A stretch of 64,000 bases of DNA. Origin: Paramoeba atlantica. Taxonomy: Eukaryota; Protista; Discosea. The stretch is taken from positions 124,001 through 188,000 of the forward strand of contig CDRNVI010000067.1 of NCBI GenBank assembly GCA_977017575.1. The letters are read 5' to 3'. The translations under genes and the position numbers were made by a program. Of the stretch, positions 1 to 64,000 are shown piece after piece. Each line of letters begins with the position of its first letter. Position 1 is the stretch's first letter. The notes beneath the pieces were generated by a model that worked only from the letters and a program-made list of their open reading frames with translations, had not been told where the DNA came from and did not search any database.

Positions 1-1
1 A

Positions 2-1069
2 GAGGGACACTTTGATGCAGAGACAAATGTTCATTTACGTGAGATCCAATCTCCAACGATTTCACTGAATAGCGAATCCATTCCCTCAAGTCCAACACCT
101 TGCAAAGCCTCGGAAGGCTTCGTGGACGGGGCAATGCAAAAAAAGAATGGAGAACTTCAATCGTCTCGTAGTCCGTCCGTTGAAAGCGCGACCCTAACCA
201 AAACATTGCTTAACGATCACGAATCTAATCATTTGATGGATCATCAAGAAAAAGCAGCTCATCCTCCGAATGACAATAAGATTCCGAGCTCCGAAAAACG
301 ACCCTCCCATTTGGTAAATGCAACAAATCCCACTTTCCCGCACTCCCCGAAACCCAAACCTTTCTACTCTCCACCTTCTCTCTCACCATCTTCTTCCCTC
401 CCCCCTCCTGAAATTCAACAACCCGACACCCCAACCCCCTCAAAACTTGAAACCTCTCAACGAGAATACAAAACCGGGAATCTAATCGCCTCAGCCCCTC
501 TCCCCTGTGAGGGAGCAGAGTCCCCTCTCTCTTACCCTACGATTTATAAACCTCACACAGAAATCCCATTCTCTAAACCCAATCCCACAGAATGCTTGAT
601 TTCTAAATTCACAGAAATCCCGATTTCCCAATCCAAAAGCACAGAAATCCCGATTTCTAAACCCAATCCCACAGAAATCCCAGTTTCTCAATCCGATCCC
701 ACAGAAATCCTAATTTCTAAATCCAATATCATAGAAATCCCGATTTCTAAATCGAACACAGAAATCCCGATTTCTAAACCCAATACCACAGAAATCCCGA
801 TTTCTAAATCCAATAACACAGAGTTCCCCGCCCCCAAACCCCACCCCCACCCCCACAGCGATCTCGGGTCCCTCTTCGCCCCCACCTGCGTCGTCACCCT
901 CGCCCTGCTCCCCTCCACCGCGGGGTACACGAAGGTGATCCCGAGCCGTATCCGCGGCCCCACGCTCGGGTACCACCGGGCGGTACAGATCCTCACCGCC
1001 CTGACCCAGCAGGAGAGGGACCAGGCCGTGAGGGACACCCAGGTGGTGGACGACCCCGAGTGGGTGTAG
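2..1069 (+). CDS. 3' part of a hypothetical Pro/Ser-rich protein with 10-aa repeats (5' end outside window)
   Basis: Frame is open from base 2 to TAG at 1067-1069. Contains TEIPISKPNP-type repeats and a GC3-rich C-terminal segment. Confidence 0.7.
   Translation, partial: EGHFDAETNVHLREIQSPTISLNSESIPSSPTPCKASEGFVDGAMQKKNGELQSSRSPSVESATLTKTLLNDHESNHLMDHQEKAAHPPNDNKIPSSEKRPSHLVNATNPTFPHSPKPKPFYSPPSLSPSSSLPPPEIQQPDTPTPSKLETSQREYKTGNLIASAPLPCEGAESPLSYPTIYKPHTEIPFSKPNPTECLISKFTEIPISQSKSTEIPISKPNPTEIPVSQSDPTEILISKSNIIEIPISKSNTEIPISKPNTTEIPISKSNNTEFPAPKPHPHPHSDLGSLFAPTCVVTLALLPSTAGYTKVIPSRIRGPTLGYHRAVQILTALTQQERDQAVRDTQVVDDPEWV
555..830 (+). repeat. ~30-bp coding minisatellite (acagaaatcccgatttctaaa...), about 9 units
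   Basis: acagaaatcc recurs at ~30-bp spacing, in frame. Confidence 0.9.
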
Positions 1070-1104
1070 AGCCCCGTGGGGTAGGCCTAACCGAAACAAT
1101 AACC

Positions 1105-1258
1105 TAACCAAAAGAATACAATCGATAAAGATTAAGAAAAGATTGTAAGGAAAAAAATCTTAAAAAGAGTGGGGGTAAGCCCCAAGAGACGTAACCAAAA
1201 GAATACAATCGATAAAGATTGAAAAAAAGGTTGTAAGGGATCTTAAAAAGAGTGAGAG
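1105..1258. repeat. Imperfect ~88-bp tandem duplication in the 3' flank
   Basis: taaccaaaagaatacaatcgataaagatt...gtaagg...atcttaaaaagagtg occurs twice. Confidence 0.8.
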
Positions 1259-1697
1259 AGAGGGAGAGAGAGAGTGTGTGCACCCCTCCTTCGCTACTTT
1301 GTAGGGGGTGGGGATGGGTGAAGGAAAAGAAAGGAGGAAGAGATGGGATAGTAAAAACGGTTGTATTTATAAATCGGGTGTATTTATTTATTTACGTATG
1401 CATGTATACGTGTAAATGGTAAATACAAGGGTAAATTAATTTTATAATTTTAATAAGGTTCTGGGTTGTCTAACATAATGGGCGATGAGCTTCTATTAAC
1501 ATCCTCAGCGATTGCTTTGGATCATAGTGTAGAGGGAACATTATTCTGTAGAGTGAAATATGATTCCGCGTCAAAAATTTCTTTTAAGCTTGTCTTTTTC
1601 ATCGCTTCTACTTTATTTTAATATATTTTTTATGCTATAAATTTATGTGATCCGAAACTAATAGTTTCGGATAATTAACATGTAAACCATAGTTACT

Positions 1698-2770
1698 ATG
1701 GTTCGAATGTTTGCTTTGCTCATACTTTACAACAGTGCGGATAATTCTGCGACTTCAGCTTCGCGTGCTGGAAAAGTGAGGGATATATTTCTTCCTCAGG
1801 AATATGACCTTGCAAAATTTATTTGTGATATTAAGAATCCACATGAGTCATAGAGTACTGCCACACCTGCATGTCAGTGGGATGGAGTGGACTGCAATGA
1901 TGAAGGTGAAGTCATTAGCATTAGGCGGAACAATCGAGGGGTACGGGGAACTTTGCATTGGGAACATTTACCACGATCTCTCACATGGTTAAATATTTCT
2001 GCTAACGAGTTGTGTGGTGCAGTAGATTTTTCAGTATTGCCTCAGGATATATGGAAGATATATGGAAGATAAAGATATAGTTTCTGTACCTTGTTGGTAC
2101 ATTTTCCCTAGTTCGTCCTTTCTTTTCCCGGAAACGGGCATACTCTTAACCTTTTATGTATGTCCGTTTCCGGCTGGTGCTAGGGCCGGAAACTCATCTT
2201 TCCGTTGAAGAGGGGCCGCCGCTTCGCACTCACGTGAAGCGCGTCAGACGCGCCGAATGCCCCCGCTGGATGGACGCCGGGGAGAGCCTCTCAACGACGC
2301 TGCGTAGCCGAAAGGCTTCTTGCAGCCTCTCAACGACGCCCCCCGCCGTGGAAGTCCAGTGCCCCCTTCACCCCCCCAGGCGCTGCAGAACCTCCCTTGA
2401 GGACCACGCGGCGTGGCCATAGGCCGAATCCCTGCGTACGAACGGCGTTGAATGCGCTGTAATGGCCGTTGATAACGGTCGTCGTACGACAGGAAGATGC
2501 TCTGCCGGCTCGCCCGGTATGAACCTGAAATGAAATGGACAGAAATTTGTTTAGCGGAGAATTCGATATGAAAAAGCTCCCCCCATAGTGACTTATCTGG
2601 ATGTATCAGACAATAAGTTTAGTGGCTTAGTTGACCCCTCAAGTCTTTTGCATATGCCTCTAGCAGCTGGTGATTCATACCTTGATATAGTGGACAAATA
2701 TGAATTGAGAGGCGCAGTGTCTAAAAAGTGGATTCTTGATAAGATGTGGTTTGTTCCGGAAGAAGAATAA
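1698..2770 (+). pseudogene. LRR-family pseudogene (nonsense codon plus two retroposon insertions)
   Basis: Reads MVRMF...RAGKVRDIFLPQEYDL...NPHES*STATPACQWDGV...LPQD, then an insertion at 2066-2535. It resumes DRNLFSGEFDMKKLPP...MWFVP, then a SINE inserts at 2760. Confidence 0.9.
2066..2535 (+). mobile_element. SL-exon-headed structured retroposon, copy A
   Basis: 2066-2096 matches SL nt 9-39 (aagataaagatatagtttctgtaccttgttg), followed by GT. Has a 16-bp hairpin and ends cgcccggtatgaacctgaaatgaaa. Near-identical body at 55436 and 61935. Interrupts an LRR frame. Confidence 0.85.
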
Positions 2771-3184
2771 GAAGAAGAAGAAGACACGGAGGGCTCTGCA
2801 GTGCCAACCGTTAAGGTAGAGTCTCAGGTCACCGACCTTCATTGTTTTGCTACCCCCTTCCCAGACGGCACTCGACGCCTTGCGGTCCGAACACGGCTAC
2901 CCAACCGTAGCTACCAGGACAGGTGTCCACCCCGTTGCATCGTGTCTCAAGCCTCATTTGCGTAAGCAACTCGCAATTTAGCGGCTGCGCTGGAGCTGGG
3001 TTCAGCTCGGCGGTTCCGGGTCGCTCCTCCAGGGGAGCGGGGTTGGGTGTGGGCCTTGAAGGTACTCCTGATCGCTTTCCCTTTGTAGTGAGGCCGCCAG
3101 GTTGCGAGTTTTGTCGATAGCGGGAATCGAATCACCAACCTGCAGGTTGTAAGGCCCACCGTCTGCCAACTGCACTCGCACCGC
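2760..3184 (-). mobile_element. tRNA-headed SINE with (TTC)n tail and 13-bp TSD
   Basis: TSD TGGTTTGTTCCGG at 2747-2759 and 3185-3197. Minus strand starts GCGGTGCGAGTGCAGTTGGCAG (A-box-like), has a CTTACAA loop and GATTCGATTCC (B-box-like), and ends tcttcttcttcttcttattcttctt. Confidence 0.8.
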
Positions 3185-3239
3185 TGGTTTGTTCCGGGAT
3201 CCCTCGTTTGCTCCATGAATCCCTGTTTTGTTCCGGAAT

Positions 3240-3464
3240 CCTGGTTGGAATAACTGTTCTAAACCACATTCCCGGTTAACATACCCCCCTGGTATGTTGT
3301 CGAGGTATACAGTCGTTTCAAGATATATCCCCCCCGGAGGAATTTTGAATTTTTTTATCTATTTTTTCTCATTTTCACAGCATTGGATAGATCTCGTTTC
3401 ACTGGTGAAGCGTTTTGCTGCCCTTTTTTCGTATGGACCCCTTGATACCCCTTGGGTCCAAAAA
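3240..3464. mobile_element. Remnant of the same MITE family as 31760-32196 (host of copy D)
   Basis: About 130 bp matches the reverse complement of 31980-32110 (ttctcattttc.cagcattgg.tagatctcgtt...). Confidence 0.65.
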
Positions 3465-4053
3465 TTTGATGTTCATGCGCTCATTGGCGCAGAGATACAG
3501 CCCTGGATGCGACGGCCGATATCATCGGCACATGATTCGTCCACAACGGATTCGCACCAAGGGGCATTCGGCACGGACTCTGTCGGTAGAGGGGATCCAG
3601 GCAACTCGCCCTCTCTTTAAGCAGCCGGAGGGGCGTACTGGAACCGACTCGGTCCCAGTTGGTAGAGGTGGTCCAGGCAACTCACCACCTCTTTAAGCAG
3701 CCGGAGGGGCGCACTGCAACCGACCGCTGCCTCGCGATAAGACGAGGCAGAGCCACTCCCAGTGGTCTTCAAGGGAGGCCACCAGGGCGCATGTCTCCTC
3801 GGGAAGGAAAGGGCGCGAAAGGAAGAAATCCGGGGAGGGAAGTAAACTCGCTCAAAGAGTGAGCCGGGGAGGGGTGATGGGGTGGAAGCCCGTCCCCTAC
3901 TTCGCCGAGAAAGAGGGACAGTTTCGACCTTAGTGCCGGCCGGCAACGGGCATATGAACAGTAAGACTATGCCCGTTGCCGGGGAAAGAAAAGATAAACT
4001 AAAGGAAAAAGTCCCAACAAGGTACAGAAACTGTATCTTTATCTTTAATGGTT
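3465..4053 (-). mobile_element. SL-exon-headed structured retroposon, divergent copy D with a full 39-nt SL exon
   Basis: Minus strand begins AACCATTAAAGATAAAGATACAGTTTCTGTACCTTGTTG (39 nt). It has a perfect 15-bp hairpin co-varying with copy A, an internal ~78-bp tandem module, and a 3' end atgaacatcaaat like copy A. Confidence 0.8.
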
Positions 4054-4318
4054 TTGGACTTCCTTCGATATTTATCAAAAATCAAATTTATCAAAAAAAA
4101 ATATTTATCATAAAAATCTTGTTTTGGCCATTTTTCGGGTCACCATACATATAAATGCATATTAATATATATCATAATTTATGTATGAGCACCAGGGAGT
4201 CCTTGTGAAAAAAAGCGCTTCCCTAGGGGAACGAGATCTCTCGTTTGCAACAAAAAAGAGCAGACGGTAGAGTGCTGAAGAAATAGAACATTTCTTCAAC
4301 TTTCAACTACAACTGTAA

Positions 4319-4365
4319 GCGTATGGTGGGGTATACCCGAGTCATTGTTTACTTCACGCCAATAA
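4319..4365 (+). pseudogene. Orphan 3' end of an LRR paralog (VWWGIPESLFTSRQ*)
   Basis: Matches the last codons of the 4564-5160 gene (gcgtatggtggggtatacc.ga.tcatt). Confidence 0.7.
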
Positions 4366-4367
4366 GT

Positions 4368-4445
4368 GAGGGGCTGCGGGTGAGGCCCAAAACGAGATCA
4401 CGCGAGATCATACGAGATCACGCGAGATCATACTCGCAGCCCCTC
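4368..4445. mobile_element. 78-bp mini-MITE, GAGGGGCTGCG TIR family
   Basis: TIRs gaggggctgcgggt / actcgcagcccctc with internal 10-bp repeats. The paralogous empty site at ~59465 shows AAGT duplicated (or AG, depending on the boundary). Confidence 0.8.
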
Positions 4446-4563
4446 AAGTGTCGGTAATACTACTTACCATTGCACACGGCACGTCTATAGTAGTATACAC
4501 TACAGTGTACTACTAGCCACTTTTTTATCGGCACACTGAATTTTTCTCCCATAAAATTTCACT

Positions 4564-5160
4564 ATGTTCCTTAAAGCTGAAGAGACGGATGTTCCCGTCC
4601 CTTCAAGTTCACGCATTGGAAAGGTAAGGGGAACATTTCTTCCTGTGGAATATGAACTCGCAAAGTTGATTAGTGATGTTGAAAATCCACATGAGTCATG
4701 GAGTACTACCACGCCTGCTTGCGAGTGGGATGGAGTGGACTGCAATGATAAAGGAGAGGTTATAGAAGTTTCGTGGGGTTTTCGGGGGCTACTTGGAACA
4801 TTACATTGGGAACATTTACCGCGGTCTCTCACATCTTTAAGCGTCTATAATAACCAGCTTCGCGGCCCTGTCGATTTTTCCTCATTACCCCGAGGCTTGG
4901 CTCACTTGTGGATAAGTTCAAATGCCTTTAGTGGGGAACTCCATTTCGAACATCTTCCACCAGGGTTAAGGATTCTAAATATATCAAACTGTCACTTCAG
5001 TGGCTTTGTGGACTTTTCGTGTCTTCAGCGTTCGTCGCTTGCAAAAGGCGGTTCAGGCTTTGACATGAGGAATAATCCCGAACTCAAGGGATCGATTTCT
5101 AAACGAGCTGTTCCTAAAGGCGTATGGTGGGGTATACCTGAATCATTTTTTACGGACTAA
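4564..5160 (+). CDS. LRR-family protein, 198 aa, intact
   Basis: N-cap TPACEWDGVDC..GEV, then W.HLP and LxxLxLxxNxxSG repeats. Confidence 0.9.
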   Translation: MFLKAEETDVPVPSSSRIGKVRGTFLPVEYELAKLISDVENPHESWSTTTPACEWDGVDCNDKGEVIEVSWGFRGLLGTLHWEHLPRSLTSLSVYNNQLRGPVDFSSLPRGLAHLWISSNAFSGELHFEHLPPGLRILNISNCHFSGFVDFSCLQRSSLAKGGSGFDMRNNPELKGSISKRAVPKGVWWGIPESFFTD

Positions 5161-5942
5161 GTGCCTGAATAGTTCTCTGTTGCTCTTACGTTTTCTGTGC
5201 ACTATTTCTGGAAAGGAAAAGTAAACCTGTCAAGAGGCAGGAACAAGACGAAATGTCAGTAACACATGAAATTTGTTTCTTTTTAAATGGGGTTCTTTAG
5301 GAGCTTTCTTGAGCCCAAACCATATTTTTGCATGAGAATTGCTAATCCCTGACCGGTCTACTGATCAGGGTCTCCACATCAACCACTGCCTGTCTCGAAA
5401 CGTTTCTATGTATTTTTTACATAAATTATCACAAATTATATTGTCGTTTTTCAATCTCAAAGGCTGAATGAACTCATTCAAGTTTCTGAAATTGGGCGGA
5501 TGTGTATATTTTTTGTTATCAATCCACCGAATTCCTAAATTTAGACGACAGTGGTGATCAGCGTCTTTTACCCCCCCTACAGGTCTTGTATTTTGTCCGA
5601 TTTTGGAAATATTTGGTATACATATTTGGTACCTGCACACACCTGCACACACCTGTACCACCGTTTTTCGACCCAATCGTTTCAAATTCGAGGTCCTTTT
5701 CACTCGAGCGACCCCCTACCCCCCTAGCCAAGTAGGGGTCGAAAAAGCTAATTATAACTTTTTCGGGTGTACTTTTTCGAATGTTTGGGATGAACAGTAG
5801 TAAAGTAAGTCAGAGGGCTGAAACCTGGAAGACCCTGTCACTTACCAGGGGGATCGGTCGGGATCGGTCGGGATCGGCGCTTGAGTAGCTTCTTAAGATA
5901 CTGTATTTTTTACTACTTTGACCTTTTTTCTACCACTTTTTA

Positions 5943-8279
5943 CACTGCCGCCAAAAATTATTGAATTTTTAATTGGTGTCGAAACCGGACAACTTTTAAT
6001 TTAAAATTTAATAATTTTTGTGCCAATAATTTTTGTAGAAATGTGTACATGCGCAAATCTTGGGCTGTGGGAAATTAAGCGCCCGTCGTAGTGTTTTCAC
6101 GTTCTTATTGACTACCGTGGGTTGGCGGGTTGCTCGTCTCATGGCCTTCGTCAGGTGGAGTGAAATGGTGCGAGGGTGCATTCCAACAGAGAATTTATCA
6201 TTGTACTCTTATTGGTAGATAAAAGCAATGCATGTATTAAAACAATGCAGCTAATGTTGCGTACAAAGGTGAATAGCAAAAAAGAGCGCGCGTTAAAATA
6301 TTTCATTTTAATATCTAGTGCGGGGAAAAAGTGTAGACCGATAGAACAAAACATGGAAAAAACCCCACAAAATATCAGCATAAAATCTGAGTAAATGCTA
6401 TTGCGCACTTTCACAATTCAATACCATCAGAAAATTCAATACAATCAAAAATATTTTGGAGGTGCTCATCAAAGGGGGAGTCACAGCAACTAAACTTTAG
6501 GACCGATTCCGTACGATGAGAGAGGAGTAAACGTCAGACTCTGAGCGGATTTATAGAGCTCCTTTTGTCTTCGCGTCATTCCACGAAGTCGCTGGCGTAG
6601 ATTCGTGATATCTTCAGCCTCTCGTCTCTGGAGTTCCAGTTCTTCAGTTGAGAGTACCTTACGAGGTCGGCCGCGTTTTCGCTTTTCTCCAGGTGCGCTT
6701 CTTTCGATTGTGGCGCTTGCTGTCGAATTTTCGTTCTCTTCTATTATATTGATGTCCCCTTCTGCGTTCCCAATGGATGAGGTGTTAATTTCGTCGGAAC
6801 CTTCATCATCCAAGAAAATCGCACCACTAGACGTATGTAAATGAGTTTGCAAATGCTTGTAGACATCGAGACGTGACGGTCGGTTTTTTTTGCTGCCAAA
6901 TAACACCACTGGAATTTCGGTTAATCTGAGCTTGGGGAAGTTCTTGCATAGCCTGCACAATGTACGACACTTTTTTCTCTCGGCAAAGTGTTCGCGATGT
7001 GCAAATAACGTTGGAGATGGCTGAATTGAGGTCGGAACGCGCAAAGATGCGGGATACATCATCGCTGTAGAGCTGAATAGCGCGTTGTTTTAGGCCAGAG
7101 ATTACAAACTGATCTGCAGGTTGAAAGACATGCGTCATTTTCTTGGGAATACGAACTACGTCGCAAGAAGAACCAAGGAGAATCTCATCAGTACCACTAT
7201 GCTGAGTGGCTTCATCAATAATCAAAAGGGCGGGGGCAGCGGGCTTCTTCATAGCTTCACGTTCGGAGGCAAGTATCTCCTTAAAGCGACTCAAAAAAGT
7301 TGCCCACGTCGAGGCGTCTTGAAAATGAGAACCTTTCCGGGCACATGTAGAACACATGGGTCGCTACCAACATTGACGAATACGCGACTCGTTCCCTGGA
7401 ATATGAACTGTAACATTTTGATTTCTCCAGCTGCAGATGAAAGAACGTTGCGAGTGAAACCCTGCTTTTCACGACGAACTGAAATTTTGCGGGACTCGCC
7501 TGGATTAATGCGTTCCCAGGTCCAAGTGGCATTTGCTTGTCCTAATCCCAGACACACAAAGAATTCGTCTGTGTTAAACACAAGCTCTTTTTCACAACGA
7601 TTTTTATAGCTTTCAAGCTGTGAAAAGAATGTTTTAGATGCCTCAACAACTTCATTCGGCGTAACAGTTCGATCGCTAGTAGCGTGGCGGACACGAATGT
7701 TATTTTGCTTCATCCAGTCCTTTGCCCATGATAGCGAAAACTTCAGAGGACCCCCCTTTAGGGATGTGGATTTCGGGGAAGATTGCTCTTTGATACCGCG
7801 GGCCACACTAGCTACAAGAGCCGCGTACACTGGGACAGCTTGCTCCCTCATTTTATCGAAAGCTTGAAGGACAAGTGAAGATTCCTTTCCCGTAAGTAGG
7901 CCACGCCGGCCGCGACTACCGATGTTTTCTAGCGAGCGCATGCCCTTATATTGCGAAACGCAAGCAGCCGAAATTACTCGTCCAAATTGATCCAAAAATC
8001 TCTCCATAACTAGTGCATTTTTACATGCACCTCGAGTGTTGTCAAAAAGCCATTCGCGCTCGTCCGGCGCTAAATCTTTCGAGGACGGCTGACTTTTCTT
8101 CGTCTGATGGATCGAATTCGCTACCAAAAAATGCTGAGCAATGTCCTGGTTGACCATCTCGAGCGGTTGACAAAAAATAAATAATAAATAAAACGCAGGC
8201 AAAAAACGACCATTTTTAATTAAAAATTCAATAATTTTTGTACCATGAATATTAGCGACAATAAAATTTGACTGGGGTG
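5943..8279 (-). mobile_element. pogo-like (Tc5/CENP-B HTH + DDE_1) transposon, frameshifted
   Basis: ORF 7291-8202 has FSLSWAKDWM and VFNTDE; ORF 6827-7357 has LLIIDEATQH and THVFQPAD; AT-hook KRGRPRK at ~6660. A perfect 23-bp inverted repeat lies at 5952/8218, with TA flanks. Outer ends are approximate. Confidence 0.75.
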
Positions 8280-8291
8280 TATTCTTTTTTA

Positions 8292-8386
8292 GGCTTTTCG
8301 TTAAACGTAGTGGTTGTTTTCAACTTAGATGACAGCACTGCTGCGCGCTTCGCCTTGAAAACTACTGCCGCGTTTAACGAAGAGCC
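8292..8386. mobile_element. Short foldback/MITE (ggcttttcgttaaacg / cgtttaacgaagagcc)
   Basis: Imperfect ~35-bp inverted repeats flanked by TA. The same right end recurs at ~50370-50405. Confidence 0.6.
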
Positions 8387-8534
8387 TAAAAAAATTGGAG
8401 AACGATACTAAAACGACAATGATCGTATCTACAACTTTGCTCGTATCAACTTTGCTTGTTAAGTTTAGTACTTTGCTTGTTAAACAGAACAGTATGGGCT
8501 TTTAGAGTGGGGAAAGTCCTTCAACAAAGTACTT

Positions 8535-9070
8535 TCAACAATTCAATCCCTGAATGTATTGCATCACGCAATTCCCCCCTATTTTGGGACATTTAGTGTT
8601 TTTGTGTGATTCAATTTGTCCCCAAATATTTTCGATGGGGTTGAGATCAGGAGACTTAGGGGGCCAAGCTAACATTGTGACACTATTTTCTTCAAAATGG
8701 TGAGGGGTCAAAATCATGAGGGGCCCACTCCGACAGCTCGCGGCACAGCCCAATTCGTTTCTTCTTGTGGGCAGTCGCGAGAGCTGGATGACGGGGGACA
8801 GTGCGCAAAATGAAGCTTTCACGCTTTAAAGTGCGCGTGATAGAGCGCCGGGTACAATAAAACCCTTCGGACTGACACGAGGTTCGACCATGACGGAATT
8901 CCATAAGGCAAATCTCGCGTACCTTCATCAATGATGGTTGTAGCTCGGGTTATTATTATTATCCACGTCTCCTGTCTCCTCGTATCGCTGAATCCAACAC
9001 TTCGCAGTGTTCTCGTGACAACCTGCTTCGCGTGCGTCAGAGGTTTTACCAATTGGATGAACTTCTTCAA
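8535..9070 (-). pseudogene. Tc1/mariner (DDE_3) transposase remnant
   Basis: Contains WPPKSPDLNPIENIWGQIE; frameshifted pieces upstream. Confidence 0.85.
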
Positions 9071-9995
9071 CCCCTCAAAAGGCGTTAGTCGGATAGGAAA
9101 ATGATCTGAGCAGGGGTCAAAGTCACAGAGGACGTACTTTAAATCAAAGAACGCTCAGCTAAAGCAAAAGAATCAGACGACAAAGGATACACGCAGCAGA
9201 GATTTGCACTCAAGTCCAAAAGAGCGAAAGAGGAGAAACAAAAATATAGAGGAAATAATACAAAAATACCCCCTATAATTATAGGGGCTTTCTATTTAAT
9301 ACTAAATGTGTGTTTAGTTTCTCCTACCTATGAACATTGTTTCTCCTATGAACATTGCTTTTAATTTCTAACAATTGAAAAAAGAAATTGAATGAGTTTC
9401 CGTAAAAAAGTGGTCGCTATTTCTTTCGCCGAATTTCTAGAACTCGCGTTTTCACCAAGTCTTTTCTTCCACGTAAATTCAACCAGGACCGGTGGGATCG
9501 GCCGGGATCGGCCGGGATCGTAAATCTCTAGTTTCAGCCCTCTCAGAAGACGCGGAAAAGGAGTGCAAAGTAATCTCTAGGATTTAGTCATATGCCCTTT
9601 GGCCTCCTTGACCAAGAGTAAGCGCTTACGATTGTCCCGGAAGATATTCTTAAACGTTTCCGGTTGAATTAAAAAAAAGCGAAAAATTTCAATGATGGAC
9701 CCGGGGTTAAGTTTATGAAGTTTTGCGACTGCCTTATAGGACTTAAGTCGCTCGTATAAGTGCCGTGCGCATCTCGGGGCGCACGAGAGAGGAAGGTAAA
9801 CACAAGAGGCGGTGCTTCTTCGTCATGAATCACCAAAAATGTATCGCTTTTTTGAAAAGACCATATTTTTGCATGAGAATTGCTAATCCCTGACCGGTCT
9901 ACTGATCAGGGTTTCAACATCAACCACTTTGCCTGCCGCGAAAGTTCAAAAATCTTCAGAAAATACACTCCAAATTAGGCCGTAAGAACAATTTC

Positions 9996-10397
9996 TTAGC
10001 AAAAAAGATTTAAATCCGAAAACACTCTCACTAAAGGAATACTTTTACGCTTTCGTATGCTTCCGTTGCACTTCTCTGTTACAGCACGGAGGCGTTCCTT
10101 TCGATTTTCTTCAATTCTTCCCAAACTCCCCCCTTCGCATACGAGCCTTTTCTTAACCATGAAGTTCGTACCCTCAACAGTGTTCGTATGAACACCATCT
10201 TCCGTCACCCACTCGTCTTTATGAACTCCAAAGGGATCATTTTTGGTGGAAGGGAAAATGGACCCCCTTGGCTTCAAAAATAACTTCTTCATGTTTTTGG
10301 TCGAGAATGGGTCATAGGGAGGATTAACTCTTTTTTCAATGAACGAGGGCAGAGCGGAAGTTATAGCCACTGTAATCGGAAAATATTGCATTACCAT
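9996..10397 (-). pseudogene. Merlin/ISXO2(IS1595)-like transposase C-terminal remnant
   Basis: WVTEDGVHTNTVEG matches the HTNxIE motif; homologous to 48830-49400. Confidence 0.7.
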
Positions 10398-10478
10398 GTA
10401 TACTCTTTTAAATCCTTTTCTAGGGGTTTTCTTTTTGAGAAAATATTAACTCCTTCGACCGCTTTTAATTGACGCCCT

Positions 10479-13013
10479 ATGTCGCGTGCTGTCTCGTCTT
10501 CTTCCACCTCTACCATTCACCGGGTTGTTCGTTCCATCGTTCCACCCTCCGGATCCCGTTGGTATGACGCACTTCGTTGGATCCAAATGACTCAAAATCT
10601 AGGAGGGGTACCGAAGCCCTCGTGGGTACGTGACGCCCTAGTCGCGTGTGCCGGCAGCAACAAAACGACAGAGCTGACAGCACTGGTAAATGTACTCGAT
10701 ACGCTTTGCCCCGGAGTAGAAAAAAGCGAAAAAAATACGCAAAGTATGGACCAGGAGAATGTAGGACAACCCAAAGGGGAGAATGGTGAATGCTCAACAA
10801 GGTTTACCTCCCCCGAAACGACGCTCACGTCCGCTGTGGTTGCGGCGGCGATTCGAAATGTTTCCCATTCAACACATCTTTCCCGGCTGCTTCGTGTTCT
10901 CCCCCCGTCGCTTCGCTCGAAACCTCAAATCTTTCTCGCGCTCTCGGAGCGAAGTACGAACCCGGATGCTATACTCCGTGCGCTGCGGGAGTTAAGAGAA
11001 GCAGGCGAGAGCCCCCCGCCAGACTCGATTCCACGAATTTTGAATAAACTCCCGCCTAACTTATGGAGAGAGGCCGTGGAGGTAGTAAGGACAGCTTTGA
11101 GAAGAAGCGAGGCAAATGCACCGTCCTCTTCTTCGATTCCTTCCACTCTTCCATCCAATTGTTTTTTTCCCAACACTCCGCTTTCATTGGAATGTTTTGT
11201 AGTGTTACTGCGGCTAGCCGCTCGTGCAGGAGCGCTTTCTTTTGTAGAGAATCTCGGGAAGGATCTTTCTTTTGTCAACGGCACGGCTTCTTTATCCAGA
11301 AGTGAGCCAGAGGCTATACAGTTTCCCGAAGCATTCTTCTCTGATGCCACTCGAAGCTCCATTCGCACTTCCTTATGTGTGGCGAAGTTTACCCAAAAAG
11401 GATTAGCTCCGGAACGGAGTCCTACCCGACTGAACGTACGACGAATGGAGAAACACCGAGAGATGCGAGAAAAAGTCAATGCGGTGCTATCGCGAAACAA
11501 AACAACAGAAAGTAGCGCATCTCAAAGTACGGAAAATATGAATTCAAGAACAGACACCACTTTTTCTTCTCTTCCGAAAAAAGAGGAGAATACGAATGAA
11601 TTTACAGCGTCTGATGTAGAATCAGAATTTGAAACTGAACTCGCTCGAGCTCAAGAAAACGCCTCGCAAACCGTGGAGCAGCGTTACGATGCGGAGCGTC
11701 GTGAAGCCCAACGTATCCACCCTGCAGTTTCGGAACTCCAACAAATGGATCGGGAACACATCCCGCTGGACCCCTCTGGTCCGCATCAAATCATCCAGGC
11801 CCTGAGGGAGCAAGGGGACTGGCCGACGGGACTCTATCTCGTCGAGACCCGAGCGGAATTTCGTAACTCGCGCCAAGCGATTCAAGGCGTAATCCAGTCC
11901 ATGGCCCGGGAGCATCAGGCCACCGCATTGATCGATTTCACGGAAATTTTACAGCGTGAAGAGGCAGGCGGAGAAAAAGAGGCAATAAGTGAGGAAGAAA
12001 ACGCAGGAAGAGGAGGAAAACTTGAAAAGCAGGATAAAAGCAAAGGAAACGCCCCCCCTCCTCTCCGTCGTAGTCTTGCCCTTGTGTGCTCCATGTTGCA
12101 TGCACATTTAATGTGTAGTAATCTTCACGCCGCCTACGATATCTATTTTGAGTATATCCGACCCTTACTGTGTGCTTCCAATCAAGTTCAACCCGAAATC
12201 CGGGGGTGCTCAGCAACAGAGGAGGAAGCCGTAATGAATAGCAACTCGCCTCAACAAATCTTTCCCTCCAATTGGATGTGTTTCGGTCTCAGTCTCGCGG
12301 CCACCATTTTAATGAAGCAACACACCCAGGCGTTGGATATTGCCCATCACATTGCCCGTGTCGCTCTCCCTGCGGTCATCGAGGAGGCAAAAAAAGCAAA
12401 CGAACAAATTAACACAGAAAAAGGAAAGAGGGAAGGGCCGGATACGGAGAGCAGTCCCAACAAAAACGAAAATCCTCCGATTTCTTCTTCCAAACAAAAC
12501 GTTACGCCCTCAACAACCTTACCCGAAGAAGAGAATTTAGATTCCATCGACGGGACAACAATCGGAAACCAATACCTCCCAGGAGAAGCAGCGGAAGAAG
12601 AAGATTCTTCCTCCCTATCTTCACCTTCCCTATCTCCTGGATCCTATCCTAAAAAAGACGTGACCACGAGTGCCTTACTCGAGCGCTGTGGTCTCCCCGA
12701 TGTTTTGCTCTTCCCGGGCTCTGAGGAGAACGCTTTAAGGGACTCTTCTTCCCCTTCGAGGGCCTCTGCTCTCTCCCCCGAGCGGTTTCTGCATAACCTC
12801 TGCGCCACCTTCGCGCGTCACGTCCACCGGGACTGGATGAAGGCGCTGCGGGAGCTCGAGAGCGTGTTCCGGGAGGCGGGGCTGCGGATCCCGGACAGCG
12901 CCCGCGCCACGTTCCTGCAGATCAGCGCCAGCTTCTCCAACGAGTCCTACCATCAGAAGAATATCTTGGATCGGTTTCTGCAAGAGGAAACCGAGGGGAG
13001 AGAGAAAAGATGA
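10479..13013 (+). CDS. 844-aa helical-repeat (degenerate PPR-like) protein, possible mitochondrial presequence
   Basis: Long ORF with an R/S-rich, acid-free N-terminus. Helix-pair motifs include HQIIQALREQGDWPTGLYLVE and SMLHAHLMCSNLHAAYDIYFE. Confidence 0.75.
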   Translation: MSRAVSSSSTSTIHRVVRSIVPPSGSRWYDALRWIQMTQNLGGVPKPSWVRDALVACAGSNKTTELTALVNVLDTLCPGVEKSEKNTQSMDQENVGQPKGENGECSTRFTSPETTLTSAVVAAAIRNVSHSTHLSRLLRVLPPSLRSKPQIFLALSERSTNPDAILRALRELREAGESPPPDSIPRILNKLPPNLWREAVEVVRTALRRSEANAPSSSSIPSTLPSNCFFPNTPLSLECFVVLLRLAARAGALSFVENLGKDLSFVNGTASLSRSEPEAIQFPEAFFSDATRSSIRTSLCVAKFTQKGLAPERSPTRLNVRRMEKHREMREKVNAVLSRNKTTESSASQSTENMNSRTDTTFSSLPKKEENTNEFTASDVESEFETELARAQENASQTVEQRYDAERREAQRIHPAVSELQQMDREHIPLDPSGPHQIIQALREQGDWPTGLYLVETRAEFRNSRQAIQGVIQSMAREHQATALIDFTEILQREEAGGEKEAISEEENAGRGGKLEKQDKSKGNAPPPLRRSLALVCSMLHAHLMCSNLHAAYDIYFEYIRPLLCASNQVQPEIRGCSATEEEAVMNSNSPQQIFPSNWMCFGLSLAATILMKQHTQALDIAHHIARVALPAVIEEAKKANEQINTEKGKREGPDTESSPNKNENPPISSSKQNVTPSTTLPEEENLDSIDGTTIGNQYLPGEAAEEEDSSSLSSPSLSPGSYPKKDVTTSALLERCGLPDVLLFPGSEENALRDSSSPSRASALSPERFLHNLCATFARHVHRDWMKALRELESVFREAGLRIPDSARATFLQISASFSNESYHQKNILDRFLQEETEGREKR

Positions 13014-13322
13014 AGAAAAAGGGGAGGGCGTCTAAAAAATAAGAAGTCATAATTTTTTTTAGTATAAAGGTTGTAAAAAAAATCGGTAGTGTTTCCTCAT
13101 GAAAAAGAAAACGCGGACTTTGGTAAACGAAAAGCTCTTGCGCGAAATGAAATGTACGCGACAATCGGGAGGTATACTTGTGTAGCTACTGTATCATGTG
13201 GTACGTACAAAGGTGAAGCCTATTCTTTTAGTATTGATAGTTGGCTTTTTTTGCAAGACTTAGATAGCCACATACAGAGACACCTTTTGTTTATTCCGAT
13301 TTCTTTTTGCCACCTGACAAAA

Positions 13323-14045
13323 ATGTTTGAGTTCTGTGCATTAGCCTGTGCATTACGTGCAGCTGAGGAACAATCTATAAGTCGTCCTTGTGCAGCGAAG
13401 GTGAGCTCTATTACCGTGCCGCAAGAGTACGATTTAATAAGACTTATTCAAAATATGCAGGAAAGACCCCCTAGCTGGAACACCGACACACCTGCATGCG
13501 AGTGGGAAGGCGTTGAATGCGACGAGAAGAATCAAGTTAAAGAATTCAGTTGGTGTTTTGAAAACCTAGGATTCTTAGTTTGGAAATATTTGCCACAGAG
13601 TTAAGTTTCTTTTCGCATGCAACATGGCCATCTTCGCGGTGAACTTCCCTTGGAAGTGTTTCCTCCGAACCTAACGCAAATATATTTGTATGCGAATCAG
13701 TTAACCGGTCATCTTGACTTGCTCCAGCTCCCACCCATACTGGAGGTCTTGGATGTCGAAAAAAATCATTTCCATGGCACCGTCGATTTCTCATCACTTC
13801 CGACAACTTTGGAGGAACTAAAGCTGTCGAGCAACAGCGAACTCGAAGGTGCGTTTGATGTGGATATGCACAGCCCTGATTTGTATTACGACTTTCTGCA
13901 AACAAACATTACAGTCTCGGACGGATGTCGAATTCGAGAGCTCTACTTTGATGTGGATGAAGATGACGTTGATGAGTATGAAGATGAGGACGTTGATGAG
14001 GATGAAGATGAAGAGGACATGCATGTACATGATGATTTGGATTAG
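13323..14045 (+). pseudogene. LRR gene with internal TAA and acidic D/E tail (copy 1)
   Basis: YLPQS*VSFRMQHGHLRGELP aligns with YLPPNLESLEVMKAHLRGELP of the neighbouring paralog (TTA>TAA). Confidence 0.85.
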
Positions 14046-14239
14046 TCCTGTACGTACTTGATGTGTGCAATTAGATTGATTGTTCAATTGTATTCGATTG
14101 ATTGGCTGTGTAAATTGGAGGGGCGGGGGCCTTGTTTACTGTTAGATAAATGATTACTGTTAGATAAATGATACTGTTAGAGAAATGATTAGAAAAATAC
14201 TAATACTTCTCCGAATTTTCCTGTTAAAAGTTGATATTT

Positions 14240-14400
14240 GAGGGGCTGCGGGTGGCGTCCCGAGAAACCGCGGTATACGATCGGCCCCCCGAGGCCTGGT
14301 CCGATAGTAATGTATACCTAAAAAATCTTTGATTTTAGTATTCACGTATTCATGTAGTATAGTATTTAGTAGTATTTACGTATTCGCGTATAGTATTCAC
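14240..14400. mobile_element. Left end of a GAGGGGCTGCGGGT-family MITE (also at 19692 and 25143)
   Basis: Same TIR as 4368 and 40664, followed by gtattcacgt-type short repeats. Confidence 0.55.
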
Positions 14401-14620
14401 GGGGTTTTCAACATTTTTCCCGCCTCTATCACCAAAAACTTGGAACAAGTAATTTATGCGCTCTAAAGAATGCCAACCATCATCAAGGAATCACATGAAG
14501 CGTTTTTTGCGCTTTCATTCTTTTTGGCAACCTATGGAGACACGCGAATACAGCTGAATGTAGCAGCTGAATGAACCATTTAAAAAAGCCTCTTGATGGT
14601 AGGTTTTTGAATTTCGTGTA

Positions 14621-14876
14621 CTATGCCCCCCTGCTTATAAGTTCCCCCTACTCAGGTACGCTTATGAGTTCCTTTTTCTGGTGAATGCTTTTGTACCCAC
14701 ATTTTGCGAAGCCTTTTTTTACATGTGACAAAATGTCATAAATTTCTACTCTACGTCAGCCTGCTCTACAGGTTCGTTCACTGAGCGGATATTTGTTTTG
14801 GATCCAGTTATCATCTGGTATGCTTAAGAGTTCCTTTTTCTCAAAACCGGGGAACTCATAAGCAGGGGGGGTATAG
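14621..14876. mobile_element. 256-bp Tc1/pogo-type MITE with TA TSD (copy 1)
   Basis: TA|ctatgcccccctgcttataagttcccc ... ggggaactcataagcagggggggtatag|TA. Confidence 0.85.
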
Positions 14877-15079
14877 TATTTTGTTTTATTATTTTTACCC
14901 TTGCTTTCGTAAGCAGACCGATTTTTTTTTCATCACGCTTTTTTTCAGAATACTTTTTTTTATTTTTCTTAAAAGAAATTGCGCAAAAAAAAGCGGCAGA
15001 TAACTAGGTACAGTAGTTCCCTTGACCGAGCAATTTATTCAACACCTCTTCCAATTTCTTTACAGCGTTTCAAAGTTCA

Positions 15080-15703
15080 ATGACTTACTCCTTTTTAATG
15101 ATATGTCCGCTACGTGCATCGGATGTACACTCTTCAACGCATCCCCGGGCAGCGAAAATAAGGTCTGTTTCCGTACCGCAAGAATACAATTTGGCAAGAC
15201 TTGTTGAAAGCGCAGATAAAAAGCATCGTACCTGGGACACCAACACACCTGTCTGTGAGTGGTATGGCATTGAATGTTGTGAGAAGAAACGAGTTAAAGC
15301 TATAAGCTGGCGTTTTGCAGATTTAGGATCGTTAAATTGGAAATATTTGCCGCCAAATTTAGAGTCTCTAGAGGTGATGAAAGCCCATCTTCGTGGTGAA
15401 CTTCCACTAGAGATGTTTCCCCCATCTCTCGTATACATTTATCTGTATTACAATAAGTTAACAGGTAATCTCGTCCTTTTGCGACTTCCACCTTCATTGG
15501 AGGTTTTTGACGTTCAAAGCAATCAGTTTTTTGGCATCGTAGATTTTTCGTTACTTCCAACAGGTTTGTCCGAGCTGACGCTGTCTTGGAACAGTGACCT
15601 CAAAGGTGCGTTCGATGTGGGAATGTGCAGTCCGAATTTGAGCTACGACGTTCGGCGTACAAACATCACGGTATCGAATGGATGTTTATTTCGAGAGGTC
15701 TAG
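15080..15703 (+). CDS. LRR-family protein 207 aa (copy 1), truncated before a vestigial acidic tail
   Basis: Intact LRR core. The TAG aligns with TAC (Tyr) of the paralog, and the frame continues RDEDDECNDED... to TAA at 15805. Confidence 0.85.
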   Translation: MTYSFLMICPLRASDVHSSTHPRAAKIRSVSVPQEYNLARLVESADKKHRTWDTNTPVCEWYGIECCEKKRVKAISWRFADLGSLNWKYLPPNLESLEVMKAHLRGELPLEMFPPSLVYIYLYYNKLTGNLVLLRLPPSLEVFDVQSNQFFGIVDFSLLPTGLSELTLSWNSDLKGAFDVGMCSPNLSYDVRRTNITVSNGCLFREV

Positions 15704-16197
15704 CGTGATGAGGATGATGAGTGCAATGATGAGGATTCTTTCGAAAATGATTTTTTTCAGAATTCCGCCTCGCTTGTCGTTTGGCTTGTCGTTTGGCCGT
15801 ATTAATTCGACGAGTGTAAAATGGGCATAAAATGTGAAAGAAATTCTGGGTCAAGATGGGTGAGAATGCACCAAAATAGGGTAAAATAATTTTTTTTTGG
15901 TTTCTCTGTTTCGTTTGAAAGAAACGTTGGGCATATGTTACAGGCTTTAAAAAAGTATTTTTGACTCATTTTATTCATCTGGCATGCGTTTTACTTTAAT
16001 TGAGAGGGGGGGGGTATATAATGCTTCTGTTCTGAAATTCGCCCCCCCCGCCCTGATCAGTTCCACAGCGCTCTTTCGGGCCGACATGGGGGCTGCGTTG
16101 GCCTGGCAGCAACAAAACGACAGAGCTGACAGCACTGGTAAATGTACTCGATACGCTTTGCCCCGGAGTAGAAAAAAGCGAAAAAAATACGCAAAGT

Positions 16198-18465
16198 ATG
16201 GACCAGGAGAATGTAGGACAACCCAAAGGGGAGAATGGTGAATGCTCAACAAGGTTTACCTCCCCCGAAACGACGCTCACGTCCGCTGTGGTTGCGGCGG
16301 CGATTCGAAATGTTTCCCATTCAACACATCTTTCCCGCCTGCTTCGTGTTCTCCCCCCGTCGCTTCGCTCGAAACCTCAAATCTTTCTCGCGCTCTCGGA
16401 GCGAAGTACGAACCCGGATGCTATACTCCGTGCGCTGCGGGAGTTAAGAGAAGCAGGCGAGAGCCCCCCGCCAGACTCGATTCCACGAATTTTGAATAAA
16501 CTCCCGCCTAACTTATGGAGAGAGGCCGTGGAGGTAGTAAGGACAGCTTTGAGAAGAAGCGATGCAAATGCACCGTCCTCTTCTTCGATTCCTTCCACTC
16601 TTCCATCCAATTGTTTTTTTCCCAACACTCCGCTTTCATTGGAATGTTTTGTAGTGTTACTGCGGCTAGCCGCTCGTGAAGGAGCGCTTTCTTTTGTAGA
16701 GAATCTCGGGAAGGATCTTTCTTTTGTCAACGGCACGGCTTCTTTATCCAGAAGTGAGCCAGAGGCTATACAGTTTCCCGAAGCATTCTTCTCTGATGCC
16801 ACTCGAAGCTCCATTCGCACTTCCTTATGTGTGGCGAAGTTTACCCAAAAAGGATTAGCTCCGGAACGGAGTCCTACCCGACTGAACGTACGACGAATGG
16901 AGAAACACCGAGAGATGCGAGAAAAAGTCAATGCGGTGCTATCGCGAAACAAAACAACAGAAAGTAGCGCATCTCAAAGTACGGAAAATATGAATTCAAG
17001 AACAGACACCACTTTTTCTGCTCTTCCGAAAAAAGAGGAGAATACGAATGAATTTACAGCGTCTGATGTAGAATCAGAATTTGAAACTGAACTCGCTCGA
17101 GCTCAAGAAAACGCCTCGCAAACCGTGGAGCAGCGTTACGATGCGGAGCGTCGTGAAGCCCAACGTATCCACCCTGCAGTTTCGGAACTCCAACAAATGG
17201 ATCGGGAACACATCCCGCTGGACCCCTCTGGTCCGCATCAAATCATCCAGGCCCTGAGGGAGCAAGGGGACTGGCCGACGGGACTCTATCTCGTCGAGAC
17301 CCGAGCGGAATTTCGTAACTCGCGCCAAGCGATTCAAGGCGTAATCCAGTCCATGGCCCGGGAGCATCAGGCCACCGCATTGATCGATTTCACGGAAATT
17401 TTACAGCGTGAAGAGGCAGGCGGAGAAAAAGAGGCAATAAATGAGGAAGAAAACGCAGGAAGAGGAGGAAAACTTGAAAAGCAGGATAAAAGCAAAGGAA
17501 ACGCCCCCCCTCCTCTCCGTCGTAGTCTTGCCCTTGTGTGCTCCATGTTGCATGCACATTTAATGTGTAGTAATCTTCACGCCGCCTACGATATCTATTT
17601 TGAGTATATCCGACCCTTACTGTGTGCTTCCAATCAAGTTCAACCCGAAATCCGGGGGTGCTCAGCAACAGAGGAGGAAGCCGTAATGAATAGCAACTCG
17701 CCTCAACAAATCTTTCCCTCCAATTGGATGTGTTTCGGTCTCAGTCTCGCGGCCACCATTTTAATGAAGCAACACACCCAGGCGTTGGATATTGCCCATC
17801 ACATTGCCCGTGTCGCTCTCCCTGCGGTCATCGAGGAGGCAAAAAAAGCAAACGAACAAATTAACACAGAAAAAGGAAAGAGGGAAGGGCCGGATACGGA
17901 GAGCAGTCCCAACAAAAACGAAAATCCTCCGATTTCTTCTTCCAAACAAAACGTTACGCCCTCAACAACCTTACCCGAAGAAGAGAATTTAGATTCCATC
18001 GACGGGACAACAATCGGAAACCAATACCTCCCAGGAGAAGCAGCGGAAGAAGAAGATTCTTCCTCCCTATCTTCACCTTCCCTATCTCCTGGATCCTATC
18101 CTAAAAAAGACGTGACCACGAGTGCCTTACTCGAGCGCTGTGGTCTCCCCGATGTTTTGCTCTTCCCGGGCTCTGAGGAGAACGCTTTAAGGGACTCTTC
18201 TTCCCCTTCGAGGGCCTCTGCTCTCTCCCCCGAGCGGTTTCTGCATAACCTCTGCGCCACCTTCGCGCGTCACGTCCACCGGGACTGGATGAAGGCGCTG
18301 CGGGAGCTCGAGAGCGTGTTCCGGGAGGCGGGGCTGCGGATCCCGGACAGCGCCCGCGCCACGTTCCTGCAGATCAGCGCCAGCTTCTCCAACGAGTCCT
18401 ACCATCAGAAGAATATCTTGGATCGGTTTCTGCAAGAGGAAACCGAGGGGAGAGAGAAAAGATGA
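16198..18465 (+). CDS. N-terminally truncated copy 2 of the PPR-like gene (755 aa)
   Basis: Identical to 10479-13013 except for SNPs; the junction at 16105 removes the native start. Confidence 0.7.
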   Translation: MDQENVGQPKGENGECSTRFTSPETTLTSAVVAAAIRNVSHSTHLSRLLRVLPPSLRSKPQIFLALSERSTNPDAILRALRELREAGESPPPDSIPRILNKLPPNLWREAVEVVRTALRRSDANAPSSSSIPSTLPSNCFFPNTPLSLECFVVLLRLAAREGALSFVENLGKDLSFVNGTASLSRSEPEAIQFPEAFFSDATRSSIRTSLCVAKFTQKGLAPERSPTRLNVRRMEKHREMREKVNAVLSRNKTTESSASQSTENMNSRTDTTFSALPKKEENTNEFTASDVESEFETELARAQENASQTVEQRYDAERREAQRIHPAVSELQQMDREHIPLDPSGPHQIIQALREQGDWPTGLYLVETRAEFRNSRQAIQGVIQSMAREHQATALIDFTEILQREEAGGEKEAINEEENAGRGGKLEKQDKSKGNAPPPLRRSLALVCSMLHAHLMCSNLHAAYDIYFEYIRPLLCASNQVQPEIRGCSATEEEAVMNSNSPQQIFPSNWMCFGLSLAATILMKQHTQALDIAHHIARVALPAVIEEAKKANEQINTEKGKREGPDTESSPNKNENPPISSSKQNVTPSTTLPEEENLDSIDGTTIGNQYLPGEAAEEEDSSSLSSPSLSPGSYPKKDVTTSALLERCGLPDVLLFPGSEENALRDSSSPSRASALSPERFLHNLCATFARHVHRDWMKALRELESVFREAGLRIPDSARATFLQISASFSNESYHQKNILDRFLQEETEGREKR

Positions 18466-18774
18466 AGAAAAAGGGGAGGGCGTCTAAAAAATAAGAAGTC
18501 ATAATTTTTTTTAGTATAAAGGTTGTAAAAAAAATCGGTAGTGTTTCCTCATGAAAAAGAAAACGCGGACTTTGGTAAACGAAAAGCTCTTGCGCGAAAT
18601 GAAATGTACGCGACAATCGGGAGGTATACTTGTGTAGCTACTGTATCATGTGGTACGTACAAAGGTGAAGCCTATTCTTTTAGTATTGATAGTTGGCTTT
18701 TTTTGCAAGACTTAGATAGCCACATACAGAGACACCTTTTGTTTATTCCGATTTCTTTTTGCCACCTGACAAAA

Positions 18775-19497
18775 ATGTTTGAGTTCTGTGCATTAGCCTG
18801 TGCATTACGTGCAGCTGAGGAACAATCTATAAGTCGTCCTTGTGCAGCGAAGGTGAGCTCTATTACCGTGCCGCAAGAGTACGATTTAATAAGACTTATT
18901 CAAAATATGCAGGAAAGACCCCCTAGCTGGAACACCGACACACCTGCATGCGAGTGGGAAGGCGTTGAATGCGACGAGAAGAATCAAGTTAAAGAATTCA
19001 GTTGGTGTTTTGAAAACCTAGGATTCTTAGTTTGGAAATATTTGCCACAGAGTTAAGTTTCTTTTCGCATGCAACATGGCCATCTTCGCGGTGAACTTCC
19101 CTTGGAAGTGTTTCCTCCGAACCTAACGCAAATATATTTGTATGCGAATCAGTTAACCGGTCATCTTGACTTGCTCCAGCTCCCACCCATACTGGAGGTC
19201 TTGGATGTCGAAAAAAATCATTTCCATGGCACCGTCGATTTCTCATCACTTCCGACAACTTTGGAGGAACTAAAGCTGTCGAGCAACAGCGAACTCGAAG
19301 GTGCGTTTGATGTGGATATGCACAGCCCTGATTTGTATTACGACTTTCTGCAAACAAACATTACAGTCTCGGACGGATGTCGAATTCGAGAGCTCTACTT
19401 TGATGTGGATGAAGATGACGTTGATGAGTATGAAGATGAGGACGTTGATGAGGATGAAGATGAAGAGGACATGCATGTACATGATGATTTGGATTAG
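18775..19497 (+). pseudogene. LRR gene with internal TAA (copy 2)
   Basis: Identical to 13323-14045. Confidence 0.85.
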
Positions 19498-20072
19498 TCC
19501 TGTACGTACTTGATGTGTGCAATTAGATTGATTGTTCAATTGTATTCGATTGATTGGCTGTGTAAATTGGAGGGGCGGGGGCCTTGTTTACTGTTAGATA
19601 AATGATTACTGTTAGATAAATGATACTGTTAGAGAAATGATTAGAAAAATACTAATACTTCTCCGAATTTTCCTGTTAAAAGTTGATATTTGAGGGGCTG
19701 CGGGTGGCGTCCCGAGAAACCGCGGTATACGATCGGCCCCCCGAGGCCTGGTCCGATAGTAATGTATACCTAAAAAATCTTTGATTTTAGTATTCACGTA
19801 TTCATGTAGTATAGTATTTAGTAGTATTTACGTATTCGCGTATAGTATTCACGGGGTTTTCAACATTTTTCCCGCCTCTATCACCAAAAACTTGGAACAA
19901 GTAATTTATGCGCTCTAAAGAATGCCAACCATCATCAAGGAATCACATGAAGCGTTTTTTGCGCTTTCATTCTTTTTGGCAACCTATGGAGACACGCGAA
20001 TACAGCTGAATGTAGCAGCTGAATGAACCATTTAAAAAAGCCTCTTGATGGTAGGTTTTTGAATTTCGTGTA

Positions 20073-20328
20073 CTATGCCCCCCTGCTTATAAGTTCCCCC
20101 TACTCAGGTACGCTTATGAGTTCCTTTTTCTGGTGAATGCTTTTGTACCCACATTTTGCGAAGCCTTTTTTTACATGTGACAAAATGTCATAAATTTCTA
20201 CTCTACGTCAGCCTGCTCTACAGGTTCGTTCACTGAGCGGATATTTGTTTTGGATCCAGTTATCATCTGGTATGCTTAAGAGTTCCTTTTTCTCAAAACC
20301 GGGGAACTCATAAGCAGGGGGGGTATAG
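20073..20328. mobile_element. 256-bp MITE (copy 2)
   Basis: Part of the tandem unit. Confidence 0.85.
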
Positions 20329-20531
20329 TATTTTGTTTTATTATTTTTACCCTTGCTTTCGTAAGCAGACCGATTTTTTTTTCATCACGCTTTTTTTCAG
20401 AATACTTTTTTTTATTTTTCTTAAAAGAAATTGCGCAAAAAAAAGCGGCAGATAACTAGGTACAGTAGTTCCCTTGACCGAGCAATTTATTCAACACCTC
20501 TTCCAATTTCTTTACAGCGTTTCAAAGTTCA

Positions 20532-21155
20532 ATGACTTACTCCTTTTTAATGATATGTCCGCTACGTGCATCGGATGTACACTCTTCAACGCATCCCCGG
20601 GCAGCGAAAATAAGGTCTGTTTCCGTACCGCAAGAATACAATTTGGCAAGACTTGTTGAAAGCGCAGATAAAAAGCATCGTACCTGGGACACCAACACAC
20701 CTGTCTGTGAGTGGTATGGCATTGAATGTTGTGAGAAGAAACGAGTTAAAGCTATAAGCTGGCGTTTTGCAGATTTAGGATCGTTAAATTGGAAATATTT
20801 GCCGCCAAATTTAGAGTCTCTAGAGGTGATGAAAGCCCATCTTCGTGGTGAACTTCCACTAGAGATGTTTCCCCCATCTCTCGTATACATTTATCTGTAT
20901 TACAATAAGTTAACAGGTAATCTCGTCCTTTTGCGACTTCCACCTTCATTGGAGGTTTTTGACGTTCAAAGCAATCAGTTTTTTGGCATCGTAGATTTTT
21001 CGTTACTTCCAACAGGTTTGTCCGAGCTGACGCTGTCTTGGAACAGTGACCTCAAAGGTGCGTTCGATGTGGGAATGTGCAGTCCGAATTTGAGCTACGA
21101 CGTTCGGCGTACAAACATCACGGTATCGAATGGATGTTTATTTCGAGAGGTCTAG
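20532..21155 (+). CDS. LRR-family protein 207 aa (copy 2)
   Basis: Identical to 15080-15703. Confidence 0.85.
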   Translation: MTYSFLMICPLRASDVHSSTHPRAAKIRSVSVPQEYNLARLVESADKKHRTWDTNTPVCEWYGIECCEKKRVKAISWRFADLGSLNWKYLPPNLESLEVMKAHLRGELPLEMFPPSLVYIYLYYNKLTGNLVLLRLPPSLEVFDVQSNQFFGIVDFSLLPTGLSELTLSWNSDLKGAFDVGMCSPNLSYDVRRTNITVSNGCLFREV

Positions 21156-21648
21156 CGTGATGAGGATGATGAGTGCAATGATGAGGATTCTTTCGAAAAT
21201 GATTTTTTTCAGAATTCCGCCTCGCTTGTCGTTTGGCTTGTCGTTTGGCCGTATTAATTCGACGAGTGTAAAATGGGCATAAAATGTGAAAGAAATTCTG
21301 GGTCAAGATGGGTGAGAATGCACCAAAATAGGGTAAAATAATTTTTTTTTGGTTTCTCTGTTTCGTTTGAAAGAAACGTTGGGCATATGTTACAGGCTTT
21401 AAAAAAGTATTTTTGACTCATTTTATTCATCTGGCATGCGTTTTACTTTAATTGAGAGGGGGGGGTATATAATGCTTCTGTTCTGAAATTCGCCCCCCCC
21501 GCCCTGATCAGTTCCACAGCGCTCTTTCGGGCCGACATGGGGGCTGCGTTGGCCTGGCAGCAACAAAACGACAGAGCTGACAGCACTGGTAAATGTACTC
21601 GATACGCTTTGCCCCGGAGTAGAAAAAAGCGAAAAAAATACGCAAAGT

Positions 21649-23916
21649 ATGGACCAGGAGAATGTAGGACAACCCAAAGGGGAGAATGGTGAATGCTCAA
21701 CAAGGTTTACCTCCCCCGAAACGACGCTCACGTCCGCTGTGGTTGCGGCGGCGATTCGAAATGTTTCCCATTCAACACATCTTTCCCGGCTGCTTCGTGT
21801 TCTCCCCCCGTCGCTTCGCTCGAAACCTCAAATCTTTCTCGCGCTCTCGGAGCGAAGTACGAACCCGGATGCTATACTCCGTGCGCTGCGGGAGTTAAGA
21901 GAAGCAGGCGAGAGCCCCCCGCCAGACTCGATTCCACGAATTTTGAATAAACTCCCGCCTAACTTATGGAGAGAGGCCGTGGAGGTAGTAAGGACAGCTT
22001 TGAGAAGAAGCGAGGCAAATGCACCGTCCTCTTCTTCGATTCCTTCCACTCTTCCATCCAATTGTTTTTTTCCCAACACTCCGCTTTCATTGGAATGTTT
22101 TGTAGTGTTACTGCGGCTAGCCGCTCGTGCAGGAGCGCTTTCTTTTGTAGAGAATCTCGGGAAGGATCTTTCTTTTGTCAACGGCACGGCTTCTTTATCC
22201 AGAAGTGAGCCAGAGGCTATACAGTTTCCCGAAGCATTCTTCTCTGATGCCACTCGAAGCTCCATTCGCACTTCCTTATGTGTGGCGAAGTTTACCCAAA
22301 AAGGATTAGCTCCGGAACGGAGTCCTACCCGACTGAACGTACGACGAATGGAGAAACACCGAGAGATGCGAGAAAAAGTCAATGCGGTGCTATCGCGAAA
22401 CAAAACAACAGAAAGTAGCGCATCTCAAAGTACGGAAAATATGAATTCAAGAACAGACACCACTTTTTCTTCTCTTCCGAAAAAAGAGGAGAATACGAAT
22501 GAATTTACAGCGTCTGATGTAGAATCAGAATTTGAAACTGAACTCGCTCGAGCTCAAGAAAACGCCTCGCAAACCGTGGAGCAGCGTTACGATGCGGAGC
22601 GTCGTGAAGCCCAACGTATCCACCCTGCAGTTTCGGAACTCCAACAAATGGATCGGGAACACATCCCGCTGGACCCCTCTGGTCCGCATCAAATCATCCA
22701 GGCCCTGAGGGAGCAAGGGGACTGGCCGACGGGACTCTATCTCGTCGAGACCCGAGCGGAATTTCGTAACTCGCGCCAAGCGATTCAAGGCGTAATCCAG
22801 TCCATGGCCCGGGAGCATCAGGCCACCGCATTGATCGATTTCACGGAAATTTTACAGCGTGAAGAGGCAGGCGGAGAAAAAGAGGCAATAAATGAGGAAG
22901 AAAACGCAGGAAGAGGAGGAAAACTTGAAAAGCAGGATAAAAGCAAAGGAAACGCCCCCCCTCCTCTCCGTCGTAGTCTTGCCCTTGTGTGCTCCATGTT
23001 GCATGCACATTTAATGTGTAGTAATCTTCACGCCGCCTACGATATCTATTTTGAGTATATCCGACCCTTACTGTGTGCTTCCAATCAAGTTCAACCCGAA
23101 ATCCGGGGGTGCTCAGCAACAGAGGAGGAAGCCGTAATGAATAGCAACTCGCCTCAACAAATCTTTCCCTCCAATTGGATGTGTTTCGGTCTCAGTCTCG
23201 CGGCCACCATTTTAATGAAGCAACACACCCAGGCGTTGGATATTGCCCATCACATTGCCCGTGTCGCTCTCCCTGCGGTCATCGAGGAGGCAAAAAAAGC
23301 AAACGAACAAATTAACACAGAAAAAGGAAAAAGGGAAGGGCCGGATACGGAGAGCAGTCCCAACAAAAACGAAAATCCTCCGATTTCTTCTTCCAAACAA
23401 AACGTTACGCCTTCAAAAACCTTACCCGAAGAAGAGAATTTAGATTCCATCGACGGGACAACAATCGGAAACCAATACCTCCCAGGAGAAGCAGCGGAAG
23501 AAGAAGATTCTTCCTCCCTATCTTCACCTTCCCTATCTCCTGGATCCTATCCTAAAAAAGACGTGACCACGAGTGCCTTACTCGAGCGCTGTGGTCTCCC
23601 CGATGTTTTGCTCTTCCCGGGCTCTGAGGAGAACGCTTTAAGGGACTCTTCTTCCCCTTCGAGGGCCTCTGCTCTCTCCCCCGAGCGGTTTCTGCATAAC
23701 CTCTGCGCCACCTTCGCGCGTCACGTCCACCGGGACTGGATGAAGGCGCTGCGGGAGCTCGAGAGCGTGTTCCGGGAGGCGGGGCTGCGGATCCCGGACA
23801 GCGCCCGCGCCACGTTCCTGCAGATCAGCGCCAGCTTCTCCAACGAGTCCTACCATCAGAAGAATATCTTGGATCGGTTTCTGCAAGAGGAAACCGAGGG
23901 GAGAGAGAAAAGATGA
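21649..23916 (+). CDS. N-terminally truncated copy 3 of the PPR-like gene (755 aa)
   Basis: As copy 2, with private SNPs (e.g. TPSKT vs TPSTT). Confidence 0.7.
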   Translation: MDQENVGQPKGENGECSTRFTSPETTLTSAVVAAAIRNVSHSTHLSRLLRVLPPSLRSKPQIFLALSERSTNPDAILRALRELREAGESPPPDSIPRILNKLPPNLWREAVEVVRTALRRSEANAPSSSSIPSTLPSNCFFPNTPLSLECFVVLLRLAARAGALSFVENLGKDLSFVNGTASLSRSEPEAIQFPEAFFSDATRSSIRTSLCVAKFTQKGLAPERSPTRLNVRRMEKHREMREKVNAVLSRNKTTESSASQSTENMNSRTDTTFSSLPKKEENTNEFTASDVESEFETELARAQENASQTVEQRYDAERREAQRIHPAVSELQQMDREHIPLDPSGPHQIIQALREQGDWPTGLYLVETRAEFRNSRQAIQGVIQSMAREHQATALIDFTEILQREEAGGEKEAINEEENAGRGGKLEKQDKSKGNAPPPLRRSLALVCSMLHAHLMCSNLHAAYDIYFEYIRPLLCASNQVQPEIRGCSATEEEAVMNSNSPQQIFPSNWMCFGLSLAATILMKQHTQALDIAHHIARVALPAVIEEAKKANEQINTEKGKREGPDTESSPNKNENPPISSSKQNVTPSKTLPEEENLDSIDGTTIGNQYLPGEAAEEEDSSSLSSPSLSPGSYPKKDVTTSALLERCGLPDVLLFPGSEENALRDSSSPSRASALSPERFLHNLCATFARHVHRDWMKALRELESVFREAGLRIPDSARATFLQISASFSNESYHQKNILDRFLQEETEGREKR

Positions 23917-24225
23917 AGAAAAAGGGGAGGGCGTCTAAAAAATAAGAAGTCATAATTTTTTTTAGTATAAAGGTTGTAAAAAAAATCGGTAGTGTTTCCT
24001 CATGAAAAAGAAAACGCGGACTTTGGTAAACGAAAAGCTCTTGCGCGAAATGAAATGTACGCGACAATCGGGAGGTATACTTGTGTAGCTACTGTATCAT
24101 GTGGTACGTACAAAGGTGAAGCCTATTCTTTTAGTATTGATAGTTGGCTTTTTTTGCAAGACTTAGATAGCCACATACAGAGACACCTTTTGTTTATTCC
24201 GATTTCTTTTTGCCACCTGACAAAA

Positions 24226-24948
24226 ATGTTTGAGTTCTGTGCATTAGCCTGTGCATTACGTGCAGCTGAGGAACAATCTATAAGTCGTCCTTGTGCAGCG
24301 AAGGTGAGCTCTATTACCGTGCCGCAAGAGTACGATTTAATAAGACTTATTCAAAATATGCAGGAAAGACCCCCTAGCTGGAACACCGACACACCTGCAT
24401 GCGAGTGGGAAGGCGTTGAATGCGACGAGAAGAATCAAGTTAAAGAATTCAGTTGGTGTTTTGAAAACCTAGGATTCTTAGTTTGGAAATATTTGCCACA
24501 GAGTTAAGTTTCTTTTCGCATGCAACATGGCCATCTTCGCGGTGAACTTCCCTTGGAAGTGTTTCCTCCGAACCTAACGCAAATATATTTGTATGCGAAT
24601 CAGTTAACCGGTCATCTTGACTTGCTCCAGCTCCCACCCATACTGGAGGTCTTGGATGTCGAAAAAAATCATTTCCATGGCACCGTCGATTTCTCATCAC
24701 TTCCGACAACTTTGGAGGAACTAAAGCTGTCGAGCAACAGCGAACTCGAAGGTGCGTTTGATGTGGATATGCACAGCCCTGATTTGTATTACGACTTTCT
24801 GCAAACAAACATTACAGTCTCGGACGGATGTCGAATTCGAGAGCTCTACTTTGATGTGGATGAAGATGACGTTGATGAGTATGAAGATGAGGACGTTGAT
24901 GAGGATGAAGATGAAGAGGACATGCATGTACATGATGATTTGGATTAG
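24226..24948 (+). pseudogene. LRR gene with internal TAA (copy 3)
   Basis: Identical to 13323-14045. Confidence 0.85.
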
Positions 24949-25523
24949 TCCTGTACGTACTTGATGTGTGCAATTAGATTGATTGTTCAATTGTATTCGA
25001 TTGATTGGCTGTGTAAATTGGAGGGGCGGGGGCCTTGTTTACTGTTAGATAAATGATTACTGTTAGATAAATGATACTGTTAGAGAAATGATTAGAAAAA
25101 TACTAATACTTCTCCGAATTTTCCTGTTAAAAGTTGATATTTGAGGGGCTGCGGGTGGCGTCCCGAGAAACCGCGGTATACGATCGGCCCCCCGAGGCCT
25201 GGTCCGATAGTAATGTATACCTAAAAAATCTTTGATTTTAGTATTCACGTATTCATGTAGTATAGTATTTAGTAGTATTTACGTATTCGCGTATAGTATT
25301 CACGGGGTTTTCAACATTTTTCCCGCCTCTATCACCAAAAACTTGGAACAAGTAATTTATGCGCTCTAAAGAATGCCAACCATCATCAAGGAATCACATG
25401 AAGCGTTTTTTGCGCTTTCATTCTTTTTGGCAACCTATGGAGACACGCGAATACAGCTGAATGTAGCAGCTGAATGAACCATTTAAAAAAGCCTCTTGAT
25501 GGTAGGTTTTTGAATTTCGTGTA

Positions 25524-25779
25524 CTATGCCCCCCTGCTTATAAGTTCCCCCTACTCAGGTACGCTTATGAGTTCCTTTTTCTGGTGAATGCTTTTGTACC
25601 CACATTTTGCGAAGCCTTTTTTTACATGTGACAAAATGTCATAAATTTCTACTCTACGTCAGCCTGCTCTACAGGTTCGTTCACTGAGCGGATATTTGTT
25701 TTGGATCCAGTTATCATCTGGTATGCTTAAGAGTTCCTTTTTCTCAAAACCGGGGAACTCATAAGCAGGGGGGGTATAG
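25524..25779. mobile_element. 256-bp MITE (copy 3)
   Basis: Part of the tandem unit. Confidence 0.85.
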
Positions 25780-25982
25780 TATTTTGTTTTATTATTTTTA
25801 CCCTTGCTTTCGTAAGCAGACCGATTTTTTTTTCATCACGCTTTTTTTCAGAATACTTTTTTTTATTTTTCTTAAAAGAAATTGCGCAAAAAAAAGCGGC
25901 AGATAACTAGGTACAGTAGTTCCCTTGACCGAGCAATTTATTCAACACCTCTTCCAATTTCTTTACAGCGTTTCAAAGTTCA

Positions 25983-26606
25983 ATGACTTACTCCTTTTTA
26001 ATGATATGTCCGCTACGTGCATCGGATGTACACTCTTCAACGCATCCCCGGGCAGCGAAAATAAGGTCTGTTTCCGTACCGCAAGAATACAATTTGGCAA
26101 GACTTGTTGAAAGCGCAGATAAAAAGCATCGTACCTGGGACACCAACACACCTGTCTGTGAGTGGTATGGCATTGAATGTTGTGAGAAGAAACGAGTTAA
26201 AGCAATAAGCTGGCGTTTTGCAGATTTAGGATCGTTAAATTGGAAATATTTGCCGCCAAATTTAGAGTCTCTAGAGGTGATGAAAGCCCATCTTCGTGGT
26301 GAACTTCCACTAGAGATGTTTCCCCCATCTCTCGTATACATTTATCTGTATTACAATAAGTTAACAGGTAATCTCGTCCTTTTGCGACTTCCACCTTCAT
26401 TGGAGGTTTTTGACGTTCAAAGCAATCAGTTTTTTGGCATCGTAGATTTTTCGTTACTTCCAACAGGTTTGTCCGAGCTGACGCTGTCTTGGAACAGTGA
26501 CCTCAAAGGTGCGTTCGATGTGGGAATGTGCAGTCCGAGTTTGAGCTACGACGTTCGGCGTACAAACATCACGGTATCGAATGGATGTTTATTTCGAGAG
26601 GTCTAG
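25983..26606 (+). CDS. LRR-family protein 207 aa (copy 3)
   Basis: One amino-acid change (SPSL vs SPNL). Confidence 0.85.
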   Translation: MTYSFLMICPLRASDVHSSTHPRAAKIRSVSVPQEYNLARLVESADKKHRTWDTNTPVCEWYGIECCEKKRVKAISWRFADLGSLNWKYLPPNLESLEVMKAHLRGELPLEMFPPSLVYIYLYYNKLTGNLVLLRLPPSLEVFDVQSNQFFGIVDFSLLPTGLSELTLSWNSDLKGAFDVGMCSPSLSYDVRRTNITVSNGCLFREV

Positions 26607-26889
26607 CGTGATGAGGATGATGAGTGCAATGATGAGGATTCTTTCGAAAATGATTTTTTTCAGAATTCCGCCTCGCTTGTCGTTTGGCTTGTCGTTTGGC
26701 CGTATTAATTCGACGAGTGTAAAATGGGCATAAAATGTGAAAGAAATTCTGGGTCAAGATGGGTGAGAATGCACCAAAATAGGGTAAAATAATTTTTTTT
26801 TGGTTTCTCTGTTTCGTTTGAAAGAAACGTTGGGCATATGTTACAGGCTTTAAAAAAGTATTTTTGACTCATTTTATTCATCTGGCATG

Positions 26890-27180
26890 CGTTTTACTTT
26901 AATTGAGAGGGGGGGGTATATAATGCTTCTGTTCTGAAATTCGCCCCCCCCGCCCTGATCAGTTCCACAGCGCTCTTTCGGGCCGACATGGGGGCTGCGT
27001 TGGCCTGGCAAGGTATGTGGGCGGATATTTCTGACCATTCTAAATGGGCCCGCATCCGGAGCTCTCTGACCAATTGTTGTTGAGACTGCCAACAGTAGGT
27101 TCCATATGATGTCTATTTTGTCTTCCGCTGATTTGCTGAGAAAATTGTCACATACGCTCGCCGCGTGGATTGGCACCGCG
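26890..27180 (-). pseudogene. Probable Tc1/mariner transposase C-terminal remnant containing the amplification breakpoint
   Basis: One minus frame reads LVRELRMRAHLEWSEIS...PMSARKSAVELIRAGGANF, resembling the Tc1 C-terminus (EL...W..I...SM..R..VI.A.GG). Confidence 0.5.
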
Positions 27181-27339
27181 TAGAGTATATTGCACCGCGC
27201 AGAGTTTCAGGTGGAAACACACCTGAAACCTCCTTACCCGGGAGCACCGCCAGGGAGTACCCCCAGGTTGGGGCGGTTCGGCTTCGAGATCAGCACGTCG
27301 ACTATCGGGTTGCCCCCCCCCTCGTTACTCCATTATCAT

Positions 27340-28018
27340 AAGGGAGCGAAGGGGCAAGAACTCATACATGTAGTTTGAAGCACATGGTACTCAGAGGGCG
27401 AGTTCGAGACCAGCTCATCGCATGCCGTATACCCCCCAGTAAGAGAATGAGTTTTGGGTCGAAATGGCAAAATCTTTTTTACTGGGGGGTATACTTTTTT
27501 GGACAGTTTCCTCTTTTCTCGCAACTTTTTCTGCCATTTTTTCTATTCTTCCTTCTGAAAATGTGTTAAAACGCTTATTTGGGTTACCCCCGAGGCCCTC
27601 AACATGCAGACACCCACCCCCTACCCACTATACGCCTCCTGTGGGGATCCCGAGCCAAATCTCTCTTACTCGGGGTCAGCCCAAAAAGGGCCAAAACTCT
27701 CTTACTGGGGGGGTACTCTCTCTTACTGGGAGGTTATACGGTAATAGGCTGGGCTGAGAACTGACTAGGCCCAGTACTCGGAGGATCGACCCGGACCTTC
27801 CCCCAAGGAACCAGCTCCCTTACCCGGCTTACACGTCTTGGGTGAGTCGTGTTGGCGTACAATTCGTCGACGCATCGTGTTGGTAGCAACACGTTGGTGC
27901 CGCCTTGGACAAGCGGAAACTGGTAGAGGACGTCGTCCTCTGAACTTGCGGATCTGTCTGAAGGGTCTGGCTTGCCAGTGACCGTCCGCAGCAATCCGGA
28001 ATGATTTGCACTTTTTTT
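27340..28018 (+). mobile_element. tRNA-headed Pol III-like SINE/ncRNA (family C), interrupted by a MITE
   Basis: Head agcgaaggggcaag...gagttcgagacc (A/B-box-like), then a structured body. Homology with 32881-33261 ends at a T7 run. Confidence 0.65.
27425..27741. mobile_element. pogo/Tc1-type MITE (ccgtata..cccagtaagag TIRs)
   Basis: ccgtataccccccagtaagag / ctcttactgggaggttatacgg|TA. Absent from the paralogous family C copy at 33170-33185. Confidence 0.75.
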
Positions 28019-28420
28019 GGATCGGTCAAACCGTTTCCCAAGGGATTGAAGCTAGTCGGGTCTGCTTTGTCCATAACTTTTAAATAAATAATTCATCATG
28101 TGGTTGGTAAGCGCCCCACTCATCAGTTACCACGACTGAGTTTCGATCACTGATCGAACGAAATCATGAAGAATGCGAGGAAGTAAAATGATTACTATCC
28201 ACCCTACATAATTGTCTCCCCCCCCTACATATTTGTCAGTCGGAGAAAACAGGCGTCGGGAAGCGGCGCCGATTTTGTTTTCGCGATTTCCTTCAAACAA
28301 TTTTTAGCTTATTGCCTATAGCAGCAGCGCTGCTACCGTAGCGTCAAGTGTACATGTCCTACAGTACACAACATCCTAAACTTTGCACACGTATTTTTCT
28401 TCTGTATATCACACCCGTTC

Positions 28421-29200
28421 ATGCAAGCCCTCCCTACCGTAGATTCCCACGCCACCTCCACACGTCTGGGTAAACCCAGTGCGGCGTTACCGCAAGAATA
28501 TCAACTCGCGGAGTTCATCCAAGAGATTGAGAACCCGGAGCCGAGTTGGACCACAGACACCGCAGCCTGCGAGTGGGCTCGTGTCTCATGCGCAGAGGAC
28601 GGGGTCGTTACGTCGATCTTTTGGGGTAGTTGTGGGACCCATTCCGCACTTCGCGGTACGCTTCACTGGAAGGCTCTCCCCTCCACGCTCACCAACCTAC
28701 GCTTGAGTGACAATGATCTACTCGGAGGGGTGAGTTTTGAGGAGCTCCCCAGGGAACTCACATTCTTCTCCATTCACGCCAATCGGTTTGTGGGTACCAT
28801 TGAATTGTCGGAGATGTCCGCTTTGTTGTTGCACGTCGATGTTTCGTATAACAAATTGGAAGGAGGACTGGATTTGACGTGTTTGCCATGGAAGATGGAT
28901 ACCTTTCTCGCGAATTCAAACTCGTTTACAGGAAATTTGCTCCTTACGTCGCTTCCGCGTACAATAAATACGTTGTCTTTGTGTGATAATGATTTTGAAG
29001 GTACTGTCGATCTTGACCACTTGCCTTCAGATTTGTTCCAGCTTGATCTTTCGAATAATCCGAGATTGACTGGGACATATCACACGAAGCTAATGCCGAA
29101 GCGGATGCGGGATAAGACGCGCTCGTTTCTCTTTTTCTCTGCGTACGAAGTAAACGAAAACCTTGATATTTCTGAAACGGAAATTTTAAAGAGAAGATGA
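28421..29200 (+). CDS. LRR-family protein, 259 aa
   Basis: TRLGKPSAALPQEYQL cap, ACEWARVSC and about five LxxLxLxxN repeats. Confidence 0.92.
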   Translation: MQALPTVDSHATSTRLGKPSAALPQEYQLAEFIQEIENPEPSWTTDTAACEWARVSCAEDGVVTSIFWGSCGTHSALRGTLHWKALPSTLTNLRLSDNDLLGGVSFEELPRELTFFSIHANRFVGTIELSEMSALLLHVDVSYNKLEGGLDLTCLPWKMDTFLANSNSFTGNLLLTSLPRTINTLSLCDNDFEGTVDLDHLPSDLFQLDLSNNPRLTGTYHTKLMPKRMRDKTRSFLFFSAYEVNENLDISETEILKRR

Positions 29201-29499
29201 TCATTATAAATTTGCTTCATTAAGCATACAATGTGTATTTTCGCAGTAATTTGTATTCTTCGCCTTCTCTTTGTCGAAATTATGATCAAAATAAGCCTTC
29301 GGCAACACCTTTTAGGCATTTTGAGTGTCCAATCCCACTTGTTCATAGCGACATGTTCTGAAACCACGACATTCTCGCCGTACGATTTATTTTTTAGGAG
29401 CATTGTTAAATATTCTCATGGCATCCTACTTTTCAACGCAAAGCGCGCAGCACGAGTCCTTCTAAGCAGCACGAGCCTTCTAAGCTGAAAACAGCCACA

Positions 29500-30052
29500 G
29501 CGCTTAACGTAGCGACCAATCATTATTTCTATTGTATCTTAAACAGTACACAATTTCTTGTTTCACCTCCCTCCACCATGGCCGACCAATGCCTCGACCC
29601 GTGAAGTCTGGATCAGTTCCACAATTCTTGACATGTTGCGTCAACACTGCAGCTGCAACTTTTTCAAGAAGGCTCCAGACTATTGGAACCACTGCTCTTT
29701 CAAAGAGCCTTGCCCCCCTTTCTAGAAGCTTTTCAAAGCAGTCACATTCTCCTTTCTCAATGAGAGTCGAGGCAATTCGCTCTCACACTTCTGGAGCTTG
29801 AACATCGATGTCATCGATCTTCAAATACATTGTATGTACTCACTTCATGGGTTGCACTGAATTGAAGAAAACTTTCGACAAAACTGGGTTAGCGAAACCA
29901 TAGCGAAAGCGTTTATATGCTTTTTCTTTCACGTCATCGGAACACGTTTCATGAAAGACTTGATATTCTTCCATCATTTGTATTACGATGGATTTGTCGA
30001 TCGCGTGGTATTCCGTAACTAATTGACGGAGACGAGCATCTACGTTAGCCAT
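29500..30052 (-). pseudogene. Degraded unknown coding sequence, probably transposon-derived
   Basis: Two protein-like minus ORFs are separated by stops. A MITE-type right end lies at 30520-30592. Confidence 0.3.
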
Positions 30053-30519
30053 CGCACTATTTCTCTCCCCATTAAATCCCTTTTCTCGGACGCGTTTACT
30101 CCCCCCCCCCCGATTTAGTCGATCCTAAAACGTTGAGGCTACTACTCGACGAATACGTCGCACCGCCTGTACTGTGCAACCATACTTCTTGGACAATGTA
30201 GAGCAGGACTCTCTTGAACGGTATATGTTAAGTTCGTCTTGGTTGCTTAATTTTTTAGGAGGACAACGCACCTGATTGTTCTATGGTTGAGGAGAATCGG
30301 GCGTTTCTTTGGGGACAATCGGAGACGATGAATTGCGCAAGGGCGAAGCAACCTCTCCAAGGCGAGGAACTGGGGCCATGAATTTTACCCACTTGTGAGC
30401 GATCCAGAGCAGGCTGACATAGAGTAGTTTAGAAATTTATGAAAATTTGTAAAGTGCCAAAAAAATGATTTTTTTTAGGGACCTCTGAAAAAATCGCTGA
30501 AAAAAAGGAGCGTACCAGA

Positions 30520-30592
30520 ATAAGCGTAACAGAATTGGGGAAACTCATAAGCGTACCAGAATTGGGGAAACTCATAAGCAGGGGGGGTATAG
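30520..30592. mobile_element. Right end of the 14621-type MITE family
   Basis: ggggaaactcataagcagggggggtatag|TA, preceded by gcgtaccagaat repeats. Confidence 0.7.
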
Positions 30593-30644
30593 TATACGTA
30601 TTGTATATTTAAAGCTGTAATGTTCTTTTCTTCTGAAATATTTC

Positions 30645-31430
30645 ATGAAACCAATTTCCGCTTTTCTTCTTCACGACACACTTGCCACTACCCAACGTTT
30701 AGGTAAAGCGAGAGTGTCCTTACCGCAAGAAGAGATACTTTCCGAATTTGTACATGACATCGAAAACCCAGCAGCCTCATGGAATCGAAACACACCTGCG
30801 TGTAAATGGAATGACGTGCAGTGCTCTCAAAATGGAGATATCCGTAGTATTGTTATGGGATTTCGAGGCCTTCGTGGTTCTCTACGCTGGAAATACTTGC
30901 CAAGTACGCTATCTACTCTACAAGTTTCAAACAACGAGCTTTCAGGTCCTGTCTCGGTTGAATATTTTCCGTCACAGCTGGAATGGGTAGATATCCATAT
31001 GAATCATTTTATGGGAGGCATAAATCTATCGGAAATACCAGGATCGCTCCAAGCAATGGTTCTTTCGCAGAACGAGCTAGAAGGAGCACTTGACTTAAGT
31101 TCTCTGAATCCAGGATTCGTGTCTCTCGTGGCGCATTCAAACTTCTTTTTTGGCCAGCTAAATTTTTGTGAATTTCCCAGCTCTATGGACCGACTAAACT
31201 TGGCAATAAACCTTTTCAGCGGTATGATCAACTTGGATCACTTGCCCAAGGAAATGTCATTTTTAGACCTTTCTGAAAACACGAATCTCAAGAGTGAGTA
31301 CCAGGCGTCTTTGCTCCCAGTAAAATTTCGAAAAAGAACGCTTGTTATGTGGTTTACATTTCACTATGCGATTAATGAAGAGAGTTTTCGCCACGAAAAA
31401 ACTCAGATCACCTCTGCTGATGAACAGTGA
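30645..31430 (+). CDS. LRR-family protein, 261 aa
   Basis: QRLGKARVSLPQEEIL cap, PACKWNDVQC and LRR repeats; C-terminus similar to the 28421 gene. Confidence 0.92.
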   Translation: MKPISAFLLHDTLATTQRLGKARVSLPQEEILSEFVHDIENPAASWNRNTPACKWNDVQCSQNGDIRSIVMGFRGLRGSLRWKYLPSTLSTLQVSNNELSGPVSVEYFPSQLEWVDIHMNHFMGGINLSEIPGSLQAMVLSQNELEGALDLSSLNPGFVSLVAHSNFFFGQLNFCEFPSSMDRLNLAINLFSGMINLDHLPKEMSFLDLSENTNLKSEYQASLLPVKFRKRTLVMWFTFHYAINEESFRHEKTQITSADEQ

Positions 31431-31759
31431 GCAGAGAGAAAAGAAAGTTACTCATACACCAATAGTCACATCAAAAAATGAACGAGAGCGATGATATAGG
31501 ATATCTTTACGAATTGTACAGGCGGCGGTACAGGACTGGTACCGGACAGGACGGTTGTACCGTATGGGGATAGAGGACTACGGGGATCGGAGTTGAATAC
31601 CAAACAAATTACGGATCCTTTTTAATGATACCTATCCATGCCCAGAAAAATATTTTCAAACATCTTTAACAAACCTCTGGCGAAAAAAGTTGATAGTTGA
31701 TAAGCTGGCCGTTTGTCGCCGCAGTGATATGGCCTCCTAAGGAACACTCTAGTTATTTA

Positions 31760-32196
31760 GAGGGCTGAAACCAGTAAAATATGAACCCAGACAAACCCAG
31801 TCAGGTCACAAGAGAAACCAACGGCAAAGGTACTTGTCGTTTTTTCGGTTACGGAGTTCGCTGGAGAATCCGGTGGGGGGTCTAGGGGGTTCCAGGGGGA
31901 TATATGGAAGCTATAGGGGGGGGGGGGCGAAGCAGGCTCCAGGTTGGGGGTGTAGTAGAGTGCAGAAAAAAAACCAAGTATTTTGGAGCCAGGGTGTACC
32001 AGGGGGTCCCTACATAAGCAAGGCGGCAAAGCTATTCACCAGGGGAACGAGATCTACCCAATGCTGCGAAAATGAGAAAAAAACAGATATAAAAATCAAA
32101 TTTCCGCAAGGCGGGAGATATCCTGAAATCACTCTACAATATAGAAAATTAGCAAACCCAGGCAAACCCAGGCAAACCCAGGTGGTTTCAGCCCTC
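31760..32196. mobile_element. 437-bp Harbinger-like MITE (GAGGGCTGAAACC TIRs)
   Basis: 13-bp perfect TIRs, TTA/ATA flanks and ggcaaaccca 10-bp repeats. Confidence 0.8.
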
Positions 32197-32337
32197 ATAG
32201 TGCCTAAGCGAGCACCGAGAATCCTTAGGTGGTTCGGATCCAACTGGGCGCGAGGTATACTCGAGGTTCCTCAAAGTGCATCGCAGCTAACCAGTTGGAT
32301 CCGAATTTCACAGGCTTTATCTTAGTTATTTAGTATC

Positions 32338-32871
32338 TTGTCATTTTCATAGCGGGCGAACCTGCGCAAACGCACGCAAAAGAGGATACAGGACTGCACT
32401 CACCCTAGTTCTTTAGCACCTTATTATGTTGGTGTCGGCTGGTCCAGCCATCAGTTCTCCGAATCAGTCTCACCCTAGTTGTTTGACGTCTTGTTATATT
32501 GACGTCGGGCTATGTATTGACGTCGAGAGTTAGCTCGGGAAGCTGGGGCCGCTAAGCCCCATCATCCGACGTGAGTCGGACGCCAAGATTGAAATAATAC
32601 AGGCATGAGTACCGCCTGTTTGCTGGGATAGTTCGACGGTGTCGAGTCTCAGCTTCAACGGACCAAGACTTCTTGGGTGTTATACCCTCGAGCGGACTTG
32701 GCTCCTCAGCTTCAACAGACAACAGGCTTAGCCAACATATTCCAGACCTCTTCGAAACGATACAAAGTCGCTGGATTCATCCATTTTCGAACTTCGTCAG
32801 GATCTATTCGGGGAATGTCATGCTTTATACGCAATGATCAAAAGTTTCGAAGAGAAGTCAACAAGGTACAG
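32338..32871 (-). mobile_element. SL-headed retroposon relative, copy E (different body)
   Basis: Minus strand starts CTGTACCTTGTTG (SL nt 27-39) and ends tcgcccgctatgaaaatga, matching the 3' end of copies A/B. Many short hairpins. Confidence 0.55.
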
Positions 32872-32880
32872 GCCAAATGC

Positions 32881-33261
32881 AAAAAAAAATCCAAATCATT
32901 CCGGATTGCTCCGAATGGTCACTGGCAAGCCAGACCCTTCACAGACAGATTTGGAAGTTCCGAGGCCAACGTCCTCTACCAGTTTCCGCTTGTCCAAGGC
33001 GGCACCAACGTGCTGTTGCCAACACGTTGCATCGACGAACTGTACGTCAACACGGCTTACCCAAGAGGTGTAAGCCGGGTAAGGGAGCTGGTTCCCTGAG
33101 GGGAGGGTCCGGGACGGTCCTCCGAGTGCTGGGCCTAGTCGGTTCTCAGCCCATTCTCTTAGAATGAGGCTGCCAGGAATAATGTGATGAGCGGGTTTGA
33201 ACTCGCCGTCTGAGCACCACGTGCGTCAAACTTTGAATTCTTGCCACTCCGCCATCTCCGC
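32881..33261 (-). mobile_element. tRNA(Leu-like)-headed Pol III-like SINE/ncRNA, family C copy 2
   Basis: GATGGCGGAGTGGCAAG (A box), GAGTTCAAACCC (B box), a body highly similar to 27750-28018, and a terminal T9. Confidence 0.7.
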
Positions 33262-33467
33262 CCCCCAGGCCAAAGTAATGCACTCCGGTTGGCGAAAGCA
33301 GCCCCTCAGCTTTAGAATGTACAGTTGTAGCCGTACAATGTAGCGTAGCATTAAACAATGTTGGTACATTCGTCTCTTGGAATATGGAAATCTTTACATA
33401 AACTTCTTTACCCCATCTTTCTTCATATCTTTTCATTCTAAATCTTTTTTCCGCTTACATTTCATTC

Positions 33468-34349
33468 ATGCTATCGCCCACCCCGGCAACCCGTCATCCG
33501 CTTCCCTCCGAGCTCTCCCCACTCGATTCCCTATCCCTTTTCATCTCCCACATTACCAATCCGCACCCTACGTGGGTCGCGACTCCTTCCTCGGATCCCC
33601 CGCAACAAATTCCCCCCCTCTGGCACGGCGTTCATTTCGACAAAAACCAAAAGATTCAAAAACTCACCTGGGACGCGTTATCTCTCCAAGGCAACCTTAC
33701 CTGGGGCCACCTCCCCCGCTCCGTCACCGACGTCTTTATCTGGAACAACCACCTCACCGGGTCGTTGCACCTACCCGAGTCCCACCCCCATCTCTGCGAT
33801 GTCCGTATCAGTGACAACGCCCTGGACGGTACCATCGGTCTCGATGCCCTCCCCCTCTCGCTGGCCTGGCTGAACGGCAGCTCCAATGGCCTCACCGGGG
33901 AGGCCTCGTTATGTTTTCTCCCCCCCTCCCTTTGTTATTTAAATCTCACCCATAATCACTTATCCGGACATCTTTATTTAAATCTTTTACCCTTAGGAAT
34001 GGAACATTTGTATTTATCCTTTAACGCCCTCGGGGCCACACTCGATCTCACCGCGCTCCCCGAGAGCCTGCGGTGTCTGCATTTGGACCACAACGCGTTC
34101 TGGGGCCCCATTGTGATTGGCGCCCTGCCGCGGTCCAAGGTGGTGGTGTTCCAGCTGCAGCACAACCACCTCTGGGGACCGGTGGTGTTGTTGAACCCGG
34201 GAGGTTCAAAACAACAACAACAACAAGGAAACCGAAACAGTAAAGGGGGGTTTCCGACAAATTTCAATTTAAAAGTAAATCCCCAGCGGTATGGTCGGAT
34301 TGCGACGGCCCCGGTGGAACGGGATTCGGGATGGTGTGTGGTGGGGTAG
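33468..34349 (+). CDS. LRR-family protein with C-terminal CaaX-like CVVG
   Basis: LRR repeats, YLNLLP and NPQ motifs; ends WCVVG*. Confidence 0.9.
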   Translation: MLSPTPATRHPLPSELSPLDSLSLFISHITNPHPTWVATPSSDPPQQIPPLWHGVHFDKNQKIQKLTWDALSLQGNLTWGHLPRSVTDVFIWNNHLTGSLHLPESHPHLCDVRISDNALDGTIGLDALPLSLAWLNGSSNGLTGEASLCFLPPSLCYLNLTHNHLSGHLYLNLLPLGMEHLYLSFNALGATLDLTALPESLRCLHLDHNAFWGPIVIGALPRSKVVVFQLQHNHLWGPVVLLNPGGSKQQQQQGNRNSKGGFPTNFNLKVNPQRYGRIATAPVERDSGWCVVG

Positions 34350-35259
34350 AGGGGAGGGAAAGGGGTGAAGGGGTAAAATTCTCCAGCTCCAGGTAGTGTG
34401 GGTCGTTAGTCCACAGGTACACTATATACAGTAAGTCTCCGTACGGGAACATACATCCATACCTAGGACTACCAATAGGAGAGTAGGGAGGGGAAGATCC
34501 TCAGAGGAATGGGGAAGTTGTGACGCAAATGTATTTGTTTCGATTGTAGACCTCCTTTGTTCGTTTCCTCATGACTCGTTTGATACGTTTGAGGGACATA
34601 TTTTCAATGAAAATAATTTGAATGAAATGAGAGTATTCCGGCTAAATGGTTCGTTTAAAAATTAAAATCTAATAGTTCATGAAAAAAAGAATTCATATTC
34701 CCGGGCACAGGAAGGTGGTAATTACCACCCATTATGCATTATTATGCATATGGTAATTACCACATCACCATATCCAGTGTACCGGTGAAGCTTTAATTAA
34801 TAATAACATTAATTGACGTAATTTCTGACGAGAAAAAAATGTTTACGTTAATTAATGCTACGTTAATTAAAGTTACATTAATTTATGTTTTTGTGGCGCG
34901 ATAGTAAAAGATTTAGCTCTACAAAAAAAATTGAAGTTTACTATTTTTAAGCCCACACAATTGAACGAAGTTTGCGCACTTCTCCAAAATTCCACCTAAA
35001 GCGAAATACTCCACCCCCTATGGCTGTAGTTTCCAAGGGCAACGGGTCGTGTTCTTGAGGCATCTGCTAGAAATTAAAAACATGAAATTATTAGTTATTT
35101 TTCGCCATTTTTTGACCAAAATAAATTATTGCGTAATTATTGCGTAATTATTGTGTAATTAATGCTACGTTAATAAGAAAACGTACATTTTTTAGTACGT
35201 TAAAAAGTGTGTCACCGGTAAGTTAATTTTGCTCAAACATTATTTAATAAAATTCAAAA

Positions 35260-36088
35260 ATGAAGACAATTCCTTCGCTATCGTTTTCTGTTACTTTATC
35301 AGATACTCCCGTCTCGCCCGTAAGCGCACAGCAGAAAAATATTAGCTGTAACTCACCAGACGAATCAGCTAAGAGTGTACCTAACGCGGTGTCTACTCGC
35401 GCTGCAAACGTACGGGGAGTTGCTCCCCCAGGAATGTGAATTATCACGATTTATTCAGAATACGGCAGGCGGCCATCATCTCTGGACGACCGCCACCCCG
35501 GCCTGTAAATGGAGAGATGTCCTTTGCGATAAAAAATCAAACGTGATTGGATTGGACTGGTTTGGGTACGACCTGCACGGCCCACTCCAATGGAATTGGC
35601 TGCCCCACACCGTGCAGCGTTGCAATGTCGAAAATTGTTTGCTTTCAGGGTCTGTCGAACTGAACGAGTTGCCTACTCAAGTCGTAGAAGTGAATGTCGC
35701 GTGTAATAAATTTACAGGGGCAATAGATTTGACACGCTTACCGAATACACTTCAGAGTCTAAAACTGAACAGCAACTTGTTTGAGGGTAGTGTAGACTTG
35801 TCTCATTTGCCACAGTTTTTGAAAACTTTGAATCTTTCTCGTAATAAGCTTTCGGGAACGCTGGACTTACGCGGATTGCCTCGAAGGATAGAAACGGTAA
35901 ATCTATCGAGTAACCAGTTCACAGGATCTCTTGACTTTGGGAATTTACCTTCATATTTATGCCATTTATGCTCACTGTGCCTGAAAGAGAACAAAGACCT
36001 TTGTGTTGAGGTCAACATGTTGAAGATGTCCAAGATTTTCCCAAATCTAGCAGTCGACGTGGGATATACAAGGATAAAAGGCACGTAG
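35260..36088 (+). pseudogene. LRR gene with a frameshift at or near a C5 run (~35425); could be a sequencing error
   Basis: ATG at 35260 reads MKTIPS...STRAANVRGV, the family cap motif. LPQECEL and the LRR core (ORF 35375-36088) are in another frame. Confidence 0.75.
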
Positions 36089-36493
36089 CCTTGACTTGTG
36101 CGACATATCGGCATATCTAATTTGGCTAAAGCATGTTTTGCACGTTATACACTTGATGGACTGTGGGTGTGATTTCGCGTGATCTCGTTTTGGAACCCAC
36201 CTACAGTCCTCATTGTAGCATGTCCTCATTGTATACTTGTGGACCCTCTTGGTACTCCCAGGAGATGTCCAACAACTTGTAAATTTTATTCGGGTAACTA
36301 GAAAGAATATCCATTAACCAAAAAAAAAAACATAAACACACTGGGTCAACCGGTGAAAATGCATCCTAAAAATCGACCTTTCTAAAGTCGTTTCGAACCC
36401 GAAACGAATGTCATTTTTCTGTCATTTCTCTTCCTTTTCGGATTCCGTTTTCACTATTCTCACCCCACCCCCACACCCTACTACCCCATTCCC

Positions 36494-37588
36494 ATGCTCC
36501 CCTCTCCACCCTACACCGCCACCTCCCCTTCACGCCCCTCACCCTCTTCACCCCCAGCCCTCCCCTTCGAGTACCAACTTGCTCTCTTTGTCCAACACCT
36601 CCACAATCCACACCCCTCCTGGGGCATAATACCCCACACGCCAAAATCTTCCACCCTCTCACAAGGAGCGCAAAACAAAACCAAGAAGTCGTTAACCAAC
36701 ACTTCCACGACTTCTTCATCTTTTACTTCTGATTTATCACCCCTGTCTTCTTCTTCCTCAGAAGTAGGTGAAGAGAAAAACAGGACATCATCTTCCTTTT
36801 CAGAAGTAGGTGAACAGAAAAAGCCGAAATCCTCCTTCTCTTTTTCGCCCTCTTCCGCACTGGAAGATACCAAGAGGAATGCATCCCCCTCTTCTTTATT
36901 CCCCTCTTACCCCTCCCCCCTCCCCCTGTGGCAGGGCGTCACCCTGGACGGGACCGGGGCCCCGATGGACCTCCACTGGGGGGATGCCGCGCTCCGGGGC
37001 AACCTCTCCTGGCCCCACCTCCCCCGCAGCGTCTGCACCGTGAAGGCGTGGAACAACGCGCTCACCGGGGGGGTGGGGGACATCCCCCCCGCCCACCCCG
37101 TGCTCCAGGTCGTGGACCTGCGGCAGAACGCGCTCACCGGGGGGGTGGGGCTGCGGGAGCTCCCGGGGTCGCTGAAACGACTCGCGCTGCGACGGAACCG
37201 GTTGGTCGGGGCGTGCGACCTGGAGTTCCTCCCGCTCGCGATGCGGTTGTTGGATCTCGGGGAGAATGGGCTGGAGGGGGGGATTTATTTACATCTGCTT
37301 CCCCCGACAATGAAGTTTTTGTATTTGGATAATAATGGGTTGGGGGCGACGTTGCATTTGACGGGATTGCCGCCCTCGTTGAAGTATTTGTATTTGAACC
37401 ATAACCGGTTTATGGGACGACCGGATTTGTCACGGTTGCCTACAAATTTGGAACTTCATTTGGAGCATAATTACTTGTCTGGAGTGGTTTTCACAACAAC
37501 TCTTCATCCAGGGGTGCTGATCAACCCGCAGAAAGGAGGGGAAGTGGTGTTGCCTGAAAAGAAGACCAGGAGCTGTGTGGTATCCTAA
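36494..37588 (+). CDS. LRR-family protein with Ser-rich insert and CaaX CVVS
   Basis: ~80-aa low-complexity insert in the N-cap, LRR core; ends RSCVVS*. Confidence 0.9.
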   Translation: MLPSPPYTATSPSRPSPSSPPALPFEYQLALFVQHLHNPHPSWGIIPHTPKSSTLSQGAQNKTKKSLTNTSTTSSSFTSDLSPLSSSSSEVGEEKNRTSSSFSEVGEQKKPKSSFSFSPSSALEDTKRNASPSSLFPSYPSPLPLWQGVTLDGTGAPMDLHWGDAALRGNLSWPHLPRSVCTVKAWNNALTGGVGDIPPAHPVLQVVDLRQNALTGGVGLRELPGSLKRLALRRNRLVGACDLEFLPLAMRLLDLGENGLEGGIYLHLLPPTMKFLYLDNNGLGATLHLTGLPPSLKYLYLNHNRFMGRPDLSRLPTNLELHLEHNYLSGVVFTTTLHPGVLINPQKGGEVVLPEKKTRSCVVS

Positions 37589-38110
37589 AAAGTGGCTCAC
37601 TGATTATTTTTATGTTTAGCCTATTGGGGATGATGTTTTTTAGTCGGGCGCTCAATTCTGAAGAAAAAGAACCCGGTTTTGCAAATGCTGCGTTGGACTT
37701 TCCTAAGCAAACGATCTTTAGTGTTTCGTTCTGCTTGAAATTTCCACCATGTAAGCACTCACATAGTAGTACGATCTACAAACATGGACGTATACCACAT
37801 GCAACACTGCTCAGCTCAGACACATTCTATTTAAGTCTTTCAGTCTTAGTGAGAATTGACGTCAAGGATCTTGCACGCCTTGTGTAGGTATTACACGGCG
37901 TATGTCTTGTATCCGAAGAGTCTTCACAGGCTCGGCGATTAGTCTGTTTTTGTACATAAAAATGATAAACAAACATATCAGTGATGACATGTAACACGAT
38001 TTTTCAGGCACAAAAATGATCCAATCTTCAATGTCAGAGTTCTGCCATTTTATTGAGTAACACATTTCTTTTATTCCGTTCCCAACGGGCACATGCTTAT
38101 GTGACTCAAA

Positions 38111-38959
38111 ATGAAACAAAATATTAACAAGCTGCAGTACTTTAAATCCAGCTATAGTGGCGCTTCTCAGACAGTTACCGATTCCCCCGAACACAAGCTA
38201 CTTTGCTTTATACAAAACGTACATAATCCGGACACTACTTGGACTCATCTCACATTTCCTCAACGAGAAGAGACATCGAAAAGACTCTCTCGATGGAAAG
38301 GAGTGGCATGTGATGAGGAAGGAGAGGTCGTGCTTATTGCATGGGGAAACATCTCCCTTTCGGGAAACCTCTCCTGGACGTACTTCCCAAGCTCGGTTCG
38401 TTATTTATACCTTAGAGACAACAGATTGGGTGGATTAATTGAATTCCCCGCACAATCTTTGTATTTAGAAATTGCAGAGCTTCAAAACAATCAGTTTGCT
38501 CAATCGCTTGCGTTGAATGAATTATCTGATTCCTTGACTCGATTGGATGTCAGTGTAAATCGTCTCGATGGTGAGTGCACGTTGCACTACTTGCCCTCCA
38601 GCCTTGAAAGTCTCAACCTTTCTCATAACTTGTTTACAGGAGGCGTATACCTCAATTTACTTCCGATTCCTTTAGGAGAACTTTTTCTCTCGTACAATGC
38701 ATTAGGTTGTTCGTTAGATTTACTCCATCTGCCTCCCTTCCTGGAGCGACTTCATCTCAATGACAATTCTTTTATTGGCAAACCAAATGTCTCGGAATTG
38801 CCTACGACGCTGACCGAATTGCGAATGGAACGTAATTTTCTGTGGGGTCCGATTTTTATCTCCGACTTGAGACTGAACTTTACGATTAACCCGCAAGCAG
38901 GGGTATGCACACACGTAGAGCTTCGACGCACGGAGAGGAAATCTTGTAAGGTATCATAA
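38111..38959 (+). CDS. LRR-family protein with CaaX-like CKVS
   Basis: LRR core, YLNLLP and NPQ; ends RKSCKVS*. Confidence 0.92.
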   Translation: MKQNINKLQYFKSSYSGASQTVTDSPEHKLLCFIQNVHNPDTTWTHLTFPQREETSKRLSRWKGVACDEEGEVVLIAWGNISLSGNLSWTYFPSSVRYLYLRDNRLGGLIEFPAQSLYLEIAELQNNQFAQSLALNELSDSLTRLDVSVNRLDGECTLHYLPSSLESLNLSHNLFTGGVYLNLLPIPLGELFLSYNALGCSLDLLHLPPFLERLHLNDNSFIGKPNVSELPTTLTELRMERNFLWGPIFISDLRLNFTINPQAGVCTHVELRRTERKSCKVS

Positions 38960-40104
38960 GAATAGCGTGATAAGGATCACTCCATGACAGTATCACAAAA
39001 ATAGCGATTCAATGCAGAAACTGTTTTCTGGTCAGCGCTCCCCTCCTTTGGTACAGTTTCTTTTAACTGGCATGACTTATGACCATAGTTCTCTGGTCTT
39101 TTCTTGGAATAGCTCAAGCAAAAGCACCTAAACGAAACAAGAAAAATCAGCTAAACAAACGAATAATTCTCACCAATTTTCTAATTCTCACCGCATATCA
39201 ATTGTGCAGCATCCATTACATTAAGTCACTACCATGTTATTGAGGTCCACCACAAGCAAACCGAATTCCAACGGCGTTCCAAGAGGCCGAGCGAAGATTG
39301 AAGAAACAGAAAGCGCGACAAGATTTCTGCATTGAAACGTCAACCTTTATTTCTTTCCTTAATCTAATCGCCCAAGAGAGAATACATATGTTTCCGTAAA
39401 TTTATTGTGAATATTTGTCTTAATTTTTGACCCAAAATGAGCGGAACGGGGTTGTAGAGGGGTGACTCCTATCCAGACGCTTCTGGGCGCTTCTAACATC
39501 TATGGAGTTCGGACTTGGTAATTTGGGGTTAAGCAACCTAAACACCCGTATGGGGGACATTTTCTAAAAGCTTGTCCCTGGAGGTGGTAGATTGTCCCGC
39601 GGCTATCATTTTAGTAGGGTATATCTAGCAAGTTCGGCACACATTCATGTGGAGTGTAACACAGGGTACACATGTGTGTGGAGTGTAAAAAGTGTATACA
39701 AGTAGTACAAGTGTAAGTCTTATTCTGCTATTTCATCTATTTTCTTTGAATACACGTGCCTCCTGTGATTGTGCAGTAGACTAATACTTTTTTTTTCTTT
39801 TTGCTCTTCTGTCGATGTGCCTCTCTCTGGTGTGTCATTTTGGATTTAATTTCGCCCTTCGTCAATTTTTCATAGGTTTCTGCTTTCTTTTTCCCCTTTT
39901 TAGAACATTTCCCGATTTTTGTAACACCTTTTACTTTAATATCTCTTTAACCTCTTCTCGATACTCCTTGATACTCCTCGTTACTCGCCCTGTCATCCGC
40001 AAAGGCGCATGTGTCGCTCGCGACATCTACCCCTTTACTAATGGAGATTCAGATGATAAAATTTCAACTGAATCGACGTAGAGGCTTCGTTTGCCAACTT
40101 CTCA

Positions 40105-40482
40105 TCACACACATTCTGCATTCCAAAGTACCGTCAAAGTACTTATTAACAATAATAATAACAAGTAAGTCCTTTTTTCATCATCGGTGAATATGAATGG
40201 CCTACCTCGTTTATGAGGCGTGGTTAGATTTTTTAGTTCATAGCAGTGCTGTAGGATGACCTTTTTCTCATGGGTTGAGTTCCATAGGCGAATGCTACCA
40301 GTCACTGTGCGACCATTCGTAAGACGTTGAAATTCTTCAATTTCTTCAGCATTCCACGTTTTTCTAGTCTTTTTTTCCGTGCCGTTCCTATCGGACTCGT
40401 GGGCCTCCACAATCTCAATGACATGTCGGGGGCCACAAAAAGAAGACTCCATGAGGGTTGGCTGGGCGGGTGCCATTGCCAA
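40105..40482 (-). pseudogene. pogo-like transposase N-terminal remnant
   Basis: RKTWNAEE HTH-like start and KRGRPFIFTDDE, similar to the RGRRGLLTGKE region of the 7291 ORF. Confidence 0.4.
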
Positions 40483-40663
40483 AAATTATTGAGGAGATTT
40501 CGGCGAAAATCTGGAAAAAAAATAATTATTCCGTTAATTGTTATTCCGTTACTGTCCCCCCCTACTTATAGTGCCGTTTTGAAAAAAAAATTGTCCGAAA
40601 AAAAATGACCAATTTTTTTGACCAAAAGGTAGAGTAAATATTGTGGAAATTTCTAATATATTC

Positions 40664-41867
40664 GAGGGGCTGCGGGTGTGCATCACCGAACCCGCACCGA
40701 ACCCGCACCGAACCCGCGCTTTGCATTTGAGGTCGAACGAGGTCTATTTTAGACCCAAAAAATGGATTGTACACAAACAAAGTAGCTTAAAGTGAAGTTT
40801 TTTTAGTTTGCTACCGTACATAGCCGCCTTACTGTGAAAATACGGTGTACGCTGTATACGGTGCTGTATACGAACGGTGTATGCATTACACAAATCAAAT
40901 GTACAATTAATATACCCTCCACAATACATGCATAATTCTTTTACATTATCCTCCTTTTTATATGATGAGCCCTGTTGAGAGCAACGCAGATTTCACTTCA
41001 CGTATGAAGGTAACATCTGCGAGGGATGATGACGTATACGACGTCATTGTCGCATCGCTTATGCGCACCTTCACGAAGCGCAAAACTCCTTTCGCCCCCC
41101 CAGCGCTCGTTATCACTGAGGAGGAGTTGGGAGCCAAGGTGGAAGAATGCATAAGGCGCGTATCGCGCACGATGGACAGCTACTTACATGCCACACGTGG
41201 ATTGCAACCACTGTTTTGTTCCATTCAAGGCACCACGCAAAGGTTGCCTTGATGAACACCAGGATCGGTTCAACCGCATGAATTCTTGGATTCGTTCAAG
41301 AATCGAGCGTTGTTTCGCTCATTTCGATAAATTTCGTTTTTGTCATGGAACGGATCACGATATTACGTGGGTAAAGGATGCCGTTCAGATTGTATCTGTT
41401 GCAGTGTATGGTTTGCTTGCATCAGAACCCCAGTACGACTTTGACAGTGAAATAAATGTACACTTACAAAATATCGATGACTCATCTTTTTGTTGGTGTA
41501 GCAAAGGGTGTGGTTTAGTCAAACCGATTGATGAACGGAGGGATTGGCTCAAAGAACACATATACGATGTGGGATATGTTCCCAAGAAACCACAGCATGG
41601 ATCAAAAACTAAATAAAATTAAGTATCTAGTCGTTTTCCATGAATTGCGAAATGTAAACTACGTAGTCATATCGTATACATGGCTTATAAATTTTTGTTA
41701 TTATCGTATATTATGTACACTATGTATGTCGCACATTATGATTTCTCCTTCGATCTAACTATTTTTCTCCTTCAATGTCTGCAGCTCCGACTAATTTCGC
41801 ATGCTTTCAGAGGATTTTTTTTCAACCCGCGCCGAACCCGCACCGAACCCGCGACCCGCAGCCCCTC
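40664..41867 (+). mobile_element. PIF/Harbinger (IS5-like, DDE_Tnp_4) internally deleted element
   Basis: 14-bp TIRs gaggggctgcgggt, with ccgaacccgc repeats at both ends. Coding remnant VPFKAP...L..HQDRFNRMNSWIRSRIERCFAHF. Confidence 0.75.
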
Positions 41868-42114
41868 AGGTATGTAGTTTAAAAAAGGAGAATACCTAGT
41901 AAATGTTTTTTAGCTAGTAAAGTTCTACCTAGTAAAAGGTTTTTTTGATGGACGACTTCTAAAGCAAATTTAGGCAAATTCAGGAAAATTTAGAAAGGTT
42001 TCAGCCCTCTAAACCTCCTTCTGGGAGTGGGTAAAAAGGTTTCCAAACACTCAAGTCAACAAATGGCAAAGAAAACTTGAGTCGTCAAAAAACATTTGAA
42101 GATCTACATGGCAC

Positions 42115-42225
42115 CCGCACACTGATAACGCATAAAACTCGCACACTAATATTGCATAATGCACACTGATAATGCATATAAGCACACTGATAATGCATAT
42201 AGGCACACTGATAATGCATAAAACT
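42115..42225. repeat. 21-bp minisatellite (cacactgataatgcatata.g)
   Basis: 3-5 degenerate units. Confidence 0.8.
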
Positions 42226-43439
42226 CACTGTCCCCCTTCCACCGCCAGTCCTCGTAACTTTCTGGCGAATAACAACTTTTTCCTCTGTCTCACGTTTAGA
42301 CGCGGATGAGGCTTTCACTGCACGCTGACTTTTTGCGTTTCGTTTTGCAAACTGCTGAGCAGTGGTTTGCGAATTTAAGGACTTTCTTCTCTTTACGTCA
42401 GGTTCGCCTACTTTCTTTCTAGGCGTAGACAATGCGAGAGAGAGAGAGAGAGCGCCAGAGAAGCTTTAACAAAGAGCGGGAGGCAATTTTAAGGAAAATG
42501 CACCTTAAATTGCTCCAAGAAATTAATGGTAAGCACGCAGTGACGAAGGTATTTGTCTTTTCCGTTACGGAAACATACGGAAAACAGCTTGTCATTTCGA
42601 AATTTGTTCATGAATTAATGTTTCACAAATTTTTCTATTAGGGTATCTTTATTTCACAATTTTTTACAACCACTATACCCTATACACAGCAGTGGAGTAG
42701 AAACTCCATTTACAGCGCTTAGGCACACAAAACCACATGATAGAAAGAATTGCGCCGCGAGGCGGCACGCTTTTTTTTTAAGGTGGAAAAAGTTTCACCC
42801 TCGACTTGAAACATACTACCCCCCTCCCCCCCACTTATAGTTTGGTCAAAAACCGCGGCACTATAAGTAGGGGGGCACAGTAATTTTTATTCCAATGATT
42901 TTTATTCCGTTAATAAGTACTTTGACGGTAAGCCAAATGCAGATTTAACAAAATCAATTTTGTGTTGATTATAAAGTAAAATTTTGCGTTGATCAATGGA
43001 AGCTAAAAACTTTTCTACACGGTTTCTGACACGTCGAAACTCCCTATCAAAATCTTCATCAATATCACTACCCTTTTCTTGACAAAAACAGTGCCGAACG
43101 CTGATGAAGGATTTGTCAGCCCTCATCATTTCATCCCGTTGTTCAAAAATTGGAATTTCAAGGCATATCACTATTCAAGGCACCCACTATCATGAATGCT
43201 CCCGTAAAAAGGTCCATTCCACGCCAATGGACAGCCGTCCATCATTATCAGCACCTGAAATGTCCAGCATTTCCCTCTAGTTTTATGGTTGTATAATTCT
43301 TTGGGCCCTCTACTATGCATAGGAACCCCATCTAGAATACTAAAACACATAATGAAGTTCGGTTCGAGGATCTAGAAACGCCGCTCTGCGTTCGCGGATA
43401 CTGAAAAAATGTAAAATCATATGCCAAAAATTAAAAAAT

Positions 43440-44313
43440 GATGCAACAAATGTCTTTTTCAAATAACGATTTGCAAGCGCTTGGAGACACTCTTTATAGT
43501 CTTCTCGTGAGTACTTTTGAGATCAGTTTGAAGCGCCTCGTATGCACTCTCGATACAAGAGCGGAGATCACCGCGATTACGAGGTCGCAAGCGATCCTTG
43601 CGCTGATCCATGATATTCCATAAGTTTTCGATGGGGTTGAGATCCGGTGACTTTGCAGGCCAGGGGAACGTTCGCACGTTTTGCTGCTGAAAAGTACGCC
43701 TTGCCGAGTTGTGCGCAGGGCAATTGTCCACATCAACAACTGCAGGGTGCCTGTGCAGGTAGTTCAAAAGACCATTGGAATTGGTTCTTTGGTCATGGCA
43801 GCTTCAAAAACGGCTCCGGTCACAGTCGCTCTATTTCCCTGCTCATCTCTAGTAGGAAAAATGTGGAGATGAAATCCATGCTTTATGCTTCCAGCCCACC
43901 CACGTATGCTTACCCTCTTCGTCATCTGATTCTTCCTTCCCCTCTTCCGTAAAAGAAGAAAACAGTTCTCGACGACGTACCCATGCCATAGCCTTATTTG
44001 GGAATCCATAAGAGCGTCTTTCGTGATTCCAACCCTTTCTCAGGCTTTGACTGTAGCCCTCTTTTGGTTTATCGTATCCATAAACTTGTACGTGCTTACG
44101 ATACTCTCTAACCCCTGCTCCTTTGATATTTACACACCCAAACCCTTTGCACCACCAATATTTTCTGCGCAAGATCTTTTCTGATGACAGTAATGGAGAA
44201 GGCGCATTGTGCGCTCGCGCAGAAAGTGGGTCTTTAGACGATTGAATACCCCGACGTCGCACGGTTGGAGGACACTGGTACATTTCGCTGGAATAAATTA
44301 TATTCGTAGCCAA
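43440..44313 (-). pseudogene. Tc1/mariner (DDE_3) transposase remnant
   Basis: DNCPAH...FPWPAKSPDLNPIENLWNIM; upstream pieces are frameshifted. Confidence 0.85.
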
Positions 44314-45560
44314 GAAAATCTCTCTGCGTGCTTACACTCTGACCAAAATTCATTCCGGGTAAGAGCAGAAACGTGTACTCTACAGCAAACGAGGAGCAAA
44401 ATTAAAGATTCGTCACCAGTAAGTTGCAGACTGTTATGCATTGTCTCGTAATACGAATGAAGAATTTTGTTAATATACTCCTTCAAGGTATCCGTGCAAA
44501 TTTAGTGGCTCTTAGTTTGGTATTGTACAACTTCGGGACAAGAACGGGCATGTGCTCGCGTAGATGCTTCGAGTCCGTTCCATACTACAAAGGGATGTAA
44601 AAGACCACCGGAGAGACATGCTGCAGCCACCAAAGTACAACTCCGCTTGTCACCCTTTGAAAAGTTGCTCGCCGCAGTTCCACGAAGAGGAACCCCGCGC
44701 TCCAAAAGCCCATTGTAACAAAGTCCCGTCTCATCCATGTTGATAGTTCGCCAATCACAGTACCATTCCATTCGGAATGCACTAGATAGCAAACGCGAAG
44801 CATTATGTCGCGTCCGCGATCCGTGAAGTTGCTTGGCAAAAGTGACTCAGGTGTAGACTTGAAGGATTTAAAACTGACAAGGGCATTTAGCCATCGGACA
44901 AATATGTGATATGACGGAATGAAAATTTCGTCATCTTTTTGCAGTGCCTTTTCTTTCACTCTACCGTCTTGAGCGTCCATCGTGCGTTGGGTAAACTCCA
45001 TCGCCAGTATTCCGGAAATTCGCTCTCAATTACTCCATGAAGGTGTGTCCGATTGGCGCCACAAAAAAAGAGGAGACCATTTTCGTGGTGCTTTGCAATC
45101 AGCACCAAAGGTTCACCCAGAATGATGTAGTCCAAAGGGACTTCACATCATGCCCGGGTAGGACCAGTGGCTATTATTTTCCAATTGCGACTTCTGTTTT
45201 TCCATCCATTCTACACAGAGCATAATCACTGCCACTTCCAAACGATCAATACTTGCTTTTCGAAGAAGGGCAGTGAACTGCTTTAGCGGCACCTTCAAGG
45301 TAGGCGCTGCAGAAGGGGTAGCCCCGGCTACCCCTTCTGCAGTTTTTTCCTGCGAGTAGCAGGTCTTCCTTTCTTTAATATTGTAGAAACTGTAGAGGTG
45401 CTTAGGTTGACAGCAATAAAAAAAGGAACTAATGGAAACCCCGCTATCGTAAACAGAATGCTTTTGTACAAACCATGTAAACAAAACGCTATGTATACAA
45501 AATACTAACCTTGTTTTTGGTGGCCAGCTGGCCACTCTTGCACAACATGACCAGCTGTAA
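44314..45560 (-). pseudogene. pogo-like DDE_1 transposase remnant
   Basis: INMDETGL and IPSYHIFVRW motifs in broken frames. Confidence 0.7.
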
Positions 45561-47421
45561 CTACACTCTGCAACTGCAACACCAGTACAGTCATTGTCTC
45601 ACATGGTCTCTCATGTGGGGGTCTCATTAGGAATTCAAAATTACAACACGCCATTATCCCGTCGTAGTAAATCCGCCTTTGCTTGCCTGGCATGGTGATC
45701 GCCGGAAAAAATCCGCGATTCTTTTCGCTGTCCAAGCGGTTACCCATTCTTTTTAGTGTTGTAACGTCGCGTAAAAGTGTTGCAAGTGAAAATTGTGTTT
45801 TGGAAGATTTTTCTGAATTGAAAAAGAAACTTATTATTCCCTTGCACGATTTTGGTACACTTCCTCCGAAACATTGGATTTAGGTACACTTCTTCCGAAA
45901 TATCCGATTTCCCTCTTTATAACCCTTTACTTCCAAAACTCCAGAAACGATCCGAAGTACGTACATAAGCCGCAATTGTATCATATTCTACAGTAGTGTA
46001 CAAGGCCTAAGTCGTATAAGGGGGGGGTAACAGTATAACGTTTATGACATAGCTAAATGCCAATCTTAATGATGAATTGGACAAACTAAGAAGACGAGTC
46101 TTATGTGTTACACATATGACGTATCATTGAGTCCATCGGCTACCAATGGCTGATTTCAAAGAAACAACGTGTAATTTTTTGTTCCCCTTAGAACGGTAAC
46201 CTTTGTAATTGTTTAATCACTTGTGCGCGCTGCCGAACAATTTACAGTGCTCGCAAAAATTAGTAAAACTTTTATCGTAAAATAAGAAAAAAGTTTTATA
46301 TTTTTAAATACTATAAATAGCAATTACATAATAAAATAGAATTTAATTTCAAGTAATTATCTCCCTCTTTCTCCGATTGCTCTACATGATGATTCTTATG
46401 GAAGTCAAGAAACATGAGTTTCTAATGACTTCAATACACTATGCACCACGCTGATTCTTTTTGTTTTACGAATTAATGCTATACGAATAATTGTGTGCAC
46501 TGTACTTTTTTTTTGTATTATTATTGTACAGTATCTTTTTTTTCGTACATTATTATAGTACAGTAGGTAAATAATTGTTTACATATTTGACACGTTTTTG
46601 TTGCTTGTTTCCATGTGGACAGATGCCGTACGCATTGAAGTACTGTAGTATATCAGAGTAGTGTACGAATAAGTACGTATAGTAACTTATTGCGGCGGTT
46701 CTATACCGTCCGAATGCACGAGCGGTGTCTTGCGAAGACGCAACTCACACTTGAGCATTTCTGCAAGACCGCTAAATGTGCTTTATTTGGCAAAGAATTT
46801 GGCTGATGTGCGCTCGTGAAGGGATCCCCCGGTGCCAACGGGGAGCACTATTGAATTGGCTTTTGTCCTGCAAACGGAATTCTTCCAGAGCTAGGAATAT
46901 CAAGTCTGGCAGCTCACTTGCCAACGGTGAAGGGATTCTTTTACCTGAATAGCGTAGCATGTGTGCCCCTTTCGCCCACCGCGATGGAGAACGGGGAACA
47001 TACATAGCGGGGAACATGTACATATCGGCAGCATAGCGAAGAATGTGCAAGTGGATGCGGTGTTTTCTTTTACAGCGGTGTAAAGCACGTCTGTAAAGAT
47101 TGCGTCCCAATGTTGGCGGCATCGATAGATGATTATGCACATGATTATACACATGATTATGGCCACTGGCGTCGCCATCCAACGCGGCAACGCTCAGATG
47201 CTGAGAGCGGCCTCGGGGGAGCAGGACTGTGGGCGGCGTGGGTAAAGGGGACTTTGTGGTGCCTTTCTTTTCTTAATTCTAAAGTTAATTGCATAACTCC
47301 ACCTGTAATGAGGAACGATAAAATGTTTTTTGTAAGTTTAAGAACTTTTTTCTACTTGTAGGGGAGAAATTTCATTGAAAAACTATTATAGAGAAGGCTT
47401 TTGCAAGTGTTCGTGGGAATA

Positions 47422-47571
47422 ATGCAAACAATAGCGAGCGATGCCAAACAGTTTGGCGTTTCCCCAGAATTTCCCGGTGTTGAATCCTACGACTCTATTG
47501 CTGTGGGTGTGGGCGTGTTAGTATTGGCGGTGCATGAGCTGAGGCGGAAGAATTTCTTGGTTAAGTCGTAG
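47422..47571 (+). CDS. Possible 49-aa small protein with one hydrophobic segment
   Basis: MQTIASDAKQFGVSPEFPGVESYDSIAVGVGVLVLAVHELRRKNFLVKS*. On the gene strand, downstream of a pyrimidine tract and AG; no family recognised. Confidence 0.25.
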   Translation: MQTIASDAKQFGVSPEFPGVESYDSIAVGVGVLVLAVHELRRKNFLVKS

Positions 47572-47820
47572 TTTTTTGCCGCGAGATGAGAAAAGGAACC
47601 TTCCTTGGTCCGTCCAATATTCCTCGGAAATGGTTCACGTTGCCCCCTCTCTGCTCCTCGTATCCTCTATCACTAAACGTGGATCCTCCAGAAGTCGCGG
47701 GGGTTAAAGTGAAGCAAATATAGCCTTTTTCGTACTTTTGACGTTTCCTTCATTTATATGGCGCAAATACAGTATACAGAATATTTGTCCTATGAAATAT
47801 GCAGAATATTATCTTACTTA

Positions 47821-48783
47821 GAGGGGTGACTCTGGGTGGGAGCGCCTAGGATATCTTTCGTCAAAATTTTCTTCCTTAGTTTCTTAATATTTTTTACTTC
47901 AATCCGAAGATACAGAAATCATGTTACTGGAATTGTTATTCTGCAGGGCTTAAGCAAGCGTTTCAGCATGTAATACACGTTAATAATACATTGTGCTTAG
48001 AGGGGTGAGTCTGGGTGGGAGCGCCTAGGATCCCGCCTAGGATTTTTTCCAACTTCTTTTTCGTGAAAAATCCGAACTTGGCGGACCCATCCTGCGCATA
48101 CCAGGGGGGGGGGTCACCCCCACGTGGGGTTGGAAAATTTGTTCACTTTTTTTTAATAATCGAGGGTACAGCGGTAGTTAAACAACCACCGCAATGCACC
48201 TAACGTTAAGACCGTCCAACCGGTGGGCTTTTTTTGGTCGAATGAGCAGAGCGTTGTAGTATCGGACTGCGTCAGGGACTCTGCTAGCTCACCCGCTAAA
48301 ACTTCACTATCCCAGATTGTTGGTCCTGAACGGTCCTGGCTGGAGAAACGAAGTTTTTACGCCTCCATTCCTCCGGAGATGGAGTGGGATTCGACCACAG
48401 CTTGCACGAGTGCAGTTCCACTTCCACCGAGGTTACAAGGTTGACACGCGAGAAAAGGTGGTGCTGACAACGTATTCCCGACAATGGACTTGCCACGCCG
48501 TCTTACAACCCCGGGACGCGGTTAACGACTCCGCGAATAGGGGTTAAACAGGAATAGAAATGGACAAATCCCTGCATCTAGCTGGAAGTCTTACTTCGGG
48601 AGGCTAGAAGTCTTACTTCGACGCCGGTCTCCCTTTCTAACTCTTTGTCATGCTAGCCCAGCATGTTCCATCCAAGGGACATTGAGGATTCCGGACCTCT
48701 TTGCGAAAATCATTTCACCAAGTCGGATCTCCGTAGAAGTTTACTGGGAGCGCCTGGGAGCGCCCGGGCAGGAGTCGCCCCTC
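47821..48783. mobile_element. Harbinger-like MITE(s) with GAGGGGTGACTC TIRs (left ends at 47821 and 48000; another at 39457)
   Basis: gaggggtga(c/g)tc ... gagtcgcccctc, with gggagcgcct repeats. Confidence 0.6.
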
Positions 48784-48829
48784 TTGACATAACCAACTTA
48801 ATGTTGAATACAGATACAATGAGTACGTA

Positions 48830-49400
48830 AATTGTCTAATATACGCAGCATCGTTTCGCCCCCGTTCTTCTTCAAGCTGCCGTTATATTTTTCCGCGATT
48901 GCTTGCACGCGGCCGGCTCTTCGACTCGACTTTCTAGTAGAAGCGTTCGAATCGGGGAGGAAGTGTGTTAGGTAGAAAGTTTCTACCAAACATCCCCGAT
49001 TCGAACGCTTCTTTGTCGTTTAGTTCGCGCATTCGACGGTGTTTGTATGCACTCCCTCCGATGTAACCCATTGACGCCGGTGATTGACACTTTCCCATTT
49101 AAACTTTCGCCCGAGCTGATTGTTGTGTCTCGCCCCGTCTGTTCAAATTCTTGTACGGTTGCTGGAGGAGAGCTCCTCAATCCTTGGGACTAAAGTATTC
49201 GCCGTGCGGTCAGGAATGATTTCCATGAAGACTTCGGGGAGCATGTTAGTTCTCGTGGTGGATGCAATTGTCTGTGCGATTTCTGTCCCTTCACTGCGAA
49301 CACGCCTCGCACCATGTTGTCCACGATGGCGCTTCCGAACCGGAAAAAGGTTTCATCGCATTGCATAAAAGAGAGACGAACGGTGCAAAACACGCCGACG
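48830..49400 (-). pseudogene. Merlin/ISXO2-like transposase remnant
   Basis: Minus frame reads EIIPDRTANTLVPRIE...RI*TDG...ESVNH...GVHTNTVE. Confidence 0.8.
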
Positions 49401-49684
49401 TACATGAGCAGTTGTCGTAATTGAATCAACCCACTGACGTAGAGATATCACTGGCGTAGAGATAAAACCAGCGGGTGTCTATGCTGCTTTATTTGCTTTT
49501 CGTGTGCATCTGAATTCTCATACAAAGAGACACGCCTTAAAAAAAACGAGCGCCCAATGTTACGATAGAGCCAATCTCTTTACAAGCGTTGCGTTGCTGG
49601 TGACAGTACTCGAGAGTCGCTTACGTTTTTCCATAAACCATTCTAAGCTTTGGTTTTTAGATTTCCAATGGAGAGTATGCAGTA

Positions 49685-50525
49685 GGTCTGTGTAAGTTCG
49701 TGTTGGTCCGTGACGAGCTGTGTAGGTACGTGTAGGTTCGTGGTAATCCGTGTAGATTCGTGTAGGTTGGTGTAGGTTTTTTTTTTGACATTTTTTGAGA
49801 AGGTTTATTGGCTCGGCCGCTAGGATGATTGCATGTAGGTAAATTAGACCGAATTAAACCACTGTCCGGGTTAATATTCCTGGTAGGGATATTAAGAGGG
49901 TATAGGAATATAACAAGGTATAGGAATATTAGAAAATTAGCAGAAAAGGACCAAAACATTTTTCGCGCCGCGAAGAGGCGCGATCTTTGATCTTGTCCTC
50001 GTTTGGGTCTTGTGCGTGCTTGGAGCTTGCTATTTTTATTTAAAAAACATACAAAAAAGGGATTTTCGAGGGGTGAGTTGTGTGGATCTCCTTAATCGAT
50101 CACGAGTGCCGTGCGCATCTCGAGGCACACGCGGGAGGAAGGTAAACACAGGGGGCGGTGCTTCTTCGTCATGAATCACCAATAAATTTACTAACTTAAA
50201 GAAAAATGTACTCTGTGAAAAAAGAAAACAACTTTTTTGCAGTTACTTTTTCCGGTTTAGATATGATACTCCTCGGATTCGGAACGATTGGGTCGAAAAA
50301 CAGATTTTTCCAAAATCGGACAAAATACAAGACCTGGAGGGGGGGGGTAAAAGAGGCTGAACACTATTATAAGTTGAAAACAACCACCGCGTTTAACGAA
50401 GAGCCTAAAAAAGAAAAATATTGAAATGAACTAAAGTAAAACTACTAGAAATCGGAAAAAAGTGGTTCTGTGTAAGTCTGTGTGAATTCGTGTAGATCCG
50501 TGTAGGTTTGTGTAGGTTTTTTTTG
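49685..50525. repeat. Two direct-oriented arrays of 10-bp cgtgtaggtt repeats (49685-49780, 50468-50525)
   Basis: Both arrays end in gtgtaggttttttttga; they resemble MITE subterminal repeats. Confidence 0.6.
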
Positions 50526-50770
50526 AACCCCAACCTAGCCCATCTGCAGACTCTCCAATTATTTTGGTTCTTAGATTATATTGTTTAAAAGTCACAGTAA
50601 CTTTTTCGAAGTACATAATGCCGGGCGAAACATGGTGAACGGTGGTGAATGAGAGATATAAAAATAGTAATGATCAGTGGATAACTTTTTCATGATTAAA
50701 TCAAAATCAGAAGTAACGAGACCCTTCTCAGAATAAAATTTAATTCAATAGTATCGGAGGAAAACGGCAT

Positions 50771-51622
50771 ATGGCATTATTCCTTTCCGCCCTTCCGGTT
50801 CAGTCACTGGAGGTGTCGAGTAGTTCCTCCAACGTAACACAAACGGACACGCTACTTCACGAGTTAACCCTTTTAAAAAAATTTATCTCCCAAGTCGCGA
50901 CGCCCCATCTCTCGTGGAAAACACCCGAGAGCGCGAGTGTGTGTTCCCAATGGGCAGGGGTCTCGTGTGACGCCTCCGGTTTCGTGACCCGGTTATCCTG
51001 GAGCGGGTTAAAACTCACGGGGAACCTTTCCTGGTCGTATTTACCCTCCCGCGTTACAGAACTCTACATGTGGAAGAATGCCCTCCGAGGGTCGATTACT
51101 CTCCCACCCACCAACACGGTTTTACGAGAAGTAAATCTGAAATTGAATGAATTTACTGGACCGCTGGATCTTACAGCGCTTCCGGAATCCTTAGAAGTGT
51201 TATCCGTACGACGAAATGCGCTAAGTGGAAATTGTGATTTGCATTTTCTACCCCCAGAAATGCGTTCACTGGCGCTTAGTCATAATCAGTTCCAGTCAGG
51301 GATTTATTTGAACCTCCTGCCCCCGGTGTTGTCGTTTTTGTATGTAGACAACAACGAGCTCGGCACCACGGTGTGTTTGACACAGTTACCCGAGAGGTTG
51401 ACGAATTTACATTTGCAACAGAATTATTTGATCGGCGTGGCTGACTTGCGGCGGCTGCCACGCTCACTTACTAGCACACATTTGGAGAATAATTGTTTCC
51501 ATGCTGTAGAGTATGAAAAGACAGGAGCAAAAAAGAAACTGGACGACGCGATTGTGTTTAATCCACAGCGCTCAGGGATTATATTGCATTCTGGCAGAAG
51601 CGATAGCTGTACAGTGTGCTAA
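50771..51622 (+). CDS. LRR-family protein with CaaX-like CTVC
   Basis: LRR core, YLNLLP and NPQ; ends SDSCTVC*. Confidence 0.92.
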   Translation: MALFLSALPVQSLEVSSSSSNVTQTDTLLHELTLLKKFISQVATPHLSWKTPESASVCSQWAGVSCDASGFVTRLSWSGLKLTGNLSWSYLPSRVTELYMWKNALRGSITLPPTNTVLREVNLKLNEFTGPLDLTALPESLEVLSVRRNALSGNCDLHFLPPEMRSLALSHNQFQSGIYLNLLPPVLSFLYVDNNELGTTVCLTQLPERLTNLHLQQNYLIGVADLRRLPRSLTSTHLENNCFHAVEYEKTGAKKKLDDAIVFNPQRSGIILHSGRSDSCTVC

Positions 51623-52052
51623 GGGAGTTGTGGTGCCGTTTGTTAGCCACTGAAACATGTAAGTAATGTTAGTGCAGGAATCTGTGACCGAAGCATTTTT
51701 TGTATGAAATGTACACGAAGTACAGTTCTCTGTTGTGCGGGAGCTCGCAAAGAAAGATTGGTACGTGATCTCAAGAGTGTCCAGCTCAAGAAAGAAAAGT
51801 GGAACACTGCGGGATACTTCATCTCTTACGTTGAAGCAGCAAAATGAGCTTTCATTTTAAATGATGGAGAAAAAAGTTCGGGTAGGACCCAATGAAAATG
51901 TATCTAAAAAAAAAATCTAAAAAATCTTTCCCTTTTCTTTGAGCGTGAAAATTTGCATTAGCCCAGTAAAGCACGAACGAAATTGATTCTACAACGAAAA
52001 TCGAGGGTGCTGCATTCATTGAACCCTTTTGATGGTAATTGAATTATTGACG

Positions 52053-52123
52053 TTTAGACTGGAAAGTTGACGTGCACTACATGAGTTAAATTCATGTACT
52101 GCACGTCAACATTCCAGTCTAAA
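52053..52123. repeat. Near-perfect 71-nt foldback
   Basis: 33-bp arms with two mismatches plus one G/T pair, and a 5-nt loop. Confidence 0.9.
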
Positions 52124-52474
52124 ATGTTCGTTCGCGAGACAAAGTGATAGAAGTGCCTTTACTATTTTTCCGAAGGAAGAAGGGAAGACCAAGATTTCCC
52201 TACAGACCTTGATATGGATTATGCCACGATTCTAGAAAGAAATTCATGTAAGTTTAGCTGTGGTTTTCTTTTCGTGGGTTTCATCACTATAAGACGACAT
52301 TTTGGTGTAGGGTGTCCCGCAGAGATTCGACATTATTATTATACAAGTCAATACATGTATATGTAAATATACAGTCGAGGCTTGTCCGAGTCTTAAGAAC
52401 CACCTCTAAGTTTTCTACTCAGAAGATATGAGTTAGATTAATATCCCACTCAGTCCGATGCTGTTCTTCTTTGC

Positions 52475-53680
52475 TTGTACATAAACTACTTACGCGTATG
52501 CACAGTACAACCCATGAGTCATGCACGAAACTCAAATGAACCGCCGTCATGGCTGCTCCAAGCGATATGCCGCTCATCCCCTTCGGTTTACCGACATCGA
52601 CATCGTATCCAAAAAGAATCTACGCAAAACGAGGAAAAGCAACACTCTTCGAATACATTTCCTCCGCAGAGCAGTGTGAGTGTCCGCGTAGGTGTTGCCT
52701 TGTGCAAGGCATACAACCACAGTCTCCCCATAAGCCGAAAAGGTTTAAGAAAACGAAAACGAAATGCTCTCTTGTCCGGCGGCTCACGTCGTCGGTTAGG
52801 AAAAACTGCACATCGAAGGAACTCATCGCGAGGAAACGCAATGTATCGTTTGCGACGATATTTAGAAGTGAATAATTCTCGTTCCCTCGCCCCGACTACA
52901 AACTACAAGATCGATGAACGCGCAGTTGTTACCCTTGACGGAGTTGCTATCGGGAGTACTGGAGAAAGAGACATGAAGACACAAGGAACCAATCCATATT
53001 TACAAAAAAGTAGCCGAAAAGATCTGCTGTTATCGTATCTTACGCCTTCGTGGGCCGCGCGTCAATCAAAATATACAAAAATGGTAAAACCTTTGTATCC
53101 TTCCGAGCATGTCATACATGAACGCACAGACATGCACACAGCTTTATTCCGTTCTTTCGTACAATATTTTGCGTCAAAGCGCTATCCAGGCGAAGTTTCG
53201 GCTGGTTCGATACTTTCCCACCCAAGCATTGTGTTATCGGGTGCTCTTATTCAGTCAAAACACATTTTCCCAGGATGGGGTATTGTTTTGCAAGACACTG
53301 AGCTTCACTTACGGGTCGAATCCTGCTGGTTGGACAAAAATGTTAACACGAGAGTTACCGGTATAAACAAAAAGTTTGATTTTCATAAAAGAACTTTAGC
53401 AAAAAATCGAGCCAGACGAAATACTCTCGACAACGAGGGCTCAAATAAAAGAATGGAACAATATCAAATTGACAAGTTGAATTTTACACCAGTAACCCTT
53501 TTAGTCCCAAGTGCTGGCTTTGCAGAACGCATAGTAAATGCCTCAGATGAAACTTTGCTCATTCGTGAGTTGAACATTCCTCTGTTTGGTACTCTTCACG
53601 CGGAGCCGCCCAGCGATTGGGAATACGTCACATGGACGGAATATGAACCATGGAAGTATCCACTTCTGCGTCCTGCGTAA
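52475..53680 (+). CDS. Hypothetical protein; likely start ATG 52841 (279 aa, MYRLRRYL..., mitochondrial-presequence-like)
   Basis: Long ORF on the gene strand with globular composition after 52841; no family recognised. Confidence 0.7.
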   Translation: MYINYLRVCTVQPMSHARNSNEPPSWLLQAICRSSPSVYRHRHRIQKESTQNEEKQHSSNTFPPQSSVSVRVGVALCKAYNHSLPISRKGLRKRKRNALLSGGSRRRLGKTAHRRNSSRGNAMYRLRRYLEVNNSRSLAPTTNYKIDERAVVTLDGVAIGSTGERDMKTQGTNPYLQKSSRKDLLLSYLTPSWAARQSKYTKMVKPLYPSEHVIHERTDMHTALFRSFVQYFASKRYPGEVSAGSILSHPSIVLSGALIQSKHIFPGWGIVLQDTELHLRVESCWLDKNVNTRVTGINKKFDFHKRTLAKNRARRNTLDNEGSNKRMEQYQIDKLNFTPVTLLVPSAGFAERIVNASDETLLIRELNIPLFGTLHAEPPSDWEYVTWTEYEPWKYPLLRPA

Positions 53681-53967
53681 TGGAACAAAGTAAAGTTTTT
53701 ACAGAAACGCCTTTAATCGAAAACAATTTATTGGTTGATCGCGTACATCGACCTCTTTCTAACACACAAAATGCTATTCGAGCGTTCCGTCAACTTATTC
53801 GTGATGCCCACCATAACTTTTTCGACATTGTTACTTCAACTGTCATTCAAGCTGCAAGCGATCTTCCGTTCAATCTTGTTGCCTACTACCTCGCAAAGCA
53901 CACATTAAACCAAGCTCGGGGGTTACAAGGCATCGAAGTATCGAAAAATGGACAGTGCAGGTCGTGA
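53680..53967 (+). CDS. Possible 95-aa protein overlapping the upstream stop (TAATG), with a weak Dpy-30/RIIa-like helix pair
   Basis: VTSTVIQAASDLPFNLVAYYLAKH loosely resembles that motif; the ATG shares its A with the upstream TAA. Confidence 0.35.
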   Translation: MEQSKVFTETPLIENNLLVDRVHRPLSNTQNAIRAFRQLIRDAHHNFFDIVTSTVIQAASDLPFNLVAYYLAKHTLNQARGLQGIEVSKNGQCRS

Positions 53968-55317
53968 AACTCTTACATGACGAACTCTTACATAATCGTA
54001 TTCGTCGTTACATGTCGATTGTATTCGTCGTTGCATGATTGTTGTCGTTGAACTCTTACATGATTGTATTCGTAATCTGGGTCGGTATACGACAGAATTT
54101 CGATTCAAAAGCGAACCGTATTTTGAGTAGAGTGTATGACGTATTTGATATGCCCCAAGAACAACACCACACAGTGGAGGGGTGATTGCGGAAGCGAGGC
54201 AACTAAAGACCTTTTTATTGGTTTTGTGATAGAAGAACGAAATTTGTAGCCAGTCTTCCAACAAACTACTAGCACTTCTAGTTACTATGGTGCTAAAAAA
54301 TAAGGGAGTTAGTGCTGTCTGAAAGATGGTAGTGCTAGTTAAGACCGCGAGGAGGTCTCAACCAAACTTCCTTATGCTGAGTGTGTCAGGCTTCATTGAG
54401 ACGCGTTTTACAGAGCAAGCGTACTTACAGAGCTCTTACAGAGAAAGCATGCTTTGTGTCCGAATCGGAAAGCTCACGGTCTAACACTCTTTGACACATC
54501 ATTTCCGATAGTAGAGCTTTGCCAACAGGTGTTCCAAAGTAATTCAGCTCGGTTATTGTGGCGCGTAGGAGTCTGTAGGAGTCCATCGTAGTGCGGTAGT
54601 ATACTCAGTACGTGGTTGTTCCCATGGGAGTGAAGTGGAAAGTAGCTTCTGTAATGGCTGTTCAACTTGACGTACAATATGTACTACATTACTATTTCGG
54701 TGTGATAATACTGTCCCCTCTTTATTTAATAGTCCGCCGATTTTGGACATTTGAACTCTTAAGTGGGGAGTCAGAATTTTCGGGACTCTCAAGTAGGCTG
54801 GTGAATATTTTTTCATGGATCTGGAAATAACGCCAGCGTTTCAACATGGCCATTCCATGTTTATTTCTCTGTATGTTTCCTAAAGTTGTTGGGCGCGCTG
54901 GGGAGGCTGGCGTCGGGGGTGGCTGGGTGAGGGGCTGGGCGGGAGGGGGTGGTAAGGGAGGCTTGGCGTCGTGGGTAGCTGGACGGGTTGGGTGGTGGTG
55001 ACTCAAACGAGAACATTTACTCATGAGTAGAAAAGACATTAGACTAATAATATACCCTGGACGGTAATAGGTGGTATTTACCACATGCGTGGTAATAGGT
55101 GTAATTACCACTTTTCTATTACCCAATTACTGTGACAGAACGTGGGGTGAAATTTACATTCAGGAAAAAACCATATGTTTACAGAAACATTTACTTTGAA
55201 GGAAACTGGACGGTGCCAACGTCTTCCCACCACTTGCACACCGAGGTATGCAACAAAGTTTCCAGTGAAAAACTCCACTCTTCCTCTGTAATGTGAAAAA
55301 GAGGTTGACTGCTTTGA

Positions 55318-57478
55318 ACAAGATCGTTAACAACTTCGACAGTGATAATTGGCCGTTCTTCCACGCGGATATGTCAACTTGACAATATATGTTTCGGAGA
55401 AAAACTCATTACAGTTTCTTCTTTCAGTAAGATGCAGTTTCTGTACCTTGTTGGTACATTTTCCCTAGTTCATCCTTTCTTTTCCCGGAAACCGGCATAC
55501 TCTTAACCTTTTATGTATGTCCGTTTCCGGCTGGCGCTAGGACCGGAAACTCATCTTTCCGTTGAAGAGGGGCCGCCGCTTCTCACCCACGTGCAGCGCC
55601 GTCAGACGCGCCGAATGCCCCCGCTGGATGGACGCCGGGGAGAGCCTCTCAACGACGCAGCGTAGCCGAAAGGCTTCTTGCAGCCTCTCAACGACGCCCC
55701 CCGCAGTGGAAGTCCAGTGCCCCCTTCACCCCCCATGCGCTGCAGAACCTCCCTTGAGGACCACGCGGCGTGGCCATAGGCCGAATCCCTGCGTACGACC
55801 GGCGTTGAATGCGCTGTAGATGCCGATTTTAAGCGTATTATACGTGGGACCTCATGAGTATGTTTCGCCTCCCATATATTCACCCAAACATCAGGCCTTT
55901 GATGGCAAAACAATGGCCGACACTCTAAGGAGTTGCCTTCAAATCAATCTCGGCGACCACAGGGCCGTAAAGCTCACGTACCTTATGGTCGACGGGAGCG
56001 CAGTGAACCAAGTTGCGCGACAGCACGCCGAAGGTCATTTAAGAAAATTTTATGATCGTATTCATCCGGTACCGGAAAGAGATCTCCAGAATTTTCAAGA
56101 GCACTTGCTATTGGGATTTCCAGGAATATCGCTTCTATCATGCATCGGACACATGTTAAACAACGTGTGTAAAACGTCTCTCGAGTCGTACGAGGATACT
56201 CCGGTATTCGAATTCAAGAAACACTTTGCACGAGCATTTTTCTCTGGGGGTAAAGCAAGTGCTATGAAGGGCAAATACAAAGGTCAAGTACTGGATACTC
56301 TTTTGGGGAAATTTGATGAGAAAGTCGTTATTGCTGAGTCGACTCTCAAACAGTGCTACCGTGGACTCGGCGAAAATTCTCCAACTCGTTACAAGGAAGC
56401 TTTAGAGATTAAAATTTGTGAAAGCTTGACTGCGCTGGAAAAAGTAATCCCGCTCGACTCCTGCTCACTTCTTTGCCGTTTAAAAGCTTCGAACTTAAGC
56501 TGGACAGATAAACATAACATCTTATTGGAGATCCCGATCATTGTTTCCGCTCTCCGTGACGCAGGGGCACGAAGAGCTGTGTCAACCCCAAAGCTTGGAG
56601 GTGTCACGCGGTGGTGTGAAGACAAATTTACGTGTATGTCTTTTTTATACACTGATCTGGATTACGTGGCTGCATTCATTTTCAGTGAAATTGCCAAGCG
56701 ACGTCACGTTAGCGCATCTATTCGTCGATGTCACCAACTCCTCCTGGAGCATGGTGCGGAAGCCCTGAAGTGCCAAAGCCGAGAATTTCTCGACAAAAGT
56801 AATGTACTTCATCTTGCACTCCGAAAATTTTCTGATATGATGCATAAGCCCATGGCGACGCAAGTTGCGCAAACGTTGGAGTTATATGAGCACGCTTGTT
56901 CTGGTGAAGGTCCCGATGGACTTGACATTGCAATGCGGCACCATATGCGCCGTCTCAACAAAAACCACAACATGGATTTCTGGAAGGACGTTGTGTGGTT
57001 TCGTCCTGCGTTCATTCTACAGTATGCGCGGCCGTGTGGACTGCAACCGATTTCTCTCGCTCGTGCAAACAACTTGTTTGATGAAAATGCTGGTACACCT
57101 AAGGCTCTTCGACCATTATTCAATATCTCAGAACAAGAGTGGGAGGAATGGGGATCTTGCGTTGCCTTTCGCTGGAATCCAGAGATTCACGAAGACGAAG
57201 ATGTTTGGTGGCTAGAAATAGGCAGCGAGATGTTTCCTGCTATATTTCGAGCTGCTATGCACTACATTTGGACGCCACCTCTGGTTACCAAGTGTGACAG
57301 TTGGCTTTCGATTCTATCGTACATGTATAATTCTAGGCAAACTCGCACGTCGCCCCAAGTGGTGGCCAACCGGATATTCATTCGCGGCAACCAGGAGAAG
57401 CTTGAATATTTGATACCGGGAGGTGATGAAGAAAGTGATACGGATGAGTCAGTTGACATTACAGACAATGAAGGTTGA
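55318..57478 (+). pseudogene. hAT-superfamily transposase split by SL-headed copy C
   Basis: Removing the insert and one AGATGC restores CQLDNICFGEKLITVSSFSK-MPIL. Downstream motifs: LMVDGSAVN, SCIGHMLNNVCK (CxxH) and hATC-like WW...FPAIFRAA...P...D.W.S...R. The frame is closed by TGA at 55315. Confidence 0.85.
55436..55817 (+). mobile_element. SL-headed retroposon copy C, 6-bp TSD AGATGC, 3'-shortened
   Basis: AGATGC at 55430-55435 and 55818-55823; AGTTTCTGTACCTTGTTG|GT; body nearly identical to copy A. Confidence 0.88.
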
Positions 57479-57909
57479 GCATAACGCTGTGTGTAACATA
57501 TGAATTGCAAGCTCTACATCTATTCTACATCTACACGTATATCGAATAAAATTTACCAATCATCGGGGTTATGTTTTTCACCGGCTATAATCTTTTTTTT
57601 CAAAAACAATGTTTTTCAAAAGCATATTTCCAGTTCAGCTTTTACATTGGGTTTTTTTTCCATCGTTACATATCGTAGGCCTTGTTTTTCCCCTTCGTTA
57701 GCGTAATTTATCTAATTTTGTTTACATATGGTTTCTGCTCTGAGCATTAGTTTACGAGAAATATATGAGACAATACGGTATGCTTCTTACGTCATTATGG
57801 ATAGTTTATTTTATTATATTATACTATATTATTCGATAGTTTATTTTATTATACGAATGTACGAATATTTTATCGTTACGATTCCTACCTCCAACCATTC
57901 AAAATATTC

Positions 57910-58873
57910 CAGGGTTCGCAGAAACTATAAAACTATCAATATAGTACTATATAGTTACTATAAACCTTTTTCGAAAACTATAAAAAACTATATTTTTTTG
58001 TTTCACATTTTAGGCACTCCGAAGCTCACCAACACGCCATAAATACACGGCGAATTCATTTGTGTACGATTTTTCTTATTTTTAAACCCGAAAATTGATG
58101 CCCGAAATTAAAGTTACGAGGGGTAGTTTCTGCAAAGATTATTTTATTGAACTGCTGCACACGGAGGGAAGTAAACAAGCGGTTGAATGTAACTTGTGTC
58201 AGGAAGGGACGTACCCCAGTCCCATCGCGTGGCCTTGACAGATTGCCTTGTGCGAATCTTGCGTCCCGAACATCTTCTCACTGCATCGCTGTCGCCGCGC
58301 GTTGGCTGGAGCCACCGACGTTATGTCTTGGGACTGAATAACTGCTGCTCACAATTCTATGAGTTTGAATAAATACAATCATATGAGTCTGAATAAATTA
58401 CGCGGTGTGTTGTCGAGTGGAGAGTTTGCACTTCCTTTCACTCGTTTCGCGTGCGTTTCATTGCGAGGGAGGTTCTAAAAGCACCTTTAAACCACCACAA
58501 AAATAGGATGATATCTCCCGGTGTGTAAAGGATTCCGACGTGCCAAAAGAATCTTTAAGGGACATACCCTTCCATTTTTATAGTGGTTTAAAGGTGCTTT
58601 TAGAACCTCCCTCGTCTACTTTAGCTTGGGTTACATTTTTTTCAGAATTTCTTGTCATATCATACGTATGTAAGCGTGTAAGAACGCATGTAGAGGCGTG
58701 TGTATGTCCTTCACAAGCGGAGAGGACTCAAAAAATATCACTTGTAAAGTGAAAAAAACTTTATAGTTTTCTTATAGTTTTATAGTAAAATATAGTAAAT
58801 ATAGTACTATATAGTAACTATATTGAATGAAAAAAAACTATATTTTACTATATTATAGTTTCTGCGAACCCTG
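57910..58873. mobile_element. Non-autonomous hAT element, 964 bp, perfect 8-bp TSD
   Basis: AAATATTC|cagggttcgcagaaactata ... tatagtttctgcgaaccctg|AAATATTC. Confidence 0.93.
58465..58613. mobile_element. Nested 149-bp MITE (gagggaggttctaaaagcacctttaaaccac TIRs)
   Basis: 31-bp perfect inverted repeats. Confidence 0.8.
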
Positions 58874-59359
58874 AAATATTCAACAAATTGGCACACCTTG
58901 TGCAAAATTTTTTCTTTCTGCACAATACTATACATCGTCGTACCCTCTTTATCACTATACCACTTTCCTAACTTCCGCTTTAGATTTCTACGAACTTTAA
59001 ATTAAATTTCAGATGAGTGCTATGTAGATCGACATAATTTTAGAGAAAATATCCTCTTGCATCCAACCGGGTCCCAAATGGCTTCCAATGCTCTTGAGTG
59101 CCTTTAAAGTACCTGAGTTCTCCTGCTTGGTTGATGACTAAAAAATGACGGTTGAGGGAAGTGTAAGTTTCTTGGATGGAAGTATAAGGGGAGTCCTGAT
59201 TCATTGTCTGGAATGAAAATGTAGGTATAAAGGGAGGGATCATCCTCTGAAATATAAAAGGGGGTGACAGTACTATCCAAATTCTTCTGGTATGGCAAGA
59301 TATTTTTCTAGCTCCCGTATTTTGTGCTCCGGGTAACACCGAGTACCATGCGTACAGTA

Positions 59360-59427
59360 CGCGAGTACGGTACTCGGGTACTCAAGGCCCTAGGTACTCA
59401 TTTGAGTACCTGAGTACCGTACTCGCG
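59360..59427. repeat. 68-nt foldback of gagtac-rich repeats
   Basis: 26-bp arms cgcgagtacggtactc(g/a)ggtactcaa. Confidence 0.8.
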
Positions 59428-59517
59428 AATGTATGTATATCTGAGCCATTGTTTACTTCACACCAATAAGTGTACGTAATACTACTTACCATTCCACACT
59501 GTACGTCTATGGTAGTC

Positions 59518-59619
59518 CTCTGACCCCCCCTTTATTTTCGCGTTTCGGATTCTCATTTCATCCCCCCTTTAATAGAGACGAAGGACGAAATTTTGCCTAC
59601 ATTAAAGGGCGGGTCACAG
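59518..59619. mobile_element. 102-bp mini-MITE (ct(c/g)tgaccc...ctttaat TIRs)
   Basis: Imperfect TIRs; absent at the paralogous site ~4495-4520. Confidence 0.6.
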
Positions 59620-59661
59620 TTTTTTTATCAACACACTGAATTTTTTCCATAAAATTTCACT

Positions 59662-60225
59662 ATGTTCCTTAAAGCTGAAGAGACGGATGTTCCCGTGCCT
59701 TCATGTTCACGCATAGGAAAGGTAAGGGGAACTTTTCTTCCTGTGGAATATGAACTCGAAAAGTTTATCAATGATGTTGAAAATCCACATGAGTCATGGA
59801 GTACTGCCACACCTGCATGTGAGTGGGATGGAGTGAAATGCAACGATAAGGGTGATGTGATACGCATTTCTTGGGATGGCCGAAAACTGCGTGGGATATT
59901 GCGTTGGGAACATTTGCCGCGGTTTCTCACGGCCTTGAGTGTCTGTAATAACCAGCTTCGCGGTCCTATCGATTTTTCCTCATTACCAGAAGGCTTGACT
60001 CACTTGTGGATAAGTTTGAATGCCTTTAGTGGGGAACTACATTTCGAACATCTTCCACCAGGGTTAAAAATTCTAAATATATCAAGCTGTCACTTCAGTG
60101 GCTTTGTGGACTTTTCGTGTCTTCAGCGTTCGTTGCTTGCAAAAGGCGGTTCAGGCTTTGACATGAGGAATAATCCCGAACTCAAGGGATCGATTTCTAG
60201 ACGAGCTGTTCCTAAAGGCGTATAG
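59662..60225 (+). CDS. LRR-family protein, close paralog of 4564-5160, lacking the last 11 aa (TGG>TAG)
   Basis: The frame continues WDIPESFFTD* to 60258 after the TAG; mosaic central patch. Confidence 0.85.
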   Translation: MFLKAEETDVPVPSCSRIGKVRGTFLPVEYELEKFINDVENPHESWSTATPACEWDGVKCNDKGDVIRISWDGRKLRGILRWEHLPRFLTALSVCNNQLRGPIDFSSLPEGLTHLWISLNAFSGELHFEHLPPGLKILNISSCHFSGFVDFSCLQRSLLAKGGSGFDMRNNPELKGSISRRAVPKGV

Positions 60226-60423
60226 TGGGATATACCCGAGTCATTTTTTACGGACTAAGTGCCTGAATAGTTCTCTGTTGCTCTTACGTTTTCTGTGCAC
60301 TATTTCTGGAAAGGAAAAGTAAACCCGTCATGAGGCGGGAACAAGACGCAATGTCAGTAACTCATGAGAACGGATTTTTTATTAAATCGAGTTCTTTAGG
60401 AGCTTTCTTTAGCCTAAAGCATA

Positions 60424-61364
60424 CAGGGGTGCGAATCTAAAGGTGGGGCGGGTCTAAAATTCGTAAAAGTTGTCCAATTTTGGAAAATAATAGCGCATTG
60501 GATAGCTCTCACAGAGTTGTATGTTTTAGGACAGGTAGCTTCCGGGGTTTGGGGGGTACCCCCCTTTCATGTAAGGGTCAAAAACACATATTGCAATACT
60601 TTAGTGGTGTCAATAATTTCTGTAATTTGGATTGCAAAAGACAATTAGTAACCACAGTGCCCCCCGTTCCGACTAGTAACAATTTCACAACGCTTCCTGA
60701 AACTCTTCAACGTTTTCTGAACCGTTGCAGAGTGGGTCTGTTTCAATTTAAGGAAAGACCCCTCAATAGCGGCTTCCAGTTGCTGTCGATTTCGGGGTCG
60801 AAGAAGATTTTTGTCTGTGTCCATCACAGACCAGAAGATCGCTCCAGCTCTCTACGCCGTAAACAAGGTTATACCCCTCGTCGACAAGCTTAAGAGCCAC
60901 ATCCAGGAACGCAGGGGTAACCACCGTCGAAACACGCTCTCGGGATGCCGTTAACACGTCACCCGTAAGGGTAAAACGTTCAACCCAACGTTTTACAGTG
61001 TTCTCATGAACACCAAAGTGCTGTGCCGTAGCGGAGTACGATCCTGTGCGCTCGTATTCCGCCACCAAAAGCATGCGGTGGCTCTCTTTGACGGGGGCGG
61101 GGGAAGAATACGATCTATCGCTCAGTACTCCACGGGAAGTCCTCGAGCGAGCGCGCTTTTGGGGCATTTTCTAGTAAAAAATGTAATTTCTGCAAGGGAA
61201 AAAAGCGAAATATGGTATCAAAAAATATGTACGTTAAAATCGCAGGATTTTAATGCACCTAAAACACACAACTCTGTGAGAGCTATCCAATGCGCTATTA
61301 TTTTCCAAAATTCGACAACTTTTACGAATTTTAGACCCCCCCCACCTTTAGACCCGCACCCCTG
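60424..61364 (-). mobile_element. Internally deleted Tc1/mariner element, 941 bp, ~110-bp TIRs, TA TSD
   Basis: TA|caggggtgcg...cgcacccctg|TA. Has an HTH remnant (TAQHFGVHENTVKRW) and C-terminus (KSFRKRCEIVTSRNGGHCGY). The empty site is visible at ~5330. Confidence 0.93.
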
Positions 61365-61591
61365 TATGTTTGCATGAGAATTACTAATCCCTGAGACCGG
61401 TCTACTGATCAGAGTCTCAACATCAACCACTGCCTGCCGCGAAACGTTTCCATGTATTTTTTACATAAATTATCACAAATTGTATTGTCGTTTTTCAATC
61501 CCAAATGTTGTATAAACTCATTCAAGTTTCTGAAATTGGGCGGATGTGTATATTTTTTGTTATCAATCCACTGAATTCCTAAATTTGGAAT

Positions 61592-62405
61592 ATGTTCCTT
61601 AAAAGTGAAGCCACGTATGTTCCTATGTCTTCAGTTTCACGGATTGAAAAGGTAAGGGGCATACATTTGTCACAAGAATATGAGCTCGCAAAGTTTACAA
61701 GAGATGTTGAAAATCCACACGAGTAATGGAGTACTGCTACACCTGCATGTCAGTGGGATGGAGTGAAATGTAATGACTTGAGTTACATGTATGTTCATTG
61801 CTTGGTATGGTCGAAAACTGCGTGAGATATTGCATTGGGAACATTTACCACGATCCGTAAAACGCCTGAATGTTTGCAACAATGCGCTGAGTGGCACTGT
61901 GAATTTTTCTTCATTACCTCGAGGTTTGGAGAGATTGTTGGTACCATGTTGGCAGAACGTGGTCCCTATTGCATCCTTTCTTTTCCCGGAAACCGGCATA
62001 CTCTTAACCTTTTATGTCCGTTTCCGGCTGGCGCTAGGACACGAAACTCATCCTTCCGTTGAAGAGGGGCCGCCGCTTCTCACCCATGTGCAGCGCCGTC
62101 AGACGCGCCGAATGCCCCCGCTGGATGGACGCCGGGGAGAGCCTCTCAACGACGCTGTGCAGCCGAAAGGCTTCTTGCAGCCTCTCAACGACGCCCCCGG
62201 CAGTGGAAGTCCAGTGCCCCCTTCACCCCCCATGCGCTGCAGCACCTCCCTTGAGGACCACGCGGCGTGGCCATAGGCCGAATCCCTGCTTACGACCGGC
62301 GTTGAATGCGCTGTAATGGCCGTTGATAATGGTCGCCGTACGACGGCAAAATGCTCTGTCGGCTCGCCCGGTATGAAAGTGAAACTGAAAGATTTCCAAT
62401 AATGC
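61592..62405 (+). pseudogene. LRR pseudogene (TAA, frameshift, SL-headed insertion)
   Basis: MFLKSEATYV...ENPHE*WSTATPACQW...LPRGLERL, then the insert; resumes KISNNA. Confidence 0.85.
61935..62390 (+). mobile_element. SL-headed retroposon copy B (diverged head)
   Basis: Head tggtaccatgttg aligns with SL ctgtaccttgttg; body nearly identical to copies A/C; ends cgcccggtatgaaagtgaaactgaaa. Confidence 0.85.
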
Positions 62406-62468
62406 ATGTAGGCTTTGTTTTCAAGTCGTTGTTTGTGCTTCTTCAGTGATTCCAATAGCGTTGTATTG

Positions 62469-62927
62469 CTATCCGTATAGCTCCTTTTCTTTCAGAGACT
62501 TGCAAGTGGTATTCTTATGAGTGTAATAAGTTTGCTTACAGCGACTGTGAAAATCAGCTGCGGAAGCTCGACACACAACGTTGCGTCTCTGGTTAGCGGC
62601 ATCTTTTAAGAAGGATGCAGATCCCTGACGATGATCCATTTCCTTAAAGCACAATTTCGAAGAAGTACTGTGAGCATTCTTGAAATCACACAAGATGTAA
62701 TAAAAATAATAGGACAGATCTCCAAATTTAATTGGGTCCTCAACGTTCCCAGACTGAACTTTCTTCGCATTGCTTGAAATATCCGTGACCTGTCTCATTG
62801 TGGTCAACCTAAATTGGCTTGGTCCATCAGCCACCCGCTGATTAACAGCATCGCGTAGTTCGTTGCTAATACGACGCGCTGCTCGCTTCCGAGACCTTGG
62901 AGTAATATCTGACTCTTCTGTGGTCAT
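62469..62927 (-). pseudogene. Unknown ORF, probably transposase-derived
   Basis: Protein-like 152-aa ORF antisense to the gene strand; truncates the LRR pseudogene; no family recognised. Confidence 0.25.
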
Positions 62928-63226
62928 ATTAGGATAGTAACTTGATTAATGAACAGTTTAAAGTAACTAACATTATCACTCCTTCGTAAACGCGCTTGTT
63001 ACCGGTCCCAATCCCGGCATCGCCATATTCGGCGGAGTGCGAGGGTGAAGATTTCAATACATCTATAGCACGATTATAAACATAAGAATATAATTAAACT
63101 ACTCGTTTCTAGTATCCAGTAGAACTACTACATTTAGCTCCATTTAACTAAACAATTTTACACGCCTGCAAATGTCACGCATCAATTCGTTTGGTCCCAG
63201 CCTGGCAATACTCCATTCTCTGTAAC

Positions 63227-63313
63227 GAGGCCCATGGGCTCCGTACCCTTCGGGGTACCACCGCCCCATCATTCGTGCTGGGAGGCCCATGGGCTCCGTG
63301 TCCTTCGGGGCAC
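63227..63313 (+). repeat. Two 55-bp-spaced copies of a cUUCGg hairpin motif
   Basis: gaggcccatgggctccgtacccttcggggtac and gaggcccatgggctccgtgtccttcggggcac. Confidence 0.85.
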
Positions 63314-64000
63314 ACTTGCCGTTGCATTTGCGTTATACATCTTCCTCTCCAGCATGTTTTTTCTAATAAAGTGAAAACAGAATAAAAACAGAAGGGAGAG
63401 GGTGGGAAGTTGTGACGTGCTATGGCATGCCTGGCACCCAGGGCTTGTTCTCGGTAACATGGTGCTTATGAAGGGGTGATAAAGAGGGAGTTGCTATGCC
63501 CCGTCCATGGTATCATGTTCAGGGGAACAACAACTCCCCATTATCTCGGTGTAGTAAACACGCCTTGGCTTGCCTGGCACTACGATTGCCAAAAAAAAAC
63601 TTACATTAGTTCCTTAATCCTAACTTGAGGCATGGTAGCGGGAGTCCTCTCCCTAAGAAGATTTGAAGTTGAAAAATATGGAGTGTTCGGGGGGGGGAAG
63701 GGGGGGAGTATTGTTGGTATGTTATAGATTCTCCCATACGGAAATATCGGGGCAACACCCCGGACGTCCCGGGTTGACGCTGGGAATACGGCTTTTCAGG
63801 ATATCTCGCCTAGTAGGAATATTGATTCAGAAATTCAGACCGACAATAGTGAACGCGTTAATGATTATTCGGCGGAGAAAAAAAAGAAAACTAGAAAACA
63901 AAAAGCAAACGGTTGCTTTGCTTGATGCGTTTATATCCGAATTCTTTGTTAGCGAAGATTCATCATAAATACTGAAGGAACAACTTGGTTTCTTTACATC

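What the first reader, a model, noticed from the sequence alone, without database searches (positions are those of the whole stretch)
2066..62390. Family of dispersed retroposons that begin with the spliced-leader exon (candidate SL-RNA-headed SINEs)
Seen: five insertions (A 2066-2535+, C 55436-55817+, B 61935-62390+, D 3465-4053-, E 32338-32871-) start with all or part of AACCATTAAAGATAAAGATACAGTTTCTGTACCTTGTTG. In D it is exactly 39 nt. The heads are variably 5'-truncated; A, B and E end with (t)cgcccg.tatgaa..tga and D ends with a diverged version. They interrupt coding frames, and C has a 6-bp TSD. Established (recalled, should be verified): kinetoplastid and diplonemid SL exons are 39 nt, start AAC and end TTG, and nt 17-32 GATACAGTTTCTGTAC match the T. 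cruzi SL in register. Known SINE heads derive from tRNA, 7SL, 5S, U snRNA or 28S. Inference: these are non-autonomous retroelements headed by SL RNA. They could be (i) SL-RNA-derived SINEs, (ii) deletion derivatives of a SLACS/CZAR/CRE-type element transcribed from the SL +1 that escaped the SL array, or (iii) retrocopies of trans-spliced RNAs.
Basis: partly seen in the sequence, partly recalled or inferred. Interest (0 to 1): 0.92.

Follow-up and report, generated by a model that had tools for sequence, protein, structure and literature searches.

The report
Retroposons headed by the spliced-leader exon
Short non-coding jumping elements of a kinetoplastid-type protist begin with a DNA copy of the cell's spliced-leader mini-exon, most likely because they and the R2-like elements that copy them are reverse-transcribed from trans-spliced RNA, not because they descend from the spliced-leader RNA gene.

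Summary
All five insertions carry spliced-leader (SL) exon sequence at their 5' end. A, B and C belong to one about 465-nt family. D belongs to a young about 578-nt family. E is a one-off mosaic.

The true SL RNA genes lie in 5S-linked tandem arrays. Their exon is AACTTTAACG...CCTTGTTG, followed by the classic intron start GTATGAGAAGC.

Genome-wide, about 190 or more copies in at least five subfamilies share the same plan:
- a head made of SL nt ~11-38, then GTAC, a pyrimidine tract ending in AG, and a hairpin;
- a variable body;
- a tail made of CTCT, a covarying stem-loop, and ATGA.

RT-CCHC-RLE (R2-superfamily) LINEs carry the same tail and are also SL-headed, with SL followed by an ordinary 5' UTR and ATG. 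In four subfamilies, 21 or more copies have the SL joined exactly after the element's internal AG. That is the signature of trans-splicing.

No copy carries SL intron beyond GTA. None sits behind the SL gene promoter. There are no target-site duplications (TSDs) and no terminal inverted repeats (TIRs).

Reading (i) is not supported.

Unexplained: copies made by this machinery start at SL nt 10-13, which is the CRE/SLACS cut site. The scan found the same phenomenon before on other DNA of this genome.

The parts
2068..2535 (+). Copy A. Full-length member of subfamily S5 (~465 nt), inserted in an LRR gene.
   Evidence: 98% identical to a copy on contig C11. The flanks encode LRR protein.
2068..2096 (+). 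Head of A: SL exon nt 10-38, with one mismatch.
   Evidence: compared with the SL RNA gene exon.
2097..2111 (+). GTAC plus a pyrimidine tract ending in AG. This is the stretch missing from the short-form copies, so it marks an internal trans-splice acceptor.
   Evidence: GTAC pairs with SL nt 28-32 in all 16 aligned copies.
2128..2173 (+). 14-bp head hairpin conserved across subfamilies.
   Evidence: one A-U to C-G compensatory pair in 6 of 16 sequences, plus G-U changes.
2500..2535 (+). Tail of A: CTCT, stem GCCGG/CCGGT, ATGAA, then TGAAA repeats.
3465..4053 (-). Copy D. An old (91-92% to consensus) member of the young subfamily S1 (~578 nt). It is one of the few copies with a full-length SL head.
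4015..4053 (-). It has 3 differences from the true exon and is followed by GGAC instead of GTAC.
3465..3494 (-). Tail of D: CTCT, stem GCGC/GCGC, ATGAACATCAAA.
32338..32871 (-). Copy E. A unique mosaic retrocopy made of SL nt 26-38, pieces of other repeats, and a degenerate tail. Just upstream of its SL head (towards higher window coordinates) lies a repeat that ends in oligo-T and recurs at other loci.
55429..55817 (+). Copy C. Subfamily S5, head from SL nt 14. It is 3'-truncated with no tail and ends 2 nt before the ATG of a 552-aa ORF.
61935..62391 (+). Copy B. Subfamily S5, 90% identical to A. The head is reduced to TTGTTG plus GTAC followed by diverged sequence. The tail is intact. It sits at the same LRR position as A.

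Best explanation
These are SINE-like, non-coding retroposons, plus one mosaic retrocopy (E).

They are copied by R2-superfamily LINEs (RT, CCHC zinc knuckle, restriction-like endonuclease). These LINEs recognise a 3' tail made of CTCT, a short stem-loop and ATGA, and they integrate without target-site duplications.

The SL sequence at the front is a DNA copy of the SL exon that trans-splicing puts on the template RNA. It is not a piece of the SL RNA gene.

Shown:
- the family structure;
- the LINE partners with the same tail;
- SL heads on the LINEs;
- use of the internal AG acceptor;
- the absence of intron, promoter, TSDs and TIRs.

Inferred:
- the main form (SL-GTAC...) also began as a trans-spliced RNA and is now inherited with the element;
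- this reverse-transcription and integration machinery usually ends its copies at SL nt 10-13, whatever follows the leader.
For: 1. True SL RNA genes: about 40 units in 5S-linked tandem arrays, with the exon followed by GTATGAGAAGC.
2. About 237 hits to SL 3' part plus GGTA, minus about 41 SL genes, leaves about 190 SINE heads. There are five subfamilies, with copies 97-99% alike within S1 and S2.
3. The tail motif is shared by the SINEs and by 11 LINE 3' ends, with 8 or more different but complementary stems. The S4 SINE tail is the same as the tail of the LINE in L092.
4. The LINE ORF has RVT_1, zf-RVT (CCHC) and a PD..E..K region. There is a weak R2 protein match in the PDB, and R2-type best named relatives.
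5. Six LINE 5' ends have SL followed by different 5' UTRs and ATG. They start at SL nt 11, 11, 12, 13, 7 and 23.
6. Short-form SINEs: 17 copies with SL|TTCATC or SL|TTAATC, 4 with SL|CCCTTCC, plus copies in L071 and L092. In each, the junction lies exactly behind that subfamily's own AG.
7. A ~930-nt element with the A-type tail starts at SL nt 4, followed by a UTR and ATG.
8. Putative RNA contigs cover the SL and then run into unrelated pyrimidine-rich sequence, as expected of a leader.
Against: - The four bases after the exon (GTAC) resemble the intron start (GTAT) and keep the hairpin that spans the donor site.
- No SL-less progenitor of the form AG|GTAC... was found for S1. The main-form head is therefore inherited, and its first acquisition was not observed.
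- The SL+GTAC module is 96% identical between subfamilies, against 75% for the next 75 nt. This points to a function that simple relic status does not explain.
- The putative RNA contigs show no SINE body, so transcription and the RNA 5' ends are untested.
The four long-headed copies could not be read, and the counts are lower bounds.
Confidence: 0.68

Rival explanations
1. The head descends from the SL RNA gene or its primary transcript (exon plus the first 3-4 intron bases). This could happen as in SLACS/CRE elements, which are co-transcribed from an interrupted SL gene, or by a template switch onto SL RNA. The elements would later have escaped the arrays.
For: - GTAC in the SINE against GTAT in the gene, with the exon/GT hairpin kept in all 16 aligned copies.
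- Copies start at SL nt 10-13, the position (11/12) where CZAR and SLACS insert (PMC5814959).
- CRE elements make TSDs downstream of the first nick (PMC3636483).
- No AG-preceded progenitor was found.
Against: - No homology beyond GTA. A real SL-RNA retro-pseudogene keeps the intron.
- No copy lies behind the SL promoter-proximal sequence.
- The partner LINEs carry SL followed by non-GTA UTRs. Other families also start GT after the SL, so GTA may be chance.
- The best named relatives are R2-type, not SLACS/CRE.
Confidence: 0.15
2. The SL 3' part (nt 11-38) plus GTAC is a functional SINE head in its own right. It would act as an internal promoter, a start-site determinant or a protein-binding module, so that SINE RNA begins at nt ~11 and is not trans-spliced in the normal cycle.
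For: - The 5' ends are uniform: 27 of 33 events lie at nt 10-13.
- The module is 96% conserved between subfamilies, against 75% next to it.
- All 24 exact young S1 heads keep SL-GTAC.
Against: - LINEs with unrelated UTRs and freshly re-spliced short-form SINEs show the same nt 10-13 start. The boundary therefore follows the SL, not the SINE.
- About 4 copies reach nt 4 or further, and about 9 reach nt 6-9.
- No Rfam family matches the head and no pol III boxes were seen.
- No internal promoter is known in the SL exon (own knowledge).
Confidence: 0.12
3. The elements are not mobile. They would be segmental duplicates or gene-conversion tracts of one SL-containing sequence.
For: A and B lie at the same position of two LRR paralogs. 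Contig C185 duplicates the window's copies.
Against: - About 190 copies lie on dozens of contigs with unrelated flanks.
- Sharp common 5' and 3' ends.
- A and B are 90% alike, while their flanks share only a 26-nt match.
- C185 is an allelic contig.
Confidence: 0.02

Closest known systems
SL-tagged retrogenes of dinoflagellates (DinoSL relics; PMC5585692, PMC6050394)
   Same: A trans-spliced leader, normally added only at the RNA level, is written into the genome at the 5' end of reverse-transcribed copies. Repeated rounds leave variant junctions.
   Different: Here the tagged sequences are retrotransposons and a high-copy non-coding SINE family with its own LINE-type tail, not host genes. The leader is the kinetoplastid type and is usually cut back to nt 11-38.
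LINE/SINE pairs that share a 3' tail (for example ingi/RIME and L1Tc/NARTc in trypanosomes, and stringent-type LINE-SINE pairs in general; PMC5814959, own knowledge)
   Same: A short non-autonomous element with the same 3' recognition structure as an autonomous LINE. There are subfamilies and young copies.
   Different: The partner is an RLE (R2-superfamily) LINE, not an APE LINE. The head is not the Pr77 signature or a pol III small RNA but the SL exon. There are no TSDs.
CRE clade (SLACS, CZAR, CRE1/2): SL-gene-specific RLE LINEs (PMC12278014, PMC5814959)
   Same: They are RLE LINEs of kinetoplastids that are physically linked to SL sequence. Position 11/12 of the SL is their landmark.
   Different: CRE elements sit inside SL RNA genes, end in poly(A) and make TSDs. 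The elements here are dispersed: one lineage sits in (TG)n, and others sit in genes or next to other tails. They carry the SL as their own 5' end, have a stem-loop tail and make no TSDs. Clade membership was not shown.
R2 elements and their non-autonomous SIDE partners (own knowledge; R2 end-to-end template jumping)
   Same: RT-CCHC-RLE architecture, a structured 3' UTR as recognition signal, tandem or chimeric copies consistent with template jumping, and no regular TSD.
   Different: R2 is rDNA-specific and defines its 5' end with an HDV-like ribozyme. No ribozyme family matched here, and the 5' end is SL sequence.

Membership tests
SINE (classical definition) | Short, non-coding, high-copy, dispersed, with subfamilies. 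| tested here: met
   About 190 heads on many contigs, elements of 460-615 nt, five subfamilies, copies 97-99% alike.
SINE (classical definition) | 3' end shared with a partner LINE. | tested here: met
   The CTCT, stem-loop, ATGA tail is found in the SINEs and in 11 RLE-LINE 3' ends. The S4 tail is the same as the tail of the LINE in L092.
SINE (classical definition) | Head derived from a pol III small RNA (tRNA, 7SL, 5S) with an internal promoter. | tested here: not met
   No Rfam or tRNA match to the head. The head is SL exon plus non-SL sequence.
SL RNA gene or SL-RNA-derived head | Exon followed by the SL intron (GTATGAGAAGC..., stem-loops). | tested here: not met
   Only GTA is shared. 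The genes and a retro-pseudogene keep the intron.
SL RNA gene or SL-RNA-derived head | Upstream SL promoter context or tandem 5S-linked array. | tested here: not met
   No hit for promoter-proximal sequence plus SL plus GTACATTTT. The flanks are unrelated.
Retrocopy of trans-spliced RNA | SL exon joined to downstream sequence exactly at an AG acceptor. | tested here: met
   Short forms in four subfamilies join the SL right behind their own AG: 21 copies, plus copies in L071 and L092. For the main form the acceptor is not recoverable.
Retrocopy of trans-spliced RNA | The SL is the organism's mRNA leader. | tested here: inconclusive
   The gene structure is classic. Putative RNA contigs carry the SL next to unrelated sequence, but the run's RNA label is a guess.
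R2 superfamily (RLE LINE) as partner | Single ORF with RT, then a CCHC motif, then a PD-(D/E)XK endonuclease. | tested here: met
   RVT_1 and zf-RVT hits. C-x2-C-x7-H-x4-C, then RPD...E..K, read in the translation. Weak R2 match in the PDB.
CRE clade (SLACS/CZAR/CRE) | Insertion inside SL RNA genes between nt 11 and 12, with TSD and a poly(A) tail. | tested here: not met
   The copies are dispersed and have no TSD. They have a stem-loop tail. One lineage sits in (TG)n.
CRE clade (SLACS/CZAR/CRE) | RT phylogeny places the element within CRE. | not tested
   Named top hits are R2-type arthropod elements. No SLACS/CRE name appears among 120 listed hits. No tree was built.

The most novel reading that the evidence does not exclude
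This R2-like machinery treats the SL exon as a cis signal.

Whatever SL-capped RNA it copies (LINE, SINE, re-spliced SINE), the integrated copy begins at SL nt 10-13. That is the same position at which CRE, SLACS and CZAR cut SL genes.

The elements would then be descendants of SL-gene-specific elements. They would no longer target the SL in DNA but use, or trim, the SL on their own RNA or cDNA. The SINEs would keep SL nt 11-38 plus GTAC under selection for that step.
Probability: 0.2. Interest if true: 0.85.

Novelty: new variant of a known kind. Interest (0 to 1): 0.66.

Why it matters
In kinetoplastids the SL is known in DNA only in SL RNA genes, and CRE-type elements are known as parasites of those genes.

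Here the relation is turned around. Whole LINE and SINE families carry the leader as their own 5' end. This shows that their transposition intermediates are processed like host mRNAs.

It gives a built-in tag for dating and counting retroposition events in a free-living relative of trypanosomes. It gives a natural record of which acceptor sites are used. The sharp nt 10-13 boundary also suggests a testable link between SL recognition by RLE elements and 5'-end formation.

I found no paper describing SL-headed SINEs in Euglenozoa in the searched library. That is not proof that none exists.

Tried and rejected
- Rfam, at gathering threshold on the window and at E<=1 on four loci, found only 5S rRNA in the SL repeat. 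No SL, HDV-like ribozyme or small-RNA family matched the head. ARAGORN found no tRNA.
- TSD search: negative. Empty paralogous sites for the five insertions: none found.
- SL-less progenitor (AG before GTAC...) for S1: none; all 24 hits carry the SL.
- Master copy behind the SL promoter: none.
- More E copies with a longer SL: none.
- The literal SL sequence in papers: no hit. Aksoy 1990 (PMC330328) is not held, so the SLACS TSD details rest on reviews.
- Read laying: the putative RNA run covers only the SL part, so there is no evidence for or against SINE transcription.
The four long-headed copies, the 7.3-kb SL units on C74 and most LINE 5' ends of G000 could not be read. I used ENA contigs of the same or a near-identical organism instead.
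- A tblastn against phages was a wasted call.
- Pfam on the poly(A)-preceded, full-SL elements gave no class.
- A preference for inserting next to other tails is real but minor: 3 of 31 heads, against about 0.3 expected.
Full report
**What is in the window.** The SL 3' part occurs three times in the window with up to 3 mismatches, against none in 100 shuffles. Reading the five sites confirms SL-derived 5' ends.
- A (2068-2535, +) starts at SL nt 10/11.
- C (55429-55817, +) starts at nt 14 and is 3'-truncated.
- B (61935-62391, +) keeps only TTGTTG plus GTAC before a diverged stretch.
- D (3465-4053, -) has a 39-nt leader-like head.
- E (32338-32871, -) starts at nt 26.

A and B interrupt two LRR paralogs at the same position. 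C ends 2 nt before the ATG of a 552-aa ORF.

**The real spliced leader.** A genome search for the SL 3' part followed by GGTA found tandem units. In these, the exon AACTTTAACG...CCTTGTTG is followed by GTATGAGAAGC, the classic kinetoplastid intron start (own knowledge). The units are about 1.45-2.9 kb, carry a 5S rRNA gene on the other strand and number about 40 (C97, C107, C74, C3, C11 and others).

It differs from the true exon by two substitutions and one extra base.

A dispersed SL-RNA retro-pseudogene (L045) shows what a copy of SL RNA itself looks like: exon from nt 3, the whole intron, then an A-rich end.

**The family.** The SL 3' part plus GGTA gives 237 hits. About 41 of these are SL genes, which leaves about 190 SINE heads as a lower bound. 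All-against-all comparison and consensus building give five subfamilies:
- S1, ~578 nt, which includes D;
- S2, ~612 nt;
- S3, ~560 nt;
- S4, ~575 nt;
- S5, ~465 nt, which includes A, B and C.

S1 and S2 copies are 97-99% alike, so they were active recently. D is 91-92% identical to the S1 consensus.

All subfamilies share the same head: SL nt ~11-38, GTAC, a pyrimidine tract ending in AG, and a 14-bp hairpin with one compensatory A-U/C-G exchange. The bodies differ.

E is unique as a whole and is a mosaic of pieces present at other loci.

**Tail and partner.** Every subfamily ends in CTCT, a 4-6 bp stem-loop and ATGA(A/T), followed by a short A-rich or repeat end. The stems differ but stay complementary. 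Examples are GCGC/GCGC, GCACT/AGTGC, GCCGG/CCGGT and GCAGG/CCTGC.

The same motif ends LINE copies in L071, L054, L059, L067, L063, L091, L092, L094, L096 and L097. These add further covarying stems, such as AGTGAT/ATCACT, ACAGT/ACTGT and GCTATT/AATAGT. The tail of the LINE in L092 is that of SINE S4.

The LINE ORF carries these features:
- RVT_1;
- a zf-RVT CCHC motif;
- a readable C-x2-C-x7-H-x4-C followed by RPD...E..K;
- a weak match to the R2 protein structure 9nl2.

Its best named relatives are R2-type elements of arthropods. No SLACS/CRE name appeared among the 120 listed hits. I therefore call it an R2-superfamily RLE LINE of unresolved clade.

Integration leaves no TSD. One LINE lineage, and an S1 SINE, sit in (TG)n.

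A minority of heads directly follow another element's tail: 3 of 31 against about 0.3 expected. Tandem pairs are seen in L071, L046 and L095. This fits the end-to-end template jumping known for the R2 reverse transcriptase (own knowledge).

**Where the leader comes from.** Four lines of evidence point to trans-splicing.
1. Six partner LINE 5' ends have the SL followed by four or more unrelated pyrimidine-rich 5' UTRs and an ATG.
2. A ~930-nt element with the A-type tail starts at SL nt 4, followed by a UTR and ATG.
3. In four SINE subfamilies there are copies in which the SL is joined directly to the base behind that subfamily's own internal AG:
   - SL|TTCATCC (S5-type);
   - SL|TTAATCC (S4);
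   - SL|TTCATCT (S1);
   - SL|CCCTTCC (S2/S3).

   There are 21 such copies in the genome, plus copies in L071 and L092. The missing 14-17 nt run from GT to AG. They are too short for a cis intron (own knowledge) and are best read as a new SL added at the downstream acceptor.
4. Putative RNA contigs carry the SL next to unrelated sequence.

Against a descent from the SL RNA gene:
- no intron sequence beyond GTA;
- no copy behind the SL promoter;
- no small-RNA family in the head.

**What remains open.** The main form cannot be re-spliced at its SL/GTAC junction, because the preceding dinucleotide is TG. No AG-preceded progenitor of S1 exists in the assembly. Its head is therefore now inherited.

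GTAC resembles the intron's GTAT and keeps the hairpin across the donor site. Other SL-headed families also begin GT after the leader, so this may be chance.

The SL+GTAC module is 96% identical between subfamilies, against 75% for the next 75 nt. This suggests a function.

Most striking is the 5' boundary. In 33 SINE insertion events the head starts at nt 10-13 in 27. Only about 4 copies reach nt 4 or further, and about 9 reach nt 6-9. The same boundary is seen in four of six LINE 5' ends with unrelated UTRs and in freshly re-spliced short forms.

By contrast, other retroelement families, often preceded by poly(A), keep the leader to nt 1-3. There are 148 such hits, and they vary at the second base.

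The boundary therefore follows the SL and this particular machinery. It coincides with the nt 11/12 insertion site of CZAR and SLACS (PMC5814959). Whether that is a relic of SL recognition, a reverse-transcription stop or a start site cannot be decided without RNA 5' ends.

**Verdict.** The finding is real and is more than chance. Option (i) is not supported, and option (ii) only weakly.

Earlier notes of this scan on other pieces of the same genome reached a similar reading. I tested their main claims here on independent loci.

Noticed in passing
window 2807-3200 (-); also L092:8200-8400: A very high-copy repeat whose core reads like a tRNA (acceptor and T-arm-like GGTTCGATTCCC). ARAGORN calls no gene. 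The depth in the DNA runs is 10-100 times that of the flanks. It is probably a tRNA-derived SINE. It lies between A and D.
   Followed up: partly
window 2066 and 61935: A and B sit at the same codon-level position of two LRR paralogs (after ...FS.LP...). A and B are 90% alike, but the flanks share only a 26-nt match. This suggests independent hits on one target motif, or gene conversion.
   Followed up: partly
G000 genome-wide; L003-L030: Other retroelement families keep a complete SL. They are often directly preceded by the poly(A) end of another copy. The second SL base varies (AAA, AAT, AAC, AAG, GAC before CTTT). This may reflect copying through the modified cap nucleotides, untemplated bases at template jumps, or SL gene variants.
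   Followed up: no
L045 (G000:C6:27086, -): A dispersed copy of the whole SL RNA (exon from nt 3, the intron, then an A-rich end). It looks like a retro-pseudogene of SL RNA itself.
   Followed up: no
L094:5706 and L007:1510: One LINE lineage carries a second partial leader (TACCTTGTTG) directly behind its SL. L019 has CTTGTTG repeated. These are either relics of earlier SL additions or slippage at the 5' end.
   Followed up: no
L054:1400-1500; L097:5800-5950 and 10638: A LINE lineage with tail stem AGTGAT/ATCACT is flanked by (TG)n at both ends. It looks like a microsatellite-specific RLE element (Dong-like behaviour).
   Followed up: partly
G000:C74:104160-121527: SL RNA gene spacing jumps from about 2.7 kb to 7.3 kb twice. 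This would fit ~4.7-kb insertions in the SL/5S repeat.
   Followed up: no
window 55818-57478: The truncated copy C ends 2 nt before the ATG of a 552-aa ORF with no Pfam match. The element may supply that gene's upstream region.
   Followed up: no
L050/L051 (G000:C11:1-7900): An S1-type SINE lies antisense in the spacer of the SL/5S repeat. These units also hold a second, slightly mutated SL gene copy 297 nt downstream of the first.
   Followed up: no
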